Source: Antedon mediterranea (Eukaryota > Animalia > Echinodermata). Taken from it: a stretch of DNA of 64,000 nucleotides. The translations under genes were made by a program, and so were the position numbers. The stretch covers positions 13,638,352 through 13,702,351 of the forward strand of contig NC_092678.1 of the NCBI RefSeq assembly GCF_964355755.1, read 5' to 3'. Below are positions 1-64,000 of this stretch, one piece after another; positions within the stretch are counted from its first letter, which is position 1, and each line of letters opens with the position of its first letter. Under the pieces are notes generated by a model. The model ran no database searches, was not told the origin of the DNA, and saw only the letters and a list, made by a program, of their open reading frames with translations.

Positions 1-3000
1 CCTCCTGTGGTCTGAGACCTGAACCAAAGCTTATATATCCACTAGAGGTAACACCAAAAGTGGTTTCCAACGAAGCCTTAAAGACAAATAGTAAAATACG
101 GTAATTATTTGTGTATTTCTTTATCAACAATTTTAAATAAAATCTTAAATACGAATTATTTTTAAGTGTAAACTATGACAATCCAATATAGTGATGCCTT
201 TTTCTGAAATAGATTGATTGATTCATGTTATAATCAATATACTTACAGGCAGGTCAACAGATACGGAATACTTGACCTGGATATAACCAGATAGAGGAAT
301 AGGTACATTTCCCAACGTAACGTAATAAGAACCAATTCTTCTTTTATCAACAAATTGGTTTTCATTAACGTAATCAAATCTATAAATAAAAATTAATTAA
401 AGTAATACTACTAGAATTGTATCGTGATTATTTTGTTATATAAGGTAAAATTACACTTACCTATCTCCCGCCTTGATTTTCATATGAATACCCGCCTCTA
501 CAGTACCCTCATATACTACATCAAGTTGACTGAATTTGACTACATCATTTTGAAAAGTTAGCCGCAGAGATGGATTGAATTTAAAGTCTGGCTTGATTTC
601 ATATGAAATATTTCCATTCTGATTTTTAAAATAGCAACATAGTTAAGTATTGATATTATTTACATACCGATGTATATGTATTCTATAACCTTTAATAAAA
701 AAAACATTGATTCACTTATATCAATTTGTTGATGGCAATCGATAACGCTCCGAGATCAGCCGTTTTGTATTCCACGATCACATAATATGTAGGCTACATT
801 ATTAATATAAAAACATTAAAAAAGCGCTTACTTTGTATGTCTGTGGTTCAGTAAGACGTATGTCTATTGGCAATTTACGATTTGCAGTAACATTGTTTAT
901 GACGTCACCAAACTCCTGATGATCTCGTATGACAAGAAGTTCTATAAATACTAAATTATCTTGAACTTTATATTCTGTAACCTATTAAGGTAAATGATAC
1001 ATACATATTATAAAAATGAGATAAACTGGGAAGAAACAAATTAGAATTTCATAATCTGTTTTTTAACATTCATTAATTCCGATAATGACAGTATATATGA
1101 TTAAGATATTTTAAAGATTAATATTGGGTATCTTGACTGTTAAAAACTGTACCTTTCCGATTAAACCACTTGTTTCACGCCCAGTAACTGTGCTGTCATT
1201 GGCTATCTGTTCTTTTGTTATTTTTCCATCGATTATAAAAAGTCCTTCTGTGTCATATTCACCTCCACTGCATCCAAGTGTAGCTTTTTCAGAAATAACG
1301 GCAGAAGGATTTGTTGCCAAGCTGCAAGAAAGCATTAATGTACCCTTTCAGATCATTATTATTATTACACTACCACATACCAATGTTATTATAAACATAA
1401 AGTAACTAATGTGTCTGTCCATGTGGATTTGTTACTGCAGTCGACAATCATGGTTTCAATAAAAGTAGCGTTTTGCTCTTCAACAATATTAACAACAGAT
1501 TCGTCCCAACAGATATATCATATAAACTTGCTACTTCAAGAGTCAAAACGACAACTTTTGAATGAAGGCTACTTATTCCAGGTACATTTCTACTCCCAAG
1601 ACATTTATGAAAAGGAACGTCTGTAATTAGAAAAAGAAATAAATAACATTACGCGACGACAAATCAATCAACGATGGCACAATGTGTCTTTTTTATGTTT
1701 ACAGTTTCCATAAAATACGATTCATCATAATACTTTTTAAAATGAAATGACACAAAAAACCTTTGAGTATGACAATGTCTTCATTTGGATATGACACTCG
1801 ATTATTGATGACGTCTGCCAAAAACGAAGCATCTGGGGTATCACTTGAATCAACCATTGGAGTGATATCTAACAGATCTTGGAAATTTGCATATGCCAAT
1901 ACTTCATCTAATCTCCCTAATCTTGCTTTAATCATACTGTGTCTCCCTATAATGTAATGTCATAAAGATAATTTTAACATTTTCTTCAACAGATCATTAC
2001 ATGAATTAAAAAGGAAGGAAAATCATTAATTGTGAAAGAAAGAAATAGAAAATGTGTAGAGAAAGAGAAGAAGAAGAAGAAAAATCAAAGACTAGTTTAT
2101 TGTCCTGGAGCGACAGACTGCCAAATAGAGACATAAAGAGTATGATTGTCAAAAAGGAACTGAATGAATGAGTGATCAAGAAGGAATGTTCAAAAGTTGA
2201 AGTGATTATCAAAACTCGTTTACCATACACAGAATGAAGGTATCGAAAATGAAAAATAAGGAACATAATCAATTATTATGTTATATAATATTGTAAATTA
2301 AAAGAACCACTTACACAAGTGTTGTACCGATGTTACAGTGTGAAATATGCCGTGTCCTTGGTTAGACACCAGAACATCAAACGCATCTATGTGATCTAGC
2401 CTCTTGTTAGTAATCATCAGAACATTTTCATCTATTCTTACGGGACAATTATAAATAATTGTAGAATTCGCACCAACGTTTATTAATTTAACTCTTTCGT
2501 CAATTTTATTCTTCCTTTCTGGGTCAGCATAGTTGGGGTTCACAATATTAGATGGGCATTTATCTGGAATCCAAACATTACATCCGTCCGGCTAAATCAA
2601 ATATAAAATATTCAGGTTTAGAACAAAAAATTATAAGTTTAAATCATGCTATAGAATGATGCTAAATATCACGAGAACAGATAGAATGCCAAATGCTTCT
2701 ATCTATCTATGACCTAACTAAGACAAGACCACTCGTTGAAAATATTAGATCCCGCCAATTGAAGTTCCGCGCTTCGAATGCCTGATGACGAACCATGCAA
2801 AGGGTACGCTCTGTATGTTCCTCAACATGGAAAAAGAAACCAGGAAGGCAGAGAACCAACTTTCTGAGATACATCCAACAGCTTTTAGGGGATGAAGAAG
2901 GAATGATTACCTCTGATAAGCTATCAGATTAATTTAGCCAAGGACTGTTGTAGCTGGAGAAAGCTTGTAGTCGCCTGCTCCGCAGCCGACTGATGATGAT

Positions 3001-3815
3001 GGATGAAATCGGTAGATTATAAAGGGTGAAATGTGCTGTGATGAATTAGACATAACTAGGACACATTATTTATTCTAAATGTATGCAAAAAAGTAATAGT
3101 GCATTGAATTCGTTAATTAGACAAGTAACAAAACATTGAAAAGAACGCTTTCTGGTTCTTATAAGGGATAATGTCAAAATTAGACTGCTGCTGTTACTGC
3201 AGTAAGTTTATGAGGCATTAACTAGAATAAACGTGATCCCCAAAAAGCGTCCTAAATAATTGCATAAACCTAATGTAAATTATACTCACTGTATTAGTAA
3301 AACATTGCTTCAAATCCAGACAACTCTGGCATGATCCTGTTTTAGCACTTAATCTTGTAAAGTTGCAGTGTGTTCGTTCACAATCTAATGTCTAAGTTGA
3401 TTTTTGAGATTATGAATAGATGATGATGTTAAACAATAAATTATATGCTTCGGTTATAAATAGGCCTATTTATTTATTGTGTAGTTTCCATAAGGCTTTC
3501 AACATCGTAAAGTAATTTTTGAAACTCGACGAATTGAATTGTATAGAATGTGTATAGTTTTATAACAATCTGAATGTGAAGTAAACGTTTTAAACAAAAA
3601 ATAAAAAAATCTACCTCGATATTGCTGGAGCATGTCCCGGTGCAAAAACAATAGTTGTGAAACCATGCATGACAGGTAACTGCGTCATCGGGCCCTGTGC
3701 TTGTACCCGGCAGACAGGTACGAGTTGAATCAAACCAACCACATCCTTCAACCTTTGCACATGACTTACAATCTTTGAACCTGATACAGTAACTAGTTCA
3801 AGTACATCTTGATCC
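1..3815 (-). pseudogene. Exons of a spliced host gene for a probable large extracellular protein with a PSI domain; probably disrupted
   Basis: Several minus-strand blocks bounded by AG/GT signals (about 247-380, 834-942, 2316-2590, 3615-3815). Exon 3615-3815 reads GSRCT*TSYCIRFKDCKSCAKVEGCGWFDSTRTCLPGTSTGPDDAVTCHAWFHNYC, a PSI-type cysteine pattern with an in-frame TGA at 3798-3800. Further stops occur in the 1125-1620 block. Both gene ends are unresolved. Confidence 0.5.
2720..3000 (+). mobile_element. 3' fragment of an RTE-like LINE
   Basis: Degenerate coding end ...WRKLVVACSAAD* followed by a short (TGA)n tail; boundaries approximate. Confidence 0.5.
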
Positions 3816-4015
3816 CTTTAAAAGAAAATTATATCATAATCATAGGCTAACAACTGTCATAGTAATTTTGTAGTAAGTCTGCTGCTTGGAATATATTATA
3901 CACATGATTGTACAGTATGGAAGTATAAAAGTAGTCCTCACTATATTTTCGTCATGCTCCACGTACTATCATATTTATCATCTAGACTACCAAATATTCA
4001 AAACAGAAAGCTTAA

Positions 4016-4548
4016 AGCCCCATTCCCTACGTTTTTTAGATCTAATTTAAGATCACAAACTATATTTAATGTAAAAATAATACTATATGGTCCTATTGTG
4101 ATAACTTTTTTCGTCTTTAAACGGTTAAAAATGTGAAAAATAAGTCGATTCTAATAATTATAGCGGCCCGCTATAAATTAATCCCAAAATGCATTGCGCG
4201 CGGATTGATATTTTTGTTTTTCACCTGTAATTCGCCCACTTTTCGATCGATCGTGAGGCCAAAACAAATGGGAGACTCCTAACTTTTCAGTGAAAATACC
4301 GGGTTTTCCCGAATTTGTATCAACGGAGTCTGGCAAAAATAGAAAGACAATTAATGCAGCAACTATACAACGTCAGGCTAGGTATATAGCTCGCGTACGA
4401 TGTTCGTACGTTACCGATGTTTACCAGCTAGGCCTACAAAACTAAGCCTAGCTAGGCTAGGCCTAAGACCGTCCACGAGAGGTCGATCGCCGCGAGCTAC
4501 TTAGGTAGTGCATTGTTTCTCACTTTTTATCATAATTTACCATAAAAC
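4016..4548 (+). mobile_element. One end of a Kolobok-like non-autonomous DNA transposon
   Basis: TTAA at 4012-4015 followed by AGCCCCATTCCCTAC. About 530 bp closely match the reverse complement of ~54970-55496. The other end was not found. Confidence 0.7.
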
Positions 4549-5610
4549 CAGCCACTCCTACATCTGGCTGGGCATATGCTAATTACATTAACTGTAATTA
4601 AGCTTTAACAATAATTATAATTTATATACATAAACAATAAAATAATAATAAAAATAAAATAATAATAATAAAAATCTTGAAAGGTACTTCCACGATGTGC
4701 TCGTGTCTCTCCGCCCGCCCGGTGGCGTTGCCTGATGCGGTGGTACTTGGTTGGTCTACTAGCTAGGCCTAGTAGGAGGCTTGGGTGTCTGTTTAAGCGC
4801 CGAAGAACATCACATAATACATGGAAGATGTAATAGGAGCATGAAGAAGAATGAAAGATAATAATTAATATATTTACGCAACATTTGTAAATAAAATCAA
4901 CAGTTAACATGTATTAAATGCACCGTAAAATATATAGCCTTTACTAGGCCTAGCTAGGGCCTAGGCCCTAGCTAGGCTAGGCCTAGCTAGCTAGCTAGAT
5001 GTGTCAAGCCAAATGACAATACATAAATAAAGTCGATGATTCCGAACCAAATGCCCAAATAATTCTACAGTGAATATAAAACATAAGTTTAGAAAATAAA
5101 TAACATCCTTACCATGCCATTCCATCAAAAGGCTAGTTTTGACGATTGCTTTTTAAGATGATCATCTCTCAGTTCTCCTATATGCTTTAACATACCTCTC
5201 GCTGTGTTTGTTTACCAATTGTATACCCACTAAAAGGTCAAACTGACGGTGACCTCGCGAGCACAAAACACGTGTCTGTTATAATCGTTTTTTGTAATGC
5301 TTTTGAACACTGCCCTCTACAGTCGGGGATACAAAATATGGTTTACCGTACGGAAACGGATTTAGGTCTCAATAAGTTTTTATACACTACAGTATTATCA
5401 CATATTAATTACAACTTCCTCTGTGTTAATATATTTACATTTTAACTAATTATTTAATTATCATTATTTTTTCTTCTCTCTTTCGTGTGGTTGTTCCACT
5501 TTTATTTCAACTAACAACATGGCATTTCCATTGTGCTGTTCATATAACATATCTGCTGATAACTTTTAACATATTTGCGCTGTATAATCTTATTATTATT
5601 ATTATTAGTA

Positions 5611-8600
5611 TAGTCCAGTCCCTAAGGGGAAATGATGTTACCATAGGCCCTGTTCAGACCCATGGCGTTAGACCGTTTTAGCGTACAACGTTACTAGCAA
5701 GGTCACGTTACAAACCGCAGAGAAAAAAACGAGGTGTTCAGACCCATAGCGTACGATTATCGTTACAACGGAAGTACGTCATTCTGGTTGTTTCTAGTTG
5801 AATATTCATGTGCTCTTACCCATGTGTTTTCATCATTATTTCCACTGTATGTAGGCCTAGATCTCAGCCCTACAATTATGACAAAATTTGCCGTAAATAA
5901 AACATACCTCAGCATTTATTTAAGAAAAATATAGTAAATCCAAATTTCTGTTTCTATTGTTTTTATTTTGTAGTAAAAAACATTTTCCTCAGGCTCTTGT
6001 GTTACGAAAATAAAGCAGGCCTCATAATGAGGAAGAAAAAAATGATTGTGATTAGTCTATCCAGTCCAGTCAAAGATATATATTCTTTGGTCCAGTCGGT
6101 TGAAAATAACCCTTAACTTGCTAATAAAAGGGACACAGCTCCCCTTGTTTGTTTACTGAATTTTTTAGGAGTTAGTGGGTTTTCAGCATTAAACTTGTCC
6201 AGTCTAGTCTGCCTTGTAGGAATGAGTGACTTGATGTCCCACGCTAGTTTTTAGCTTGAATGAAATGCGTGAATGGCTCTAGGCCTAGCTAGGCCTAAAA
6301 GCGGTTGGGATCGTAGTCCCTATGTTTAAATACAAGGTGCATGTATTTATGTCATTTGTTAGAAAACATAATGGTAATCAGTTGATAGTAGTTTGTAGCC
6401 TTTGTAACAGTTGTATTTGTAGTGTAGTTAGGCCTTATTTATTCTGGCCTTTTTGTTATTGAAATCCATCTCACACATTGACACAGTAATCAAAAACCAA
6501 AATCAGAGACCGACTAGAAGTAAATAAACCAATATATAAGGCTTTATACAGTAGGACCATCTTATACAGTTTGTCAATCAACTAAAATAAAAAGGAAATG
6601 AATATCACCAAATCTTTGATTTAGAGATTATCAGAAAGCATTTGACTCAATAAAACAGGCATTACCATATATTAAAGGGAAATATTATACCTCAACAAAT
6701 ATTGATTACGATCGTTCAAAGAGAAGTTAAGAAAGATTAGTAAGACAAGGCAACACTTACGATCTTCACTGCATTGGAAGAGGTGTTTAATCAAAGAGCT
6801 AATCTAAAAAATAGAGTAAATATCACTTTAAAGACAAAATAAACAGTTAATTTAACCAAAATCACATTGACTTCCAGCCTATTTTTTGCTTTGAATTACA
6901 GTTTTTTTGGGTATGCACTATATCATGTTTTTTTCAATCCAATTTTTGGTGAAACTATTATGTGTGACATTAAAATTGCATATTCAACAAAAATATTTGT
7001 CAAAATTACTTTTGTCAGGGGGAAAATAAGTATATCTTTAATAGCATGTGATATTATTAGCAAATATTTCAAATGTAGTTTTAAAACTTTCCCATTACAA
7101 ACAATTGCCATAATTCTGATAACATTACAATACACCCATCCTCTGGGACTTATTTTCAAATGTAGCTAAAAACTTTCCAGTACAATTCCGGCCATTTTGA
7201 TGTGTATAGATGCATGCAGTAGCATTGGAAAAGCGAGAGAGGGGGAGGTGGTTGGGGTGATGGAGAGACACATATTTTTTACATGTTTGTCTACACTATA
7301 AACTAGTTTAACAAAAAAGGTGTGATGTGCCCAAATATGGTAGTGATATGTCATTCATCGTGTCCATATATGGGCACATCACATTTTTTTGTCGCATAAA
7401 AATGTTATAGTGTAGACAGAGTTTAACATTTGTGTAACATTTATCAAAAATATGTGTCTCTCCATCCACCCCAACCCCCTCCCCTCTCTCGATCTCTTTT
7501 TATAGATTATTAATTGCTAAATATATGCAAAACGATGGGTCATAGCTCAAAATGACATTTCCAATTGAATTCTGACAAAATATTTTGTTAGAGCAAATAT
7601 AAATGTGTATATTCTAAACAATTTGACACCAAACTGAACTTTTTAGGACAAATAGTTACCGAGATATTGACATATTCAAACATTAGAGGTCAAGGGTCAA
7701 AAAAGCTTAATTTATGGTAATTTTTTGAAAAAAAGTTTCTATTAGACTAAATATTAGATTTATTTTCTTAACATTTTGAGCCCATTCTCAAATCTCTGAG
7801 ATTGCGTGTTATTGAGATATTAGGCAATCAAGGTCAAAGGTCAAACTGAAAAATAAAGCCTTTGCGGCCATTTTTGTACAATTTTTTTCATTATAGCGAA
7901 TATAAATATATATCTTCCAAGCATTTTGAAAAAAAATAAAGGTAAAATGTCCATGCGTTGTCAAGATATGGCGATTTTTAGTTATATAATAGAAAAATAT
8001 AAAAATTGAGGTCATAGGTCAGAGGTCAAATCAGATTTCCAGTAACTTTGTTTTGGCATCTCCACACTATACTCTACCAAACTGCTATACTGAAAAATTT
8101 GTATCCAGTCTGGTAACATCCCACCCATTTTTCTCCCCTTATAGTCCATGGGATTTAGCAAAAAAATGACCCTTTTCTCACACAAATTGCAAGAAAAGAT
8201 TTTTTTGATGAAATTTGTTCTTTAGACCCTACTGAACACATTTATCAACGTTAGGACATTTTTCGACAACGGGAAGTAGCCTAATTTGCATAATGGAAGT
8301 GCTATTTCTAACATTATTGACCTTTGACCTTGAATTCTCATATCTCAGCAACCACTAATCGGAGATATACAAATTAGGGCTTAAATTGTTCAGAAACTAC
8401 ACATTTATATTTAGTCTAATGGCATGTTTTGGCAAAAAATTGCGGATTCTAACATTATTGACCTTTGACCTTGATTTATCATATCTTAGCAACCACTAAT
8501 CTTAGAGACACACAATATGGCTCAAACTGTTCAGAAACTACATATTTATATTAAGTCTAATGGCATGTTTTTGCAAAAAATGGCCGATTCTAACATTATT

Positions 8601-10810
8601 GACCTTTGAACTTTGCACTACATAAAATCGCATAACTTTGAAAATATTGTACATATGAAATTATTTTTAGTGTCAAATTATTCAAAACATACATGTTTCT
8701 ATAGAGTCGAATGACACATTATGTCCAATAATGACCTATTGTATGGTTATTAACATTTGAACTATATTTGAAAAGGATTTTTAAACCCGGAATCTTCTTC
8801 ATGTAGGCATTCATTAGAACATGTGATTTGGCACTACCTGTTTAGAATATGGTGGTAATTTAAAGTGCATAAAACCAGTTGATTTAAATTAAATTTAAAA
8901 ACTGAAAATATTCACTTAAAAAAAAAATATTAGACTATATATACTAGACTTGCTCCAAGTCTGTATTGTTTTTTTTAATAATTTATTTGTTTTTATTTCG
9001 ACCGCGATTTTTGTCTGAAAATACAAACTCAAGTAATACACGTATGAAACGCCATATGTGCAAAAATGTTTATATTTTTACTAATATTAAGAAAAAAACT
9101 CCGTCTGGAGCCCAGACTATATATATACATACATTATAGGTTTGGATTATTAATACATTTTTAATTAGGTCTTACATCTTACTCAGGAGAAAGTTGGTGT
9201 TGACACTATTAACAGAGCCAACAAAAATGTAGTTTTTTTTATGATATATTGTACATACTTTAAATAGGCCATGCCATTTTGCAGGTTTATTAACGTTTTT
9301 TTCAAGTTAGTAATTTATTTTTTTATCAAATTAAATTGCCATTAAATGGCATATTCAAAAAATCAAATTTCTAAAGATTATTTAGTTTATATTTTGCTAA
9401 GGATAGCATTACTCTTGAGGGCATTCTTTTAGGTTGAAACATAGTCTTATTAAGAAGGCATTTTTTACTAATAGACGCATTGTTGACAACTGGAATTTTA
9501 AAAGATCGATATTAATGCAACATATTTAGTTTAGTTTAATTAATTGGCTATCGAGACTCATAATTAGGCTGACCAACACTTGCAATATTTTCACCGTATA
9601 CAGTAAAAACCTCAGTTTCTTATGGAATTTATTTATTTATTTCAATAACCATATACAGTACGACTACTAGTGGTGTATAGTTTTTAAGCTTTTATAACTT
9701 GTTTTTGTACTTTTTTTACGTGAATGTATTGTGTATGTACCATGTTTCTATGTGGTTTAATTTTTACCATTTTTTAACCATCAATTTTAATGCTTTTAAT
9801 ATAAATATCTTGTAATTCAGCTTCAGCTGCGAAAACGATAAGAAATAAAATAAACAAACGTGTAAACTTGTAGGCAGTTTGTGGATGAATGCAATAGTTT
9901 ATGCTTATAAATTTAATGTACCATGGCCTACTTTAAACTAAACATAATAAGTCAACGTTGCAACTCTTACATTTTAGAGTGCCAAATCACATGTTCTAAT
10001 GGATGTCCACATGAAGAAGATTCCGGGTTTAAAGACTTTTCAAATATAGTTCAAATGTTAATAACCATACAATAGGCCATTATTGGACATAATGTGTCAT
10101 TGGACTCTATAGAAACATGTATGTTCTGAACAATTTGACACTAAAAATAATTTCATATGTACAATATTTTCAAAGTTATGCGATTTTATGTAGTGCAAAG
10201 TTCAAAGGTCAATAATGTTAGAATCGGCCATTTTTTGCAAAAACGTGCCATTAGACTAAATATAAATATGTAGTTTTTGAACAGTTTGAGCCATATTGTG
10301 TGTCTCTCAAATTAGTGGTTGCTAAGATATGATAAATCAAGGTCAAAGGTCAATAATGTTAGAATCCGCCATTTTTTGCAAAAACATGCCATTAGACTGG
10401 ATATAAATGTGTAGTTTCTGAACAATTTAAGCCCTAATTTGTATATCTCCGATTAAGGGTTGCTGAGATATGATAAATCAAGGTCAAAGGTCAATAATGT
10501 TAGAAATAGCACTTCCATTTATTTTTGGAAAAACTTTTTCATTAAAGTGAATATAAAAACATATATTCTAACGATTTTGACACCATAATTAAGTATCTGT
10601 GACTAGCGGTTTCCAAGATACAGAGTACGTTATTAAAAATGGCGGCCATTTTTAATTATGCAAATTAGGCTACTTCCTGTTGTCGAAAAATGTCCTAACG
10701 TTGATATGTGTTCAGTAGGGTCTAAAGAACACATTTCATCAAAAAAACCTTTTCTTGCAATTTGTGTGAGTTAAAAGTCTAAATCCCATTGACTATTAGG
10801 GACTGAACTA
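5611..10810. mobile_element. Academ-like non-autonomous TIR element with an interrupted left TIR
   Basis: Termini TAGTCCAGTCCCTAA...TTAGGGACTGAACTA with 3-bp TSD GTA (5608-5610, 10811-10813). Long inverted arms ~8142-8835 and ~9980-10800. TAG..CTA ends with a 3-bp TSD fit Academ. Confidence 0.75.
5626..8138. mobile_element. Composite insertion inside the left TIR of the 5611-10810 element
   Basis: The outer TIR breaks after CCCTAA (5625) and resumes at ~8142. Insert ends are GGGGA..GATGTTACCA and TGGTAACATC..TCCCC, flanked by TAA/TTA (Harbinger-like target). It contains a small MITE at ~7285-7425. Confidence 0.5.
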
Positions 10811-10828
10811 GTATTGTTATGTCACTAA

Positions 10829-13800
10829 TAGTAGTCCGGTGGCAGGAGGGGGGAATCACCACCCGAAAGGGGACAAATTGCCATCCAACTTTTCTAGACT
10901 AGAATTTTCCGTAGATTACGAATATGGAAGGTAATCGATCAGGATAGGAAGCGTTTTCGAGATACAAGGGGTCAAAATTCAAAATTGACCAATATAAAAA
11001 CATGCTATATCTCTGGAAATTCTGGACGTAGTGAGATAATTTTGGTGTCAAATTGTTCACAATGTATATGTTTATATTAGCTCTAACAGAACTTTCTTTG
11101 AAAAATAGACCGGAAACCCCATTTTTAGAAATGTTGACCTTTGACCTCTTTTTGCTATATCTAGGTAACGGCAGGTCGGAGAGAATTAAAAATAGGAGCA
11201 AATTGTTCCCAAGATATACATTTATATTCAGTATAACAGAGGATGTTGCTTGAAAATGACCGGAAGTGTGGTTATTAACCTGACATAATTGAAAAAGGTT
11301 AAAAACATAAATTAATAAATATTTGTCGTAAGGAGTCAATTTTGGTGTTAAATTGTTCACAATATATATGTTTATACTTGTCATAATGCAACATTTTTTT
11401 CAAAAAGTGACTGAAACACCTATTTTTCTGTAATTTTAACCTTTCACCTGTTTTTCTCATCTAAATAACGACATGGCATAGAGATTTCTAACGGCAAATT
11501 GTTTATAATAGATATTTTTATTCAATCTAATAGATTATACTGTTTGAAAAATACAAGTGTGATTATTGCCTTGAAATCCTGTACATAAGAGCCTATCGGG
11601 GCGGATTTAATTCAAAGAGGTGTGGAAGGGGAATAATACTATTACTATACAGTACAATGTCTTTCTTTTGAGCAATTTCAATCAGGTATCCATGTATCTC
11701 CAATAAACGGAATGTACGGCTCATAGAGAATTAATTCAGAAGTTACCCTTGGTCCATTTTGGCAAATCCATATGGGTTCCTTTTAAAAGGATTGAGGGTG
11801 CACAGACAGGCTTTTCCCATGGCTTAATATTGGAACCTACAGTTTTAGTTACCCGATATATTTCTAACACAGTAACTTATGTAGCCAAATGCATTGATCC
11901 GATACAGGAGCAAAATGTAGAACTGAACATACAGTCTAGCAGAGAACCACAGAATGGTCTAAATAGATGACCTGCTGTTGTTTCATTTTAGCCAAAATCC
12001 AAATCGGTTCCTTAAGGATCGAGAGTTCACAGGCAGCTTTATTCCATGTGCCTGTCTATATAAACCCACATTGTCACCCCTTATATTTCCATTATGAGGC
12101 TTAATGTCCATGGATTACCGGCCCTTGGGTTAATTTGGGCAAATCTATAAGTGTTCCTTAAGGATCGAGAGTGCAAGGCAGCTTTATTTCATGGGGCCCC
12201 TCCTGTCTATTATGAACCCACAGTGTCACCCCTTATATGTCCATTATGGGGCTTAATGTCCATCCATGGAGGACCGGCCTTTGGGGGTTAATTTGGGTAA
12301 ATCTATAAGTATTCCTTAAGGATCGAGAGTCCACAGGCAGCTTTATTCCATGTGCCTGTCTATATAAACCCACAGTGTCACCCATTATATTTCCATTATG
12401 GGGCTTAATGTCCATCCATGGAGGACCGGCCCTTGGGTTAATTTGGGCAAATCCATAAGTGTTCCTTAAGGATCGAGAGTGCACAGGCAGCTTTATTTCA
12501 TGGTTCTGCCTGTCTATATAAACCCACAGTGTCACCTATTATATTTCCATTATTGGGGTTAATGTCCATGGAGGACAGGCCCTTGGGTTAATTTGGGCAA
12601 ATCCATACATTTTTCTTAAGGATCGAGAGTGCACAGGCAGCTTAATTCATGGGCCGCGCCTGTCTATATGAACTCACAGTGTCACCCCTTATATTTCCAT
12701 TATGGTGCTTAATGTCCATCCATGGAGAACGACCGGCCCTTTGGTTAATTTCGGCAAATCCATAAATGTTATTTAAAGATTGAGGGTGCACATTTAGTTT
12801 TATTCCATAGTTCATCTATGAACTATTTACCCCATACTAATTTCTAATACAGGGCCTTATGTAGCACACCACATAGAGATCCCAAAAGGGTCCTTAGGGG
12901 GTTCATTCGGGCAAATCCATATGGGTTATCTTAGAATCCTTTGTGTACAGGAAACTCTTTTCTGTATGGGCCAAACTATATAAAAATTGTGGTCTGTCTG
13001 TGTAGTGAGTTGTGGATTGAGTTTGGCCACCTGGATCTATGCCTATGCCCTATCCTGTACGAATTGGTATTCTCTGGTTCTGATGAATAGTAGTTTATTT
13101 TCCAAAACTTCACTGATCAAATAACGTGATTACATTTATGAACATCGATCTCATAGTTTGAATAACTTTGCATTATTTAGTTTATCATTTATTCAAATTT
13201 TGACCTTTGACCCATGTCAACTTGTGTAATGATAAATGTGCTCTTTTGATTGTGTATGATTGATAGATGAACAGAATGATAAAGCATAACATTTTGTCTT
13301 ACATGTTAGTTTTTATTTGGTTTTAAATGCAAATTGTGTGATTGGTCAATATTGACATTTGACCTTTAATTGCAAAGTATTTGTTTATAAGGCGACTGAA
13401 TAACACCATACAATACCTATAACCATACAAATGTATTAAAAGACCAAATTGAACTTTAATAAATTGGTTATAATACATATGTATATAATACATTGTTATA
13501 ATTGGTATATTTTGAACTTTGACCCCTTATCTCTTCCTATTCGCTTCCTATCCTGATCGAAGTCTGATTTGATTAAATACAGTATTATAATGAAATAACA
13601 TAACTTTACTAATCAAATAATTTGATTACTTGTAAAACCATCAATATCATAGTTTGGACAACTTTGCATTTATTTGTTAACTAATACGCGTATTAAAATG
13701 TTGACCTTTGACCTTATGTCAACTGATGAAATTGACCTTATGTCAACTGGTGAAATGATGTATTCGCTCTTTTACATTGCGTATGATTGATTAACAGTAT

Positions 13801-14180
13801 GAGAAAATATCCAATTTTTATTAAATATTAGTTTTTATTTGGTTTTATAGGTACGTTCTATGATTGGTCAATATTGACATTTGACCCTTAATCACAAAGG
13901 ATTTTTTTTTCATAAGGTGATTGAATAGACACTTATAATCATAAAAATGTGATAAAAGACCAAATTGTGCTTCAATAAATTTCTTATAATACATATACAT
14001 AATACATTGTTGTAATTGGTAAATTTTGAACTTTGACCCCTTATATCTCGAAAACGCTTCCTATCCTGATCGATTACCTTCCATATTCGTAATCTACGGA
14101 AAATTCTGGTCTAGAAAAGTTGGATGGCAATTTGTCCCCTTTCGGGTGGTGATATCCCCCCTCCTGCCACCGGACTACTA
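10829..14180. mobile_element. Academ-like non-autonomous TIR element with an internal minisatellite
   Basis: ~145-bp near-perfect TIRs TAGTAGTCCGGTGGCAGGAGGGGG...CCCCCTCCTGCCACCGGACTACTA. TSD imperfect (TAA/TAT). No transposase ORF. Confidence 0.75.
11990..12810. repeat. Tandem repeat, ~120-bp unit, about 6-7 copies
   Basis: Recurring CCTTAAGGATCGAGAGTGCACAGGCAGCTTTATT...CACAGTGTCACCC...GGGTTAATTTGGGCAAATC. Confidence 0.9.
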
Positions 14181-14814
14181 TATGGAATAAGGGGAAAATG
14201 CGTAGTCAAAAACATGGCCTTAAGGGGAAATTGTACTTAAGGGGAAATATAACTTTCCCCTTAACGTTTGCAGTGTCAATATACTGGCCAAATTCGGACA
14301 GTTTGGAACTAGAAACTCAGAAATTTGGCAGAATTTATTAAAATCTCCTAAATAAAGGATAATTCAGGTGTTTTTATTTCCTATATGAATTTTTATGTAT
14401 AAAAGAAAATTGTTTTGTTATTAATTGTCGTTTTCGAAAAAACACGACCTTAAGTAGAATATGTATTTCAGCCAAATTCTAACAAAATTGGGATTATATC
14501 TTCATTATCTCCTAGCTAAAACAATTCACATATTATATTCTACCGCTGTTATGAATTTCATATTAATTGGTGCATTTTTCTTGATTTTCCAAAAAAACCG
14601 ACCGTGATTTTGCCCGTTTAAAATCGAAAATTGCTTTTCGTGATTTTCACAAACATTATTTTTGACGCAAGCGCACTTCTTCTCGAAACAAAGGAACGTC
14701 GCCCGCCAGCGATTTTTTTTCCCGTACGAGAGTTCCTCCATCGGTTCGTTTCGGACTCAATCGACTCTTCGGTAAGCCACCGATGCTCACTGATGCGTGA
14801 CAGCAACCACAAGC

Positions 14815-15231
14815 ATAGTGGCCAAATCTGGAATAATTATGCCGTCTGGAATAATTTTGACCCATATTGCATCTGGCATTTATGCTAGGCATAATTTTAG
14901 GAAATCTGGCATAATCTGGCATAATTTGAAAAACGCAAACATACAACATATTCACCATGATTTAGCATATTATCTGGCATAATTGCGAAAAAATCTGGCA
15001 TAATTTGTACACAATCTAGCATAATTTGGCTGAAAACCCGAAGAGCTTTTTTTTTTTTTTTTTTTTTTTTTTGGCTTCCCACCTTTGTGCATGGTACATA
15101 AAACATACACATAAACCGCCCTCTTATTCACTGTTTTGGTGCACTTTTAGCCTTAATTGTGTCTGGCATAATCTGGCATAATTTTGTGCTGCCACCTAGC
15201 ATAATTTCATTTCGCTCGCTGGCCACACTGA
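14815..15231. repeat. Probable MITE rich in GGCATAATT motifs
   Basis: Ends AGTGGCCA / TGGCCACACTG; many (T)GGCATAATT copies; no TSD resolved. Confidence 0.4.
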
Positions 15232-15396
15232 CCACTGAGCAGCTTTTTTGCACGAGTGACAGAGGCCTAATACTATACTCACTGTAAATATAATAATAAA
15301 AATTAATAGTACTACTGCCTCATTGTAATAATAATAATTATTTTAATGTTATAATACTGTATAGGCAGCCACAAACCAATGTATGTACCATCAGAT

Positions 15397-18366
15397 TCAC
15401 AAACAGTAACACAAAGCACTCCAGCACTTATTTTGTTTGTCGTCACAAGCAAGGCCTAGCCATGGAGGTTTTATACCTATATAAGTGCATCTCGGAGCTT
15501 TTAGCAGGAATCTGGCCATTTGTAGCTGTAATTTTTCTAAATTGTAAATATCGCTTTTTGAATTACAGTGCCATACACCACATGCATAGTTAATCGAGGG
15601 AAGTGCAATTGTTTTCCATAGGATATTCCCGAAATAGACCCTATTGAAATTATCAAGATTTCCTATTATACCTTTAATATATGCGATTAAACGATTTCCT
15701 TTTTGTATAACATGTTGGTAGTGACCATGCTCTTTTTGATTTGCACAAATTATTACACCTAGATATTTAGAATTGTTTACCTCAGTTATAAATTCATCTC
15801 CAATTTTCCATTTTTTATCACGATTGACACGTTTCCCAGTAACCATTACATTAGATTTGTCATAATTGAAGCTTAACTTCCACTCTTTTGCATATTTCCC
15901 TGCAATATCCAGCATTTTTAACATTTCAAATTCATTATTAGCTAGCAAAACAACATCATCAGCCCAAAAGAGGCCACCCATCCATGAACCATTCATTCTA
16001 ACTCCTAAATCATTACTACGGAGCATTTTAACAAATTCATTTAAGATACAAAATAATATTGGGGATAAAACGCATCCCTGTTTTACACCCTTATTTACAT
16101 TAAATTGATCTGTAAGATCATTCCCCATTCTAACCTTTGCTTTGACATTACTATACAAACACTTAATGATTCGCCAAACTTTTCCTCTTATTCCGACATC
16201 CCACGCTGGTTTTAATAGGCCTTCCCGCCACACACTGTCAAAAGCTTTTCGGTAGTCCAGGAAGGCTAGATATGTATTTTTCCCTTCTTTTGTTCGACAT
16301 GTTAGAATACTTTTAAGGGTAAAAATATGATCTTCACATCTATGTTGTGATCTAAAGCCTTCCTGGACTTCCGAGAGCAGATCTTCTTTTTCAATGAAAC
16401 TAGAGATATGCATAGAAATAACTCTGTTAAATATTTTTGATATACATGAAGTTAGTGAAATACCTGTATAGTTGTTTAAATCTGCTTTGTCCCCTTTTTT
16501 AAAGATTGGAACAATTATACTCAAGTTCCATTCACTTGGGATCTTTTCAATTTGAATTAATTTGTTAAATAACTGCATTAGAGACATTACAATTGCATTA
16601 CCACCATTTTTAAGAAGTTCGTTCGTAATATTGTCAACTCCTGGTGCTTTATTATTTTTTGCAGCCAACAATGCTTCTCGTATTATCTGTAGATCCATTA
16701 TTATATCTGTTAACAGGTTTTGATTATCATTGTTATTGTCATGAGTATTGTAAGATCTATTGTACAATTCATTAACTTCTCTGTTTATTAGATAGGAAAA
16801 GCAATCTTTATCTGTGTTAGGCTCACCAAGATTTTCCCAGTATTTTTTAGCATTGTCCAAAATTTCTTTTTTGTCTGTAATAATTTCCCCTGAATCTAAA
16901 GATTTAATACAAGTGATACCTGATTTGTGTTTTCCATCAGCACTTTTTAAGATATTCCAGAAGTCCCTGCAGGAAGGCCCCCCTTTATTTGCAATTTCAA
17001 CCGATTTATTAACTCTACTCTCTATAATTTTCCTAGCAATTACATTTTTTACGTAGATTCTTTTTTCCTGGTACGTTTGCCATAATGTTTCATTGTGGTT
17101 TTTATTCGAACCAGTTTTAGTACTGTATCTATGTTCTCTTGCAGCTTTTCTTCTCTCCAAAATTGCGGATTTTATTTCATTATCAAACCAATGTTTTTGT
17201 TTTTTGTTTATTTGTTTAGTTCCTATGCCTTTCTTTGCTGCGTCTATTACAATTTTCTTCCAAGAATCCCACAGAATATCTACGTCATTAAATTTTTTAA
17301 TGTCCCAATTTGCAAAAGCTTCTTGGAGATTTTGCTGATAATTTGAGTAGTCCTGTAAGTTTTTTATGTTCCATATATGGTTTTTTGTTTCATTGTTTCT
17401 AATTTTAGATTGGCTCATATTGGGTTCTAGTTCTAATAATAATGTATTGTGGTCACTTCCTGTGCCAAGTTTTCTATCTTCATCTATAATAAATTTAGCA
17501 ACATAACTAATAATATTTCTTGAACACAACATGTAATCGATTGTACTTTTCTGATAACCCCTACACCAAGTTATTGTACCCTCACAAAATATAGTACAAT
17601 TCAAGATTGTCATATTTGAATCATCTCTGAAATTTAGTAAACCTTTTCCATTGTTATTAACATCAGGGTCACCATTAGGTATATTATGACCAATGTGACC
17701 ATTGAAATCGCCCATTATTATAATGGATGAGTCACTGTCTTTGTTTTCTAGTTGAATAACTTCTGATAAAAGCTGGTTATATAATTCATTAGACTTATCA
17801 GTATCAGCCCCATCTACTGGGAAATAAACAACAGAGATAAATAAAGTACCACAATCATTGAATTTAACTTTAACCCATAGCCTTTCAAAATCGTCATCTT
17901 TACACTTAAATACATCATCGTCTAAAATAATAATATTATTTGAAATGAAGGCTCCTATTCCCCCACCTCCCTTATTTTTTCTGTTTTTACCTATCCATTT
18001 ATAACCACTTATATTCATATAAGAATCATTTTTTAGAAAGGTTTCTGCAATTCCAAAAACTTCTATATTATTTTGTACAATAATATCTGATATTTTCTTA
18101 ATTTTAGCTTTTGTTAAGTGATTAACATTGTTAAAAGCTAATTTAATGTTATCATTACGTATATTAGTATTACTATTTTGGAATTTTTTCTTACCACCTC
18201 GTCTATTTCGTTTTCTCTTAGGTGTGTTTTTTTCTTGTACTCTTAAGCTTTGTGTCTCTAAATAAGTGGTTTCACTCGGTATAAAGTCTCTGCTGTTGCA
18301 ATTAAATTCGTCGCTAAGAGGGTAGAAATTGTTTGCTGAGAGTAAAGCATTGTTGCTTGCAATGTC
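15397..18366 (-). CDS. LINE A ORF2: apurinic endonuclease + reverse transcriptase, 3'-truncated
   Basis: APE motifs AFNNVN, FGIAET, MGDFNGH, TIDY, SDH; RT motifs APGVD, FLDYRKAFDSV, GVKQGCVLSP, FWADD. The frame is open from 18366, upstream of the first ATG at 18018. Similarity to LINE B stops after LKAPR (~15487). Confidence 0.95.
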   Translation of the reverse strand, partial: DIASNNALLSANNFYPLSDEFNCNSRDFIPSETTYLETQSLRVQEKNTPKRKRNRRGGKKKFQNSNTNIRNDNIKLAFNNVNHLTKAKIKKISDIIVQNNIEVFGIAETFLKNDSYMNISGYKWIGKNRKNKGGGGIGAFISNNIIILDDDVFKCKDDDFERLWVKVKFNDCGTLFISVVYFPVDGADTDKSNELYNQLLSEVIQLENKDSDSSIIIMGDFNGHIGHNIPNGDPDVNNNGKGLLNFRDDSNMTILNCTIFCEGTITWCRGYQKSTIDYMLCSRNIISYVAKFIIDEDRKLGTGSDHNTLLLELEPNMSQSKIRNNETKNHIWNIKNLQDYSNYQQNLQEAFANWDIKKFNDVDILWDSWKKIVIDAAKKGIGTKQINKKQKHWFDNEIKSAILERRKAAREHRYSTKTGSNKNHNETLWQTYQEKRIYVKNVIARKIIESRVNKSVEIANKGGPSCRDFWNILKSADGKHKSGITCIKSLDSGEIITDKKEILDNAKKYWENLGEPNTDKDCFSYLINREVNELYNRSYNTHDNNNDNQNLLTDIIMDLQIIREALLAAKNNKAPGVDNITNELLKNGGNAIVMSLMQLFNKLIQIEKIPSEWNLSIIVPIFKKGDKADLNNYTGISLTSCISKIFNRVISMHISSFIEKEDLLSEVQEGFRSQHRCEDHIFTLKSILTCRTKEGKNTYLAFLDYRKAFDSVWREGLLKPAWDVGIRGKVWRIIKCLYSNVKAKVRMGNDLTDQFNVNKGVKQGCVLSPILFCILNEFVKMLRSNDLGVRMNGSWMGGLFWADDVVLLANNEFEMLKMLDIAGKYAKEWKLSFNYDKSNVMVTGKRVNRDKKWKIGDEFITEVNNSKYLGVIICANQKEHGHYQHVIQKGNRLIAYIKGIIGNLDNFNRVYFGNILWKTIALPSINYACGVWHCNSKSDIYNLEKLQLQMARFLLKAPRCTYIGIKPPWLGLACDDKQNKCWSALCYCL

Positions 18367-19557
18367 CTATTGGTTATGATTATTGAGCTGGTCCTGTCTG
18401 AATGAATTTTCTAGGCGTCCTTTTCTGTTGGTATTATTAGCATTTGTGTAGCCAAATTTCTTGGGATGGTTTCCATAATCATGTGATGTGGTGTTTGAAT
18501 ATGATCTGGTTCTCCAACCTCTGTATGGTCCACTTCTCAATTGATCTTGTCTTTGGTAGTTTGTTGCATATTGCCTTGGTTGCTGTCTTCGTACAAATGG
18601 TTTTATGATCATATGTCTCTCATTTAAGTTCCTAAGAAGGCATTTTGTACCAGATTTGGAAAGGTGCAAACCACTTCCGTTGAGGTGCGATTGTAAAACT
18701 GTACCATTCTTCAGGAAAAATGTTTCATCGTTATCAACTAGACTACAGCAGTTGTTGTTAGCTATCTCTTTAATTTTTGCATTCATCAAAGCAATCCTAG
18801 GTAAATGATCATCGCTGTCAGTTCTCGGGCACACTGTAGAAAGCACAATCTTTGTTGTTGGAGCTTTAAGTTTTACCTCTCTTGACATTTCTTCATAGTT
18901 GACAAGACCTTCTTCCAAATCATTATCGGATGTACAATTGTTTGTACCAACATGGATGAGGATCGAGCTAAAATCTTCTGGTTTACTGAGTTGTTGTTTT
19001 ACATCCTTAACTTTCCCTCCACGTATGCAGTTCACTTTTGAGTTACTAAGGCCTCTTTCGCTTATGTCCTTTGTAATAGAGTCACCTATTATACAGCTTG
19101 GTTTGTCATCAGTAGTTCTCAGTTCTTGAGAGTTATTGGGCATAGAGCTTGTATTACTTTTATTGAGCTGCATCTCTAAAATCACAGACTTTTGCTCATC
19201 TACTAGCTTTGTTAAGGAGGCAACATCATCTACTAGTTTGTTCAGCATATCTAGTTGTAACTTGTTCTGTTTTTCAAGTTCCAAGACATTCCTTGGTAGG
19301 TAACAACATGATAAACAGATCCACGACTTGGATGTAGAATTTGGGTTAATGTCTACACACACTCTATGATATGTTTCTTTACACAGTAGGCATTCTGTTG
19401 ACTTTCCATTACTTTCATCAAAGTTTAACTTGCAGTTATCAATACACTTAATCTTTCTGTTGGTGATTGGTTGCGGTTGTGAACGACTTTTACTACTACT
19501 AGGGCTGGAGTCAGATTGCGATTTCCGAGGGCTCACGTTTTTCTTAGCACTACCCAT
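18367..19557 (-). CDS. LINE A ORF1: PHD finger + coiled coil + SGNH esterase domain
   Basis: C-x3-C...CLLC...HRVC...WICLSC PHD finger; IIGDS, HVGTNN and GLHLS SGNH blocks, as in CR1/L2-group ORF1 proteins. Confidence 0.9.
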   Translation of the reverse strand: MGSAKKNVSPRKSQSDSSPSSSKSRSQPQPITNRKIKCIDNCKLNFDESNGKSTECLLCKETYHRVCVDINPNSTSKSWICLSCCYLPRNVLELEKQNKLQLDMLNKLVDDVASLTKLVDEQKSVILEMQLNKSNTSSMPNNSQELRTTDDKPSCIIGDSITKDISERGLSNSKVNCIRGGKVKDVKQQLSKPEDFSSILIHVGTNNCTSDNDLEEGLVNYEEMSREVKLKAPTTKIVLSTVCPRTDSDDHLPRIALMNAKIKEIANNNCCSLVDNDETFFLKNGTVLQSHLNGSGLHLSKSGTKCLLRNLNERHMIIKPFVRRQQPRQYATNYQRQDQLRSGPYRGWRTRSYSNTTSHDYGNHPKKFGYTNANNTNRKGRLENSFRQDQLNNHNQ

Positions 19558-20203
19558 TATTCAAGTTATAAAGAATATTTGTTTGGTGGGCAAATTGAGT
19601 TCTTTTGTTTAAGAACAATAGAATAACAGCACAGGAAGTATCAGTGCACTAGTTGTTTATTCAAGTAGCTTGGGCCTAGACAACTTTGGTCAAAGAGCTG
19701 GAATGTGCCCCACTTAGTAGCTTGTATGGTATTGTTTGGCCTAGGAAGATCGACAAATTAGATCTTCAAAAAAAGTTATCATAACAAACCTGGTTATCAA
19801 TGAAATCCTCAAGTAATGTTACCATGTAATTAAAGATGATGCTGGCATGAAAAAATCATCACATAATCTGGTTATGATACAAAAATTGAAAATTTTAGGC
19901 AGACGTCTGTTCCCCACATGTTCACTAACCTAGCCAATTCCCGAGGTATGACCTTAAATATCTTTAATATGCTATTGGGTTCTTAATGTAATTACTATGT
20001 AGGCCTAGTATTTATTAATTAATGTCAATCAAAACTTGTATTAGTGTAGATTTATTTTACTATTGTGAGAGCCTGTGTGAAAGCATAGTCAATAGAAAGT
20101 AAGTACTTTCTATTGACTATGGTGAAAGTAAGCTCGCGGTTTGTAAATGTAAATTGTATTATGTTGTCACGCATCAGTGAGCTGACTTTACCGAATACCG
20201 AAG

Positions 20204-23200
20204 ACTAACTTAAATTATCGACACAATAGTAGACAAATACAAACAAACAGAACCGGATGTTACTACTGTGGTGAAAGGAACCATCAGATGAAAGACTGTA
20301 AACATGGTAAACCAGTACAATGTCACGGATGCTTCGAATTTGGACATAAGAACTATCAATGTCGAGTTCCATAGGAAACAGGCAATGAAGTAAACGCCGA
20401 TCCTGAACCAACCAGGAGAAACCTGCGGGGTAATGTAATACGTCTTTTAATCATGACAATATATACGATTTCTTAATTGACGAATGTAATAACAATACCT
20501 GTATAAATGAGATAACAATTAACAAAAATAGCAAAGATATCGCTAGTATCAATAGTGTAAATCCTGATCCTATGTTAAACTACGTGCCTCCAAATAAGAT
20601 TAATCATAAACATGTTAAAGTTAGACGAGGTAAAAAGAAATCTAAATCATATAATACTAATACTAACATTAAAATAGCATACAATAATATCAGAGGCTAC
20701 AAAAGCAAAAAGTATGATATCCAAAAATTTGTAAACATCAATAAAATTAATGTATTTGGAATAGTCGAATCATTTCTAAAAGATAAGGAAGAAATACAAA
20801 TCAAAGGTTACAATTGGATTGGGAAAAATAGATCATCATATACTAAAAAAAGTCAAGGCGGGATCGGCTTCCTAATTAGGGACGACATTAAGATCATAGA
20901 TGACAATGTATTAGATACGAGATGTGATACCCTCGAACGACTATGGGTAAAAGTGCAATTTAATAGTTCTACCAATTCAATATATTACATAGCTTTAGTT
21001 TATTTTACATGTGAAGGAACCGATCGCAACTTGACTGATGAGATGTTTGTCTCCTTATTAGCGGAAAATGTAGAGATCTCTCGAAATGACAATGATGCTA
21101 AAATAATAATTCTTGGAGATTTCAACGGCAAAATTGGTCACTTGATTAACGATGGAGACGAATCTATAAACTATATTGATCAAGGACTTATATTGATTTT
21201 AGTAATGATGGTGATCTGTTTATCCTTAACGGTAGTAAAAAATGTACAGGAGTATTTACGTAAAAGTGTTTTGGATTATGGTCTTGTATCAGCAAATATT
21301 CAAAAAGATATAAATGAATTCATGATAGATGACCAATGTAACTTTCACATAGGTAGCGATCATAACATGATTATAATTGACTAGATGGTACGCTCGCTTC
21401 GCTCGCGTACCATCTAGGTCGTGCCCACAGATGGTTCTCGAATACATAATAATTTCAGCGTTAAAAAACTGGCGATTTCAAATGTACGTAGGCTACCGCA
21501 GGACAATAATACATGTCGTTTACAGGAACGAATAAATAGACACTGTGATTTATGTACTCAACTAAAATTAGCACCCTATTACTTCCGAAAGAGAAACTTG
21601 TCACAAAATAAGAGCAATTGTTTAAGTAAACTTTAAACAAACTTAATTTGTGTTTTGTATGTAACATTAGGGTTGAGGGATGGGGAAGAGGATGGGTGCA
21701 AAGAGGAACAATGTTAAAATATATTCTTTATCCATTTAGTAACGAAATATTAATTGCTTTCATGTTTTACAAATAATATACCACTAAACACAGTAAAACA
21801 TTGCGATGTAATACTTTGTTGAAACTATCACCGTCCTAGTCGATTGAAATAGTACAGCACATGTAACGATACATCACTACGACGGGTATATGTTTATAAT
21901 ATAATGTAAAACAATTTGTGAAAACCACCTCTATTCGGGGAAAATCATAAATTCGATTTAATCGTCAATAAATATTAAATTATCAAACTCAACTTAATTA
22001 GTAGGCCTAATGGTTTTCAATTGTTTCTTGAGCCAATTCATACTTAAGTTGGTTCCTACCCTACCCACCAAAGTTGTTCTGCGTTTAGGGCATGTGATGT
22101 ACCGTAGGCCTATTCTTAGTACAGGCTATATGTGACATTTATCCTATGTAACCTTGAAAAAATTCAAATAAAAGGTCTTTTGGTATTTTCTTGTTGCTTT
22201 AGGTGTGAATAAATACCAAAACATTTTTGCAGCGTTCTAGTTGCTGCGTTAGTGAGATATTGAGAGTCAAAGGTCAGTGACCTTTTTGTGGCATTTGATG
22301 GCTCATAACTCCTCAACTCCTGGGTTTAAAAAGACAAATGTGGTGTCTACATCTATGGTTTAGTGGTCTCTACTGGTTTTACAACGCTACTCATGCCAGT
22401 GATGATGTGGGTGGTTTAACTGCAATAATAAAGATTTGTACATAATATACGGCGAGTGAAAACGCTAGCTCATTATCCGTTTAAAAACATCTGCAGCACA
22501 GATTGAAAACAAAAATGGATCGAATTTCGAGTATACAGTACTGTACTTGCCTTTACGACGCCTGAGGAAATAGACACTTGTGAAACAGAGATTGGAATGT
22601 TCCATTCATCGCAAATCAATACATTTGTATAATCGTATATTAAATCTATCAAAATAGTATTTTTTTAAGAAAATCGGCCTGTCTTCAACATTATGATGCT
22701 GTACTCTAGCTGTTCAACCAGTTTTCAGCTATTAAAAACAATTATCGTAGGAGGAGATAGGAAAATGCGAAGCCTCCCCGCATTTTTGTGGCGGGTATTT
22801 TTCAAGATGGACATCCATTAGACAGTGTATACCACGGTCGGAAAACACCCCTATTTGGGGCAAATCGTTGAACCTAAATTCGTTTTAATCGTCAATAACT
22901 AATTATCTAACTTAATTTAATTAGTAAACAGGGTTACATCAGGTGGTTAAAATCAGTACCGAAAGTACGAACCAACTTTATATACCATCGAGTAAAAATT
23001 CTAGAAGTAAGGCGCGAATTACCGAATTTTGCCTTTACGTAAATTTATATATAGATATGAATGTAGAATCATTTAAGAATAATAACACAATCCCTGAAAC
23101 ATTTAAACAACGATGGGATATAAAGTATAACCACGATTGGACAACGTTCCAAGAGGACCTTGAATCTAAATTCACTAACTGGGACCCAGCCCATTTAATT

Positions 23201-26200
23201 AAATGCTAACGAAGCTTGGAAATCGTGGAAACCCGTTGTAGTGTCTGCTGCCGAAGAGACAATAGGCTATAAAAAACAGTCCAGAAAAGGTAAACAATGG
23301 TTTGATTGTGATATTGAGCAGTCAATGGAAAAACAAAAAAAAGCGTGTCGAGCACACCGACTATATGTTAAGAACAAAACTAATTCTGACTTTAATAAAA
23401 CTATAAGGGATAATCTCTGGAAATATTATCAAACTAAACGAAACGAATGTAAAACATTAATTAGACCAAAAATGATGCAAATCCGGATGAATAGATGTTC
23501 AAAAATAATGGAAAAAGGCGGACCTCAGTCTAGAGACTTCTGGTCAGTTTTAAAAGGAAATAAACGAACACACAATGTTACATCTATAATAATTCCGGGA
23601 ACGGACAATCAGACATCAGACGCACCCATAATTAAGTCCTCGTTAACCAATTACTTTAATACCTTAGGTAAGAAAACTTAGATGTAGAGAATGATCTATT
23701 TAATGACAATTTAGCTGACACTTACAACATAAATGTTCAAACCGCTACTCTGGATAAACTCGAATTCTCATGTGAAGATGTAAAATACGCAGTCTCCCTA
23801 TGTAAAAACAACAAAAGCCCGGGCAATGATAATATTTCTAACGAATTGATAAAAACGGCGGTAACACAATTGTTGCAACACTGTATAAACTGTTTAAAAG
23901 GCTCTCCCATCTCGAATGTATACCAGATGAATGGAACAACGGCACAATAGTTCCTATATTTAAAAAAAAGTGACCGGCGAAATTTAGATAACTATAGAGG
24001 AATTACCTCAAACTCATGCATTGTTAAGATCTATAGTCGAATAATTTCTCGAAGAATATCAGAATTCCTTGAAGAGTATGATTTATTAACCGAAGCACAA
24101 GGGGGTTTCCGTAAAAATAGACGATGTGAAGACCATATCTTCACCCTTAAAAGCTTGATAGCTACTCGACAAGCCGAGGGTAAAAAGACATTTTTGGCTT
24201 TTCTCGATTTCCGAAAAGCATTCGATACAGTCTGGAGAGAAGGACTAATAAAAGCATTACGCCGAATCGGTATAAAAGGTAACCTAATTAATATCGTACA
24301 AAATTTATATGAGAATGTTAAATGTAAGGTCCAATTTGCTAATTTAGAGACGGAGTTATTTGATATCGATGAAGGTGTTAAGCAGGGATGCTCGTTATCG
24401 CCAACACTCTTCTCAATATACATCAATGAATTACGTATAATGCTTAACCACTCAGATCTAGGTGTTAACATCTTTAACACTAAAATTAATTGTTTATTAT
24501 GGGCCGACGACGTCGTGCTAATAGGAGAAAACGAGAAGGAACTTAAAATGCTCCTACAAACTACTACAGAATTTGCTAAAGAATGGAAAATGTCATTTAA
24601 TTATGATAAATCAAATGTCCTTATCACAGGATAAAGGACCAACTTATATAGAAAATGGAGGTTAGGAAACAATTCTATAACAGAAACTGATAAATAAATA
24701 TACTTGGGAGTATATATTTCTCGTACGTTGTCAGACAATCTTCACATAGACGAAGTTATCAAGAAGGGTAATCGCATCATTGCGTATATTAAATCCATTA
24801 TAAATGAACAAGATGATTTTAACAGAATTTATTACGGGGACCTATTATGGAAATCTATCGGAATCCCTACCATTAATTACGCATGCTCAGTTTGGTACTG
24901 TAACGGAAAAACAACAATGGCAAAAGTTGAAAACCTGCAGTTTTTAATGGCGAGAACCATTCTTAAGGCTCCGCGTAACGTTGCAAAAGAGGCTCTATAT
25001 GGTGACTTGGGCTGGCAATCACTAGAATCGCTTCAAAACTACTCTCGGATTAAATATTTTAACCACCTAAAAAACATGGAGAAGGACAGATTGTCCAATG
25101 TGATTTTTAACGCCATAAACATTCTTGAAGATAAATTAAAATGGGGATGGTTAAATCAGGTTAAAGAAGCCTTACATAAATGTAACATGGGTGATATGTT
25201 CACCAACGAATCACCTGGTAATTGGTTAACTCAATTTAAATGCAAGAACAAAGATATCGATAATAACGAATGGCAGAAGAGAGCACAATCAAAATCATCT
25301 CTGACACAATATATATTGTACAAGAATAAACCGATATTAGAACCATACCTTCTTTACAAAAATGACTTTAAAAGAAGTTGTTTGAAATTTAAGGCGAGAT
25401 CGAACTCTCTAAACCTTGAAGGTAGGAAACAGTCATGGTCACCCACGAGTACGGGTATGTGTGCACTCTGCAATAATGACACTGAAACTATCGCACACTT
25501 TATGTTAGAATGTAATACATTTAGTAAATTAAGAGAAGAAATCTTCTACCCAATGAAATTACAATTAATGAATAACGGGTTTGAACATTATTGGAAATCT
25601 TTCTACGAAGGAACCTCTGAAATGAAATTACATTTGTTATTAGACAATTTATATAATGAAAACGTTGTTCTTGGGGAAATTTTTGACTTGGCTTGTAAAA
25701 AATACCTACAAAGTGCCTGGGATACCAGGTTAGATATATATAAGAAATTACCAACATTACCCCAATAATTAGCCATTTGGCTTTTACATTGATAAACTAG
25801 TTTATTTGCTTATCTAACTTCAAATACATATAAACATATATTTGTGTTTATCTCGATTTTTGTAAAAATAATCATGATTATGTATTATTTATACTTTTGA
25901 CCTATTGTATCGTTATACTGTTATCCAATTGTTTTTTAGTTTTATTTTCTATGTACGTATAAGTTTGTTTGTTTTTTTTTTTTTCAGTCAGACATTTTAG
26001 CTTATTTAGTTTATACATTGATAGACCAGTTAGATATACCAATAACTAATCATTAAACAAATAAAATCTTGTACTTGCTGTTTGCTATATCTATAATTTT
26101 AAGTACATAAACATATATTTGTGCTTATTTCGATTTATGTAGTAATTTTATCATGATTATGTATTATTTATACTGTTCACCTCTTGTATCGTTATTCCGA

Positions 26201-26251
26201 AAGGTGTGTGCCACTGATTCGAAAGTGAGTACCAATAAATACTGAATACTG
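20204..26251 (+). mobile_element. LINE B, 5'-truncated and decayed (ORF1 tail, APE-RT ORF2, 3' UTR)
   Basis: ORF1 tail with two CCHC knuckles (GCYYCGERNHQMKDC, QCHGCFEFGHKNYQC, stop 20372-20374). ORF2 pieces 20572-21380 and 23056-25768 with frameshifts and stops (GDFNG, SDH, FLDFRKAFD, WADD). 3' UTR has an internal duplication and ends AATAAA-TACTGAATACTGA. Confidence 0.92.
21381..23055 (-). mobile_element. Non-autonomous Helitron inserted in LINE B
   Basis: Minus strand starts TCTATATA and ends CTAG with terminal hairpin CTAGATGGTACGC..GCGTACCATCTAG. Inserted between A (21380) and T (23056) with no TSD. Removal restores the frame SDHNMIIID-MNVESFK. Confidence 0.92.
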
Positions 26252-26411
26252 AGAGTCGATTGAGTCCGAAACGAACCGATGGAGGAACTCTCGTACGGAA
26301 AAAAAAATCGCCGCCCGCCATATTGAAATTACGAGCGGTAGAATGTGTGTGTATAAATGGTTATACCTACTCATTGATTGACAAGCGGCGACTCGGCGAC
26401 TAGAATTAGTA

Positions 26412-27274
26412 TGTTATGCGCGATTTGAACGATTTGCGCAATTTAAAATTGCGCAAAGAATTCCTTGCGCAATTTGAATTGAAACATCTGTTTCAAATTG
26501 CGCAAGCAACGTATTAAATTGCGCAAGTAATCTGCAAATTGCGCAAGGTTTTTTTCGACAGATTGTGAAATCATGCACACCCATATTTTTATAGTAATTT
26601 CTAAGAATGATTCAAAATTAAAGATAATATCGCATTTCCTTATTTTTTATAGTAGTGAAAATATTGTTATTGTTAGCATACCGTCGAAGACCCGACAAAG
26701 GACCACAAAGGTGGAGTTCCCAGCGGGCACGTGCACGGCGGGCGGCTAATACTACTATAGCCTCCTACTACTGTTTATGTTTTGATAGCAAGTCTAACCG
26801 TTGGTGGCGGTAGACTATGTTGTGAATTTACTAGACTACATTAATTTTTGTTATTTTTACATTTATTTTGATTTATTTTAAGTTACAATGAGAGTGATAA
26901 TATTATTTAATTGTGTATGCCATTTATGTTGTGTATTATACACATGTTATCTTCGCATTTATTATGTTTCATTTTGAGTTATTAGTTTCGAATAAATTAT
27001 TATTGTTAACCGATCGTCGACGTTAGCACGCATTCTGGTAGAATTCTGCTGCGCAATTTGACAATTTTACAAATTGTGCAGCGCAATTTGAAATTGCGCA
27101 AGGATTTTCTTGCGCAATTTGATATTGCGCAAGTTGATTGCGCAATTTAATATTGCGCAAGAAAATCCGTGCGCAATTTCAAATTGCGCAAGAATTCTTT
27201 GCGCAATTTCAAATTGCGCAAGGAATTCTTTGCGCAATTTTAAATTGCGCAAATCGTTCAAATCGCGCATAACA
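26412..27274. mobile_element. MITE with TIRs and arrays of TTGCGCAA palindromes
   Basis: TGTTATGCGCGATTTGAACGATTTGCGCAA... mirrored at the right end; no clean TSD. Confidence 0.75.
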
Positions 27275-28361
27275 ATTACATAGGGCTACTCCATGATCAA
27301 AGTAAGTATGCCTAGCCCATTATGGGTTTTAGAGTTTGTATTGGTAAGTTTTTCGCGCCGCGGCTCTAGCCAGCTATGTCCCAGGAGGACACATTCATTA
27401 ATAAGCTGTTTCATAGCGGTAGCTTTAGTATCTAAGGCTGACAGTTTTGTGAATTTGGAAACTCGCCTATAACTTATAGGTAGCTGCTGGACCAAAAAAA
27501 CGTCTGGGAGAAGAGAGTCTATATGAAAGCCTTTGCTGATAACACAGTATTATTGAGATGTAGATGATGTAAAATCTTGTTCAATAAATAATAACTTCGT
27601 TTTTTGCTGCCAACCAGGCCGGTATTATAATAAGTCACTGTCAAATAATCATTCGATAATGGTCAAAACTTTATTTTGGCTCTGTCAACATAAAGGGAGG
27701 TATTTACAATGACTTTCTTTTGACTGTCAATCTAGGCCAATGTTATAATAATACGCCGTCAGATTTTAAATCATTGAAACAGTCCTGGTAAATTTTTTTT
27801 TTGGTTATCAGATGCCGTGGGGGGGGGGGGGGGGTCCAATCAATTATCGTCAGAAGGTGAACAATCAGCAGCAGATTATTAAGAACGCCTGCTCCATTAA
27901 TTAATCCAGAAAAAGGTTTGTACATTGGGCCCGTTCGGACGGGACTGAAACTACCGTGTACTTCCAACTGTAAGGTCACGTGTGGCAATTAACTTACGCC
28001 TCTGGCTATAAAAAATTAGAAAACCATCTGGACGAAAAATCCACCAACTTTACTGGTTATTTCAATCCCATTCCAATTACACGCTGCCTCGGGGTATAAT
28101 TAATCAAGCGTTAACGGGGTCATGTCAAATCGCGACCTCAAATAAGCTTTCTGATTGTTTAACAATTATTGTTTAAAATGTTCTTTTTCGTTAATGCGAA
28201 TGTATATATCTATTGTTTTGTAAAATTATATATAAATAATCAACTCGTTGGTTTTTTTCCGGTGACCTGAACTTGCGAATCGGTGGCTTATAATGTACAT
28301 GTAACGGCAGGGAGTTCTGTATTGTGGTAGCCTGTGGTGTCTGTGAATTACCACATCAACC

Positions 28362-28704
28362 GTTCGGCTCGCACGATAAGAGGGGTACAGTGCGTGTTAA
28401 ATGGAATTTTTACAACAATAATTCGGCTCGCACGATGAATGCACGTGGTGATTTTTACAAGAGGGGTACAGTGCGTGTACATTAAATGGAATTTTCACAA
28501 CAATAGTTCGGCTCGCACGATAAATACACGTGGTGATTTTTACAAGAGGGGTACAGTGCGTGTACATTAAATGGAATTTCCACAACAATAGTTCGGCTCG
28601 CACGATAAATACACGTGGTGATTTTTACAAGAGGGGTACAGTGCGTGTACATTAAATGGAATTTCCACAACAATAGTTCGGCTCGCACGATAAATACACG
28701 TGGT
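28362..28704. repeat. 85-bp tandem repeat, about 4 copies
   Basis: Unit GTTCGGCTCGCACGATAAATACACGTGGTGATTTTTACAAGAGGGGTACAGTGCGTGTACATTAAATGGAATTTCCACAACAATA. Confidence 0.92.
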
Positions 28705-29276
28705 CAACAAACAACATACGTTAGCAGGATTTTCGATCATTATTTATTTAAAAAGTAAATTGTATTCGATGTATTATAAATATATAGGTCTGGTTGTCGA
28801 TTGAAAAATAATAATTGAACGACATGCAATATCCAGTTGAATTTGTCAACACGCCATGTCAATTGATATGGGTCGACGCACAGAGGGCGCTTTTTGACCT
28901 AAGAATTCCGATCTTAATTGGTTTCGTGTCAGCTTACCTGTACTTTGTTTATTCGTACGAACGTCGTAATTATCTATTTGTTTATTAGCCTTCTCCTAAC
29001 ACAATTATATTTTCTTTAAAAAAAAGTTTTATAAGTGGTTTCAACATTTATGATAGTAATGTCACAGTTCTGTGTCTGGACGCAAGTTCATAGACCTACT
29101 AGTTATATTATTCATATTAACTGATACTTACTCTTCATTTACCGTAAAGTTCAGTTTTAATGAAATATATAATATAAATTGGCTTCGTAAACAATTAATT
29201 AGTGTTGAAAAGGTTAGTTTTTTGGTGATAGGTGAAAATGACATGTAACTTCGTGATCAATTTATTTTTTTGTATA

Positions 29277-29639
29277 AAGGCCCAATTACACTATGACGAT
29301 AACGACGGACGATAAATATATAGCATGCATTTTTTTTTACATAAACCAAAAGAAATTAGAAAGGTTTTCGTTCTAGACCTATAGGATAATCATTTATGCT
29401 GTCTTTGATAAAAATAATGTTTTTCAAATTCCAATCAAATGACGTCATGATAAATAAAAACAATAAATCGCTGTATTGTCACGATATTATAGGTCTTACT
29501 AATCATGACGTCATTTGATTGGACGTGTGAAAATATAATTTTCATCAAAGGATTTGTTTATATTTCTTTTGGTTTATGTATTAAAAATGCACATTTGTCT
29601 ATTTATCGTCGATCGTTATCGTCCTAGTGAATGGGCCTT
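29277..29639. mobile_element. Harbinger-like MITE
   Basis: Imperfect TIRs AAGGCCCAATTACACTATGACGATAACGA / TCGTTATCGTCCTAGTGAATGGGCCTT with a largely palindromic interior. Confidence 0.7.
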
Positions 29640-29864
29640 ATGCTGTAAATGTTCAATTAATTTTATTAGTTGGACTCTTGCACAGTTGCTGTCTAATCGT
29701 TGTTGTGTAATATCATTTCGAACCATATTAAAATCATAAAGAGATTCATATTCCTTAACATGTGGTTGTGCATGGAAGTCCGGTCTACAAAAACTCGGGC
29801 CCGGGATCATTGTTATTGGGCCCGAAAGTGTTGGTGAATTCATAATTATACTTAATATTATATT

Positions 29865-30000
<136 letters not shown>

Positions 30001-30049
30001 TATTATTATACAATTGAAAGCAAAACCTGTTGAATCTCAAATCATTAGG

Positions 30050-31125
30050 ACTAGAAATTTGGCTTATCAATCAAATAAATACTTTCGTTCAAAATGAAAC
30101 TCCAACCTCTCTAAAAGATTGAACTCGAAAACGGACCGTCTTTTTGAATTGGGTATGTTGAAACATTTCAATATTCATTTAAAAAAGTACATTAATTATG
30201 GTATTGATCAGTGACTATAGAGGCGTAAAAACCCTCGGTTAATATCATGTAAAATGCACTGTGGAAGGGTCATTATTAAGACTGCAAAATTGGGCTTATC
30301 AACAAATAAATACTTTCGTTCAAAATGTAAAATCAAGGCTGAAAAATTGGGCTTATCAACAACAAAATATTTTATTATTAGACGCGATAACATCAAGGAT
30401 AATCAGTATAATTATTAATATAGCCACTGTTACTAGTTTTATTCTACATGCTAAAGTAAATAAAAATCCACTAGAAAACAAACAAGTCTGAATGTTATGC
30501 TTATTAGCCATGTTATGTTTGTTACTGTAGGCCTATTGTTTGCAATGTCCACATATTATTTCCGTGGGCATATCCATAGTGTATCACTCACAAAAAAGAC
30601 GTGTGAGGTTCTTTCTTTAGATTTTGAAGAATGATTTGTGTTACAGGTTGACACATGAGTCAAATGCTCAAAATATCGGCTAATGCCATGAGACCCTTGG
30701 CTTATCAATGAATAATAAATACAGTACTACTTTCGTTCTATTGAAATCGGAATCTGACCGTTTCATTAAATTGGGTGTGATTAGGCCTAAACATATAATA
30801 ATTTATTAAAAAGGTACAATAAAAACAAATGCATCAGAGGCGTAAGAACCCACGGTCAATATCATGTAAAATGTATATGGTATAAGCACTGTGGAAGGGG
30901 TCATTATTATTAAACTGGAAATTCGGCTTATCAACAAATAAATTAAAATGTAAAATAAGACTGTAAAATTGGGCTTATCAACAAATAAATACTTTCGTTC
31001 CAAATGTAAAATAAGACTGCACAATTGGGCTTATCAAAAAATAAAATACTTTTTTTTCAAAATGTAAAATTAAGACTGGAAAATTGGGCTTATAAACAAA
31101 TAAATACTTTTTTTCAAAATGTAAG
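30050..31125. repeat. Degenerate ~49-bp repeats
   Basis: Recurring AAATTGGGCTTATCAACAAATAAATACTTTCGTTCAAAATGTAAAAT. Confidence 0.75.
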
Positions 31126-31149
31126 AAAACATTTTTTAAATATAATCCT

Positions 31150-31300
31150 TAAGCTCTGTCTATACTATCAAACTAAATATGATGTGCCCATTATTATATA
31201 GTCATGACGATGTCCACTACGATATTCGGGCATATCACTACCATATTTGGGCACATCACACTTTTTTTGTTAAACTAGTTGGGACAGTGTAGACACAGAA
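31150..31300. mobile_element. Short MITE, same family as ~7285-7425
   Basis: CTGTCTATACTATCAAACTA...AGTGTAGACACAG; shares the GATGTGCCCAAATATGGTAGTGATATG core in reverse orientation. Confidence 0.6.
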
Positions 31301-31898
31301 CTATGTGATCGAAACATAAGTTGGAATTGGACTGACGCGATTGATTTAATTGGGTATTTTTTATTAATGTAATGATTCATTAAAAACTAGACTATAATAC
31401 CGATACGCGTTTGGTATTGATCAATGGTGCAAAAAACCCTGAGAAATAATGGTATAACGCGATTTGGTGATAGCTTAGCAATAATACAACCCATATACTA
31501 TTATTATAAATACCTATTACAAATCCATTCATATAACTTTTCATCGCAAACCGAAAATAAATGTTATTCTACAGACAGTAATTATATATTCAAAAGCCAT
31601 ATTATTATTATTATCAATACCTATGCGATAGTAATAACCACATAAACATAACAGTGGGAAAGCCACTTCGCGTTTTGACCGTTAAATCGTGTAAAATCGA
31701 CTTACTTCCGCAAAGACGATGTTGAAGCGTCACCTATCGTTGAAAACAGAAACCACGATTTTTCGTCGCCTAGCAAATAAGTGCTGTTTTATTTTAAGCT
31801 CTCATGAATATTTAAGAACCGCCCAACATTACCTATTATGGTAAATGCATTTTCTAATAAGTATTATTGAATAACCAATCGGTTTCCTTCAAAGAAAC

Positions 31899-32067
31899 TG
31901 TGACGTTGTTAAACGTATATATTGCAATTATTAGTTGCAAGAAATAAAATGACAGACGACTATAATGAGATCAATGAGAGAGAGTGTAACTTTTATTCAA
32001 AGCATGCTGGGAACTCCTGACTGTGACGTCATACACACATATATTTGATATAGATAGATATGTGACA
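31899..32067 (-). repeat. 3' LTR (169 bp)
   Basis: No mismatch found by eye against 55994-56162. Confidence 0.97.
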
Positions 32068-32080
32068 TCTTCCTTTTTCT
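32068..32080 (-). other. Polypurine tract
   Basis: AGAAAAAGGAAGA on the minus strand abutting the 3' LTR. Confidence 0.9.
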
Positions 32081-32211
32081 TAAACATTAACAACAATCGT
32101 AATCAAAATATCAAACTCTTGATGAAACAATTAAACTATGATAATGTAAACATTTGGGTATAATAAAACATGGATATCTGGCAGAGAAATTATGAACAAT
32201 GAGTCTTTTAA

Positions 32212-33000
32212 TTAGTATTTGTCCATTATGAAGTCATCGAAACGTTTGGGTACACGTCTATTTCGCTTTGGTCTGGTGATTACTACCTCTTCCTTTTGAG
32301 GATCAGGTGTCTTCGGCGGAGTTTCGATAGGAGTTTCATCCACTTCTCCTTCAACATTAATATCTTCTTCATGTGATTGATTTAATTGTCGGCGATTGCG
32401 TCTGTACACTTGTCCGTTTTGCGTAGCGACCATATATGATCTCGGGGTAACATGTTCAGATAACACTTTCGCGGGGACCCATTCTCGGCCTTTGTTGAGA
32501 CGGACTATCTCGTTTCCTTTCAGTGATTGTAGCGTTCGCGTTCCACGATTGTAATATTCCGCCTGTTTGTCTTGTCTAACGATCAACGAATTATGTGCGT
32601 CTGGAATCAGTGTAGGCTTAAGTTGCTCGCGTGCGATAGGAATTCGTGTTCTAAGCCTTCTGTTCATCAGCAACTGTGCTGGAGATTTGCCGATACCTCC
32701 CAATGGCGCATCTCGATAAGCGAGTAAAGCTAAATGAAAGTCTCCGTGAAAGTCATCAGCGGCTTTTCTTAACAATTGCTTGACTGTCTGTATGCACCGT
32801 TCAGCTTGACCATTGCTTTTTGCATAGTTGGGGCTCGATGTGATTAGTTCTATCCCCCATGATTTAGCGAACTTTTTCATTTAAAAACTTGCGAAAGGCA
32901 TTTTGTCGCTTACAAATGTTGCTGGAATGCCATGTCTCGCGAAAATCGTTTTTAGCCTGCCGATTACTTCTTTGGCAGTTTTGTTGCGTAGCGTGACGAT
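32212..33000 (-). pseudogene. Gypsy integrase, distal part of catalytic core and C-terminus
   Basis: IVTLRNKTAKEVIGRLKTIFARHGIPATFVSDKMPFASF*MKKFAKSWG...SSPNYAKSNGQAER...YRRNRR; one in-frame TAA. Confidence 0.95.
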
Positions 33001-33403
33001 CCACAACAACCGATGGATTGTCTCGAATTCCATAAATTCTTCCCGCGTGATTCAGGTTATTTGTAGACGTGTGCATCGGAATGCTCTTGAACTTTCCCCA
33101 TAACAGTGTCTGATGAAATTGATAATTCAATGACGTTTTTGTTCGTACGTTGAAATTTCCTCTCGTCGTAATGTTTGTCGAGCCGGTGGATGCAAACGAC
33201 AAGGCGGTGGATCCTCGACATAACGGCGATTGAAATTCTACCATGTCGTCTTGTAATTTGGTTCCTCGCATGTGTATGGAATGTGTCTTTTCACGTTTGT
33301 CGTACGCGTATCGATGAGCAATGTTCTGCGACGACACCACGTTCACTAGGAAGAAATTGATGGCAGCTGTTTTACACGTAGATTCGACTTGGACGTGCAC
33401 CAT
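33001..33403 (-). pseudogene. Insert gene of unknown function truncated at the left junction
   Basis: ATG at 33403 overlaps the kinase 1 3' end; about 134 codons then run out of frame into integrase sequence. Confidence 0.6.
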
Positions 33404-35004
33404 GAGTTTTCTCGTATAGGCGTGTGTATCGATTTTATTTTGTTTCCTAACATCTCTTTGAAAACCCTATCGGTGACCGTTTGCTGCTTCACTCCAAGAG
33501 GAAGAATGATTGACGAATCCTTTTCAATCTCGACAACTACATGACCGTCTGTCGTTTGTCGATGCGTTGGAAACAATGACACCAAGAATCGAAGTTCTCT
33601 GTCGTTGTAAACTCTAAACTCTACCGACGACGACGATGACGATGATGACGAAGGTTTTCGATACAGATTCAATGCTGATCGAACAAACACGACCGCCAAC
33701 GTGCCGTCTGCGTTGTCAATCAACAGGTTCATATGATCAACTGTTATGTTTTCGCCACTTTCTTGAAACACCACATCTCCAACTAGCGTTTGAAAGTCTC
33801 TGTAAAACAAATGAACGACATTCTGTGCAACCATCTTCACCGATAACATGTCCATAGATTCGATGTTGGTGCGCTGTGATTGAACGTCGTTCTTCAACAC
33901 TAGAAAGGACTTTCTGTTCTCCGGTATTGGATTTAAATTGTCAACAAGCCGATCGATAAAACGTTCACCGAGAACACTTCGATATCGATCCAGTATAGGC
34001 AGTTCATCGGACGGCTGGCATTCCAGAGCCTTACATATGTTCATGTCAGAGTTTACGTACGTGTACCAGTAAGCCGTTTCGAATTTTGTCATACCACCTC
34101 TTATCTTCACAAATTGTCTGCAGAGGCCGACAAGAGTGTGTAATATCTTCGACTTTTGCCCAGTGTCTCCAAGTCTTTTCATGTCTGTGTATTGCACCTC
34201 GTCAAATTGTTGGCATTCGTTGTACATTGTGGCCGTCACCACGGTCATTGCGGCAGAAAACACGTCCGATTCACTATTCAGCAGTTTCACCACTCTGTCT
34301 GTCATCACGTGACTGATATCTCGATACCCTATGGACACTAGTCTGTCTACGCTGCGCACTCCTCCGAATCCAGTGTCAACGTCCATTGTGTAGATCGGCA
34401 TGTCCGATGGTATGTACGCGGAGGCTATCGATTCTTCGTGAACGCATCCAACACCTCCAAATAAGCCGACCTTTTTGCTCGATTCAAATTCGATCATTTT
34501 TCGACGATGTACTTCGGCCGAACCGAAATCAATAAACTTGAATCGACCCTGCCGTCTGTTGTACGTCACATTCCTGATGGTTATGTCGTTATGTGCGACT
34601 CCTATCTTGTCCAGAAAAGCAAGCCCCTCGCCAACATGTCGATAAAGTGTAAGCACGCACGGCAACATTTGCATTGTCATCCGTATTGTAAACAAGTCAA
34701 AACCTTCGTTTGTCATGCGCAGACATTGAGTCACTCCTGAATCGACGACTGCCTGACATATTTGCGGCGTGTACCGTTTCAATCTGTCAAAGTAGTTTGC
34801 GTAAGCTAAAATGAAAGTTTCCTTGTTGAATGTTAAACGTACTCGTGCATCGCTGCTATTCTGATTGCCACAATGTAATTTTTCAACTAAACCAGACTCT
34901 ATGGAATGGACAACGCCAAACGAACCTCGGCTGTTCACAGTCACCAACGGATCGATTGTATTATCCAATTTGCCAAACGATAAAATCTTCTTTTGACCGT
35001 GCAT
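33346..35004 (-). CDS. Atypical protein kinase 1 with C-terminal extra domain
   Basis: RGSFGVV loop, NKE helix-C glutamate, HNDITIRNV catalytic loop, IDFGSAE, SDVFS, LNPIPENR. First ATG at 35004. Intronless. Confidence 0.9.
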   Translation of the reverse strand: MHGQKKILSFGKLDNTIDPLVTVNSRGSFGVVHSIESGLVEKLHCGNQNSSDARVRLTFNKETFILAYANYFDRLKRYTPQICQAVVDSGVTQCLRMTNEGFDLFTIRMTMQMLPCVLTLYRHVGEGLAFLDKIGVAHNDITIRNVTYNRRQGRFKFIDFGSAEVHRRKMIEFESSKKVGLFGGVGCVHEESIASAYIPSDMPIYTMDVDTGFGGVRSVDRLVSIGYRDISHVMTDRVVKLLNSESDVFSAAMTVVTATMYNECQQFDEVQYTDMKRLGDTGQKSKILHTLVGLCRQFVKIRGGMTKFETAYWYTYVNSDMNICKALECQPSDELPILDRYRSVLGERFIDRLVDNLNPIPENRKSFLVLKNDVQSQRTNIESMDMLSVKMVAQNVVHLFYRDFQTLVGDVVFQESGENITVDHMNLLIDNADGTLAVVFVRSALNLYRKPSSSSSSSSSVEFRVYNDRELRFLVSLFPTHRQTTDGHVVVEIEKDSSIILPLGVKQQTVTDRVFKEMLGNKIKSIHTPIRENSWCTSKSNLRVKQLPSISS

Positions 35005-35030
35005 TGCCGTCGTGTGCGTCAATCGAATGA

Positions 35031-36272
35031 TTAAGAGAGAATGGCTTTCTGACGTTTATCTATTTTACCTCGACAAATCGGACACAAAAGCAAACTGTTT
35101 GAACACGACCAGCAGGCGACCAAATGCGAACATGGAATGAAAAGAACACAAACGTCAGCGTCCATGCATATCTTACATGTTTTTTTTTCGCGTAAATCGC
35201 GCACAACAGATTGCACATCTTCTTCTTCCTCCACTTCTTCCTCTTCTACCACTGTTGGTTTATCGTTCACTGGAATCGTGACAGCGTTCAGAAGCTCAAG
35301 GGTAGACGTAAAGTTTCCACCGGTTCTCTTCACGTGATCGTTTACAGTAGTCGATACATGTTGCATGTCAAAACCCATTTCTAAAACTTTCACAACGATT
35401 TCAGAGCGCATTGCAATATCAAACGGACTTTTTGACGAAATAAGAGCCGTCTCGATGAAAGGAAAACCATTTTCGATTCTCAACCAATTGCAGAACGGAA
35501 ACCACTTTGCATGCTCGATCCAAGGATTATCGTCTAATTGCCAGTCTTTCAGTCCACCGCCGCAATGGAAACACATTGCCTGGTCCCGATTGATTGCAAA
35601 GAATCCGGCCTCAGCTATTCCGTTCGGCGTATGATCGGTAGCCCATACTGTAGTAAACGTCATTTTTCGAACATTCAAAAGAGCGTACTGTGGATGCATT
35701 GCCCGTTGCCTATTGTTGGTGGTGGTGGTGGTGGTGGTGGGGGTCGCCACGGTGGCCGCGGTGGATAACATGAACTTGCACAACGGGAAATGTTTTCTAT
35801 GCTTTTCGTCGACATTCACTCCTCTTTTCCATCGCTCAAGTAAACCGTTGCAAGAGAAGCATTCGACTACGTCACAGCATGACCTGTAATAAAATCCAGA
35901 CTTTGCTAAAGTGCACGCCGATACGATGTGTCCAAATGGCCAGTTTTTAAAAGTCGACAATCTGACCATATGCGAGTTTGAGTCGACCAAATGTGTTTTA
36001 CTGCCGATTAAAGGACTACTGTTACCACATGACATCAGTTTGCAAAACGGGAAGTGTTTCTTGTGCTCTGTATCGGCATCTGCTCCGGCGTTCCATCTCG
36101 AAAGTTTACCGTGACAACGGTAACATTCTACCCGGTCTTCTTGCCCCGTATAAAAGAAGCCCGACATTGCTAACGATGTAGGCGATATCACGTGTCCCGC
36201 AATCCAAAACTCATACGTGGCCAATCGTCTTTCATAACATTCCATCGCGCCTGTATGCACTATTTTATTCAT
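35031..36272 (-). CDS. iap: Inhibitor of apoptosis protein, 3 BIR + UBA + RING
   Basis: Three CxxC-x16-H-x6-C BIR motifs with GFFY/GFYY/GFF, LEMGF UBA, C-terminal CKICMD...CSH...CWSC...CPICR RING. Intronless. Confidence 0.97.
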   Translation of the reverse strand: MNKIVHTGAMECYERRLATYEFWIAGHVISPTSLAMSGFFYTGQEDRVECYRCHGKLSRWNAGADADTEHKKHFPFCKLMSCGNSSPLIGSKTHLVDSNSHMVRLSTFKNWPFGHIVSACTLAKSGFYYRSCCDVVECFSCNGLLERWKRGVNVDEKHRKHFPLCKFMLSTAATVATPTTTTTTTNNRQRAMHPQYALLNVRKMTFTTVWATDHTPNGIAEAGFFAINRDQAMCFHCGGGLKDWQLDDNPWIEHAKWFPFCNWLRIENGFPFIETALISSKSPFDIAMRSEIVVKVLEMGFDMQHVSTTVNDHVKRTGGNFTSTLELLNAVTIPVNDKPTVVEEEEVEEEEDVQSVVRDLREKKTCKICMDADVCVLFIPCSHLVACWSCSNSLLLCPICRGKIDKRQKAILS

Positions 36273-36371
36273 TTCTGTCTGTGTGCGCGAGCGGGTGTGT
36301 GTGTGTGTGTGTGTGTGTGGCCCGAAGAGTATATATTATAGCAATTTGTAAATTCAGATTCACCACACACG
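36273..36371. promoter_or_regulatory. Putative bidirectional promoter between iap and the 120-aa gene
   Basis: 99-bp spacer between divergent ATGs with TATATATTATA (~36330) and a (GT)n tract. Confidence 0.45.
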
Positions 36372-36734
36372 ATGGAGGATTCGATCGCAAAAGAAATGAA
36401 CACTGTTGTGGAAAATCTGAAATCGATATATTTTAAACAATTCTCTGATATTTTGAATACGATGATTAGAAACGGATGCAACGGATGTATTCACGAGCAT
36501 CCTTCTCAGATCGAACATGATCTATGTTTGATGGCTCCGGATAGAGAGAATATAGAACGTTTCTTTGACAACATTGTTATCGATAAAGAGGTACTGTTCA
36601 TAGAATGGTGTCATCAAAATGCTGATTTTCTGGAAAGTTGCTCTAATGTCAACGCCTGGTTCGAAGTTCTATTGTCGGAAATAAAAGATAGCAACAATTT
36701 AATCGATCAAATATACCGTTATAGATTAATTTAA
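36372..36734 (+). CDS. 120-aa protein with a CxxC-x3-HPSQ-x2-H-x2-C putative zinc motif
   Basis: Clean ATG-to-stop ORF downstream of a TATA-like element; motif CNGCIHEHPSQIEHDLC. Confidence 0.75.
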   Translation: MEDSIAKEMNTVVENLKSIYFKQFSDILNTMIRNGCNGCIHEHPSQIEHDLCLMAPDRENIERFFDNIVIDKEVLFIEWCHQNADFLESCSNVNAWFEVLLSEIKDSNNLIDQIYRYRLI

Positions 36735-36816
36735 TTTCTCTTGCGCCGGTATTTTCTTCGGTAGATTTAATATGAATTTTTACTCGACATACAACTTGTA
36801 ATATAGAAACAACTGA

Positions 36817-38279
36817 ATGTATTCTCCTTCATTCATAAGCAAGTCAAACACGAGTGTAGGTGCAGAATTTTTTCATCCAATGATCTGGTGAAAACGACCG
36901 CAGAGAAGGTTATGCCTAAGTCAGATGATTTGTTACAGGACGAAAACGCTTCGTTGAAGAAAAGTGTAAAATGTATACACCTTCTAGAACAGTTGTTGAA
37001 AGACCGTGATAAATCGTTGAACCACTTAGAGAAGACGGTAAAAAACTATAAATTATGTATTGAACATCTACAATGGCGCTTACACAAACACAACTTGGAC
37101 TCATCAGTTGATTTGAAAGAACATGAAATATTCGAGCCTGGTCACGATAAACAGATTTTAATAAGCTTGTTGAATGACGCTATACGATATAAAAGATTGC
37201 TTGACGAGAAGTTTAGCTCCGAAGAGGTAAGACGAAACTAAGTGTGAGAATATTTGTCATGAATTCGTTAAAATTATCATAGTGGTGTGAGTGTGTGATT
37301 TATTATTATTATTTTTTAATGTTCAGGTTGCCGAAGCAAAAGAAACCATTTCTGTTCTTGAGAAAGAAGTTAGTAAGCTGTGTGTACAGTTGAAACGGAA
37401 AGAGAACGAACTCATTGTTGTTTTAACTAAAATGAGATCCTCATACGACGAGAAAGATGTAGTAATTAGTAAGTTAAAATGTCAGCTACGAGATTATTTT
37501 ACACAGCGTAACAATGATGACGCTGTTCGTGACACGTTGAGCTCCGAAATAAGAACATTAAAATCAAATACTGAACAGTTTGTTGAAGAGAAAAAGAAGA
37601 TAACAAATGAACTAAAAGCATATGCGCAAAGAGAGAAGGTATGGGTACAGGAAAGAAATATGTGTTTTGCTCACGCTAGAATTTTACATTCAGAATCAAA
37701 GTTCGAAGATGAATGTAAAACGTTGCAAGAACAGGTTCGAAATTTAAGTCGTGAAAATACAGATTTATGTAGGCAATTAAAAGAGATAATTGTTATGAAC
37801 ACTCGCTGGCAAAAGTACTCTGAACAAAGAGAAGCACACGTTGTGCAGTTGAAACAACAATTGAAAGTATCTGAAAACAAAGTTTTCAAGAATCATTGCC
37901 TTATTTCTGAACTTGAGCGGATGGAAAAAGAGAAACGAAAAAAAGAAATCGATACTGCTGTTCTTAGTTTGGCAACAGATTTGGGAAAGACATGCGAATT
38001 GAATTGACTAAACACAATAACAGACTTGATGAAATAATTGGTCAATATCAAGAGACGTATGCGTCACTTCAACAATCTTACTTACCTTCTTCTAATACTC
38101 CCGATATTCTTGAATTAGTTTGTGATGATGATGATTAAGCAGCTGTAGAAGACGGTAATTTGGATGAATTATTACAATGTCCTCGTTTTCTGAAAGAGTT
38201 TAATATCATAGAACATGTTCAGTTAGTTGATCATTTAGATACATGTGATGTTGATGAATACAATAATTCTATCTTATAA
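36817..38279 (+). pseudogene. TNIP2/ABIN-2 (CEP55-related)-like coiled-coil gene with one intron, disrupted
   Basis: Phase-0 intron 37227-37326 (GTAAGA...TTCAG) joins the ORFs at 36888 and 37291. EABR-like MNTRWQKYSEQREAHVVQLKQQL; C-terminal LLQCPRFLKEF...LVDHLDTC finger. Frameshifts near 36870 and 37985; stop at 38136-38138. Start position inferred. Confidence 0.75.
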
Positions 38280-38446
38280 AATCTGTGCTGTTTTTGTTTT
38301 TGTTTTTTTGTTTCTTGCTAACAATCATTAATCAATAATAAAAGAAATTAACAGAATCTATAGTACGATCTATTCAATAACAATAAAGTGCATTTGGTAA
38401 TCTAGACGGGTATATATGCTTTTAATATAAATGATGGCGTGTTTTT

Positions 38447-39420
38447 CTCTAACACGATGTTCTCAATAAAGGAATAATAAATTGATAATAAAGTGTGTAT
38501 TTTGTAAACTAAACAGTATACAGAATTAAAAGTGTATTCGAAGTTATACTAAACGTAGAAGACGGCGTGTTTGTTCTCGATAAAGGGATAATGAATTAAA
38601 CGGCGTATAGTACTAATATTGTAGTCCTGATAACGAAGAAAATAAGTATTGCGCCCTCTATTGACAGATAATATGACTATTATTATTATATCGTGACAGA
38701 CAATATACTGTTTTTTTTAAACGGGTATAATATTCTTTTATTATAGAAGACGGCGTGATGTTCTGTAACGCGATGTTGTCGATAAAGGGATAATGAATTG
38801 ATAAAGGGATAATGAATTGATAATATTGAGTGAGAAGTATAAGGAAAGATCTAGAAGGTTATGAACATATTTTGTATAACGGGATGTATGTTCTCTCTTG
38901 TGTGTGTAAACTGAATGCTTAAACATTGATGCACACTGTCATTGAGGTCGAAGTAATCAAAGGCTGTTTTCTAATTGTTGATAATCTATTGAATTCGAAA
39001 GTAATCTATTGAATTCGGAAGTGATTTGTTGAAATCGGGTCATATCTTAATTGCCTTGAAAGAAATATAAAGCAAGTTACATATTTTTGGAAAGCTTAGA
39101 GAGTATAAACGTGTACTGCCCTTGGTGAAGAAAGTCTTGAAGATGAGTTTTTCATAAATTTTTAATGTCCCAATGTATTATGTACATCGAACGAATACCC
39201 ATTGAAAAGTTAAACAATCAAATGCTTTGACTTCTTACCGAAGTAAAAAAAAGATTTTAATTGATTTACTCATCATACAACATGCGACGAATGCATGACA
39301 TGTTATGCCTCTTCAGTTCTCTTTTTGTTGTAAACTGAATGTTTAAATATTGACGCGCGCTGTCATTGGCGTCGATGTAAAGCTTTTATTTTTCTAAAAC
39401 ATTATCGACCGAACGCTATG
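38447..39420. repeat. Diverged, rearranged copy of the insert's internal repeat
   Basis: 38447-38960 matches ~44710-45250; 38959-39095 matches ~44470-44610; another partial copy near 39325-39380. Confidence 0.8.
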
Positions 39421-39981
39421 CGTACTATCACATGTTGAATGCTTTAACAATAAATGGGCACTGTCCTTGAGAGGGAGGTCTTGAATATGAGTTTTTCATA
39501 ACACAAAGTTTATTCGAGTTTATAATAACGGACTTTCTATTTAGAAACAAATGAGAGAAGATTTGTTAATTGCGTAATACTTTTATTGATTTTTACTTTA
39601 CCTATATAAAATACAATGTAAACAAAACTAATGCCCATGATTCAGTGACAACAAAGTATTGCACCCTATATCTATAATTTATAAAATCCAATTCAATCAA
39701 TTCACGTTTTATTTCAGAACAAAGTCCATATCATAACACACAACAATATTCAATAAATTAATGTAAGTAAGTAAAAAAAAATATATAAAACAAGTCGCAC
39801 ATAAAAAATGCCGTCGGAAAACCGTCGGTTTTAAATTATTAGTGAAAAAACATTTTAATGGCTATACTGTTACGTAAAAAGTATACATGAAATTATGTAT
39901 ACAGAAGTTCAATCCATTTTCTGTGCAATTACTACTACTACTACTACTACTACTAATTTATTTTAAAAAAAATAAAAAAAA

Positions 39982-41622
39982 TCATCTACATGGTCGTTTC
40001 GCAGATGAAACTTCTTCTTCATCATCGGCCACCACCACCGTATTGTATTCGGATCTGAATTTTTCGACGCTTACTATGAGCGGTACGTCGTCGTTGACTT
40101 TCACATACATTCGGCGTATTCCATCGTGTAATTTTAATTTAGCGTTGGTGCCGAATGAATTCGACAAATGTTTAATGTCCTCGTCGCTGAACACGCAGAA
40201 TTCTACTGTAGTTGCAATATATTGACTCAGTCTGAGAGCCGACATGAGAAACGACATGATCAGTTTCCGATCGTTTGACATGATGTGCATATGTTCCACC
40301 ACCACAACGTTTTGATTCGGGCTTTCGTTGCCAAATTTGATGTCTCCAATCGAAATGTCATGTTCGTGTACTAGATACACCAATCTATCTTCAACGCGTT
40401 TCAACGAAAACTGTTTACCGCCAAACAATACAGTTGAGTCGTGTTGTTTTGAAGCCGCCTTTTCTAGTTTCGATACACTTCGACGTTCCGGTACAGGGTT
40501 CAAACATTCTTTTAAAGCGTCCGTAAACTCGACTCCCAAGAACGGACTGAATCTATCGATGTATGAATTGTATTTCTTGCTGCTGGAACAATGCGACAGT
40601 GAAAATGCGTCGGTCAGTGATCTATCCGGATTCACGTGCGTGTACCAAAACTGGAGATCACGTTCGTTCATCGGACCACGTAGTTCTACCGAATGTCTAC
40701 ACACCTTAATCAAATTGTTGTACGCAAATTTGTCCTTTTTTAAATCGCAATAGTCGCTTTGCGTCTCAAACTTATTCCGATTGTTGTCATCATAAAACAT
40801 TAAAGCCACACTCATCGAGGCGCTGTAAACGTCCGAATTTCGACGCAACATCTTCACTCGTCTGTCTGACATCACATGACTTATGTCCCTGAAAGGTATC
40901 CTTGTCAGTTTCTCCTCACTCCTGACGCACGAATATTTTGGTTCGGTGTCGGAAAAGCGTAGTCGACTTCCCGGTGGCAAGTACTTTGACGCCATGGAAC
41001 CGGTTCGAACGATACCCAAACACCGATGGCCATGTCTCTCTTTCACAGAAACGCCAAACGTGCTTGCACCGTGCTTTGTAAACTCGGCAGAACCAAAGTC
41101 TATTATACGAAATCGATTATCTAATCGACTATACGCCACGTTCTCGATTGTTATGTCGCTGTGAACCACACCTGCGTTTTCGAGAAACGTCAACGCTTTG
41201 CAAACATGTAACGAAAGCGTTTTCACGCAAGGCAGAAGCTTGTAACAATAGCGTAGCCTGTACAGATTACATCCTTCGTTTCTCATCGTGATTGATATTG
41301 CGATGTTACGCCGATAAGAAACTTCGAGCAGACGAGGCGTACACATTCGAGCCGCGTCCGTTTGTTTTAAGTGTGCAAGAACCAAAACTTCCTTGTTTCC
41401 CGACAAGTTCACGTCTTCATGCTCGAGCGTAGACGTGCGGCTGGCCGTGAAATCATACAATGTCTTTATCACAACGTGCACGTTTTCTTTAGCTGTCTTC
41501 ACTTCGCCATGTTTCTCACTTTCTTGAATTCGAATAGCGCCGTACTTGCCGTTTACAGCCGGTAAACTTTCATACTTTCTCGTTGTTATTTGCGTCTTGT
41601 ACAGGGGTAGAAATTCAGCCAT
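39982..41622 (-). CDS. Atypical protein kinase 2, paralogue of kinase 1
   Basis: NGKYGAI, VVIK, NKE, HSDITIENV, IDFGSAE, FRDISHVMSDRRVK, SDVYS, LNPVPERR. First ATG at 41622. Intronless. Confidence 0.9.
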   Translation of the reverse strand: MAEFLPLYKTQITTRKYESLPAVNGKYGAIRIQESEKHGEVKTAKENVHVVIKTLYDFTASRTSTLEHEDVNLSGNKEVLVLAHLKQTDAARMCTPRLLEVSYRRNIAISITMRNEGCNLYRLRYCYKLLPCVKTLSLHVCKALTFLENAGVVHSDITIENVAYSRLDNRFRIIDFGSAEFTKHGASTFGVSVKERHGHRCLGIVRTGSMASKYLPPGSRLRFSDTEPKYSCVRSEEKLTRIPFRDISHVMSDRRVKMLRRNSDVYSASMSVALMFYDDNNRNKFETQSDYCDLKKDKFAYNNLIKVCRHSVELRGPMNERDLQFWYTHVNPDRSLTDAFSLSHCSSSKKYNSYIDRFSPFLGVEFTDALKECLNPVPERRSVSKLEKAASKQHDSTVLFGGKQFSLKRVEDRLVYLVHEHDISIGDIKFGNESPNQNVVVVEHMHIMSNDRKLIMSFLMSALRLSQYIATTVEFCVFSDEDIKHLSNSFGTNAKLKLHDGIRRMYVKVNDDVPLIVSVEKFRSEYNTVVVADDEEEVSSAKRPCR

Positions 41623-41634
41623 AGCAGCAGCACA

Positions 41635-42133
41635 ATGTCGGCGATTTACAGATGGCAAGACACAAATTCAAAGAAATTGTACGCGGCACTGATCGTTGAA
41701 CGTAAATGGATAATACTGGAACGTTTCTCCCCTAGTGATGAATGGAGTCCACCGTTGCCTACACTCGACGTTACACCGGACACATTGGAAATCGAAATGA
41801 TAACAAAGCCAAGCTGGAACGGTGTTGTGTTCAGGGACTATAATCCACATCCGTTGCGTGAGCGAGGAGTCGCAATGAGACCGACGCTAAATTTAGCTTC
41901 GAATCTGTCGATGGCGCAGATATCCCAATGGCCAACGCATGTCGGTAAGTTCACCGATACCCATATGACGTACGAGAAGAGAACTGATGTTCTTGTGATT
42001 AACGGCTGTAGGGTAAACAGATCATATCCGACAATTTCGAGAATCATCAATCATCATCTTCACCACCACCACCCCAATGTGAAAACTAAAAACAAAAGTC
42101 GACTCATCACGCATATTACACCACCACCACCAT

Positions 42134-42166
<33 letters not shown>

Positions 42167-44106
42167 AAGACTTTATGCACACGCCTCGAATGTTGAAGCT
42201 GTTCACGTCGATGACAAGCGATCCGAACGTAGCTCTATTGGCACTCTCATTTGAGCTGTTCACCGCGTCTACCAAAAATGTGCACGCGCTACGACGGCTG
42301 CTCTCGAACATATGCGAGAGAACATCGGCATCAGATCACATACTGACGCAATCGAAACAGTTTTGGTTTCATATGCGATCGCATGGAATCAATCAACACA
42401 ACTGGCATTCAAAATCTCCATCCAATGTCGTTGCAAAGGCGAGAGAGTATCATCGTCCGCCAGTACAAGACGAATTGATTCTGGCCAGCGTTCTGTTGTG
42501 GGAAATGGCCACGTTTGCGCGTGGTAGACGTACCCCGTTCACTTTTGAAGCAGTAAAGATGCAGTGTTATTTGAACGAAGCGCGTGTTGCTGCTGCTGCT
42601 GCTGTTGAAGAAGAAGAAATCCTACGCAGAGCGTTGAATGAAGTCGCCAAGAAAAGAGAACGCACGACGTTCGCGTTAGAAGCTGAGAAGATGGGTCTAG
42701 AGAACTACGCAGTTATGAACGGTGTCTACATCGATCTTGAAACAGTTTTGTTCAATCTTCCAAAATTACGCGCTACTCTCTACAAAGAAATCGGAAAAAG
42801 ATTGTTACTGTTTGAGGATTTTGAAACGACGATTCAATGTCTGTGCCTGGACGTGCTTCGACAAGCTTCTTCCTTCTTGAGCAGTTTCGAACTCATCAAA
42901 TCCATCGCTCCTTTGTATCCAAAAAAACGCAGACGAATCACACAGAAACGCATCGAAGGAATCGACAGGTTTCTTACGAATTTTGAGCGACGCGTTGACG
43001 GCAAACGAAGAAAACGTTTTGTCAAGTACCTGCAAACTTGGATTCCGAAATTTCCTGTTCCGGAACACGACGGTTACGCCTCCTTACAACAAAGATGCGA
43101 TCAAAACGAGGCGCTTCGACTGTTTGCAATTGCCTATCCGGCCATAACATTCTCGTTCGCCGTTCCCGAAGTAAAAAACGACGCCCAGCTTATGTTTGCT
43201 CTCGCCAACTGCACATCACACCTGGGTAGACTGATGTGGTTTGACTTTGATCCGGTGACGGTACGCATCAGATCATCCGTGATCGGTCTCACGCCCCTAC
43301 AAGAACAACGCCTCGAAATGGCTTCTCTTCAACCAGCGTATGACGCGTACGAAGAGTCTATCCGCGTCACTCAGCACATTAGACACAGTATACCTTTTAT
43401 GCACGTATCGATATTCGAAGGCGTTCAAGCCAACGTGGTTTGCCGACAGAACGAACGCTACGTAACTCGTCTCTAGGCCTATCCTCTTATCTTTGCCTCG
43501 TATGACGTTATAGACGCGAATGAAGGTAATCGGCAACCTCCACAACCCAAACACGGAGAATGTACATCCTATTACCAGAACGTTGTCACTGTCGACAATG
43601 CTGGAGTGGTTAAATGGAATCATACATCGCCATGTTTTGCGCGATTCATTCAATGTGCAAACGTTTTGCTTTTATGTCATAAGAAATCAGACTTTGTTCG
43701 TGGCCCTATTCATTCCCCTGAAGATAGCGTTCACGTACTTTGTCAACTTGCACTCGATCACAAGGACGACGATAACGATGACGGAGAACTTGCGTCACCG
43801 AGATCGTTTCCTTGTCATCTACCTCGACCGTTTGATGACAATATAGTATTGATAAACGATGACAGTGGTGGTGATGGCGAGGAGAAAATACGGTTCTGTA
43901 TCGTCAGCCCGGACGATATGAGGCCTTTTTTCCCAAAAGATTTCATCGAAAGTATCATTGCCGATCCCCATCGGACGCCCGTTATACAGAAAAAGATGGT
44001 GTTTTACTTGAGGGCAGATCTTACCAATGAATACACAGAAAATCACTTTCTCTCCGACAAGGACAGAAGTGTTCTTGTTGCCGGTTCAATCATAAGACGT
44101 CGGTGA
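41635..44106 (+). pseudogene. ~823-codon orphan gene with one internal TAG
   Basis: The 613-aa and 166-aa ORFs share a frame; the only stop between them is TAG 43474-43476. No recognisable domain. Confidence 0.8.
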
Positions 44107-44444
44107 ATGAATACACACGCACACAATTCAAAACTCGGTGTTCAATTTGGTTATTATTAAGCATTGGCAATTTGGAACAGGACAGTGTAGAAATTGAAAC
44201 ATCATCATCCATTTAAGTTTAGTACTTTTTTTACGTATGGTGTTTGTTAGCACGCGATTAATAGCGCCTACAATTTTCGGTGAAGATATATACAGTACCT
44301 ACAGACAATTCCTATTGTCAAACCTGCTAATGATAAATAATTTTCATAAAGCCCGGCGAGCAGTCTTGTCCAAAAAAAAAAAGAGAGCAAAAGGGTTTAA
44401 TTTGTGATTGTGAGATTAATATTAAAATAATAATAAAAAAAATA

Positions 44445-45744
44445 AACCAATGTAATGGTCCACTGAACTTCAAAGGCTGCTTTCTAATTGTTGATAATCT
44501 ATTGAATTCGGAAGTAATCTATTGAATTCGGAGGTGATTTGTTGAAATCGGATCATATCTAATTGCCTTGAAAGAAATATAAAGCAAGTTACATATTTTT
44601 TTGGAAAGTTTAAAGAATGGAGATTAATATAATAATAATAATAATAAAATTTTAATTTCAACACAAGGCTCCTTTTGTGGTGACACGAGCCATATTTTCT
44701 TTTATTATCCCTAACACAATGTTCTCGAAAAAAAAAAATTGACCATAACGTGTCACTTTGTAAACTAAACGGTATACATTCTTTTAGTTATAGTTGTTCA
44801 CTAACACGATTTATACTAAACGGTATATTAATAGAAGACAAAGTATTTGTTATCGATGAAGGGATAATGAAATTGATATTATTATAATTTAAACGGCGAG
44901 TTTAGTATTTTGTAGTCCTGATAACGAATACAATAAGTAGTTCGCCCTCTATTGACAAATAATATACCTGCGTTATACGCCGCGTGACAGACAATAATTA
45001 TACTAGGCCTACTGTGTTTCTTAATGGGTATATTTTAGTTTTATTATAGAAGTTCTGTAACGCGATGTTGTCGATAAAGGGATAATGAATTGATAAAGGG
45101 ATAATGAATTGATGATTGAGTGAGAAGTATAAGGAATGATCTAGAAGGTTATGAACATAATATTTTGTATAAGGGGATGTATGTTCTGTCTTGTGTGTAA
45201 ACTGAATGCTTAAACATTGACGCACACTGCCATTGAGGTCGAAGTAATCATTGCATACGGATGCGTGTTACTGCTCTATCAAGATCAGGACTGCATTATT
45301 CACACACATAAAACACTGAGAGTAATAAAGAGAATCTATGCTTGATTGTTTTACACTCGAAAAATGTATTAGTATTTTGTAATAAAATAAAGGTAATTCA
45401 AATTGTCACATGATGCATTAATAAATTAATTAATGTTCATAAACGTCCAAATACTAGTTTTCTAGCATTTGTATTAAAATAATGCCTGCTATCTGTCTAT
45501 ATACTGTAGCAGATATATTTTCATGTTTCGTTCTGCTCTGCATACGGAATGTGTGTGTGTGTGTGTGTGTGTGTGTCTTCTACTGACTGACTGACTGACG
45601 TTCACGATTTAACGTTACCGCTCCAAGAATTCAATACTACAATACATTGTTTGTTGTAATATTGATATTGCTATACCTTTCAATGTTCATAAATGTCAAT
45701 ATGCTGGTGTCTCCTATTCCATCTATCTTTGGTACAGTTCTTGA
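44445..45744. repeat. ~1.3-kb direct repeat, copy 1
   Basis: Highly similar to 46087-47413; includes the last ~110 nt of the AlkB-like ORF. Confidence 0.95.
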
Positions 45745-46086
45745 GGATGAGGATACTAAAGACTGGATGGGGATAGACAAAGGTTCTGACGGCGAGGATA
45801 GTTATTGAAAACGAAGAAGAATGTGTAAGAATTTGTATAGGCCTAATCATGATCTAGAGTAGAAGTGAGTTATGTTAACAGATTGTGTGTGCTCAAAATA
45901 ATCCATTAATCAAAATAATTATGCATTTTTAATTGTTGATTTTATATATTAAGATGATAATAAAAATGAAAGAAATTAAAGTGTATTCTTTATTCGTATT
46001 CATTGTTTAAGTGTGTAAAATTTCATGTAGATCCAGTAATAATAACTAATGGTATCCAATGCGAATGTGTTGTGGTTATTGAATAG

Positions 46087-47413
46087 AACCAATGTAATGG
46101 TCCACTGAACTTCAAAGGCTGCTTTCTAATTGTTGATAATCTATTGAATTCGGAAGTAATCTATTGAATTCGGAGGTGATTTGTTGAAATCGGATCATAT
46201 CTAATTGCCTTGAAAGAAATATAAAGCAAGTTACATATTTTTTTGGAAAGTTTAAAGAATGGAGATTAATATAATAATAATAATAATAATAAAATTTTAA
46301 TTTCAACACAAGGCTCCTTTTGTGGTGACACTAGCCATATTTTCTTTTATTATCCCTAACACGATGTTCTCTAAAAAAAAAAATTGACCATAACGTGTCA
46401 CTTTGTAAACTAAACGGTATACATTCTTTTAGTTATAGTTGTTCACTAACACGATTTATTCGATAATGAACCCTAATTAAAAAAAACAAACAAAAGTGTA
46501 TTCGAAGTTATACTAAACGGTATATTAATAGAAGACAAAGTATTTGTTATCGATGAAGGGATAATGAAATTGATATTATTATAATTTAAACGGCGTGTTT
46601 AGTATTTTGTAGTCCTGATAACGAATACAATAAGTAGTTCGCCCTCTATTGACAAATAATATACCTGCGTTATATGCCGCGTGACAGACAATAATTATAG
46701 GCCTACTGTGTTTCTAAATGGGTATATTTTAGTTTTATTATAGAAGCTCTGTAACGCGATGTTGTCGATAAAGAGATAATGAATTGATAAAAGGATAATG
46801 AATTGATGATTGAGTGAGAAGTATAAGGAATGATCTAGAAGGTTATGAACATAATATTGTATAAGGCGATGTATGTTCTCTCTTGTGTGTAAACTGAATG
46901 CTTAAACATTGACGCACACTGTCATTGAGGTCGAAGTAATCATTGGATACGGATGCGTGTTACTGCTATATCAGGATCAGGACTGCATTATTCAAACACA
47001 TAAAACACTGAGAGTAATAAAGAGAATCTATGCTTGATTGTTTTACACTCGAAAAATTTATTAGTATTTTGTAATAAAATAAAGGTAATTCAAATTGTTA
47101 CATGATGCATTAATAAATTAATTAATGTTCATAAACGTCCAAATACTAGTTTCCTAGAATTTGTATTAAAATAATGTCTGCTATCTGTCTATGTAGCAGA
47201 TATATGTTCATGTTTCGTTCTGCTCTGCATACGGGATGTGTGTGTGTGTCTTCTACTGACTGGCTGACGTTCACGATTTAACGTTACCGCTCCAAGAATT
47301 CAATACTACAATACATTGTTTGTTGTAATATTGATGTTGCTATACCTTTCAATGTTCATAAATGTCAATATGCTGGTGCTTCCTATTCCATCTATCTTTG
47401 GTACAGTTCTTGA
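46087..47413. repeat. ~1.3-kb direct repeat, copy 2
   Basis: Highly similar to 44445-45744, with an extra ~50 bp near 46460-46510. Confidence 0.95.
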
Positions 47414-48022
47414 CCATTCATTGATTGTTTCAGAATTTATTACCAGCATCGAACCGTGCTCCATTTTTATGTTCACAGGTTTAATGTTTTTGTTGGTGCG
47501 GTGTTCGAATCTACAGATTCTAGTAGGTCCCAGAGACATAATGCATACAGGACTTATTTTGCTCCTTTGTACATCATTAAGATAGCATTCCGCTGAATCC
47601 TCCGCTCTTGTCAAAGTTACCATATTGTAAAAATGACCAGTCGCAATGTGTATCCATTCACGCATTTCGAGTAGAAACTTTGGCCAGTAACACAGAGGAC
47701 TTCTTCTCGCTGTGTCGTCGATGTTTGTGTGAACTCCTATTTGGAATGACAACTCCAAATCACCGTACGGTGCACATCTAATGTGATCTACTTCAGTGAT
47801 CACATCACGTAACTTATATAGAGAATCGAATAAATGTGTTTTCCTACATTGTTTTAAAATAGTGTCTGCTATCAGTCTATGTAGCAGATGTACACGAACG
47901 CATTTCATGTTATCTTCCGGTCTGCATACGGTGTGTGAATGAAAGCCGAAATAAAACTCATCTTCTGACTGGCTGACGTTCATGATTACTTTATTGCTAC
48001 AAGAATTCACTACAACTTCCAA
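47306..48022 (-). CDS. AlkB (ALKBH2/3)-like fold protein lacking catalytic residues
   Basis: WPKFLLEMREWI..ATGHFYN..SPVCIMSLGPTR..RFEH..MEHGSMLVI..EWSRTVPK..ILTF follows the ALKBH2/3 pattern. Start uncertain (TTG at 48022, first ATG at 47983). Confidence 0.8.
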   Translation of the reverse strand: MEVVVNSCSNKVIMNVSQSEDEFYFGFHSHTVCRPEDNMKCVRVHLLHRLIADTILKQCRKTHLFDSLYKLRDVITEVDHIRCAPYGDLELSFQIGVHTNIDDTARRSPLCYWPKFLLEMREWIHIATGHFYNMVTLTRAEDSAECYLNDVQRSKISPVCIMSLGPTRICRFEHRTNKNIKPVNIKMEHGSMLVINSETINEWSRTVPKIDGIGSTSILTFMNIERYSNINITTNNVL

Positions 48023-48505
48023 TTAAAGTTTGAAACTAAAACTCCATACTGGTCGATTTTTATACTTTGCGATGAAGGTTAACTACACGCGTTGTCAACA
48101 AACAACGAAACCGATGAATGATTGTCGATTATACTGATGTGTATGTGTGGTGCGCGCTTTAAAATTCGTATTGAATATATCGTGCCTCCTCTTCCTCCTA
48201 CCCGGCTTAATTTGCGTATGGTTTTCGAATGATGATCATGAACACACAAACGGGTGTAATTCCATCGTTAGTTACTTTAGTGTTACAATAAAACCGTCTC
48301 GGCAACATGATGGAAATAAGCGTCACTGTCGGTAAATGTATACACCGGTCCCAAAGAGTCAGGGTCAATTACTTTTTTTTAAGAAATATGTTTAATGTGT
48401 ATTATTATTATTATAGTTTAATATAAGCGTATTTTATAAATTTAATCTCCATTGATTCTATCATCATATTTTAAAATCAAAATGCTATGTTTTAAATTCT
48501 ATTTG

Positions 48506-48551
<46 letters not shown>

Positions 48552-49085
48552 TCCCTCTCCTTCTCTCCTTATTAATTTAGATTCGACTATGTAGAAACGG
48601 AATTTAATTTCCAAATTAAAACACTGCATTGTAACAATATTATAATCGGTCTGCTTTTCTTTTATCGATGATGACAATAGAAATAAGGGTAGGGCGTGTG
48701 TATGTATCACCGCCGGTCAGTGTACACACCAGGTCACAAAGCTTTAAAGAAATATTTTTAATTGTTATCCCGAATATGTGTGATAGAGTAATTCGTTTCG
48801 ATATATAATCATTTTGGTATACTAACAATTTGAACAAGCTTCCTCTACGCGCCCAGTCGTAAATCCAATCCTAGATTTTATATTTACCGATATTGCGACC
48901 CTATATAGTTTTTGATAAATTACTAATACTGTTATGGTATCGATAGATTGTAAGCCAGCCGAATGGTTAGTTCTTGAGTCTCGTAATTTAACGCTGTAGC
49001 CTTAGGCTAGGGTTCGAGAATTGATTTGATACATATATATATATATATTTTTTTTAAATATTTGTTTTACTCACCATCTTCTTTA

Positions 49086-50392
49086 TTGACAAATAATCTA
49101 CAACTACTAAGTGGTCATTTCCTCCAAAGTTGAAAATGTCTGCCCCAACTTTATAAAAGGGTATTTCAGGTATTTCGTGAGGTATCATTGGTTCACGTTG
49201 ATTTTTCCTTTTGTACTTCGCACATATCGTACATCTTGATACCATGTCATGAATAGCATTGGTGATACCGGGCCATTACAACAACTCTCTGGCTCTGGCC
49301 TTGGATTTCTCTATTCCTAAATGAACATCATGAATGCGGTTAAGCATGAATTCTCGTTTGCTTTCTGGTACTATCAATTTCTGCCCAATAAACATTAGTC
49401 CCTCGTGTTCATAAATTTCGTCACGCATCGGCCAAAATTGTCTTATCTTTACGCTGACTGACTGACGTCGCTCAGGCCAGCCAATATAGCACTGTTTCGA
49501 TAGTTCCTTTAGTGTCTCGTCCTCGTTAGTCGCTTGTTGTATTTCCGTTATTCTAGCTTTACTCATACTCAACAGCTCATGTACGGCATGTATACGATAT
49601 TGTAGAATTTCAGGATCATTTGTGACAGTTTCCATCGGAACCGCTCTGCTCAGTGCGTCACGTCTGCGATATACATTTCACGACCTGGAACATATGTGAC
49701 ATTTATATCATATTTTAATAGTCGTAGCATCATCTGCTGTAGTCTGGGACTCGCCTTGTGAATTGGTTTCTTTGTAATTGACTCAAGAGGTTTGTGATCA
49801 GACTGGATCGTAACTGAACGTCCGTAGACATAGTTGTTAAACCTTTCAAGTGAAAAACAAATAGCTAGCATTTCTTTTTCTATCTGAGAATAGTTCATTT
49901 CGGCTGACGTTAGTGATCGCGAACTATAGCGTATCGGGTGACCATCTTGCATTAAAACACTTCCTAGTCCAAAAGATGATGCGTCACATTGGATTACTAC
50001 TTCTTTATTCGGATCAAAGTACTTAAGTACTGGCTCTGAGCTTAACAAACTCTGCAAATGTTTTAGCGATTGGTCGTGGCGTTCATCCCAAGACCGCGCT
50101 ACTTCCTTCTTTAATAACTCTCTCATAGGAGCGCTGATGGTAGACATATTCGGAATAAATGGCGACAGATAGTTGATCATTCCCATTAAACGTCTCAGGT
50201 CAGACTTACAAGAAGGTGTAGGCATATCATAAATTGCTTTTACTTTAGAATTATCAGGCTTAACACCATCTCTACTAATTATGTGACCTAAGTATGTCAA
50301 CTCATGTTCTTTAAGCTTAATCTTATTTCTATTAAATTTTACATTTTCATCTTTAGCACGCTCCATGACTTTGGCTATCACATTATCATGAT
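49086..50392 (-). pseudogene. Gypsy pol: RT C-terminus, RNase H, linker, integrase HHCC and first catalytic Asp
   Basis: YLGH, QCDASSFGLG, NYSQIEKEMLA, SDHKPL, HDVHLG..CTIC, VGADIF, VVVDYLS; with frameshifts and stops. Confidence 0.95.
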
Positions 50393-53290
50393 TAGTAGAG
50401 CAGTTAATGACATGAGCTGTGCATTTTATTACCAAAGCATGAAACTTGGCACAAAGTTTCTTTGATGTATATAGATTCAAAATATCTGGGGGTGCCAAGT
50501 GTCCAACGTCCGGTATGGCGGCCATCTTGATTTCAAAATGGCCACCATAAAAACAAAAAAATGTTCATATCTTGGCAACTATACACATTAGAGAATTAAT
50601 TTTTGTCTTAAATTGTTCACAAACTATATATTTCTCTTTGCTCTAATGAAAAGTTTCGTCCAAAAATGACCGGAAATGACGTTTCTTACAGTTTGACCTT
50701 TGACCTCGTATTTGTATATCTCTGTAACTACTGGTCATTTTCAATCGATTTTGGTGTCATTTTGTTCAGAATAAATACATTTATATTTGTAGTAATGAAA
50801 CATTTTCACATAAAATGACCGAAAATACAATTTATGACCTTTGACATTAATTTATTGATTTTTAATTATGTGAATATACTGTAGGTGGTTTTTGTTGGTC
50901 TAAAGTGCACCTAATTTTGAACTTACCCCTGATAAGCGTAATTATATTAAATAATTAATGGACTTAAATTGTATATAGTACATAAAATTGGTAAACATTG
51001 TGCTGGCACCTTCTGATTCGCTAAAAGTTTTAATAGTTTGACAGAGGAAATAACATACATGTTATTGAATACCGTAAAACCTCGAAAAGGTGATAGTATG
51101 AGCTTCTTTTCGAGAAAGACTGTATTTGATTGTCAAATGAATAGTATGATGATTGTGTTTATATAAATATATTATTAATGACCTTACAAAGAACACTGTC
51201 TATTTCAACAATTAAGCCACAGTTATTCTACAATTTATTGTTTTCCAAGTGGTAGGCCTATTTTGATTGCATCTTATTTTTGTATGCTTCCTCGTTTAAT
51301 ATGGTCCTAACCCTCCTTCTTTGTCTGTGGATAGTCTTATGCACCCTTCTTTGTCTGTGGATGGTTTTACACCCCTTTCTTTGTCTGTGGACGGTCTTAT
51401 ACCCCTTTCTTTGTCTTTGGATGGTCTTATACCCCCTTCTGTGTCTGTTGATGGTATTACACCTCTTTCTTTGTCTGTTGATGGTATTAAACCCCTTTCT
51501 TTGTGTGTGGATGGTCTTACACCCCTTCTTTGTCTGTGGGTGGCCTTACATCCCCTTCTTTGTCTGTGGATGGTCCGATGGTCCTATACCTCCATTTTTG
51601 TCTGTGGATGGTCTTACACCCCTTCTTTGTCTGTAAGTGGTCCTATACCCCTTTCTTTGTCAGTGGTGGATGGTCTTACACCCCCTTCTTTGTCTGTGGA
51701 CGGTTCTACACCCCCTTCTTTGTCTGTGGATGGTCTTACACCTCTTTCTTTTTCTGTGGACGGTCTTATACCCCCTTCTATGCCTGTGGGTGATCTTACA
51801 CCGCTTTCTTTGTCCATTGATGGTATTACACCCCTTTTTTGTATGTGGATGGTCTTATACACCCCTTTCTTTGTGTATGGATGGTCTTGCACTCCTTTAA
51901 TTTGTCTGTGGATGGTCTTACACCCCCTTCTTTGTCTGTGGATGGTCTTATACCCCCTTCTTTTGTCTGTGGATGGTCTTATATCCCCTTCTTTGTCTGT
52001 GGATGGTCTTCTCCCTTTCTTTGTCTGTGGATGGTCCTACACCCCTTATTTGTCTGTGGATGGTCTTATACCCTCTTCTTTGTCTGTAAGTGGTCCTATA
52101 CCCCTTTCTTTTTCAGTGGATGGTCTTGCACCCCCTTCTTTGTCTGTGGACGGTCCTACGCCCCCTTCTTTGTCTGTGGATGGTCATATACCCCTTTTTT
52201 TGTCAGTGGATGGTCTTACATCCCCTTCTTTGTCTGTGGATGGTATTAAACCCCTTTCTTTGTATGTGGATGGTCTTACAACCCCTTCTTTGTCTGTGGA
52301 TGGTCTTACACCCCCTTCTTTGTCTGGACCCACTACTTTGATTGATGAAATTAGACATTGTTTCTTGTATGATTAGGAAACCAAGACCTTTAAAGTGAAA
52401 GTTCACAGGTGGATGCCTAGGTCTTGTACAGAACAGTATATTGTAGGTCCATGTCACTAATTTGAGGATTACTTGAATAATTATATTTAGATGTCTTTTA
52501 CGAATTGATTTAGTTCGGATTTTGCTAAAAAATCAATGACTAGAGAAAATCAAGGAAAAGGATTCAGATGAAAGGTTTACAGCAAAGGCCTATTACCATA
52601 AAAATGGAGTAAATTTTTTTAGATGCAACGAAAAAACGATTGACACATCACAGTTTAGCAAACATGTCGGCATAGATGAGCTCAGTGATCTGTCATACTT
52701 TATGCCTATCCTATCACATCAAAAGTTAAAAATTCAGAATAATAATTCCGTGTCATTTATTTCGGTAAAAAAATTAGGTGCATTTATACCAATTAAACCA
52801 CATACAGTATGTTCACATAATTATATATGTCAAAGGTTATAAATTGTATTTCCAGTAATTTTATGTGAAAATGTTTCATTACTACAAATATAAATGTCTC
52901 TATTCTGAACAAAATGACACCAAAATCGATTGAAAATTATCAGTAGTTACTGAGATATACAGATAAGAGGTCAAAGGTCAAACTGGAAGAAACGTCATTT
53001 CCGGTCATTTTTGGACGAAACTTTTCATTAGAGCAAATAGAAATATGTGGTTTGTGAACAATTTAACACCAGAATCAAGTCTCTACTGTTTATAGTTGCC
53101 AAGATATGAACACTTTTTGTTTTTATGGTGGCCATTTTGAAATCAAGATGGCCGCCATACCGGACGTTGGACACTTGGCACCCCCAGATATTTTGAATCT
53201 ATATACATCAAAGAAACTTTGTGGAAAGTTTCATGCTTTGGTAATAAAGTGCACAACTTGGCTATTTTTATGGCGTTAACTGCTCTACTA
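50393..53290. mobile_element. Academ-like non-autonomous element inserted in the Gypsy RT
   Basis: TAGTAGAGCAGTTAA...TTAACTGCTCTACTA, ~500-bp inverted arms, 3-bp TSD GAT (50390-50392, 53291-53293). Removal restores DDEKHHDNVIAKV in frame. Confidence 0.93.
51300..52330. repeat. ~30-bp minisatellite, over 30 copies
   Basis: Unit CCCCCTTCTTTGTCTGTGGATGGTCTTACA. Confidence 0.97.
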
Positions 53291-54617
53291 GATGCTTTTC
53301 ATCGTCATCGGTAGCAATTATCATGTCATCAGAAATTACAAATACATTATCAATACCTCCAAATATTTGTTCGTTTCCCTTTTGAACAACCTCACTGGCA
53401 CTATATAGACCAAAGGGAAATCTTTTAAATGAATACCTCCCAAATGGTGTGTTGAAGGTGCACAACTCAGTGCTGTGCTCCGTTAATGGTATTTGCCAGT
53501 ATGCATCTTTCATATCTATGTGCGTGAACAATTTACGCCCTGACAATTTACTTATTACATCCTCTGTTGTAGGAATCATGTGATGCTCTCTTTTAATTTC
53601 CCTGTTCAAATCTTTAGGGTCGAGGCATAGCCTCAGAGAACCGTCCTTCTTTTCTACAACTACTAAACTACTCACCCAGTCAGTGGGCTGATTAGTGCGT
53701 GAGATTACGCCTTGGCGTTCCATCTCGTCTAATTTGTTTCTTAATTTATCATGTAAACTTATTGGTACTCTCCGGGGTGGATGCACGACCGGTACGGCGC
53801 CCTCTTTAATCTTAATGTTGTATGGTTCGCCCATGCAACCCAGTCCCTCAAAATTCTTTGAGTATTTACTCATTAAATCATCCATTTTGATTGAATCTAC
53901 ATTGCGGTTAATGATGCCTAATGCTGTGCTCGAACTTAGTCCAAGAATAGGTGGACTATCTACCTCAGTAATGAAAAATTCATGAGCACTTGTTTGCATG
54001 CCATCGTTCCGTGAAATCTTCAAACTCACCACACCACAGTGTGGGATTACAGTACTGTAACTGTACAACTTGGCTTTACTCTCATTGACTTTCGTCTTAA
54101 TATCTAATTTCTTAAATAAGCTCTTAGGAATGCAGTTTACATTCGCTCCTGTATCTACCTTGACATTGATTAAATGTGTGTTGTTAACCTTTATCTTATA
54201 CAACCACATGTCATTAGTGTTTCTCCCAACACTATCAATATAAAAACTACCAAATGTTAAAGACATATCGTCTTCTTCTACAAGGTATTTACTATCAGAT
54301 GTACATTCATTAGCATTGATACTGTCAATTTTCTTATTAAACTTAGATGGATTAAAATTATAATTACGCTTACCACTACTACCAACACCATTCTGTCTGC
54401 CTGGACACAATGTCAATCTACTGAAGTGTCCCAAGCGATTACATTTTCTACAGCGTTCGTTCCAGGCTGGGCATTGCCTTGGTGGATGTTTACGCATACA
54501 ATTCGCGTGAACTTCGCGTTCGCTATGGTTACGTGTACGCGGCTTGTCGCTGTACTGTTGTTTGTGCTTCATGCTGCCTGCGTGTGTGTGGCTTTTCTTT
54601 ACTTCATTTACACTAGC
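53291..54617 (-). pseudogene. Gypsy gag C-terminus (CCHC), protease and RT N-terminal part
   Basis: CRKCNRLGHFSR, KVDTGANVN, LRLCLDP, DAYWQ, FNTPFGRY, PFGL, ISDD. Confidence 0.95.
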
Positions 54618-54760
54618 TTTATTTTTATTTATTTATTTTTTATTTATTAAGGTATAAAAACATCAAATTCCAACCAGCAGCAAGAGCTGAAAAGGTTGGA
54701 TTACAATCAACTGAGAAATAAAATACATCAAAGAAGATCAAAACTAAACATTAAACTTAA
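54618..54760 (-). mobile_element. Short insertion in gag, probably a 5'-truncated LINE 3' end
   Basis: Non-gag sequence ending in an (AAAT)n/A-rich tail on the minus strand; gag frame resumes ASVNEVKKS. Boundaries approximate. Confidence 0.55.
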
Positions 54761-54870
54761 AGGATTATCAGACATTATCAGTGTCAATTCTCGCTTAGAA
54801 CTCTCATAATTACGCATACGTTTGACTACAGTCTCTAAAGATGCGTTACCATCATCTCCCATAACCTTAA

Positions 54871-55496
54871 AGACCCCTTCCCTGCAATTTTGGACGTTTT
54901 TTGGAAAATAATACATATATATCACTTTAAAAACATTAAACCATGTCTTTCCTTGTCTTAAATGTACGTTTTATGGTAAATTATGATAAAAACTGAGAAA
55001 CAATGCACTACCTAAGTAGCTCGCGGCGATCGACCTCTCGTGGACGGTCTCAGGCCTAGCCTAGCTAGGCTTAGTTTTGTAGGCCTAGCTGGTAAACATC
55101 GGTAACGTACGAACATCGTACGCTAGCTATATACCTAGCCTGACGTTGTATAGTTGCTGCATTAATTATCTTTCTATTTTTGCCAGACTCCGTTGATACA
55201 AATTGGGGGAAACCCGGTATTTTCGCTGAAAAGTTAGGAGTCTTCCATTTGTTTTGGCTTCACGATCGATCGAAAAGTGGGCGAATTACAGGTGAAAAAC
55301 AACAATATCAATCCGCGCGCAATGCATTTTGGGATTTATAGCGGGCCGCTATAATTATTAAAATCGATTTATTTTTCACATTTTTAACCGTTTAAAGACG
55401 AAAAAAGTTATCGCAATAGGACCATATAGTATTATTTTTACATTAAATATAGTTTGTGATCTTAAATTAGATCTAAAAAACGTAGGGAATGGGGCT
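54871..55496 (-). mobile_element. Kolobok-like MITE inserted in gag
   Basis: TTAA TSD (54867-54870, 55497-55500), imperfect TIRs AGACCCCTTCCCTGC / GTAGGGAATGGGGCT. Removal restores ATMKLKVMGDDG. Confidence 0.9.
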
Positions 55497-55950
55497 TTAA
55501 GTTTCATTGTTGCGTCTGAGATCCCGAAAAATAATTTATCTCTTAAAATTGCGTTTACGTCCTGAAATTTGCAGTCGTCGGCCATTGTTCTCAAATCGTT
55601 CATGTATTCATCTAAACCTTGCCCTTCTCTGGTCGTTGATACGACCAAAATTTGGCTCGCATGGCCATGACTGGATCTCTCTTTTTACAGTAGTTCTCAA
55701 ACTTGGTTAATACATTGTCATAATTATCTTTTGACTCACCCTCAACATATGTAAAATTGTTGAAAATTTCAAGCCCTCGTTTTTCGAGCACCGTGAGCAG
55801 GATCGCTATTTTCGTTTTATCGCCCTTGCCGTTTGAATCGGTGGCTGTCATGAATAAATCGAAGCGCTGCTTCCATCGTTTCCACTGCGTGTAAATGCTT
55901 GGCCCATCAAAATCAAAACTTTCAGGGGTCTTAAACCTGAATGATTCCAT
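55497..55950 (-). pseudogene. Gypsy gag N-terminal part
   Basis: MESFRFKTPESFDF..WKRWKQRF..LTKFENYC, then a frameshift to EGQGLDEYMNDLRTMADDCKF..LRDKLFFGI. Confidence 0.9.
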
Positions 55951-55978
55951 TGCAAATTATTTTATACAATAAAATGCA

Positions 55979-55993
55979 CCACTTCTGACACCA
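55979..55993 (-). other. Primer binding site, tRNA-Leu type
   Basis: TGGTGTCAGAAGTGG directly after the 5' LTR, complementary to the 3' end of tRNA-Leu(CAA). Confidence 0.88.
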
Positions 55994-56162
55994 TGTGACG
56001 TTGTTAAACGTATATATTGCAATTATTAGTTGCAAGAAATAAAATGACAGACGACTATAATGAGATCAATGAGAGAGAGTGTAACTTTTATTCAAAGCAT
56101 GCTGGGAACTCCTGACTGTGACGTCATACACACATATATTTGATATAGATAGATATGTGACA
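55994..56162 (-). repeat. 5' LTR (169 bp)
   Basis: Matches 31899-32067. Confidence 0.97.
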
Positions 56163-58407
56163 GAAACCGAAGCTAATACAATACATTCGGCGACTGAAGT
56201 CGGGACTCGTGAAATTTATAAATGTGGTACGATTTGACTACTGTTTTGTTGTCCATTTTCTGAATAGTCGGAGGTGCATCCCAACAAATTAAAAAAATTA
56301 TAATCAATTGTTTTATCAAGAATAATATTAGTTTAATCGAGTATGATATATTTCTATCCTGTTCAAAATTTGTTGGTGTATTCTCAGGCCTCGAAAGGTA
56401 GGTACATTTTCTAGCTGTGAGCGTGGTTTCGGCAACGCGAGACACGTGTGTCAGTATAGGCGATAGCGAGACGTGTGTTGTACTGTGTTGATGCTGATCC
56501 GATAGTCGTTAAGTTGTACTGATTACGAGTATCATTGGTCCTGGCCGGCCTAGCCTGGTGGTCTGATCCCCGCAAAAAAAAAATACTTTTTTTCAATTAG
56601 TATTAATATTATTATTTTATTTTTCATTTATTATTTGATTTATTAGGCTCAATAGATGCCTAGCAGGCTTCTAGTACTAGTAGGCCTAGATTATATAAAT
56701 AATAATAGTAAATAAATACTGTAATTTAATTAATAAAATACAGCTTCCATTTGCCTTACTTTTATGTCATCATATAATATTATAATTATAATAATATATA
56801 CAACCAGACATTAACGTTTTTTTTAAATAATATTTATTATTTTTTCTGACACTTTCAGGAATCGTTGATGATGCAGAGTTCTTTGTCTTTGTGACTTCAA
56901 ACTGAGAGTGAAGTGGATAAAAAGATGACACCGGTACCTACCGACATTGTCATACCCAAACTATAATTTAATTAATAACAAAATGTTGAATTACAAATAA
57001 TATATGTATGTTGCAGAGGATTTAGATGAATTACAATACAAATATTTATGTTGAATGAAAACTATACTCTGTAAATTATGTTATTGTCATGTGGTAGACC
57101 TTAAAAATTGAATATTTATTGTATGTTAGGCCTATTTTATATTTTATTAATACTGTATTAGTTTAATATTACTATTATTATAATTTATATTATACAGTAC
57201 TACTAGTTTGTACATGTTTTTACCCAAAAAAAATGAATAAATAATTTGTTATTCAATCTAATTGCTTGTTTGTTCATCAATAACAAAACAATTGTAAGCA
57301 AGTATATAACAGTTCTTGTTAGCCGCTTATTTCAGGTCATATTATTAATATTAGCTAGGCCCGACGCGCCCGATCACAACGTCACTAAGTGACTTTCCGC
57401 CCCTGGAACAATCGGTCGCTAATAGGGCTAGGCCTCAAACTCGTATAAAAGCTATTATAATAGTTATGATAAATATTCCTCAACTAAAATGTATACTGTG
57501 ATAAATAAACAAGTAATAATATACGTTGTATTGGAATGTATTTATTTATATGAATTCTTATACGCGGACAATTATAAACATCGCGTATATCGTTCGATAT
57601 AAATAAATTCATAAACACGATGACGATGTGTTTACAAAATGGCGGTTTCGCTAGTTTTCGATGGAACAAATAGTGGTACCTTTAGTTTGAATAGTCGGAG
57701 CTGCATCCCAACCACCGAATTTTGTATCTTAATATCGTATTCTGTAGATTATTAATTTTCTAACAGGGATTTTAAATTCAGGACTGTTCAATTTTTCTAA
57801 ATATTTTATTTTAATGATTTTCTAGGGTACAATTTCGAAAAAAAGACATTGGTTGATTTTGCCGTTAAATTACAGATTATCGTTTTGTTCAAATACATTT
57901 AATTTTACATGACAATATATTAAAACCATTTATGAATTTATTTCACTAACAATATTTTTCCGATAATCAGCTAAATTTACAAATATTATGTTTTTTCCAA
58001 CACCCTAAAATTTAGCAATTTTGAACTAAATTAGAAAAGTAGGGCGCCCTCTCCGAGTCGAAATTTGACACGATTTGTCGACTGGCTGTCCCACTGATAA
58101 ATTATTCCCAATACAAGTTTGTATTCTAGAAAGAAAAAACGACTGTGTTGACAGGCCAATGACATAAATCACAAGTAAAGTCCCAATTGTTCACTTGCGT
58201 TTTGATTGGCCGAACTATTATATTAGATTAATGAAGACTGTCCAGTCAAAAAGTTACGCGGCGTTTTTTGTAAGAAATATTTCTTGTTTATCACAAGAAT
58301 TGAAGAAGAAAGTGTAAGGCGGCAGGGCCTACTACTAGCCTAGCTACTACTACTGCTAGGCCTACTAGCCTAGGCCTAGAAGTATTAGGCCTAGCCGAGG
58401 CTACTAC

Positions 58408-58826
58408 CAAAGAACTTATAACACAAGAATCTCCTGTTCTTCAATTTGCATTCAAAACACAGTATCGGAAGTACAGGGTTAAAAGGTCAAACTGGGCGAC
58501 GCCATTTCACAGCATGGAGCAGCGCCCCCTCCAAACTAGGAAGTCAATTACTCTACCCCCCTCCCCTCCCCCTAGAGTATTAGCAGATCCCCTCTATGAT
58601 TTTGACTTTCTAATTTGATGCGGGTGCCCTATCCTCAGTCAATTACTCTATCCCCCCTAGAGCATTAGCAGATCCCCTCTATGATTTTGACTTTCTAATT
58701 TGATGCGGGCGCCCTACTCCATGGCTCACAATGGCGCCACCCATAGCTCTATTCTATCCCACAATGCCTTTCAAAATTGTTACGCGCTTCGGACGAACAG
58801 GAGATTCTTGTGTTATAAGTTCTTTG
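58408..58826. mobile_element. MITE, P-element-like ends
   Basis: TIR CAAAGAACTTATAACACAAGAATCTCCTGTTC; 7-bp TSD CTACTAC; internal tandem duplication of about 90 bp. Confidence 0.85.
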
Positions 58827-59836
58827 CTACTACCGGAACCTCCTAGGCTAGGCGGCTACCTGGCCTAGGCCAGGCCTTGTCTTTTGAAAATTGTAGCTGA
58901 CTGTGTGCTACAAATGGCACTCCTGAATACATTTTCAGGGGTGCTGCATGTGTGACGTTTGTATTTTGGTGTGTACTGTGTGTAGAAGTTGACCAAATTT
59001 ATTATTTAAGTGTGTTTTAAATCACTCCCGGCAGTTAAGCCAAGGCCTAGCTAGCCTAGTAGGCCCTAGGCCCTAGCCTACCTAGGCCTATGCCTAGGCC
59101 TATACGTACGGTAGTAGGGGAGTGATTGCACTCGCTCGCCTCGTTCACGGACGAATTCCGATCGGGCCTAGGCCTAGACCATCAGCTTCACGCACGGACG
59201 ATCAGGTTTAACCGTTTTAACTAGGCCTAGGCATTTTATTTTTATGTCATTTATTTTCCCTATAATATGGTTAAATTATTATCCAACTGTGATTGTGAAT
59301 CTTTATATATTTGTTTTAATAATTATGGTAACACACAATCGGACATTAGATTAATACTAATATACTATAGTGGGATCTATAGTGAATGGTGACTACTTCT
59401 TCGCATGCAGCTAAAGTAAAATGACGTCACGTTAAAGTGGGTCGTCACAGAGTCTCATGCATATTTAATGAAGCGAACTTGCTGAGAGTTTTTTCCACCA
59501 CACACACACACACACACACGCGACGCGAGATTTATCGAAAATATACAACAAAATATAATTGTTTTCACTGCTGAGGATAATAAATAATATACTTTAATTT
59601 TAACATGACAGGAGAGCCTAGATACTTCCAGTGCGAATACAAAATAATAATAATGTACAATATTAGTATGTATTTTCAAATGCTGCAAGACATGAGGCCC
59701 GAATTAGGCTAGGCCTCCTACTGTCTGTAGTGGCAGCGCAGTGCATACCTGAGAGCTAGGGTGGGTGGGAAGTTAGCTAGTATGCTGGGTTAGTATCTGC
59801 ACAATGCCACGCGGTAACGATGAAGGGGAGGATATG

Positions 59837-60596
59837 GGCGCTACTGCAGTTTCGCACCACACTGTTATATCTTCGATTTCTTGCTTCATTTTTTTCTCGC
59901 ACTCACATCATACAATTTTGGGCCATTATGTAACATGTTCCCATGATTTAGCCACCGTTATATTACCTTTATCACAATAAAAAAATGCCTTTCAAAACAG
60001 CTCCTTTTTTCGCGAAAACTTCGATTGAACTGTGGCCATTTTAGATTCAGAAAATTGCCAGAAATCAATGTATGTTTTATTTTCTGCTTTTATTTTTAAA
60101 CTGCAAAGAGTGGTTTTATAAAGAACCAGCTGTACATTATCAAAACGGCGACGATATGAGTCCGTACATAAAACATTGATAGGAACCATTAATATAAATA
60201 ATAATAGTAATACTAATAATTAAATATTAATTTAACCTTTATTTCGCCAGCTGAAAACATTTCTTGCTTTTCAAAACTAAATAGGGTAGGCCTATATGTG
60301 TAATCGGATTTTATAACACTGCCCTCTATAGTTTTGGAAATTTGGGGTAAAATGAAGCATAAATTCTGGCAATTAAGTGATAAATATAAGGTGGCCAACA
60401 TTTCGCAGTGTGTTGACAGCGAGTTCAGTATTGTTTAAAATGTTTTGAAATGTATTGTTATTTTTAAAAAATTACTTCGTAAGTGGTCGAATCGTATAAA
60501 CATGTTACATAATAATATTATGTTGTGAGTGTAAAAAACGAAAGTTGAGGTGAGAAATCGAAGATATGACTGTGTGGTGCGAACTGCAGTAGCGCC
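59837..60596. mobile_element. Merlin-like MITE
   Basis: TIR GGCGCTACTGCAGTT(T)CGCACCACAC; 8-bp TSD AGGATATG. Confidence 0.88.
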
Positions 60597-60708
60597 AGGA
60601 TATGGATGGCCTGATAGTGGGTAGTGTATACTGTATTTTACTTGTCTTTAGTTAGGCCGCTAGTGAGTAGGTATCATAGAAAGTCTGTCTATAGGGCTAG
60701 GCATCTAA

Positions 60709-61542
60709 AGCCCCTTTCTCACAGAGCTGAGTGCCAGGAATATTGCGGGAATATACCATTACCATGCCGGTATGGTTTTCTGTGAGAATGGGTCTTCTTG
60801 GCATCATGCCGGCACCATGCCGGCATCGACATGACCTGCTTTAGACCTAGTAATATTCTAGGGATATTCCCCGCAATGCCAGACGGGCATTCTGTGAGAA
60901 CGTAACGCCGTTATATTCCGGGGTTCCCTGTCGAGGCTTCAGACACCTTGCGCAGTCAAGTGTATCACTTTGGCGCCGATTCAATTCAATTAACAATAAT
61001 AATTTCGAACTGGAGGGATAATGAGATAAGATTGCTGCTTAAAATAAGGGGACAAGAAGAAATTTGTAGCATAATCTATATAGCAGGCCTAGGCCATATA
61101 GGCCTAGCTCTTTGTTGGTGCCTAACTTAACTAGCCTGACCCTTCGTCGCCTTGTAAATTGTACAGCCTTCTAAGGTGTTTTACAGATTGCCGATGACGG
61201 CTAATTAATTGCTGTACCTGTATAATATATGCACAATATACTGTACATAGCATGTATTGCATAAATATGCTACAAAGGAAGATAATAATCTGTAACCTAA
61301 CATTCGCCGCCATATATCCCTAGACAAATAATAATAACAATAAAGGACGCCCTCAATAATTATTTTGTAAGAGACTTTTTATTGGCCGAATATGCCCGAC
61401 TCCTTTCTCACAGAAAGCCGGTATATACCGGTTATATTTCCGGCATGATAGTCCGATGAGAATGGGTATATGCCGGTAACGATACCGGCACGACGCCAGC
61501 ACTGTACCGGTATATTGCAGACACATCTGTGAGAAAGGGGCT
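60709..61542. mobile_element. PIF/Harbinger deletion derivative
   Basis: TIR AGCCCCTTTCTCACAGA; TSD TAA; remnant NWRDNEIRLLLKIRGQEEI (~61006-61065) resembles the Myb/SANT-like protein of Harbingers. Confidence 0.88.
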
Positions 61543-61561
61543 TAAGCCAAATGGGTCGAAT

Positions 61562-62209
61562 CAGCCGCGTAACAAGGGGGTCTTGTCAGGGGGGGCAAAG
61601 AGGGAAAAAGCCTTCCAGACACGAAGTACTTGAGCCACAGCCCCTCCCCCCCATGGCGGGGGGTACGATCCCCCGATCTCCCCCTGGTTACGGGCCTGTG
61701 AAAGATTGAGTATTGGAGTGACAGCCAGCCACGAAAGTACGTTCGTTTTGCTGATCGCTAGCGCGTTACATACGATTAGTAGGAGTGTATTTTTTTAAGG
61801 TGGCCTCACACGCACAGCACAGCGTCACCATTGTGTATGAGATGCCCGCGATGGCGGCTTAGATAAAAGACGCCAAAAACCACAGTCAACTGACCGCATG
61901 TTAATGTACTGATAAGCAGTGCGTCTTCCCACGAGTTGTCAGTCAGGATTTTGTGTATTTCATATCATCTTACTTGAATATCATACTGTACTGTGACTCA
62001 TTTGACTCATTTGAAGCCATATCATATATCGTATATTTTATTCTTATCTTATATCTTATATTTTCTTTCTTTTTCTTTCTTCTATCCTTTCTTTGTATTT
62101 TATTTTTTTGACTTGTTACCCAGCCCGATCGAACGCTTCTCAACCCGGTAAAATCCGCCAGGGGGGTATTCCGCCCCCCCCCCCTGCTCCCCCGCCTGTT
62201 ACGCCACTG
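61562..62209. mobile_element. hAT-like MITE
   Basis: Ends CAGCCGCGTAACA / TGTTACGCCACTG; 8-bp TSD GGTCGAAT. Confidence 0.82.
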
Positions 62210-63699
62210 GGTCGAATAAACAACTATATTTAATCTGCTTCTTTGTTATCTGGAACAATATCGGATTATTTTCTGTACCACCGATCGCACCATCATTAAT
62301 CACTCTGAAAACATTTTGTAAAATCATGAGCGCACAAGAAGCAGAGACAAAACACCCTTTTGCATATGCGTGAAACTCTGTGACGACACGCTTTAACGTG
62401 ACGTCATTTTACTTTAGCTGCATGCGAAGAAGTAGTCACCATAGTGAATAGGCTAGGGGGGTTCGGCTAGGGGGGTTCGGCTAGGGCCTACAGTAGTAGG
62501 ACTAGCCTACCCAGGGAGTTGTTAATTCTCATAGAATAGGCCTACCTAGGCCTATATGACATGGAATTCATAATGTAGTGAGTACTGAATTTGATTGATT
62601 GATACTGTATGTGATGTACTGTATCTATGTGCCTACTGTATCTAGGCTTAGGCCTATACTCTTTCCAAATATAAAATAAAAGTTGGGTGTTTACTTCGGT
62701 CGTCTTTTGAGAGGCTTGGAATACCCACAAAGACACCCTTTAACAACATAGCCTCATATATAGGCCTATTATTAATTGTTATTAAAAAGATGCTTAGTAT
62801 TTATAAAATAATATATTATATTATATTTCACCAGGTAGGCCACAGAAAAAGTGTGTATGGTTTTATTTTAAGCCTAGCACTATTATAGTACTAGAGCAGT
62901 AACCTGTGCTCCGTCTGCCTTAATATTTGGTTATACAGTACTAATACGCATGGGATTAGTAAGTACTGTATTAATATCCCTGATAAAAGTACGCTGACAA
63001 ACTATTGTATCAAGAATAAAATTCGGAACTATTTACAGTCATTGATTTTTTATTCCTTCACCTTGAAATGTCTGTAAATTTAAAAATGAAAGCAATACTG
63101 GGTGGAACTTCATTGTCTTACACACAGTAGGAATTTACAAAAATAAAAGACAATAAAGATAAATTGTGCTGTGTGAACATTAATCTAGGGTGCGCATTAG
63201 AAAGTGACAACGTGCATGTACATGTCGAATAGGAGGGTAAGAAGCAAATAAGAGGGACATGCATGTTCAACTCTATCAATCAGACAGCATGTTAATGTTA
63301 AAATATGAATTGCTAATTTATAGAATTAAGATATGAGGTATTGGAATAATAATAAAACTACAGCTGCTTACGGACTTGAAATCAACACACAAAAGTGCAT
63401 GATGGTTGTAGTCGAAATTAGATGATGCGCGCTGAAACTAAATAAAATACAGTATAAAATGTATTTGTGGTTTGATGTGTATGCAATGGGTCACCATAAA
63501 ATAAAAAAGTGGAATAGAAACTAAATTTCTGCCTAAATTATACAAATGACCTCATATTGCTCACAATTGATAATTTTAAATAATCTGTTTTCCATAATTG
63601 TGGTGTTTTTTTTGTGTAGTGATAATTTTTATTCATTTACATTTTTTTAAATTTTGATGGTTTTTGACATTTTGCATTTATTTTATTATTTACAAATTT

Positions 63700-63772
63700 C
63701 GCAAATTCGAACTCGACTGTACTAACTGAGTGAGTATTGATATCAATAGTCTTTACTCACTGAGCTAACCAT
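63700..63772 (-). repeat. Possible tRNA-derived SINE head
   Basis: Minus strand TAGCTCAGTGAG (A-box-like) and GAGTTCGAAT (B-box-like). Confidence 0.3.
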
Positions 63773-64000
63773 GATTCACAAAATATTATAATTAAATGGA
63801 ATGTTCCATAAATTGTTAATTATAATTGTTGATAATTTCAAGTTGTTAGTCAGCAACTAGTTATAAGAAATAGATACATTTGTTATTACTGTAATTTGCC
63901 AGCATTTAATTTTTTTTTTTGCTGGACTTTTATATTTCAATGCTAAATTGAATTACAATTAAAGCCTAAGATAATTTGCCACACTAACCTGTTATTCAAC

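Follow-up and report, generated by a model that had tools for sequence, protein, structure and literature searches.

A 16-kb multigenic block of possibly viral origin inside a dead Gypsy retrotransposon of the feather star Antedon mediterranea

The Gypsy backbone and its small insertions

The 64,000-nucleotide stretch of Antedon mediterranea DNA analysed here (the window) harbours an LTR retrotransposon in minus orientation, which including its insertions extends over 24.3 kb (Table 1). The domain order PR-RT-RH-IN together with paired TG..CA LTRs, target site duplication (TSD), primer-binding site (PBS) and polypurine tract (PPT) identifies a Ty3/Gypsy element, and the top PDB matches of the 5' reverse transcriptase (RT) part are Ty3 RT. 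As recognized in the initial annotation, the LTRs do not differ (0/169 mismatches), the TSD is perfect and LTRs, PBS and PPT are kept, the latter two on the minus strand; the cis elements are thus intact while the coding core is dead. The several stops and frameshifts and the four insertions in gag and pol, likewise noted before, were confirmed as two in-frame stops (49276-49278 and ~32881-32883), two frameshifts (~55615 in gag and a 5-bp insertion at 49656) and four insertions, with the stop at 49276-49278 and the 5-bp insertion both missing in the majority public contigs. A frameshift in the integrase near 32880 was rejected in favour of the in-frame stop. The C-terminal integrase part has no Pfam match by itself and is taken to be integrase by its motifs, an assignment supported by public contigs in which it is joined to the zinc-finger half.

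Structural features place the ~4.5-kb backbone as Mag-like within Gypsy. Backbone length, 169-bp LTRs, 5-bp TSD and the succession gag-PR-RT-RH-IN without env are shared with Mag elements, as presumably is the PBS (TGGTGTCAGAAGTGG), which we take from its tRNA match to be of the tRNA-Leu type. In the mosquito table of PMC3286476, the part of that source drawn on here, most Mag rows measure 4.1-6.3 kb with LTRs of 139-304 bp, a Leu or Ser PBS and mostly 5-bp TSDs. Unlike these, the window copy is dead and inflated by its insertions.

Three of the insertions are small transposons. The Kolobok-like MITE in gag recurs in incomplete form at 4008-4548 (14 mismatches in 537), while the non-autonomous element in RT, presumably Academ by its terminal signatures, holds an internal 30-bp tandem array and is of very high copy in public contigs. 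The ~155-bp insertion is probably a 5'-truncated LINE/SINE end. The site itself is surrounded by a high-copy repeat, the left and right flanks of which are joined directly, as an empty site, in contigs of all four runs (4/4). Nested insertion as such is ordinary.

Table 1. Features of the composite element; positions are those of the window.
Feature	Position	Strand	Remarks
3' LTR (left)	31899-32067	-	169 bp, TG..CA
5' LTR (right)	55994-56162	-	169 bp
TSD GAAAC	31894-31898; 56163-56167		5 bp, both outer LTR sides
PPT	32068-32080	-	
PBS	55979-55993	-	TGGTGTCAGAAGTGG
gag, 5' part	55501-55950	-	frameshift ~55615
gag 3' end (CCHC), protease, RT 5' part	53291-54620	-	single open frame
RT C-terminal part, RNase H, integrase zinc finger	49092-50392	-	Pfam RT_RNaseH E 1e-30, Integrase_H2C2
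Integrase, C-terminal part	32212-32999	-	in-frame stop ~32881-32883
Kolobok-like MITE in gag	54871-55496		TTAA on both sides
Insertion with (AATAA)n A-rich tail	~54620-54775	-	~155 bp, borders approximate
Academ-like non-autonomous DNA transposon in RT	50393-53290		TAG..CTA ends, ~500-bp TIRs, 3-bp TSD
Cargo block inside integrase	33000-49091		16,092 bp (~16.1 kb), largest of the four insertions
Small ORF	33000-33403	-	truncated at left junction
Divergent protein kinase 1	33349-35004	-	552 aa; Pfam Pkinase E 5e-5, below cut-off
IAP (3 BIR, UBA-like, RING)	35031-36272	-	Pfam BIR E 2e-47 (3 stretches), RING E 4e-12
Orphan ORF with Cys/His motif	36372-36734	+	120 aa
Coiled-coil gene, EABR-like motif	36912-38007	+	Pfam EABR E 3e-4, below cut-off
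AT-rich spacer	38141-39980		75-94% similarity with stretches of the repeats at 44441-47413
Divergent protein kinase 2	39982-41622	-	546 aa; Pfam Pkinase E 5e-7
Gene of ~830 codons, no assigned function	41635-44106	+	nonsense stop 43474-43476
Direct duplication, 1.3 kb	44441-45744; 46082-47413		AlkB 3' end and spacer
AlkB-like gene	46940-47983	-	two exons; RefSeq XP_071959859.1 (P0004)
Repeat unit, ~1 kb	48075-49091		interrupted by cargo right end; higher copy than cargo

The 16-kb block and its genes

The cargo block replaces ~18 bp of the integrase and carries neither TSD nor TIRs at its ends; Helitron ends (TC...CTRR at an AT target) were sought there as well and not found. The left end interrupts a small ORF and the right end a repeat unit. 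A cut-and-paste or Helitron unit was therefore rejected, given the lacking TSD, the 18-bp target loss and ends that lie within an ORF and a repeat. In run X1 the repeat unit reaches a depth of 7k-15k versus ~1.3k, and in a contig of run X2 the last letters of the cargo directly precede position 48075. The AT-rich spacer has a greater contig depth than the cargo genes.

One gene encodes an inhibitor of apoptosis (IAP) with PDB matches to cIAP/NAIP, next to one of two divergent kinases that are 35% identical to each other. The C-terminal residues ~402-510 of kinase 2 are predicted to form a GNAT-like domain (VIA Z 8.9, rmsd 2.9, 101 aligned; BFVD GNAT matches with E ~2e-4), with a model pLDDT of ~60-72 in the tail only, and no homolog of this kinase was found among 4363 candidates of near length. 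For the ~830-aa protein one clear homolog exists, P0001, with an identity of 51% along 545 aa and of 40% in the frame of 209 aa further downstream, and as this homolog is full-length the stop is read as a nonsense mutation. AlphaFold models a 613-aa piece of the protein at an unusable pLDDT of 35; the model has no BFVD match at E <= 0.001, and the piece has no ESM atlas score above 0.78, where integrase/NDC10 rows are mere leads. The repetitive zinc-finger protein P0002 (E 3e-4) was dismissed as a chance match; Pfam matches to CXCL16, DUF4618 and fn3 lie below the cut-off and were rejected.

The truncated ORF matches phrog_6179 weakly (E 1e-4) and has no tblastn match in phages, and the 120-aa ORF found no homolog among two candidates of near length nor in the ESM atlas. 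A PDB sequence search of the EABR-like gene gave no usable match; the gene has a predicted intron (37227-37326) with splice sites in frame and antisense to the LTR transcript, and contigs of runs X5 and X8 pass over 37022-38005. An Rfam search returned 0 matches. With respect to expression, no run was listed as containing RNA of the region 32201-42200, and run X9, guessed to be RNA, covers the cargo in patches only.

The AlkB-like gene agrees with its RefSeq entry in 212/212 and 14/14 residues on either side of a GT..AG intron. In the gene model this intron (47347-46985) lies sense to the LTR transcript, so that the earlier statement of a single, antisense cargo intron does not hold. The two copies of the direct duplication are 98% identical (27 mismatches in 1276, 8 gaps). 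For the AlkB-like gene A. mediterranea has five RefSeq accessions, four of which represent one identical protein on three contigs, and the private variants of the window occur in one of the five. The cargo genes had been described as decaying; a nonsense stop, a truncated ORF and partial AlkB duplicates agree with this, but the decay is modest, with both kinases and the IAP as open frames.

Insertion in place and the alternatives

The composite was compared with Logan contigs, which drop rare variants, left of 51100 and minus 44401-47419; runs X1 and X2 represent one sample. At 49092 pol contigs run on into uninterrupted integrase in 3/3 runs, and RT is uninterrupted across the Academ site in X1 and X2 (contig of 3057 bp in X2). 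Cargo contigs match exactly from 33000, beyond which they continue with 195 (X1) and 414 (X5) letters foreign to the window; the X1 contig has a depth of 1114, about the whole cargo depth. The dominant pol and cargo contigs thus avoid the integrase-cargo junctions of the window in two organisms, and a private 3-bp insertion of the window occurs nowhere in the depth of X1 and X2. Among the matches listed, no contig spans a junction of the window, which in contigs that drop rare variants is not counted as absence; by such contigs the junctions look rare. The cargo is multi-copy, with a rough depth ratio of ~4-5 single-locus equivalents and a depth close to that of Gypsy pol, and its parent is ~97-98% identical between organisms and structurally variable.

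Against the majority contigs the window differs at 63/8976 positions in the cargo (0.70%) and at 8/1234 and 7/1301 in pol (0.54-0.65%), a divergence that includes inherited differences of the source lineage and is not a clean clock. At this interior divergence the probability of 0/169 LTR mismatches is 0.09-0.16, or 0.034 with the integrase figure of 5/486 from run X9. Identical LTRs consequently need no re-copying: 169-bp LTRs can remain identical while the interior drifts by 0.5-0.7%, and we attribute the identity either to chance, which over 169 bp would yield it about once in ten cases, or to gene conversion between the LTRs. The comparison of interior and LTR divergence proposed by the initial annotation therefore came out compatible with the absence of mismatches. 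The 39 differences listed include 25 GC-to-AT and 8 AT-to-GC changes on the side of the window, which fits the expectation of neutral decay. Four insertions and four lesions within ~0.6% divergence make for a dense history, and identical LTRs would still arise in one case out of 6 to 11, both of which count against events in place.

The best reading, to which we assign a probability of about 0.8, is that part of a separate, multi-copy element was inserted at the DNA level, in place, into a dead Gypsy. The Gypsy likely decayed within a repeat-rich region, gathering its three small transposon insertions, and the 16-kb fragment would have been pasted into the integrase probably by DNA break repair, not retrotransposition, be it through the joining of ends or through copying of a template, either another copy or free DNA; the order of these events is inferred. 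Uninterrupted Gypsy contigs, longer cargo contigs and the divergence support this scenario, the simpler of the two originally put forward.

A single late re-copy, whereby the decayed composite became a 24-kb RNA and reintegrated once in trans with reset LTRs and a perfect TSD, appears unlikely. It would raise the likelihood of 0/169 at the observed interior divergence ~6-11-fold, and intact PBS, PPT and LTRs as well as uninterrupted family members as possible helpers are at hand; however, it calls for a donor that shares the private variants of this copy, which just one of five RefSeq AlkB entries carries, and the ~500-bp TIR hairpin and the 30-bp array would have had to survive. Retention of the 1.3-kb repeat, the modelled sense intron and 29 AATAAA hexamers on the LTR-transcript strand (four within the gag tail insertion) argues against an RNA round, which should remove or block them, though introns can persist in unspliced genomic RNA. 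The posterior of such a re-copy comes to 0.01-0.28 if priors of 1-10% and a repeat retention of 0.1-0.3 are assumed. According to a section of PMC3187697, a retroviral vector lost a 701-bp repeat more than 90% of the time when the spacing exceeded 1.5 kb, and passages of PMC6431247 give LTR-framed captured DNA as rarely above 10 kb, while LTR elements whose internal regions reach 25 kb exist.

More improbable still is a capture at the founding insertion, with RT switching to cargo RNA or cDNA, a chimera inserted once and the other decay following later. It would explain why the cargo has no TSD, why 18 bp were lost and why cargo and pol have diverged to a similar degree, but requires a 16-kb RNA across convergent and divergent genes with introns both ways and many polyA signals, leaves the LTR clock problem unrelieved and relies on non-homologous recombination, at least 1000-fold rarer than homologous according to the same section of PMC3187697. 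Largely refuted is the other original proposal, an amplified giant non-autonomous LTR family spreading virus-like genes. The multi-copy cargo at a depth near pol would suit it, and as in LARDs, the Pao-chuvirus glycoprotein hybrid Anakin and env-capturing elements, intact LTRs enclose foreign, possibly viral DNA, and PBS and PPT are preserved (parts of PMC6431247 and PMC7642597). Those elements, as presented there, are amplified as hybrids and hold one gene or less than ~10 kb, whereas in the window the hybrid junction represents a minor form, and the 16-kb multigenic cargo disrupts the integrase. The same internal structure, as expected of a LARD at several loci, was not recovered: dominant cargo contigs exit at 33000 into non-integrase sequence and dominant pol is uninterrupted in two organisms.

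The parent of the block

As the parent of the cargo we propose an endogenous large DNA virus or a virus-like giant mobile element. We put at even odds that the cargo stems from an undescribed endogenous large DNA virus lineage of feather stars, of which at least two related organisms would hold several near-identical copies. Such a lineage would have genes for blocking apoptosis and for signalling, twin kinase-GNAT fusions and a large near-orphan protein. The bolder version, in which the retrotransposon re-copied the 16-kb block within a 24-kb RNA, is improbable. The initial annotation had called the cargo viral; a gene-dense multi-copy block with an IAP and host-like regulators is indeed present, a trait that is not virus-specific, but Pfam, PHROG and BFVD searches identified no capsid, polymerase, terminase or packaging gene in the 16-kb fragment, and a viral origin is an inference.

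A parent other than a virus, namely a gene-capturing giant DNA transposon of the Maverick, Helitron or CACTA type or else a segmental duplication of the host, falls somewhat short of even odds. The missing viral hallmark gene, the modelled introns in two genes and the lack of confirmed related loci (0 in three viral-contig and two metagenome scans) favour it. Maverick/Polinton genes (pPolB, RVE integrase, capsid, ATPase) were not found in the 16-kb fragment, the part of the parent covered here. Against a non-viral parent, 79% of 33000-44106 is coding and ORFs overlap, GC is 45% versus 33-37% in the flanks, CpG o/e is 1.3-1.45 versus 0.84-0.88 (with the Gypsy integrase also at 1.29), and the proteins are near-orphan.

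IAPs and intron-bearing eukaryote-like genes are, moreover, typical of endogenous nimaviruses such as Majanivirus, multi-copy large DNA elements of marine invertebrates, in the portions of PMC10871703 considered. The cargo differs by its echinoderm host, by having no detected nimaviral core gene or integrase and by ~4-5 copies versus the 22-477 given there. Teratorn, the piggyBac-herpesvirus fusion, equally joins a transposon to a large virus-like gene block, but is described in an excerpt of PMC10175614 as a stable, amplified 180-kb DNA-transposon fusion, whereas the window likely records a single-locus accident in a retroelement. A literature search of incomplete coverage found no crinoid case of an endogenous large DNA virus.

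The main interest thus lies in the parent element, which is multi-copy and young and encodes proteins for which 1.8 billion representatives contain almost no relatives. A viral parent would mean that an echinoderm harbours an endogenous large DNA virus. The five RefSeq gene entries allow the parent to be located directly.

Structure and decay of the Gypsy backbone

The Gypsy element lies on the minus strand and measures about 4.5 kb after subtraction of its insertions, with protease, RT, RNase H and integrase zinc finger found in Gypsy order in a Pfam search and an RT whose closest solved structures are those of Ty3. It resembles the Mag elements of a published table (PMC3286476) in size, in the length of its LTRs, in PBS type and in having a 5-bp TSD, a likeness of structural features. 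The identical LTRs and perfect TSD, the retained PBS and purine tract, and the stops, frameshifts and four insertions in gag/pol that the initial annotation had described were all recovered, the lesions as two stops, a gag frameshift, a 5-bp insertion and four insertions. The 5-bp insertion copies neighbouring bases; a fifth DNA transposon, since lost, may have left it as a footprint on excision.

Features of the composite element and its surroundings (positions within the window)
Feature	Position	Detail
LTR pair	31899-32067, 55994-56162	169 bp each; mismatches 0/169
TSD	both outer sides of LTR pair	GAAAC
PBS	55979-55993	minus strand
Purine tract	32068-32080	minus strand
gag frameshift	near 55615	
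Kolobok-like MITE	54871-55496	TTAA-flanked; name presumed from terminal signature
A-tailed piece	~54620-54775	~155 bp
Academ-like element	50393-53290	3-bp TSD; name presumed from terminal signature
pol insertion	49656	5 bp
Stop	49276-49278	
Stop	near 32882	
Cargo	33000-49091	16,092 bp
Kinase 1	33349-35004	
Kinase 2	39982-41622	
~830-codon gene	41635..44106	plus strand
AlkB-like gene	47348-47983	
AT-rich cargo spacers	38141-39980, 44441-47413, 48075-49091	
LINE, nearly intact	15397-19560	minus strand
LINE, fragmented	20434-25768	plus strand
Further long-TIR elements	8292-10519, 10848-14160, 26412-27274, 59386-62442	
Kolobok-like ends	4008-4548, 60706-61545	AGCCCC adjoining TTAA/TAA

Transposons are densely nested throughout the window. 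The nearly intact LINE (CpG o/e 0.47) has an ORF1 with PHD and GDSL esterase domains and a 989-aa endonuclease-RT ORF, and the fragmented one retains endonuclease, RT and zf-RVT. The long-TIR elements at 8-14 kb are like the Academ-like insert and hold 141-150-bp tandem arrays; of the two further elements with Kolobok-like ends, the left is a partial copy of the MITE in gag and the right a related element.

Gene content of the cargo

The gene block within the integrase, here called cargo, encodes two kinases that are 35% identical to each other, an IAP of 3xBIR-UBA-RING architecture, a 120-aa orphan, a coiled-coil gene that contains an intron and weakly matches EABR, the ~830-codon gene, and the AlkB-like gene plus partial duplicates. 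Coding density is 79% over 33000-44106, and GC content is 45% in the main gene stretches versus 33-37% in the flanks. For the ~830-codon gene, a search among 1.84 billion representatives gave a single clear relative, P0001 (51%), a homolog encoded on a 19-kb ENA contig and continuing past the position of the stop at 43474; a second match (E 3e-4) was rejected. Homolog searches among proteins of near length returned no relatives of kinase 2 or the 120-aa orphan. Structure models were poor overall (pLDDT 35 for a piece of the ~830-codon gene, 34 for kinase 2), the sole usable part being the C-terminal tail of kinase 2, which aligns with GNAT folds over 101 residues (Z 8.9, rmsd 2.9) and is predicted with moderate confidence to adopt a GNAT acetyltransferase-like fold. 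This C-terminal domain is common to both divergent kinases.

For the AlkB-like gene, RefSeq holds matching proteins from the crinoid A. mediterranea under five accessions, and the likely host is accordingly this species or a close relative. Four of them (XP_071944662, XP_071948746, XP_071948751 and XP_071959868) are one identical protein on three contigs; the fifth, XP_071959859.1, agrees with the window at 212/212 plus 14/14 residues. The gene model of the latter has a predicted GT..AG intron (47347-46985) in sense orientation to the LTR transcript, additional to the antisense one that the initial annotation took for the only cargo intron. Iron binding by AlkB proteins is expected at an HxD motif; the window protein and both RefSeq variants seem to lack the iron-binding histidines, with YLND at this place, and judged from its residues the protein is possibly catalytically dead. 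Among the accession numbers, …48746 lies close to …48751 and …59859 close to …59868, a hint of adjacent copies and perhaps of a local donor, as far as accession order, which need not be positional, can tell.

The 16-kb cargo yielded no gene for a capsid, a polymerase or packaging, and its 'viral' nature is read from layout and gene set; hallmark genes for any virus family are likewise absent from the fragment. The AT-rich spacers are repeated, at a contig depth above that of the genes, and recall the regions of homologous repeats that large DNA viruses have.

Probable assembly in place and possible late re-copying

Copies were sought in contigs, which drop rare variants, of five of nine listed public sequencing runs. 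At the left end, cargo contigs of runs X1 and X5 start matching exactly at 33000 among the matches listed and carry beyond it 195 and 414 further letters absent from the window, the X1 contig having a depth of 1114, approximately that of the entire gene block. At the right end, pol contigs of X1, X2 and X5 run on from 49092 directly to the integrase part found in the window from 32999. The integrase has therefore lost about 18 bp, and the cargo has no TSD; X1 and X2 (one sample) also have an uninterrupted RT. Since it breaks off within an ORF on the left and within a ~1-kb higher-copy repeat on the right, the cargo is a fragment of something larger, the parent element, and lacks the termini of a self-contained unit. 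Depth in X2 is 27-31 for long contigs with unique flanks, 123-127 for the AlkB region and 195 for pol, which suggests roughly 4-5 and 6-7 loci, respectively; contig depth is not a copy number, and the five RefSeq AlkB entries agree with this estimate. Long X5 and X8 pieces differ from the window by ~2-3% among those listed. Contigs of X5 and of X8, a shallow run that may be trace DNA, leave out 37022-38005, where the intron-bearing EABR-like gene lies; organisms therefore differ in which genes their parent element carries.

A Mag-like element inserted into a high-copy repeat, as shown by the TSD and the empty site in 4/4 runs, and would then have decayed in a transposon-dense region, gaining three small insertions in this presumptive order. 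The blunt, TSD-less cargo ends and the small deletion suggest that a 16-kb piece of the parent was likely patched into an integrase break, either through end-joining or by copying from a template. Since then the composite has most probably stayed in place (probability about 0.8). The initial annotation had weighed such decay in place against re-copying of the defective composite in trans as a giant non-autonomous LTR element. The former is supported by LTR identity compatible with decay, uninterrupted pol contigs and cargo contigs exiting at 33000; a spreading family is not, as the form that was amplified is not the hybrid.

A single late re-copy is a narrower proposal. Given that contigs lose rare variants and the matches were listed in part, the junctions may exist in one more rare copy. 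Window and majority contigs differ at 63/8976 positions in the cargo (nine long X1 pieces listed) and at 8/1234 and 7/1301 in pol, with 25 GC-to-AT and 8 AT-to-GC changes in the window among 39 tallied of the differences listed; the pol stop, the pol 5-bp insertion and a 3-bp AlkB insertion are missing from the majority contigs. From this divergence, 1.8-2.4 mismatches would be expected between the LTRs, with P(0) = 0.09-0.16, or 0.034 using the integrase piece of run X9 (5/486); 0/169 permits ≤0.89% per lineage at 95%. The suggested comparison of interior and LTR divergence therefore leaves in-place decay compatible with mismatch-free LTRs, but leans mildly to re-copying (ratio 6-11). Retention of a 1.3-kb direct repeat (27 mismatches in 1276) argues the other way, such repeats being deleted at high frequency in retroviral vectors (PMC3187697), although the duplication could postdate any copying; so do the modelled sense intron still present and 29 AATAAA hexamers between the LTRs on the transcript strand, four of them within the gag tail insertion. 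According to a review (PMC6431247), LTR-framed captured DNA rarely exceeds 10 kb, and planarian Burro elements have internal lengths up to 25 kb. If the prior is assumed to be 1-10% and repeat retention 0.1-0.3, a posterior of 0.01-0.28 results, and we consider a late re-copy improbable.

Known systems and the parent element

LARDs and Anakin hybrids have a layout similar to the window composite, which does not qualify as such a family because it is not in hybrid form that amplification took place. The parent element, multi-copy with an IAP and intron-bearing host-like genes, is in these respects like the endogenous nimaviruses (PMC10871703), and Teratorn likewise joins a transposon to virus-like genes (PMC10175614). 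A literature search with most subscription papers outside its reach found no report of LTR-carried DNA-virus cargo, Antedon endogenous viruses or Maverick IAP/kinase cargo. The first observation was largely right overall. The lead worth pursuing is the parent element of the cargo.

Follow-up and report, generated by a model that had tools for sequence, protein, structure and literature searches.

A 16-kb fragment of a multicopy, possibly viral element within a Gypsy integrase gene of the feather star Antedon mediterranea

Members of the Herpesvirales are marked by a terminase ATPase, a major capsid protein and a family B DNA polymerase, and Polinton/Maverick elements (∼15–25 kb) carry a protein-primed polymerase, an integrase, a capsid and an ATPase between terminal inverted repeats. 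The traits used here for comparison included a genome of ∼130–210 kb for Malacoherpesviridae-like viruses, and for nimaviruses an integrase gene and core genes that include the wsv423 kinase. Among the endogenous malacoherpesvirus-like genomes of lancelets, BelcheriHV-2 (GC 44.9%) is listed with an IAP and an ALKBH2-like gene, and BelcheriHV-1 contains a 21-kb block rich in repeats, in which the genes are sparse and unrecognised; the whole genomes of lancelet and mollusc herpesviruses have coding densities of 70–85% (PMC12373286). Endogenous crustacean nimaviruses are present in the germ line in 22–477 copies, are inserted in a targeted manner into telomeric repeats or 28S rDNA, and carry host-derived BIR genes, some intron-bearing host-like genes and a core protein kinase (PMC10871703). 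Teratorn, a fish piggyBac–herpesvirus fusion, is also multicopy and has intact host-control genes (CDK-like, pim-like and an apoptosis inhibitor) (PMC5601938). For echinoderms, the literature searched yielded one herpes-like region, in a starfish genome, which the main text of a preprint describes as Herpesvirales-related and defined by its DNA polymerase (bioRxiv 10.1101/2025.04.19.649669); it yielded no large DNA virus from crinoids. Here we analyse a 16-kb insert found in a 64,000-nucleotide stretch of feather-star DNA (the window).

The Gypsy target and the limits of the insert

The insert interrupts the integrase gene of a Ty3/Gypsy retroelement, which is arranged in the window as follows.

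31899..32067, minus strand: Gypsy 3′ LTR, 169 bp, TG...CA, recognised by its identity to the other LTR and the 5-bp duplication
32212..32999, minus strand: downstream half of the Gypsy integrase (second Asp, Glu, C-terminus), with one in-frame stop
33000..49091, no strand: insert, part of a longer virus-like element with several copies, delimited by X1, X8 and X9 contigs
49092..50414, minus strand: end of the Gypsy RT/RNase H and upstream half of the integrase (zinc finger, first Asp)
50415..53258, no strand: unrelated element with inverted repeats and a 30-bp tandem array, lying within the Gypsy RT
53268..54572, minus strand: Gypsy gag zinc knuckle, protease and start of RT
55994..56162, minus strand: Gypsy 5′ LTR, identical to the 3′ LTR

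The target is a single young Gypsy element. Its LTRs are 100% identical over 169 bp and are bordered by a 5-bp target duplication, the same five bases preceding the LTR at 31899–32067 and following that at 55994–56162. The TG...CA ends of the LTRs, the short target duplication and the order protease, RT, RNase H and integrase are those of Ty3/Gypsy. The original prediction had the integrase split between its first and second catalytic Asp, and the two halves that flank the insert confirm this. The upstream half (49093–49635, minus strand) matches Integrase_H2C2 (E 6.5e-13) and stops just past the first-Asp region, and the downstream half (32215–32997), which holds the second Asp and the Glu, aligns with rve positions 43–100 (E 0.0034, below the cut-off); in both halves these are the residues that we take to be catalytic.

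In contigs of runs X1, X8 and X9 that carry an uninterrupted Gypsy, position 32999 is joined to 49092 with 18 different letters in between, which sets the limits of the insert at 33000 and 49091 (16,092 bp) in place of the 33001 and 49085 proposed earlier. Thus 18 target bases of Gypsy have been replaced by the insert, whose ends have neither a terminal inverted repeat nor a target duplication. The site contains no telomeric runs, and Rfam gave no match, including none to rRNA. The junctions are known from the assembly alone; the absence, among the contigs listed, of any that spans 32999/33000 or 49091/49092 shows nothing, since rare variants are dropped from contigs.

Gene content and composition of the insert

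The insert contains seven genes, plus one open frame truncated by its left end, together with repeated and non-coding DNA.

33002..33403, minus strand: 134-codon open frame truncated at the left end, without a family match, which may or may not be a gene
33346..35004, minus strand: kinase 1, 552 aa, with Gly loop, HxDxxxxN and DFG, whose C-terminal domain shares homology with the GNAT-like tail of kinase 2
35031..36272, minus strand: intronless IAP with three BIR (E 2e-47), a UBA-like region and a RING (E 3.7e-12)
36372..36734, plus strand: ORF120, a small Cys/His orphan without family or relative
36912..38279, plus strand: broken TNIP2/ABIN-2-like coiled-coil gene (EABR E 1.8e-4, below cut-off)
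38443..39380, no strand: AT-rich non-coding repeat, copy 1, 75–94% like copies 2 and 3
39982..41622, minus strand: kinase 2, 546 aa, 35% identical to kinase 1, residues 402–513 with a predicted GNAT-like fold
41635..44106, plus strand: ORF823, an orphan whose frame is interrupted by one stop, at codon 614, and which has one relative, P0079
44441..47413, no strand: second and third copies of the AT-rich repeat, forming a 1.3-kb direct duplication (92%) that takes in a fragment of the AlkB-like 3′ end
47306..47983, minus strand: ALKBH2/3-like gene, 225 aa (ALKBH2 E 6e-6; Pfam 2OG-FeII_Oxy_2 E 9e-4)
48020..49091, no strand: non-coding right end with a (TC)n run and the final letters CA, covered more deeply by contigs than the genes are

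About eight densely packed genes had been noted originally, and this describes two blocks of the insert rather than the whole, of which 58% is coding (9,325 of 16,092 bases). The two blocks lack introns, have inter-ORF gaps of 26, 99 and 12 bp and are GC-rich (0.447 and 0.453 versus 0.334 and 0.368 outside Gypsy); this is a viral-type layout and was counted for the viral reading. The proposed difference in composition from the surroundings stands for the GC of these blocks and not for the remainder (0.30–0.38), so that much of the insert is host-like in GC. The CpG observed/expected ratio is 1.34 in the insert versus 0.84–0.88 outside, but 2-kb intervals of the left flank spread from 0.41 to 1.55 and CpG alone is thus weak evidence. 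In run X1, contig depth, which does not equate to copy number, is ∼1,000–1,300 over the genes, 1,800–2,450 over Gypsy and 5,000–11,000 over the AT-rich repeats and the right end. Run X9 has hardly any cover over the insert genes and no RNA dataset was listed as containing them, neither of which bears on their expression. A 20-base repeat unit was unmatched in viral contigs.

Both kinases contain a Gly loop, a helix-C Glu and the catalytic HxD...N and DFG motifs, and on this motif content they are predicted to be active-type protein kinases; their matches to Pfam Pkinase (E 4e-5 and 5e-7) lie just below the cut-off. The kinase model, built from a two-sequence alignment, has a mean pLDDT of 34, with only residues 405–516 reaching ∼55–72, and is too poor in the kinase domain to place it among folds. 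For the kinase 2 tail, GNAT folds dominate the top matches in three fold searches (best Z 8.9, rmsd 2.9, 101 residues aligned), although the search tool cautions that a Z near 8 can reflect a common arrangement. GNAT acetyltransferases have a Gly-rich acetyl-CoA binding motif A, R/Q-x-x-G-x-G/A. Inspection by eye found this motif in neither kinase between the fourth strand and the next helix, and the modelled tail would more likely be a docking module than an enzyme. If true, the joining of a kinase to a GNAT-like tail would be a new protein architecture. Neither kinase 2 nor a profile of the two kinases found a relative among 5.8 billion proteins, in searches that need shared 5-residue words, and the kinases likewise have no relatives in viral contigs, metagenome contigs or prokaryote genomes.

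The combination of BIR repeats and a RING makes the IAP one of the cIAP/XIAP type. In a tree it is placed with IAPs of the crinoid Anneissia (support 97/95) on a long branch (1.17), and it was likely acquired long ago from a crinoid host. The expectation of intronless accessory genes is upheld by the IAP and not by the TNIP2-like gene, which has a likely intron (∼37231–37327, GT..AG), a frameshift near 38000 and a stop at 38136. The C-terminus of the TNIP2-like protein presumably resembles a zinc finger, for which the searches returned no family match. When aligned with ALKBH2, the AlkB-like protein keeps the Asp alone of the HxD...H iron ligands, and since both His are replaced it is predicted to be non-catalytic; its gene has no relatives in viral contigs.

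The 613-residue product of ORF823 is the front part of an 823-codon gene whose sole real relative among 1.84 billion proteins is P0079 (809 aa, 51%), encoded on a 19-kb contig. No relatives of ORF823 were found in viral contigs, metagenome contigs, prokaryote genomes, phages or solved structures, and P0079 was unmatched in viral contigs. A fold search with a poor model (pLDDT 32) of ORF823 gave nothing under E 0.001. ORF120 has no family and no relatives, including in viral contigs. Its Cys/His motif, which may be a mark of Polinton accessory genes, gave three matches in a motif scan (two unrelated phage-like genes and one radical-SAM-like gene cluster) that were judged to be due to chance.

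Copies, selection and the origin of the parent element

The insert belongs to a longer element, several nearly identical copies of which occur in feather-star DNA. The 90% cluster of its IAP has six members, five of them named Antedon mediterranea, on contigs of 26.1, 36.2 and 39.0 Mb, and the three other full-length IAPs in the cluster are 98% identical to that of the window. Contigs of X1 and X2 (study P1) and of X5 (study P2) begin on the window exactly at 33000 and continue past it for 195 to 414 extra letters, a loose end common to all, and the insert block is also covered in X5 and X8, which are runs labelled as two other organisms. With several copies and a continuation beyond the left end, Gypsy appears to be the place where part of a longer multicopy element landed, and the earlier proposal that Gypsy captured the block was overstated. 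In kinase 1 and the IAP, 21 of 35 single-letter differences are synonymous versus 27.5% expected (P 6e-5), counted over the contig matches listed (40 of 681 in one set, all in another), which supports purifying selection on the two genes between copies.

We consider it probable that the parent element is an endogenous large dsDNA virus, or a virus–transposon hybrid, of an undescribed lineage, and that the insert is a fragment of it. As foreseen, no core gene was seen: no capsid, terminase, packaging ATPase or DNA polymerase was detected in the ORFs of the fragment, which is part of the element. Viral relatives had been expected, whereas the insert genes match no known viral protein, the ORFs tested have no relatives in viral contigs, and PHROGs returned weak matches only. 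Because the fragment offers neither viral hallmark nor viral protein match, we infer its viral origin from layout, orphans and accessory genes. Of the germ-line virus or virus-like element originally proposed, indirect support thus comes from the near-identical dispersed copies, purifying selection, the orphans and the crinoid-grouped IAP; the 58% coding share, the host-like GC and the gene with a likely intron count against the viral reading. The gene set fits the further proposal of a host-manipulation region. That the parent is a recently active germ-line virus or hybrid of a new lineage, kept under selection and swapping host-derived immune genes, with the undescribed kinase–GNAT-like pair and with P0079 as a second member in a public assembly, is a fuller reading that we put forward tentatively.

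The parent could instead be a giant non-viral DNA transposon, Ginger-, Helitron- or Polinton-derived or of unknown type, and the fragment its cargo. Dispersed copies, genes gained or lost between them (one X5 contig lacks 36795–38004, part of the TNIP2-like gene), host-derived genes including one with a likely intron, the AT-rich repeats and 16 kb devoid of a viral hallmark would suit such an origin, but a transposase, helicase and terminal repeat are equally missing, and large intronless orphans, paired kinases and a selected IAP would better suit a virus that controls its cell; we regard this as unlikely. A crinoid-specific, segmentally duplicated cluster of host immune genes, one duplicate of which dropped into Gypsy, would explain why the IAP falls among crinoid IAPs and carries a host-gene annotation and why TNIP2 and ALKBH2 are host gene types, and host paralogues would also be under purifying selection. 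It is nevertheless very unlikely. Protein searches found no syntenic, intron-containing host orthologue, which had been named originally as a refuting result, for the kinases or ORF823, nor any relative of them among the crinoid and other animal proteins searched. For six of the seven ORFs tested the protein collection lacks even an exact match, so that they were apparently never annotated as host genes, and GC3 is 0.46–0.48 in the kinases, IAP and ORF823 versus 0.26–0.38 in two retroelement ORFs of the window.

The remaining accounts concern the position in Gypsy, and both are highly improbable. A genuine element could have been placed there by an assembly chimera, Gypsy and the element both being repeats joined in the assembly, but on the Gypsy sequence the two breakpoints are separated by 18 bases and agree in orientation, the LTRs are identical with a matching 5-bp duplication, and a misjoin would have been needed twice at one spot. 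Alternatively, Gypsy acquired the block while replicating and brought it to this site by transduction, or a one-ended jump was driven by the CA at 49091 as a genuine transposon terminus. The insert and Gypsy are indeed similarly divergent from the majority contigs (60 of 8,281 and 12 of 1,430 letters), and the right end is imperfectly matched by a 13-bp inverted sequence at 48093; genes on both strands and an unspliced likely intron, however, speak against an RNA intermediate, the integrase is destroyed by the insert, a filled Gypsy is seen as a family in no contig, the inverted match is at chance level (equalled in 17 of 200 controls), and target bases were lost rather than duplicated.

For a virus or virus–transposon hybrid we propose that the parent is propagated as a whole through the germ line and that the genes of the insert would help it to persist. 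Apoptosis would be blocked by the IAP and NF-kB signalling damped by the TNIP2-like protein where intact, the two kinases may phosphorylate host targets, and the AlkB-like protein may bind nucleic acid without demethylation. The piece in the window would most likely be a late and passive arrival that patched a double-strand break in a pre-existing Gypsy, because terminal repeats and a target duplication are absent, 18 bases were replaced, and the two sides belong to one Gypsy, whose LTRs are identical and whose 5-bp duplication matches. It is probably incapable of its own movement or replication and decaying. With several near-identical copies kept under selection, it should be possible to read the remainder of the element next to the annotated IAP copies, which makes the question of its family directly testable. 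Some IAPs annotated as invertebrate host immune genes are probably part of such elements.

Comparison with described systems

As a unit the insert was rejected as a Polinton, since Pfam detects none of the Polinton/Maverick genes in its 16 kb and it has no terminal repeats. The lancelet elements differ in having recognisable herpesvirus genes, none of which is in the insert, in listing no protein kinase or TNFAIP3-interacting entry among their best hits (PMC12373286), and in that the 58% coding share of the insert lies under the density of whole lancelet and mollusc herpesviruses. By gene listing, BelcheriHV-1 and -2 are nonetheless comparable as integrated large DNA elements of a marine deuterostome with a GC of ∼45% (PMC12373286), and BelcheriHV-2 shares with the insert accessory IAP and ALKBH2-like genes, which are not a defining trait. 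The nimaviruses have crustacean hosts, no match to their proteins was found in searches that need shared 5-residue words, and the insertion site lacks the telomeric runs or rRNA of their targets, at least the left end of the insert not being a natural end; like them, however, the insert has several germ-line copies, a BIR gene, a likely intron and kinases. The main text of the starfish preprint, in which crinoids and Antedon are not mentioned, shows that echinoderm genomes have acquired divergent herpes-like viruses (bioRxiv 10.1101/2025.04.19.649669). In Teratorn the inhibitor is Mcl1-like rather than an IAP and the kinases resemble host families (PMC5601938), and unlike Teratorn the insert has no transposase, terminal repeat or target duplication at this site. 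Both Teratorn and the parent of the insert are nevertheless multicopy elements that combine kinases with an apoptosis inhibitor (PMC5601938).

The insert and its Gypsy target

The window is animal DNA with many transposons, and the insert (33000-49091, 16,092 bp) lies within one of them:

56162 down to 31899, minus strand, Gypsy element (assigned from its LTRs, a 5-base match outside its ends and its domain order)

The two 169-bp Gypsy LTRs are 100% identical, five identical bases flank the outer end of each, and the domains are ordered protease, RT, RNase H and integrase. The original prediction that the integrase is split between its first and second catalytic Asp is borne out, with the split placed according to the DDE catalytic residues. 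The H2C2 zinc finger (E 6.5e-13) lies in the upstream half, which ends right past the first-Asp region, while the downstream half matches the remainder of the rve core profile. In contigs of the uninterrupted Gypsy from three runs, each of a different study, 32999 and 49092 are separated by 18 other letters, which sets the bounds at 33000-49091, rather than the predicted 33001-49085, and indicates that 18 target bases were lost. A loose end at 32999 is common to four runs. The ends of the insert have no target duplication or telomeric runs, and with 6 of 20 end bases matching they do not form a terminal inverted repeat.

The same Gypsy contains an inverted-repeat element nested in its RT (50415-53258; arms of ~430 bp, 92-97%, enclosing 34 tandem copies of a 30-bp unit) and, between the 5' LTR and gag, a 540-bp repeat (54968-55504; 97% like an inverted copy at 4008-4548), and hence this locus collects insertions. 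Arms related to those of the nested element also occur at 7550-8780 and 10031-10519. Other repeats in the window include an element whose 489-bp terminal inverted repeats (96%) hold 141-bp tandem units (8292-10519), 146-bp inverted repeats (10848-14160) flanking a 150-bp tandem array at 12007-12813, a near-intact LINE (15397-19560) with a PHD and GDSL-esterase ORF1 and an endonuclease-RT ORF2, and remnants of a second LINE (~20434-25768).

Gene content and composition

Where about eight densely packed genes had been predicted, the insert contains one cut frame and seven genes:

33346-35004, minus strand, kinase 1
35031-36272, minus strand, IAP
36372-36734, plus strand, ORF120
36912-38279, plus strand, TNIP2-like gene
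39982-41622, minus strand, kinase 2
41635-44106, plus strand, ORF823, an orphan gene
47306-47983, minus strand, ALKBH2-like (AlkB-like) gene

The tight packing and distinct composition originally ascribed to the whole insert apply to two blocks, 33000-36340 and 39980-44110, which have a GC content of 0.45, no introns and gaps of 26, 99 and 12 bp between ORFs. However, GC is 0.30-0.38 in the remainder, where an AT-rich non-coding repeat occurs three times, the coding density of the insert is 58%, and the TNIP2-like gene is broken by a frameshift and a stop and has a likely GT..AG intron. The TNIP2-like designation comes from an EABR match below threshold and a putative zinc finger that fits the family pattern. 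ORF823, previously described as a 613-aa orphan, is indeed an orphan, but its frame can be followed through one stop codon to a total of 823 codons, and its only real relative found, P0079 (an unnamed protein of 809 aa, 51% identical, on a 19-kb ENA contig whose other genes could reveal the parent family), aligns across both parts. A second match, to a moth repeat protein (E 3e-4), was judged spurious. In the alignment of the AlkB-like protein to ALKBH2 (E 6e-6), both His ligands are substituted. The start of its gene (47840-48016) is 67-71% like the stretch directly downstream of the gene's stop in each of the duplicated copies (47150-47309 and 45469-45640), which suggests an older tandem array of this gene.

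The two kinases share 35% identity and keep the catalytic motifs, and no relatives were found among 5.8 billion proteins using single queries or a profile (lengths 300-966 only). Residues 402-513 of kinase 2 match GNAT folds in three fold searches (best Z 8.9; the whole model is poor). The acetyl-CoA motif, judged by the general definition of GNAT motif A, is not visible, and this part is therefore likely a non-enzymatic domain. In a tree of 31 IAPs (picked from 73 matches and the cluster of copies; last BIR to RING, 287 columns), the four copies from the element group on a long branch with two Anneissia IAPs as sister group (97/95, bootstrap not fully settled), a placement suggestive of an ancient acquisition from a crinoid host.

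A longer, multicopy parent element

The main new result is that the insert represents part of a longer element present in multiple copies. The 90% IAP cluster comprises six members located on contigs of 26.1, 36.2 and 39.0 Mb; the source names five of them Antedon mediterranea, and one pair resembles a split copy. The three other full-length copies are 98% identical to the IAP in the window. The region was found, whole or partial, in nine sequencing runs (X1-X9) from four studies, of which X1 to X4 may represent the source sample. Contigs from X1 and X2 (one study) and X5 (another) match the window from exactly 33000 with 195 to 414 extra letters upstream, and in both studies the extension has an identical loose end. 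The left end of the insert is therefore a break inside the parent. An X8 contig parts from the window at 48091 and has 28 letters with no placement on it; an inverted match of 48093 to the right end, considered as an end structure, was equalled by 17 of 200 controls. Copies differ in gene content, since one X5 contig skips 36795-38004 and with it most of the TNIP2-like gene. In the right-end segment 48282-48732, contigs from X1, X5 and X8 skip 64 or 381 bases, indicating length variants.

The window and X1 contigs differ at 60 of 8,281 bases. Of 35 single-base differences that separate the window from the main X1 or X5 contigs within kinase 1 and IAP, 21 are synonymous versus 27.5% expected (P 6e-5). 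These comprise 10 of the 18 at which the window stands apart from both, 3 of the 5 specific to X1 and 8 of the 12 specific to X5. The count draws on 40 of 681 rows of one contig comparison and all rows of the other, excluding rows outside the two genes and two unique to a minor X1/X2 branch. The copies thus diverged with their proteins under selection, which fits an element active until recently.

Nature of the parent

As the likely identity of the parent we propose an endogenous large DNA virus or virus-transposon hybrid; the insert would be its host-control region, with genes that, judged by their families, may block apoptosis, damp NF-kB signalling and rewire phosphorylation. As originally noted for core virion and replication genes, the insert has no viral hallmark gene, and this counts against a viral parent, as do the lack of viral relatives of its genes in any collection searched and its low coding density. 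The main rival, that the parent is a non-viral cargo transposon, is considered unlikely. The loss of target bases and the lack of any end structure make it most likely that the copy in the window, which has no means to move, was brought in as a patch during repair of a break in the resident Gypsy. That the insert/Gypsy junctions come from the genome assembly alone counts against this overall reading. The predicted capture inside Gypsy is correct as to position, but the nesting is probably incidental to a fragment of a longer element, and the object of interest is the unseen parent.

A literature search covering mainly open-access papers found no report of a crinoid large DNA virus or a viral kinase-GNAT fusion. 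Among viruses, a herpes-like parent is our first guess and would take roughly half of the viral share, by analogy with the BelcheriHV-1/-2 elements of lancelets (PMC12373286) and a report from starfish (bioRxiv 10.1101/2025.04.19.649669).

Follow-up and report, generated by a model that had tools for sequence, protein, structure and literature searches.

Paired putative kinases with a predicted GNAT-fold tail on a likely viral insertion in Antedon mediterranea

The window studied here, that is, the whole 64,000-nucleotide stretch of Antedon mediterranea DNA that was analysed, contains an inserted block of 16,092 bp (33000-49091) carrying two kinase genes, K1 and K2, and their neighbours. On balance, and with modest confidence, we favour the reading that K1 and K2 are active viral-type kinases joined to a catalytically dead GNAT docking domain, and that the DNA carrying them is part of a large DNA virus that has become endogenous.

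K1 (33346-35004, minus strand) encodes 552 aa, with a kinase domain up to about residue 364 and a GNAT-fold tail at about 380-500, and K2 (39982-41622, minus strand) encodes 546 aa, with the kinase domain at about 31-393, the tail at 395-512 and a disordered end. An earlier sequence-only reading had described the two as a pair of related kinases. The relationship stands, as they are paralogues: BLASTP aligns them over 440 columns at 35% identity (E 1e-68), and the alignment takes in the tail as far as residues 480 and 492; however, the genes are not adjacent, since 5 kb with an inhibitor of apoptosis (IAP) gene and three small ORFs separate them. Both ORFs end where that reading had placed them, and the motifs it singled out are there: HxDITIxNV instead of HRDLKxxN (HNDITIRNV in K1, HSDITIENV in K2) and a long activation segment closing in (Y/F)RDISHV rather than APE (YRDISHV and FRDISHV, 68 and 69 residues past the DFG Asp). 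The beta3 Lys, alphaC Glu, catalytic Asp, Asn and DFG are present in both proteins, the catalytic-loop Lys is replaced by Thr, the HRD Arg and APE Glu are absent, and the glycine-rich loop of K2 lacks its first Gly. Across the family alignment, the beta3 Lys is found in all 13 rows reaching that position, the His, the Asn and the DFG Asp and Gly in 14 of 14, the catalytic Asp in 13 of 14, the subdomain VIII Asp in 12 of 13 and the subdomain XI Arg in 13 of 13, while the alphaC position holds Glu in 10 of 11 rows and Asp in one. Ser or Thr takes the place of the catalytic-loop Lys in every clade row (11/11), and these rows have neither the HRD Arg nor the APE Glu. We regard K1 and K2 as putative serine/threonine kinases that are likely active. 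With the HRD Arg absent, activation-loop phosphorylation would not be needed, and the near-invariant subdomain VIII Asp may replace the APE Glu in the bridge to the subdomain XI Arg.

The full-length K2 model (pLDDT 76, pTM 0.81) shows a two-lobed ePK fold, predicted to be CMGC-like: the top 15 structural matches are CMGC kinases, among them PRPF4B (Z 22.6, rmsd 3.4, 274 aligned), CLK2 (Z 22.4) and CDK3 (Z 22.1), with a lead of 1-2 Z over other kinase groups, and the subdomain VIII Arg, a CMGC feature, is kept in 10 of 13 rows. The K1/K2 type nevertheless differs from the CMGC kinases (PRPF4B, CLK, DYRK, CDK) in being only 14-18% identical to them, in lacking the HRD Arg, catalytic-loop Lys and APE Glu, and in having a beta insert in an activation segment that runs to about 68 residues, as well as the GNAT tail. 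None of the solved chains aligns with the K2 model beyond residue 486. HCMV UL97 likewise has no HRD Arg and carries Thr at the catalytic-loop Lys (HFD 454-456, T458; PMC12301049); its motif, HFDITPMNV, had been quoted correctly as a weak hint of kinship, and a weak hint it remains. The conserved herpesvirus protein kinases, also described as CDK-like, share the virus-like setting; however, Pfam matches only generic kinase-like models in 14 family members, with no UL97-family match among those listed. Searched against viral structures, the K2 model retrieves generic kinases at 9-16% identity, and UL13-type kinases (ranks 7, 48 and others, 11-14% identity) do not stand above them. To our knowledge, the conserved herpesvirus protein kinases have no C-terminal GNAT domain.

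The tail of about 130 aa that the two proteins had been said to share is borne out in sequence: the V/IGD, V.HM, F..SAL.L and VEF.V blocks line up between K1 and K2, and against a profile built without either the tails score 11.7 and 10.4 bits, above the maxima of 500 shuffles (8.7 and 8.8). Its length, in contrast, has to be corrected, as the folded domain spans 118 aa in K2 (residues 395-512; 40087-40440, minus strand). In the same test, the P0005 score was reached by 7 of 500 shuffles and the P0008 score by 4 of 500; the P0004 cut took in kinase residues, and the length of the P0036 segment is unreliable. The K2 tail alone was folded, and the K1 domain (33505-33867, minus strand) was placed by alignment. 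The model (pLDDT 91.3) is a mixed beta-sheet with the b4-a3-b5-a4-b6 core of the GNAT superfamily. Foldseek against the PDB returned 119 matches at E<=0.001, and those listed are GNAT acetyltransferases or the GNAT-like domain of ICL2. A structural search of 48,161 chains gave 24 at Z>=8, the best at Z 9.7 (rmsd 2.9, 112 aligned), which is only modestly higher than the Z of 7-8 usually reached by arbitrary models; three rows tie at the top, the acetyl-CoA-sensing domain of Mycobacterium tuberculosis ICL2 among them. A GNAT fold, which the sequence-only reading had suggested, is thus what the K2 tail model predicts. Tail sequence profiles had no match in the PDB or Pfam, and in the ESM Atlas every tail match was below 0.85, with a single Acetyltransf_1 lead at 0.80. 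Among the 50 rows listed from viral structures, the tail model matches stand-alone GNAT-type and unnamed proteins, with no named kinase.

The tail also departs from the GNAT pattern. Helices a1-a2 are missing, no helix of at least 4 residues lying upstream of a3 in the K2 model, and the canonical motif A, R/QxxGxG/A, is absent from all 10 tails, as had been noted for K1 and K2. The hydrophobic-x-Pro after beta4 is kept in 6 of 10 tails, K1 and K2 having neither this Pro nor the loop, and the P0009 tail retains a relaxed, full-length RxxNxC loop. Fifteen columns are invariant in the full-length alignment, all within the kinase part, against none in the 10 tails.

A tail that lacks the usual acetyl-CoA loop is likely a non-catalytic docking or regulatory domain. 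It would pack onto the C-lobe, judging from the pTM alone, and may bring in substrates or partners. Two observations count against a dead docking domain: the ICL2 domain, non-catalytic yet acetyl-CoA-binding, is among the closest folds, and P0009 keeps its loop at full length; because of these, cofactor binding by the tail is possible. The tail might then be an acyl-CoA sensor, binding acetyl-CoA without transfer and switching the kinase, as in M. tuberculosis ICL2. Foldseek ranks the ICL2 C-terminal domain first (E 2.9e-6, TM 0.65), by Z it shares the top (9.6, rmsd 3.0, 113 aligned), and the beta4 Pro of six tails and the P0009 loop point the same way; still, ordinary acetyltransferases tie with ICL2, whose identity is 12%, K1 and K2 are among the tails without Pro and loop, and the tails share no invariant residue, so that we consider such a sensor unlikely. 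In both systems a GNAT fold is appended to an unrelated enzyme; in ICL2 the domain binds acetyl-CoA, whereas in the K1/K2 type the loop is shortened and the partner is a kinase. That the protein is both kinase and acetyltransferase, using an atypical CoA site, seems very unlikely: the fold matches many active GNATs, and GNATs hold CoA largely through backbone atoms, but motif A is missing throughout and the model has no a1-a2, the helices that normally wall the acceptor site.

The architecture is not confined to K1 and K2. A search of 1.84 billion proteins retrieved 9 at E<=1e-10, and eight unnamed relatives, at 20-26% identity, have the same kinase and GNAT-fold tail; in a quick tree whose outgroups are unnamed proteins only, all 11 rows with this type group together as a single clade (SH-aLRT 94). 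Relatives are carried by contigs of 60,180 nt (P0008, along with P0067), 39,758 nt (P0006), 27,047 nt (P0007) and 1.34 Mb (P0015). Of the named relatives the nearest is P0001 of Anneissia japonica, which comes from a record of 1,091 nt and carries the annotation of a CLK1-like protein from a crinoid. No such fusion was found in Pfam, NCBIfam, the PDB or the predicted viral structures searched, and because Pfam yields only generic matches for the 14 members, no named family of this architecture was found, in agreement with the earlier impression of an unrecognised kinase fusion. That impression had not extended to the rest of the family, the CMGC-like fold predicted for the kinase or the virus-like context in which the genes are inserted. 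In a word-based protein search, K2 had no match among 5,075 candidates and alignment A2 none among 5,476; several viral-contig scans had no match, and in two others the only matches were short stretches of catalytic loop in unrelated kinases (18 and 3 loci). Among the papers listed in literature searches, titles and abstract openings reveal no kinase-GNAT fusion, and the supplements of PMC13030845 and the supplements and figures of bioRxiv 2025.04.19.649669 may show such kinases.

The neighbours of K1 and K2 are mostly single ORFs, and ORFs make up 79% of 33000-44106. At the left junction, the truncated 5' half of a conserved gene of unknown function (33000-33403, minus strand) overlaps the end of K1; its product and that of a 240-aa ORF lying next after kinase P0008 in the distant contig L019 share 46% identity over 128 aa (E 3e-35), so that the kinase-then-neighbour order is retained there. 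The IAP gene (35031-36272, minus strand) is a single ORF of 413 aa with 3 BIR, UBA and RING domains; together with the kinases it may redirect the cell cycle, RNA processing or death pathways of the host in infection. The small ORFs at 36372-38279 (plus strand) encode a 120-aa product of unknown function and fragments of coiled coil that include a stretch resembling CEP55/EABR; they are possibly one spliced, broken gene. Head to head with K2, a second conserved gene of unknown function (41635-44106, plus strand) is split by an in-frame stop at 43474-43476, and both pieces match the single 809-aa protein P0066 (48% and 40% identity), which lies on a contig of 19,013 nt and is itself without a usable ESM Atlas match. 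A TATA-binding protein identity for a neighbour gene was considered and is not supported (E 1.2 to an archaeal TBP, no Pfam match; 369 and 651 of 1,000 shuffles scored as high against 4 giant-virus TBPs, with an hhalign probability of 0.1). Further along are a tandem duplicate of about 1.7 kb (44441-47413), 92% identical and related to repeats at 38443-39102, and an AlkB-like 2OG-Fe(II) oxygenase ORF of 225 aa (47306-47983, minus strand), whose Pfam match is weak and below cut-off (E 9e-4). CpG observed/expected is 1.34 in the block versus 0.84 and 0.82 in the flanks. Among the 40 best-supported of 578 variant rows, 9 of 14 differences of K1 from other copies are synonymous (p 0.001-0.005), and the IAP, with 3 of 9, shows no synonymous excess.

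The block interrupts the integrase of a young Gypsy LTR retrotransposon (31899-56162, minus strand; 169-bp LTRs 100% identical, 5-bp target duplication). Its ends have neither a terminal inverted repeat nor a target duplication, and in these ends the features of Maverick/Polinton or piggyBac-fused (Teratorn) elements are therefore absent. The junction could be an assembly artefact, a free virus contig joined to host DNA: the uninterrupted Gypsy joint (32999-49092) is found in all four sequencing runs, and none of the contigs listed spans either junction of this copy. In runs X1 and X5 one contig each extends beyond 33000 into other DNA, and in run X9 the block is barely covered. We nevertheless judge an artefact highly improbable, as the block sits within a single integrase gene, whose halves keep their order, replaces 18 host letters, contains a nonsense break and the tandem duplicate, and has a depth near host level, in two runs differing from that of host-unique DNA by no more than about two-fold. 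The kinase-GNAT protein finding is unaffected even if the junction were an artefact.

The block probably represents part of an undescribed large DNA virus of marine invertebrates, now endogenous. No virus hallmark gene (capsid, terminase or packaging ATPase, DNA polymerase) and no integrase gene was identified in its 16 kb, and the case for a virus therefore depends on the setting, which fits an endogenous large dsDNA virus: the genes are dense and for the most part free of introns, foreign in composition, inserted in host DNA and kept in order in relatives. The block might instead be a cluster of host genes that has become mobile, or cargo of a large non-viral mobile element, with the kinases as fast-evolving, host-derived CMGC kinases. 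The missing hallmarks, the CLK1-like annotation of P0001, the possible intron in one small gene and the host-like depth speak for such an origin, which we hold to be fairly unlikely, as the block is CpG-rich, gene-dense and mostly single-ORF, has no terminal repeats, target duplication or identified transposase, and its Pfam-less conserved genes hold their order across 20% kinase identity; moreover, P0001 may itself belong to an inserted element like this block.

As an endogenous virus fragment, the block resembles BelcheriHV-1/2, nimaviruses, Teratorn and the deep-branching Herpesvirales regions of starfish and ribbon worm, as far as their published descriptions go, in being a gene-dense, GC-richer, low-copy block with IAP, AlkB-like or kinase genes; it differs in having no hallmark gene, telomere repeat or TTAA end. 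Table S4 for an amphioxus herpesvirus includes IAP and ALKBH2-like genes (PMC12373286). In the BelcheriHV table, none of the 11 places reading 'kinase' is a protein-kinase match, and the main texts on SalHV-1 and nimaviruses mention no GNAT or acetyltransferase. In invertebrate genomes, the kinase-GNAT family may serve as a sequence marker for large DNA viruses that likely form an unclassified group and, if those viruses are herpes-like, the Thr/Ser catalytic loop would let phylogeny test how the conserved herpesvirus kinases arose. That the family marks an undescribed, probably herpes-like marine-invertebrate lineage and that its tail is also an acyl-CoA-binding switch reading the host acetyl-CoA level is a speculative, decidedly unlikely combination. 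The fusion itself is conserved in at least 10 proteins, down to 20% identity, and offers a compact example of how an enzyme fold can be reused when its active-site loop is missing, with P0009 looking like a half-way member.

Both minus-strand reading frames described in the sequence-only reading were recovered, K1 (33346-35004, 552 aa) and K2 (39982-41622, 546 aa), with the atypical catalytic loops it had noted (HNDITIRNV and HSDITIENV) and, 68-69 residues past the DFG, the subdomain VIII sequences YRDISHV and FRDISHV. The two paralogues are 35% identical over 440 columns (BLASTP, E 1e-68), and the alignment extends into the C-terminal tail that they had been said to share. Pfam returned a weak kinase match alone in each protein (E 4e-5 and 5e-7, under the Pkinase cut-off) and none in the tails.

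The suggestion that this tail is GNAT-like and lacks the usual motif was borne out. The tail of K2 (residues 395-512), folded alone from 10 sequences, gave a model with a pLDDT of 91.3, in which five beta strands are followed by a helix, a strand, a helix and two strands, and from which the a1-a2 helices are absent. A Foldseek search with this model, the check that had been proposed, gave 119 PDB matches at E≤0.001, the best at E 2.9e-6 and TM 0.65; each of the 30 matches listed was either a GNAT acetyltransferase or, from M. tuberculosis, the GNAT-like domain of ICL2. A second, independent aligner, on whose Z scale arbitrary models typically lie at 7-8, returned the DfoC acetyltransferase (Z 9.7, rmsd 2.9, 112 aligned), then 3fnc and ICL2 (both Z 9.6), with 24 chains at Z≥8. 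Because the two methods agree, we predict with high confidence that the tail has a GNAT fold.

Catalysis by this fold is another matter, and it is very likely that the tail is non-catalytic, so that the kinase carries a degenerate GNAT domain as its fusion partner. The usual cofactor loop, R/QxxGxG/A, was found in 0/10 tails and no column is invariant across them; the hydrophobic-x-Pro after beta4 is kept in 6/10, and the tail of the relative P0009 retains a full-length RxxNxC loop. A true acetyltransferase is very improbable. A tail acting as an acyl-CoA sensor is quite unlikely, and has a precedent in ICL2, described in the available part of PMC6788997 as an enzyme activated by acetyl-CoA that bears a GNAT-like module.

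The kinase domain retains its catalytic residues. The K2 model, built from 14 sequences (pLDDT 76, pTM 0.81), was compared with 48,161 solved chains, and the top 15 rows were CMGC kinases. PRPF4B came first (Z 22.6, rmsd 3.4, 274 aligned), with CLK2, CLK3 and CDK3 also at the head of the list; other groups lay 1-2 Z below. The glycine loop of K2 is without its first Gly, and the APE Glu is absent. Subdomain XI has an invariant Arg and subdomain VIII a nearly invariant Asp, and a salt bridge between these two might substitute for the missing Glu. HCMV UL97 likewise lacks the HRD Arg and has Thr in place of the catalytic-loop Lys, Thr458 being modelled as taking over the contact that the Lys makes with ATP (PMC12301049, available part). 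These two changes in K1 and K2 are therefore compatible with kinase activity.

A profile built from K1 and K2 and run against 1.84 billion proteins gave 65 matches at E≤0.001, nine of them at E≤1e-10. P0001, annotated in the crinoid Anneissia japonica, is a fragment of 180 aa with 50% identity to K2; P0002-P0009 are unnamed proteins of 479-639 aa from ENA, Logan, JGI and NCBI (20-26% to K2). A quick tree was built from 76 kinase cores, with outgroups unnamed; in it these nine proteins formed a single clade of 11 rows with K1 and K2 (SH-aLRT 94), within which K1, K2 and P0001 grouped at 100; P0012, P0015, P0036 and the fragment P0031 were sister, all 15 joining at 99. The catalytic-loop Lys is replaced by Ser/Thr in 11/11 clade rows and kept in the three full-length sisters; elsewhere in the tree it is Lys in 47/62 rows and Thr in three. 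When tails were held out, eight of ten scored above all 500 shuffles, P0005 being equalled by seven and P0008 by four. The sister tails look unlike the family tail (one was not scored, the others were equalled by 5 and 110 of 500 shuffles); those of P0012, P0015 and P0036 differ and contain Cys/His. P0015 lies on a 1.34-Mb contig. The family, which had gone unrecognised from sequence, is unnamed in every library searched in this analysis.

K1 and K2 lie in a 16,092-bp block (33000-49091) that splits the integrase of a Gypsy element (31899-56162); the uninterrupted integrase joint, with 18 other letters, was found in 4/4 runs. LINEs, microsatellites and low GC mark the window as animal DNA. The 169-bp LTRs of the element are identical, with a 5-bp target duplication, and the element is therefore young. 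CpG o/e is 1.34 in the block vs 0.84 and 0.82 in the flanks, and the ends of the block showed neither inverted nor telomere repeats and no duplication. Part of 39900-44200 was present in 11 runs (5 studies, 4 organisms), with at least half of its words in 5/11. Contigs of two runs, X1 and X5, extend 195 and 435 letters past 33000 into other DNA; the window therefore has a fragment of something larger. Among listed contigs, depth was 977-1,347 for the block vs 535-740 for host-unique DNA in X1, and 31-87 vs 85-152 in X5; read from contig depth, which is not copy number, the block is low-copy. Among the best 40 of 578 rows, 9/14 differences between copies of K1 were synonymous vs 23-28% expected (p 0.001-0.005), and 3/9 between copies of the IAP gene.

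Besides the kinases and IAP, the block has an AlkB-like ORF and EABR-like pieces of coiled coil, as well as two conserved genes without a known identity. One of the unknown genes (33000-33403, minus strand) comes just after K1 and is truncated at the left junction; on the distant contig L019 a relative of it (6916-7638, plus strand), 46% identical over 128 aa, follows the kinase P0008 with the same kind of overlap. A TBP identity for this gene, seen as a likeness by eye, was not supported (archaeal TBP at E 1.2, failing against giant-virus TBPs). The other (41635-44106, plus strand, about 820 codons) has an in-frame stop; its single relative found, P0066 (809 aa), is uninterrupted, and no match was obtained in Pfam, NCBIfam or Atlas. 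The coiled-coil pieces (36912-38279, plus strand), which a stop and a change of frame disrupt, include an EABR-like stretch and end in what looks like a zinc finger, with splice-like sites near 37228 and 37327; they resemble ABIN2/NEMO-type adaptors. An AT-rich repeat family (38443-39400, 44441-47413), whose 1.7-kb tandem duplicate includes part of the AlkB-like gene, has high X1 depth, which suggests more copies elsewhere. On L019, P0008 has two other neighbours: a metalloprotease of matrixin-like type whose start is signal-like (7603-8292, minus strand) and an unknown 152-aa ORF (2981-3439, plus strand).

In the available part of PMC12373286, herpes-like genomes are integrated in amphioxus at one or two copies, and table S4 lists IAP and ALKBH2-like genes for one of them, as the block has IAP and an AlkB-like ORF. 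Nimaviruses have kinase, TBP and BIR genes (PMC10871703, available part), and SalHV-1 has five kinases that are not assignable to the conserved herpesvirus kinase (PMC13030845, available part); a kinase-GNAT fusion is not named for any of the three in those parts. The block was assigned to none of these viral groups. A viral origin of it is likely, and a non-viral element unlikely. That the junction is an assembly artefact is very improbable. The rival readings are not all mutually exclusive. On balance we lean, with some hesitation, towards a reading in which K1 and K2, carried on a virus-derived fragment, are active kinases of CMGC-like type whose GNAT domain is dead as an enzyme and serves for docking.

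The same Gypsy element has further insertions (50393-53290, 54968-55504): one is an inverted-repeat element that contains a 60-bp tandem array, the other a 541-bp repeat with another copy at 4008-4548. Two LINE elements lie at 15397-19557 (minus strand), with PHD and GDSL-esterase domains in ORF1, and at 20572-25768 (plus strand), and a MITE-like element with perfect 67-bp inverted ends and internal repeats occupies 26412-27274.

Follow-up and report, generated by a model that had tools for sequence, protein, structure and literature searches.

An intron-bearing gene resembling TNIP2/ABIN-2 lies close to an IAP gene in Antedon mediterranea, within the 64,000-nucleotide stretch of DNA analyzed here (the window). 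The question raised by this locus is where the gene came from, what carries it, and whether it still serves its carrier. The analysis confirmed a real, host-derived, broken TNIP2/ABIN-2 copy at 36817–38279, inside a multi-copy virus-like element. We favor the reading, at a probability of roughly 0.6, that the TNIP2 gene of the host was taken up by a multi-copy mobile element, most likely a large DNA virus that became endogenous, and that the captured gene was likely once kept in frame and is now decaying.

The copy is on the forward strand and begins with a short upstream ATG frame of 24 codons (36817–36891), likely the original N-terminus, judged by an unscored, by-eye likeness of its translation to the host N-terminus. 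This frame stops at 36889–36891 and differs from that of exon 1 (36867–37226), which has an in-frame ATG at 36912 and corresponds to host residues 26–147 (93 of 122 identical to XP_071960316.1; also matched by tblastn). Exon 1 is followed by a 100-nt, phase-0 GT-AG intron (37227–37326; donor GAG/GTAAGA, acceptor ...TTCAG/) and by exon 2 (37327–38007), an open frame for host residues 148–383 (162 of 236 identical) that contains the coiled coil and the EABR domain. The stop of exon 2 at 38005–38007 falls directly ahead of the UBAN region, and the tail of the copy continues in another frame: an out-of-frame remnant of the post-UBAN linker (37998–38138), recognized by weak local likeness and by its frames, ends in a stop at 38136–38138, upstream of a C-terminal finger remnant (38139–38279; 26 of 41 residues identical to the host). 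The initial annotation, made from the sequence alone, had proposed this intron together with two frameshifts and one stop, and all were found at these positions. Since the junction residues SSEE/VAEAK of the copy are continuous in both crinoid proteins, XP_071960316.1 and XP_033097270.1, the splice model is not a product of chance. After splicing, 331 codons can be read without interruption from 36912 to 38007, with the EABR domain included, so the window copy need not be dead and a shortened product is possible.

The EABR domain (37774–37866, exon 2 residues 150–180) matched Pfam PF12180 at E 2.5e-4 with 21 bits, short of the 25 bits that the curated cut-off requires; the host protein XP_071960316.1 scored 28.8 bits. 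The residues of the N..W..Y...RE motif, which had been noticed in the predicted coiled-coil protein, align with the EABR of CEP55 through the host protein. The piece proposed as a zinc finger gave no Pfam match, and no finger family was assigned by Pfam to XP_071960316.1 either. In the window it reads CPRF where CxxC is expected, out of frame and behind a stop. Contigs of four runs (X1, X5, X8 and X9, of nine listed) were aligned to the window, and the inferences drawn from them come from the matches listed; X5 and X8 are labeled as two other organisms, the window may derive from X1, which is not an independent run, and X9 is RNA by guess only. At the finger position, contigs of all four runs carry the host-type cysteine (in X5, both contigs there), so the reported phenylalanine belongs to the window copy and not to the element in general. 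Host residues 384–546, the UBAN region, had no tblastn match in the window, which indicates that this region was deleted from the copy where the frame changes; there are weak traces in the tail, whose middle piece gives a match of 9 residues only. The motif DFxxER of UBAN/AHD2, which is also visible in the alignment with PDB entry 5H07, is present in both crinoid proteins and absent from the copy along with the UBAN region, as had been noted.

Which gene was the donor? A search of 2,811 candidate proteins of 397–2000 aa returned two homologues of exon 2, both from crinoids: XP_071960316.1 of Antedon mediterranea and XP_033097270.1 of Anneissia japonica. Identity of the copy to the Antedon protein was 76% in exon 1, 69% in exon 2 and 63% in the finger piece, which bears out the proposed host origin and amounts to a protein divergence of 24–31% in the exons from the host's own gene. 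XP_071960316.1 has an EABR domain above the cut-off, a weak CC2-LZ match, the sequence DFKLER and a terminal finger region, and its best PDB match, at E 4e-5, was 5H07, which covers the part of human TNIP2 that binds ubiquitin. The EABR, DFKLER and the rank of TNIP2 ahead of CEP55 among solved structures identify the donor as TNIP2-type. Of the two names initially given to the layout, TNIP2 was therefore retained and CEP55 (E 0.15) was rejected. When exon 2 was itself compared with the PDB, there were two matches at E up to 10, both unrelated. The crinoid TNIP2-like proteins and human TNIP2 (5H07) have a coiled coil, an EABR and a terminal finger region like those of the copy, whereas the copy differs from the crinoid genes and proteins in lacking UBAN and in carrying two frame changes and a stop.

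A three-way comparison over 354 columns gave 111 changes in Anneissia only, 31 in the copy only and 15 in Antedon only (p 0.026), which places the capture after the Antedon–Anneissia split and points to faster evolution of the copy. The changes are unevenly spread: exon 1 has 3 copy-only versus 5 host-only changes, and exon 2 has 24 versus 8. All four indels in the exon alignments between copy and host are whole codons, an outcome expected about once in 81 by chance at one in three each when frame-breaking events outside the alignments are ignored; the indels were taken from protein alignments, in which compensating shifts may be hidden. This mixture of rates and indels suggests a functional period followed by relaxation.

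The TNIP2 copy is part of the IAP-bearing block of genes, and its linkage to the IAP was observed in two organisms. Record 3 of X1 (33674–37108) bridges kinase 1, the IAP, a 120-aa orphan and exon 1, and record 12 of X5 extends from the IAP through the 3' end of the TNIP2 copy. In addition, X5 and X8 share one joint that skips 37023–38004, so that 982 nt of the copy, including the EABR, are missing. Multi-copy spread with near-identical copies was demonstrated for the IAP only: all five other members of its cluster, two of them partial, are 98.0–98.3% identical and occur in Antedon on three long contigs. The IAP loci of the Antedon mediterranea assembly carry the accessions XP_071944663.1, XP_071948744.1, XP_071943930.1, XP_071959867.1 and XP_071948749/50.1. 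Contig depths (~42 versus 13 in X1; 242 versus 236 in X5) do not measure copy number, and no copy number was derived from them. It had been recognized at the outset that the gene might instead be an independent host-gene insertion with its own boundaries, and the GC content of the copy (34–36%, against 44–45% in the kinases and the IAP) agrees with a separate arrival in one copy of the block. The bridging contigs in X1 and X5, the deletion joint common to X5 and X8, and a divergence from the host protein of 24–31%, compared with 2% among the IAP copies, make such an event very improbable. Separately, record 28 of X9, which covers 37706–38004, is a third TNIP2-like sequence with 44 other letters and 19 gap letters; its indels fit neither the host protein nor the window copy, and it perhaps represents another element-borne copy.

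The block that holds the copy (33000–49086) lies in a Gypsy LTR retrotransposon on the reverse strand (31899–56162), which has identical 169-nt LTRs and a 5-bp target-site duplication. The block splits the Gypsy integrase, which reads ..VVVDYLS at ~49087 and resumes with VTLRNKT at ~33000. The edges of the block show neither a terminal repeat nor a target duplication, and the true ends of the element lie outside the window. The left edge cuts a gene, and an X5 contig runs 414 nt past 33000 in sequence that does not align to the Gypsy integrase; the block is therefore a fragment of something larger, and the Gypsy element is its landing site and not its carrier. Within the pol gene of the Gypsy element, at 50415–53258, an inverted duplication with arms of ~300 and 145 nt surrounds a 30-nt tandem array of ~34 units. 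Two LINE elements are also present in the window (15397–19557 and 20434–25768), on opposite strands, one with a PHD/esterase ORF1 and a long ORF2 and the other fragmented.

Apart from the TNIP2 copy, the block genes are tightly packed, lack introns and lie on both strands, and two of them abut or overlap. The reverse strand carries a truncated orphan gene at the left edge (33002–33403), a divergent protein kinase (kinase 1, 33346–35004), the intact, intronless, multi-copy IAP with three BIR, a UBA-like and a RING domain (35031–36272), a second divergent kinase that is 35% identical to the first (kinase 2, 39982–41622), and a gene with an AlkB-like 2OG-Fe(II) fold (47306–47983). The forward strand carries the 120-aa orphan ORF (36372–36734), which had no meaningful family match, and two orphan ORFs of 613 aa and 209 codons (41635–44106) with no homologue or family; for the 613-aa ORF, none of 7,994 candidates was homologous, the best Atlas value was 0.78, and there was no phage match. 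None of the 60 leftover short frames matched Pfam. CpG content was considered as a marker of the block and discarded, as the block is not distinct from other young repeats in this respect. A non-coding repeat block (38443–39383) recurs at 44441–45744 and 46082–47413; its copies contain internal tandem repeats of 19–20 nt, and the contig depth over them is far above that of the genes. The three copies resemble the interspersed origin regions of baculovirus-like viruses, or may be a host repeat. In the first duplicated segment (45469–45744), the AlkB-like gene region is reduced to its two ends, the frame at 47306–47983 being intact; when the AlkB-like protein is aligned with ALKBH2, the usual iron-binding His is missing from it. 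Over the truncated orphan gene (~33224–33356), a second, diverged contig was seen in X1, X5 and X9, suggesting a paralogue elsewhere in the element.

We consider it quite probable that the block is part of an endogenous large DNA virus. Membership of the gene in an IAP-bearing module had been proposed correctly; the viral nature of that module is less secure, as no capsid, polymerase B or packaging gene was found in the 16 kb block, which is a fragment cut inside a gene. Likewise, no integrase, transposase or herpesvirus core gene was found in the block, and no nimavirus core gene or tyrosine recombinase was seen in it. Scans of IMG/VR with single proteins recovered no family-level relative, and a profile scan gave 18 loci that were mostly catalytic-loop matches, 17 of them over at most ~80 residues. 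That no virus hallmark gene was found fits an alternative in which a large transposon of non-viral nature, or the Gypsy element itself, carries the block as cargo and gathered host genes, the IAP early and TNIP2 late. The position of the block inside an LTR element with identical LTRs can be read in the same way, as can a quick tree of 34 IAP sequences, from which near-duplicates and fragments were omitted, which places two IAPs of Anneissia as the sisters of the element IAP (SH-aLRT 98, with long branches). This tree position would fit an older capture or element-borne IAP copies in Anneissia. Against a cargo origin stand the close packing of intronless genes on both strands with two abutting or overlapping, the extension of the X5 element 414 nt beyond 33000 outside the integrase, and the distribution and gene order of the kinase family considered below. 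We judge the cargo reading unlikely.

The two kinases belong to a family defined by a kinase domain and a conserved C-terminal extension, which, among the relatives found, occurs only in crinoid DNA and environmental proteins. Ten relatives were looked up; seven are full-length environmental proteins, one more is an Anneissia fragment on a 1,091-nt contig, and none is a full-length named cellular protein. In the Atlas features, kinase 2 scored 0.94 against its nearest neighbors, Nucleocytoviricota kinases, and 0.93 against rows from bacteria and eukaryotes, which is a lead only. On a distant environmental contig (L019), a kinase is followed by the same orphan gene as in the block: the truncated gene at 33002–33403 is a relative (59 of 128 residues identical) of a 240-aa gene located 3' of the L019 kinase. 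This shared gene order, found at one locus, also speaks against a cargo origin. L019 is gene-poor and unclassified, with five ATG ORFs of at least 80 aa in 8.4 kb, and may itself be an inserted fragment. A TATA-binding-protein identity for the 240-aa orphan was without support when checked, and its single-sequence structure model was unusable (pLDDT 37.6). A gene for a matrixin-type metalloprotease (L019:7603–8292) adjoins the kinase–orphan pair. The known sites of the kinase family (33346–35004, 39982–41622, proteins P0048–P0056 and L019:5328–7638) are a possible marker of an unclassified element family.

If TNIP2 was captured by an endogenous virus of this kind, the introns of the host gene bear on the route. 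Among the matches listed, record 5 of X1, which is host-type DNA, starts at 37326 with 236 unaligned bases ahead of it, a start made less sure by the masking of 37296–37325 as a repeat. The depth at 37162 in X1 (55.6) is accounted for by the element contig (43.7) and another contig (12) among the matches listed, which indicates that record 5 stops short of exon 1. Host TNIP2 thus likely has an intron longer than ~170 nt at the site of the copy's intron, as these contigs suggest, and the two positions would coincide. Record 5 ends at 37700, X5 has a joint at 37645–37705, and record 27 of X9 passes through this region (among the matches listed). A second host intron near 37700 (around host residues 270–273), absent from the copy, is likely, and at this site the copy has a deletion of two residues. 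Relative to crinoid TNIP2, the first intron of the copy is shorter, and the second would have been lost. Because the copy is without the likely second intron, capture at the DNA level, as originally claimed, is not proven; the observations are compatible with DNA capture and later loss of an intron, and equally with reverse transcription of an RNA in which splicing was incomplete. The second route, from a TNIP2 transcript, seems possible, though we lean against it. The break of host-type DNA contigs near 37700, where the presumed RNA record 27 of X9 is continuous, suggests a lost host intron and favors this route, and LINE and LTR reverse transcriptases are encoded within the window. Gene capture mediated by LINE-1 has been reported for poxviruses (PMC9578705, PMC9578709). 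On the other side, the copy retains one intron, the two-residue deletion fits an imprecise DNA deletion equally well, no poly(A) tail was seen 3' of the AATAAA signals, and the exon map of the host is drawn from the matches listed.

Mammalian ABIN-2 is reported to bind A20, TPL-2/p105, linear ubiquitin, TSG101 and ALIX (PMC6219730). We propose the following sequence of events. The element would have taken TNIP2 from its feather-star host after the Antedon–Anneissia split, retaining and shortening one intron and losing the second. Early selection would have held the gene in frame before decay set in, and the most plausible original benefit would have been a brake on NF-kB or an adaptor for ESCRT alongside the IAP. 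In its present state, the copy most likely rides as a passenger within the 16 kb fragment inserted in a young Gypsy element. A protein without UBAN cannot bind ubiquitin in the known way, so the copy could have a decoy or ESCRT role at most. The present anti-NF-kB or ESCRT use put forward in the initial annotation was not upheld, as the gene is broken here and lacks UBAN, and the EABR is also gone in X5 and X8. Nuclear transcription, which had been deduced from the intron, would follow only if the gene is expressed from the element.

Could the element nevertheless still use a shortened ABIN-2, with the 331-codon frame acting as an NF-kB decoy or a recruiter of TSG101/ALIX? The canonical splice sites, the open frame from 36912 to 38007, the preserved EABR motif residues and a rate of change in exon 1 that is not raised (3 copy-only versus 5 host-only) would agree with such use. 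We regard it as improbable in view of the 24 copy-only versus 8 host-only changes in exon 2, the absence of 37023–38004 with its EABR from the X5 and X8 contigs, and a likely original start that is out of frame. Moreover, among the matches listed there was no spliced transcript of the copy, and the presumed RNA pieces over the gene differ from it by 15–17%.

The captured, decaying TNIP2 gene and its carrier can be compared with known systems. Majaniviruses, endogenous nimaviruses of shrimp, are described as multi-copy elements with BIR genes and host-derived genes, some of them with introns (PMC10871703). The block resembles them in being a multi-copy endogenous element with BIR genes and an intron-bearing host-derived gene; it differs in its echinoderm host, and no nimavirus core gene, tyrosine recombinase or telomere-repeat target was seen. 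Teratorn, a fusion of piggyBac and a herpesvirus in medaka, is likewise a large mobile element that is reported to have captured immune-signaling, anti-apoptotic and kinase genes (PMC5601938), whereas no herpesvirus core gene, transposase or terminal repeat was found in the 16 kb fragment. The ABIN-2/TPL-2/p105 node matters to viruses elsewhere: the rabies M protein (PMC5679641) and FMDV VP1 (PMC8092693) are reported to bind or degrade host ABIN-2 complexes, and neither virus is described as encoding an ABIN-2 copy. In agreement with the earlier statement that no viral homologue is known, no virus-encoded ABIN was found in the literature searched, where supplementary tables of virus genes could list one.

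The weight of the finding is limited by the broken state of the gene and by the precedent of nimaviruses, which are known to carry captured genes with introns. The most far-reaching possibility, which we hold to be a long shot, is an undescribed family of crinoid endogenous large DNA viruses in which one lineage or more expresses a spliced ABIN-2 that lacks UBAN, as an NF-kB decoy or ESCRT recruiter beside the IAP; if true, this would be the first virus-encoded ABIN. Captured genes point to those pathways of the host over which a virus needed control, and a copy of ABIN-2 would single out the A20/NF-kB or ESCRT node as a target in echinoderms. The copy also records a capture in progress: one intron remains and a second was likely lost, a domain has been deleted, and the later decay differs between organisms. 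The carrier may outweigh the gene in importance, being a recently multiplied crinoid element that has a kinase family of its own and lacks a classified relative.
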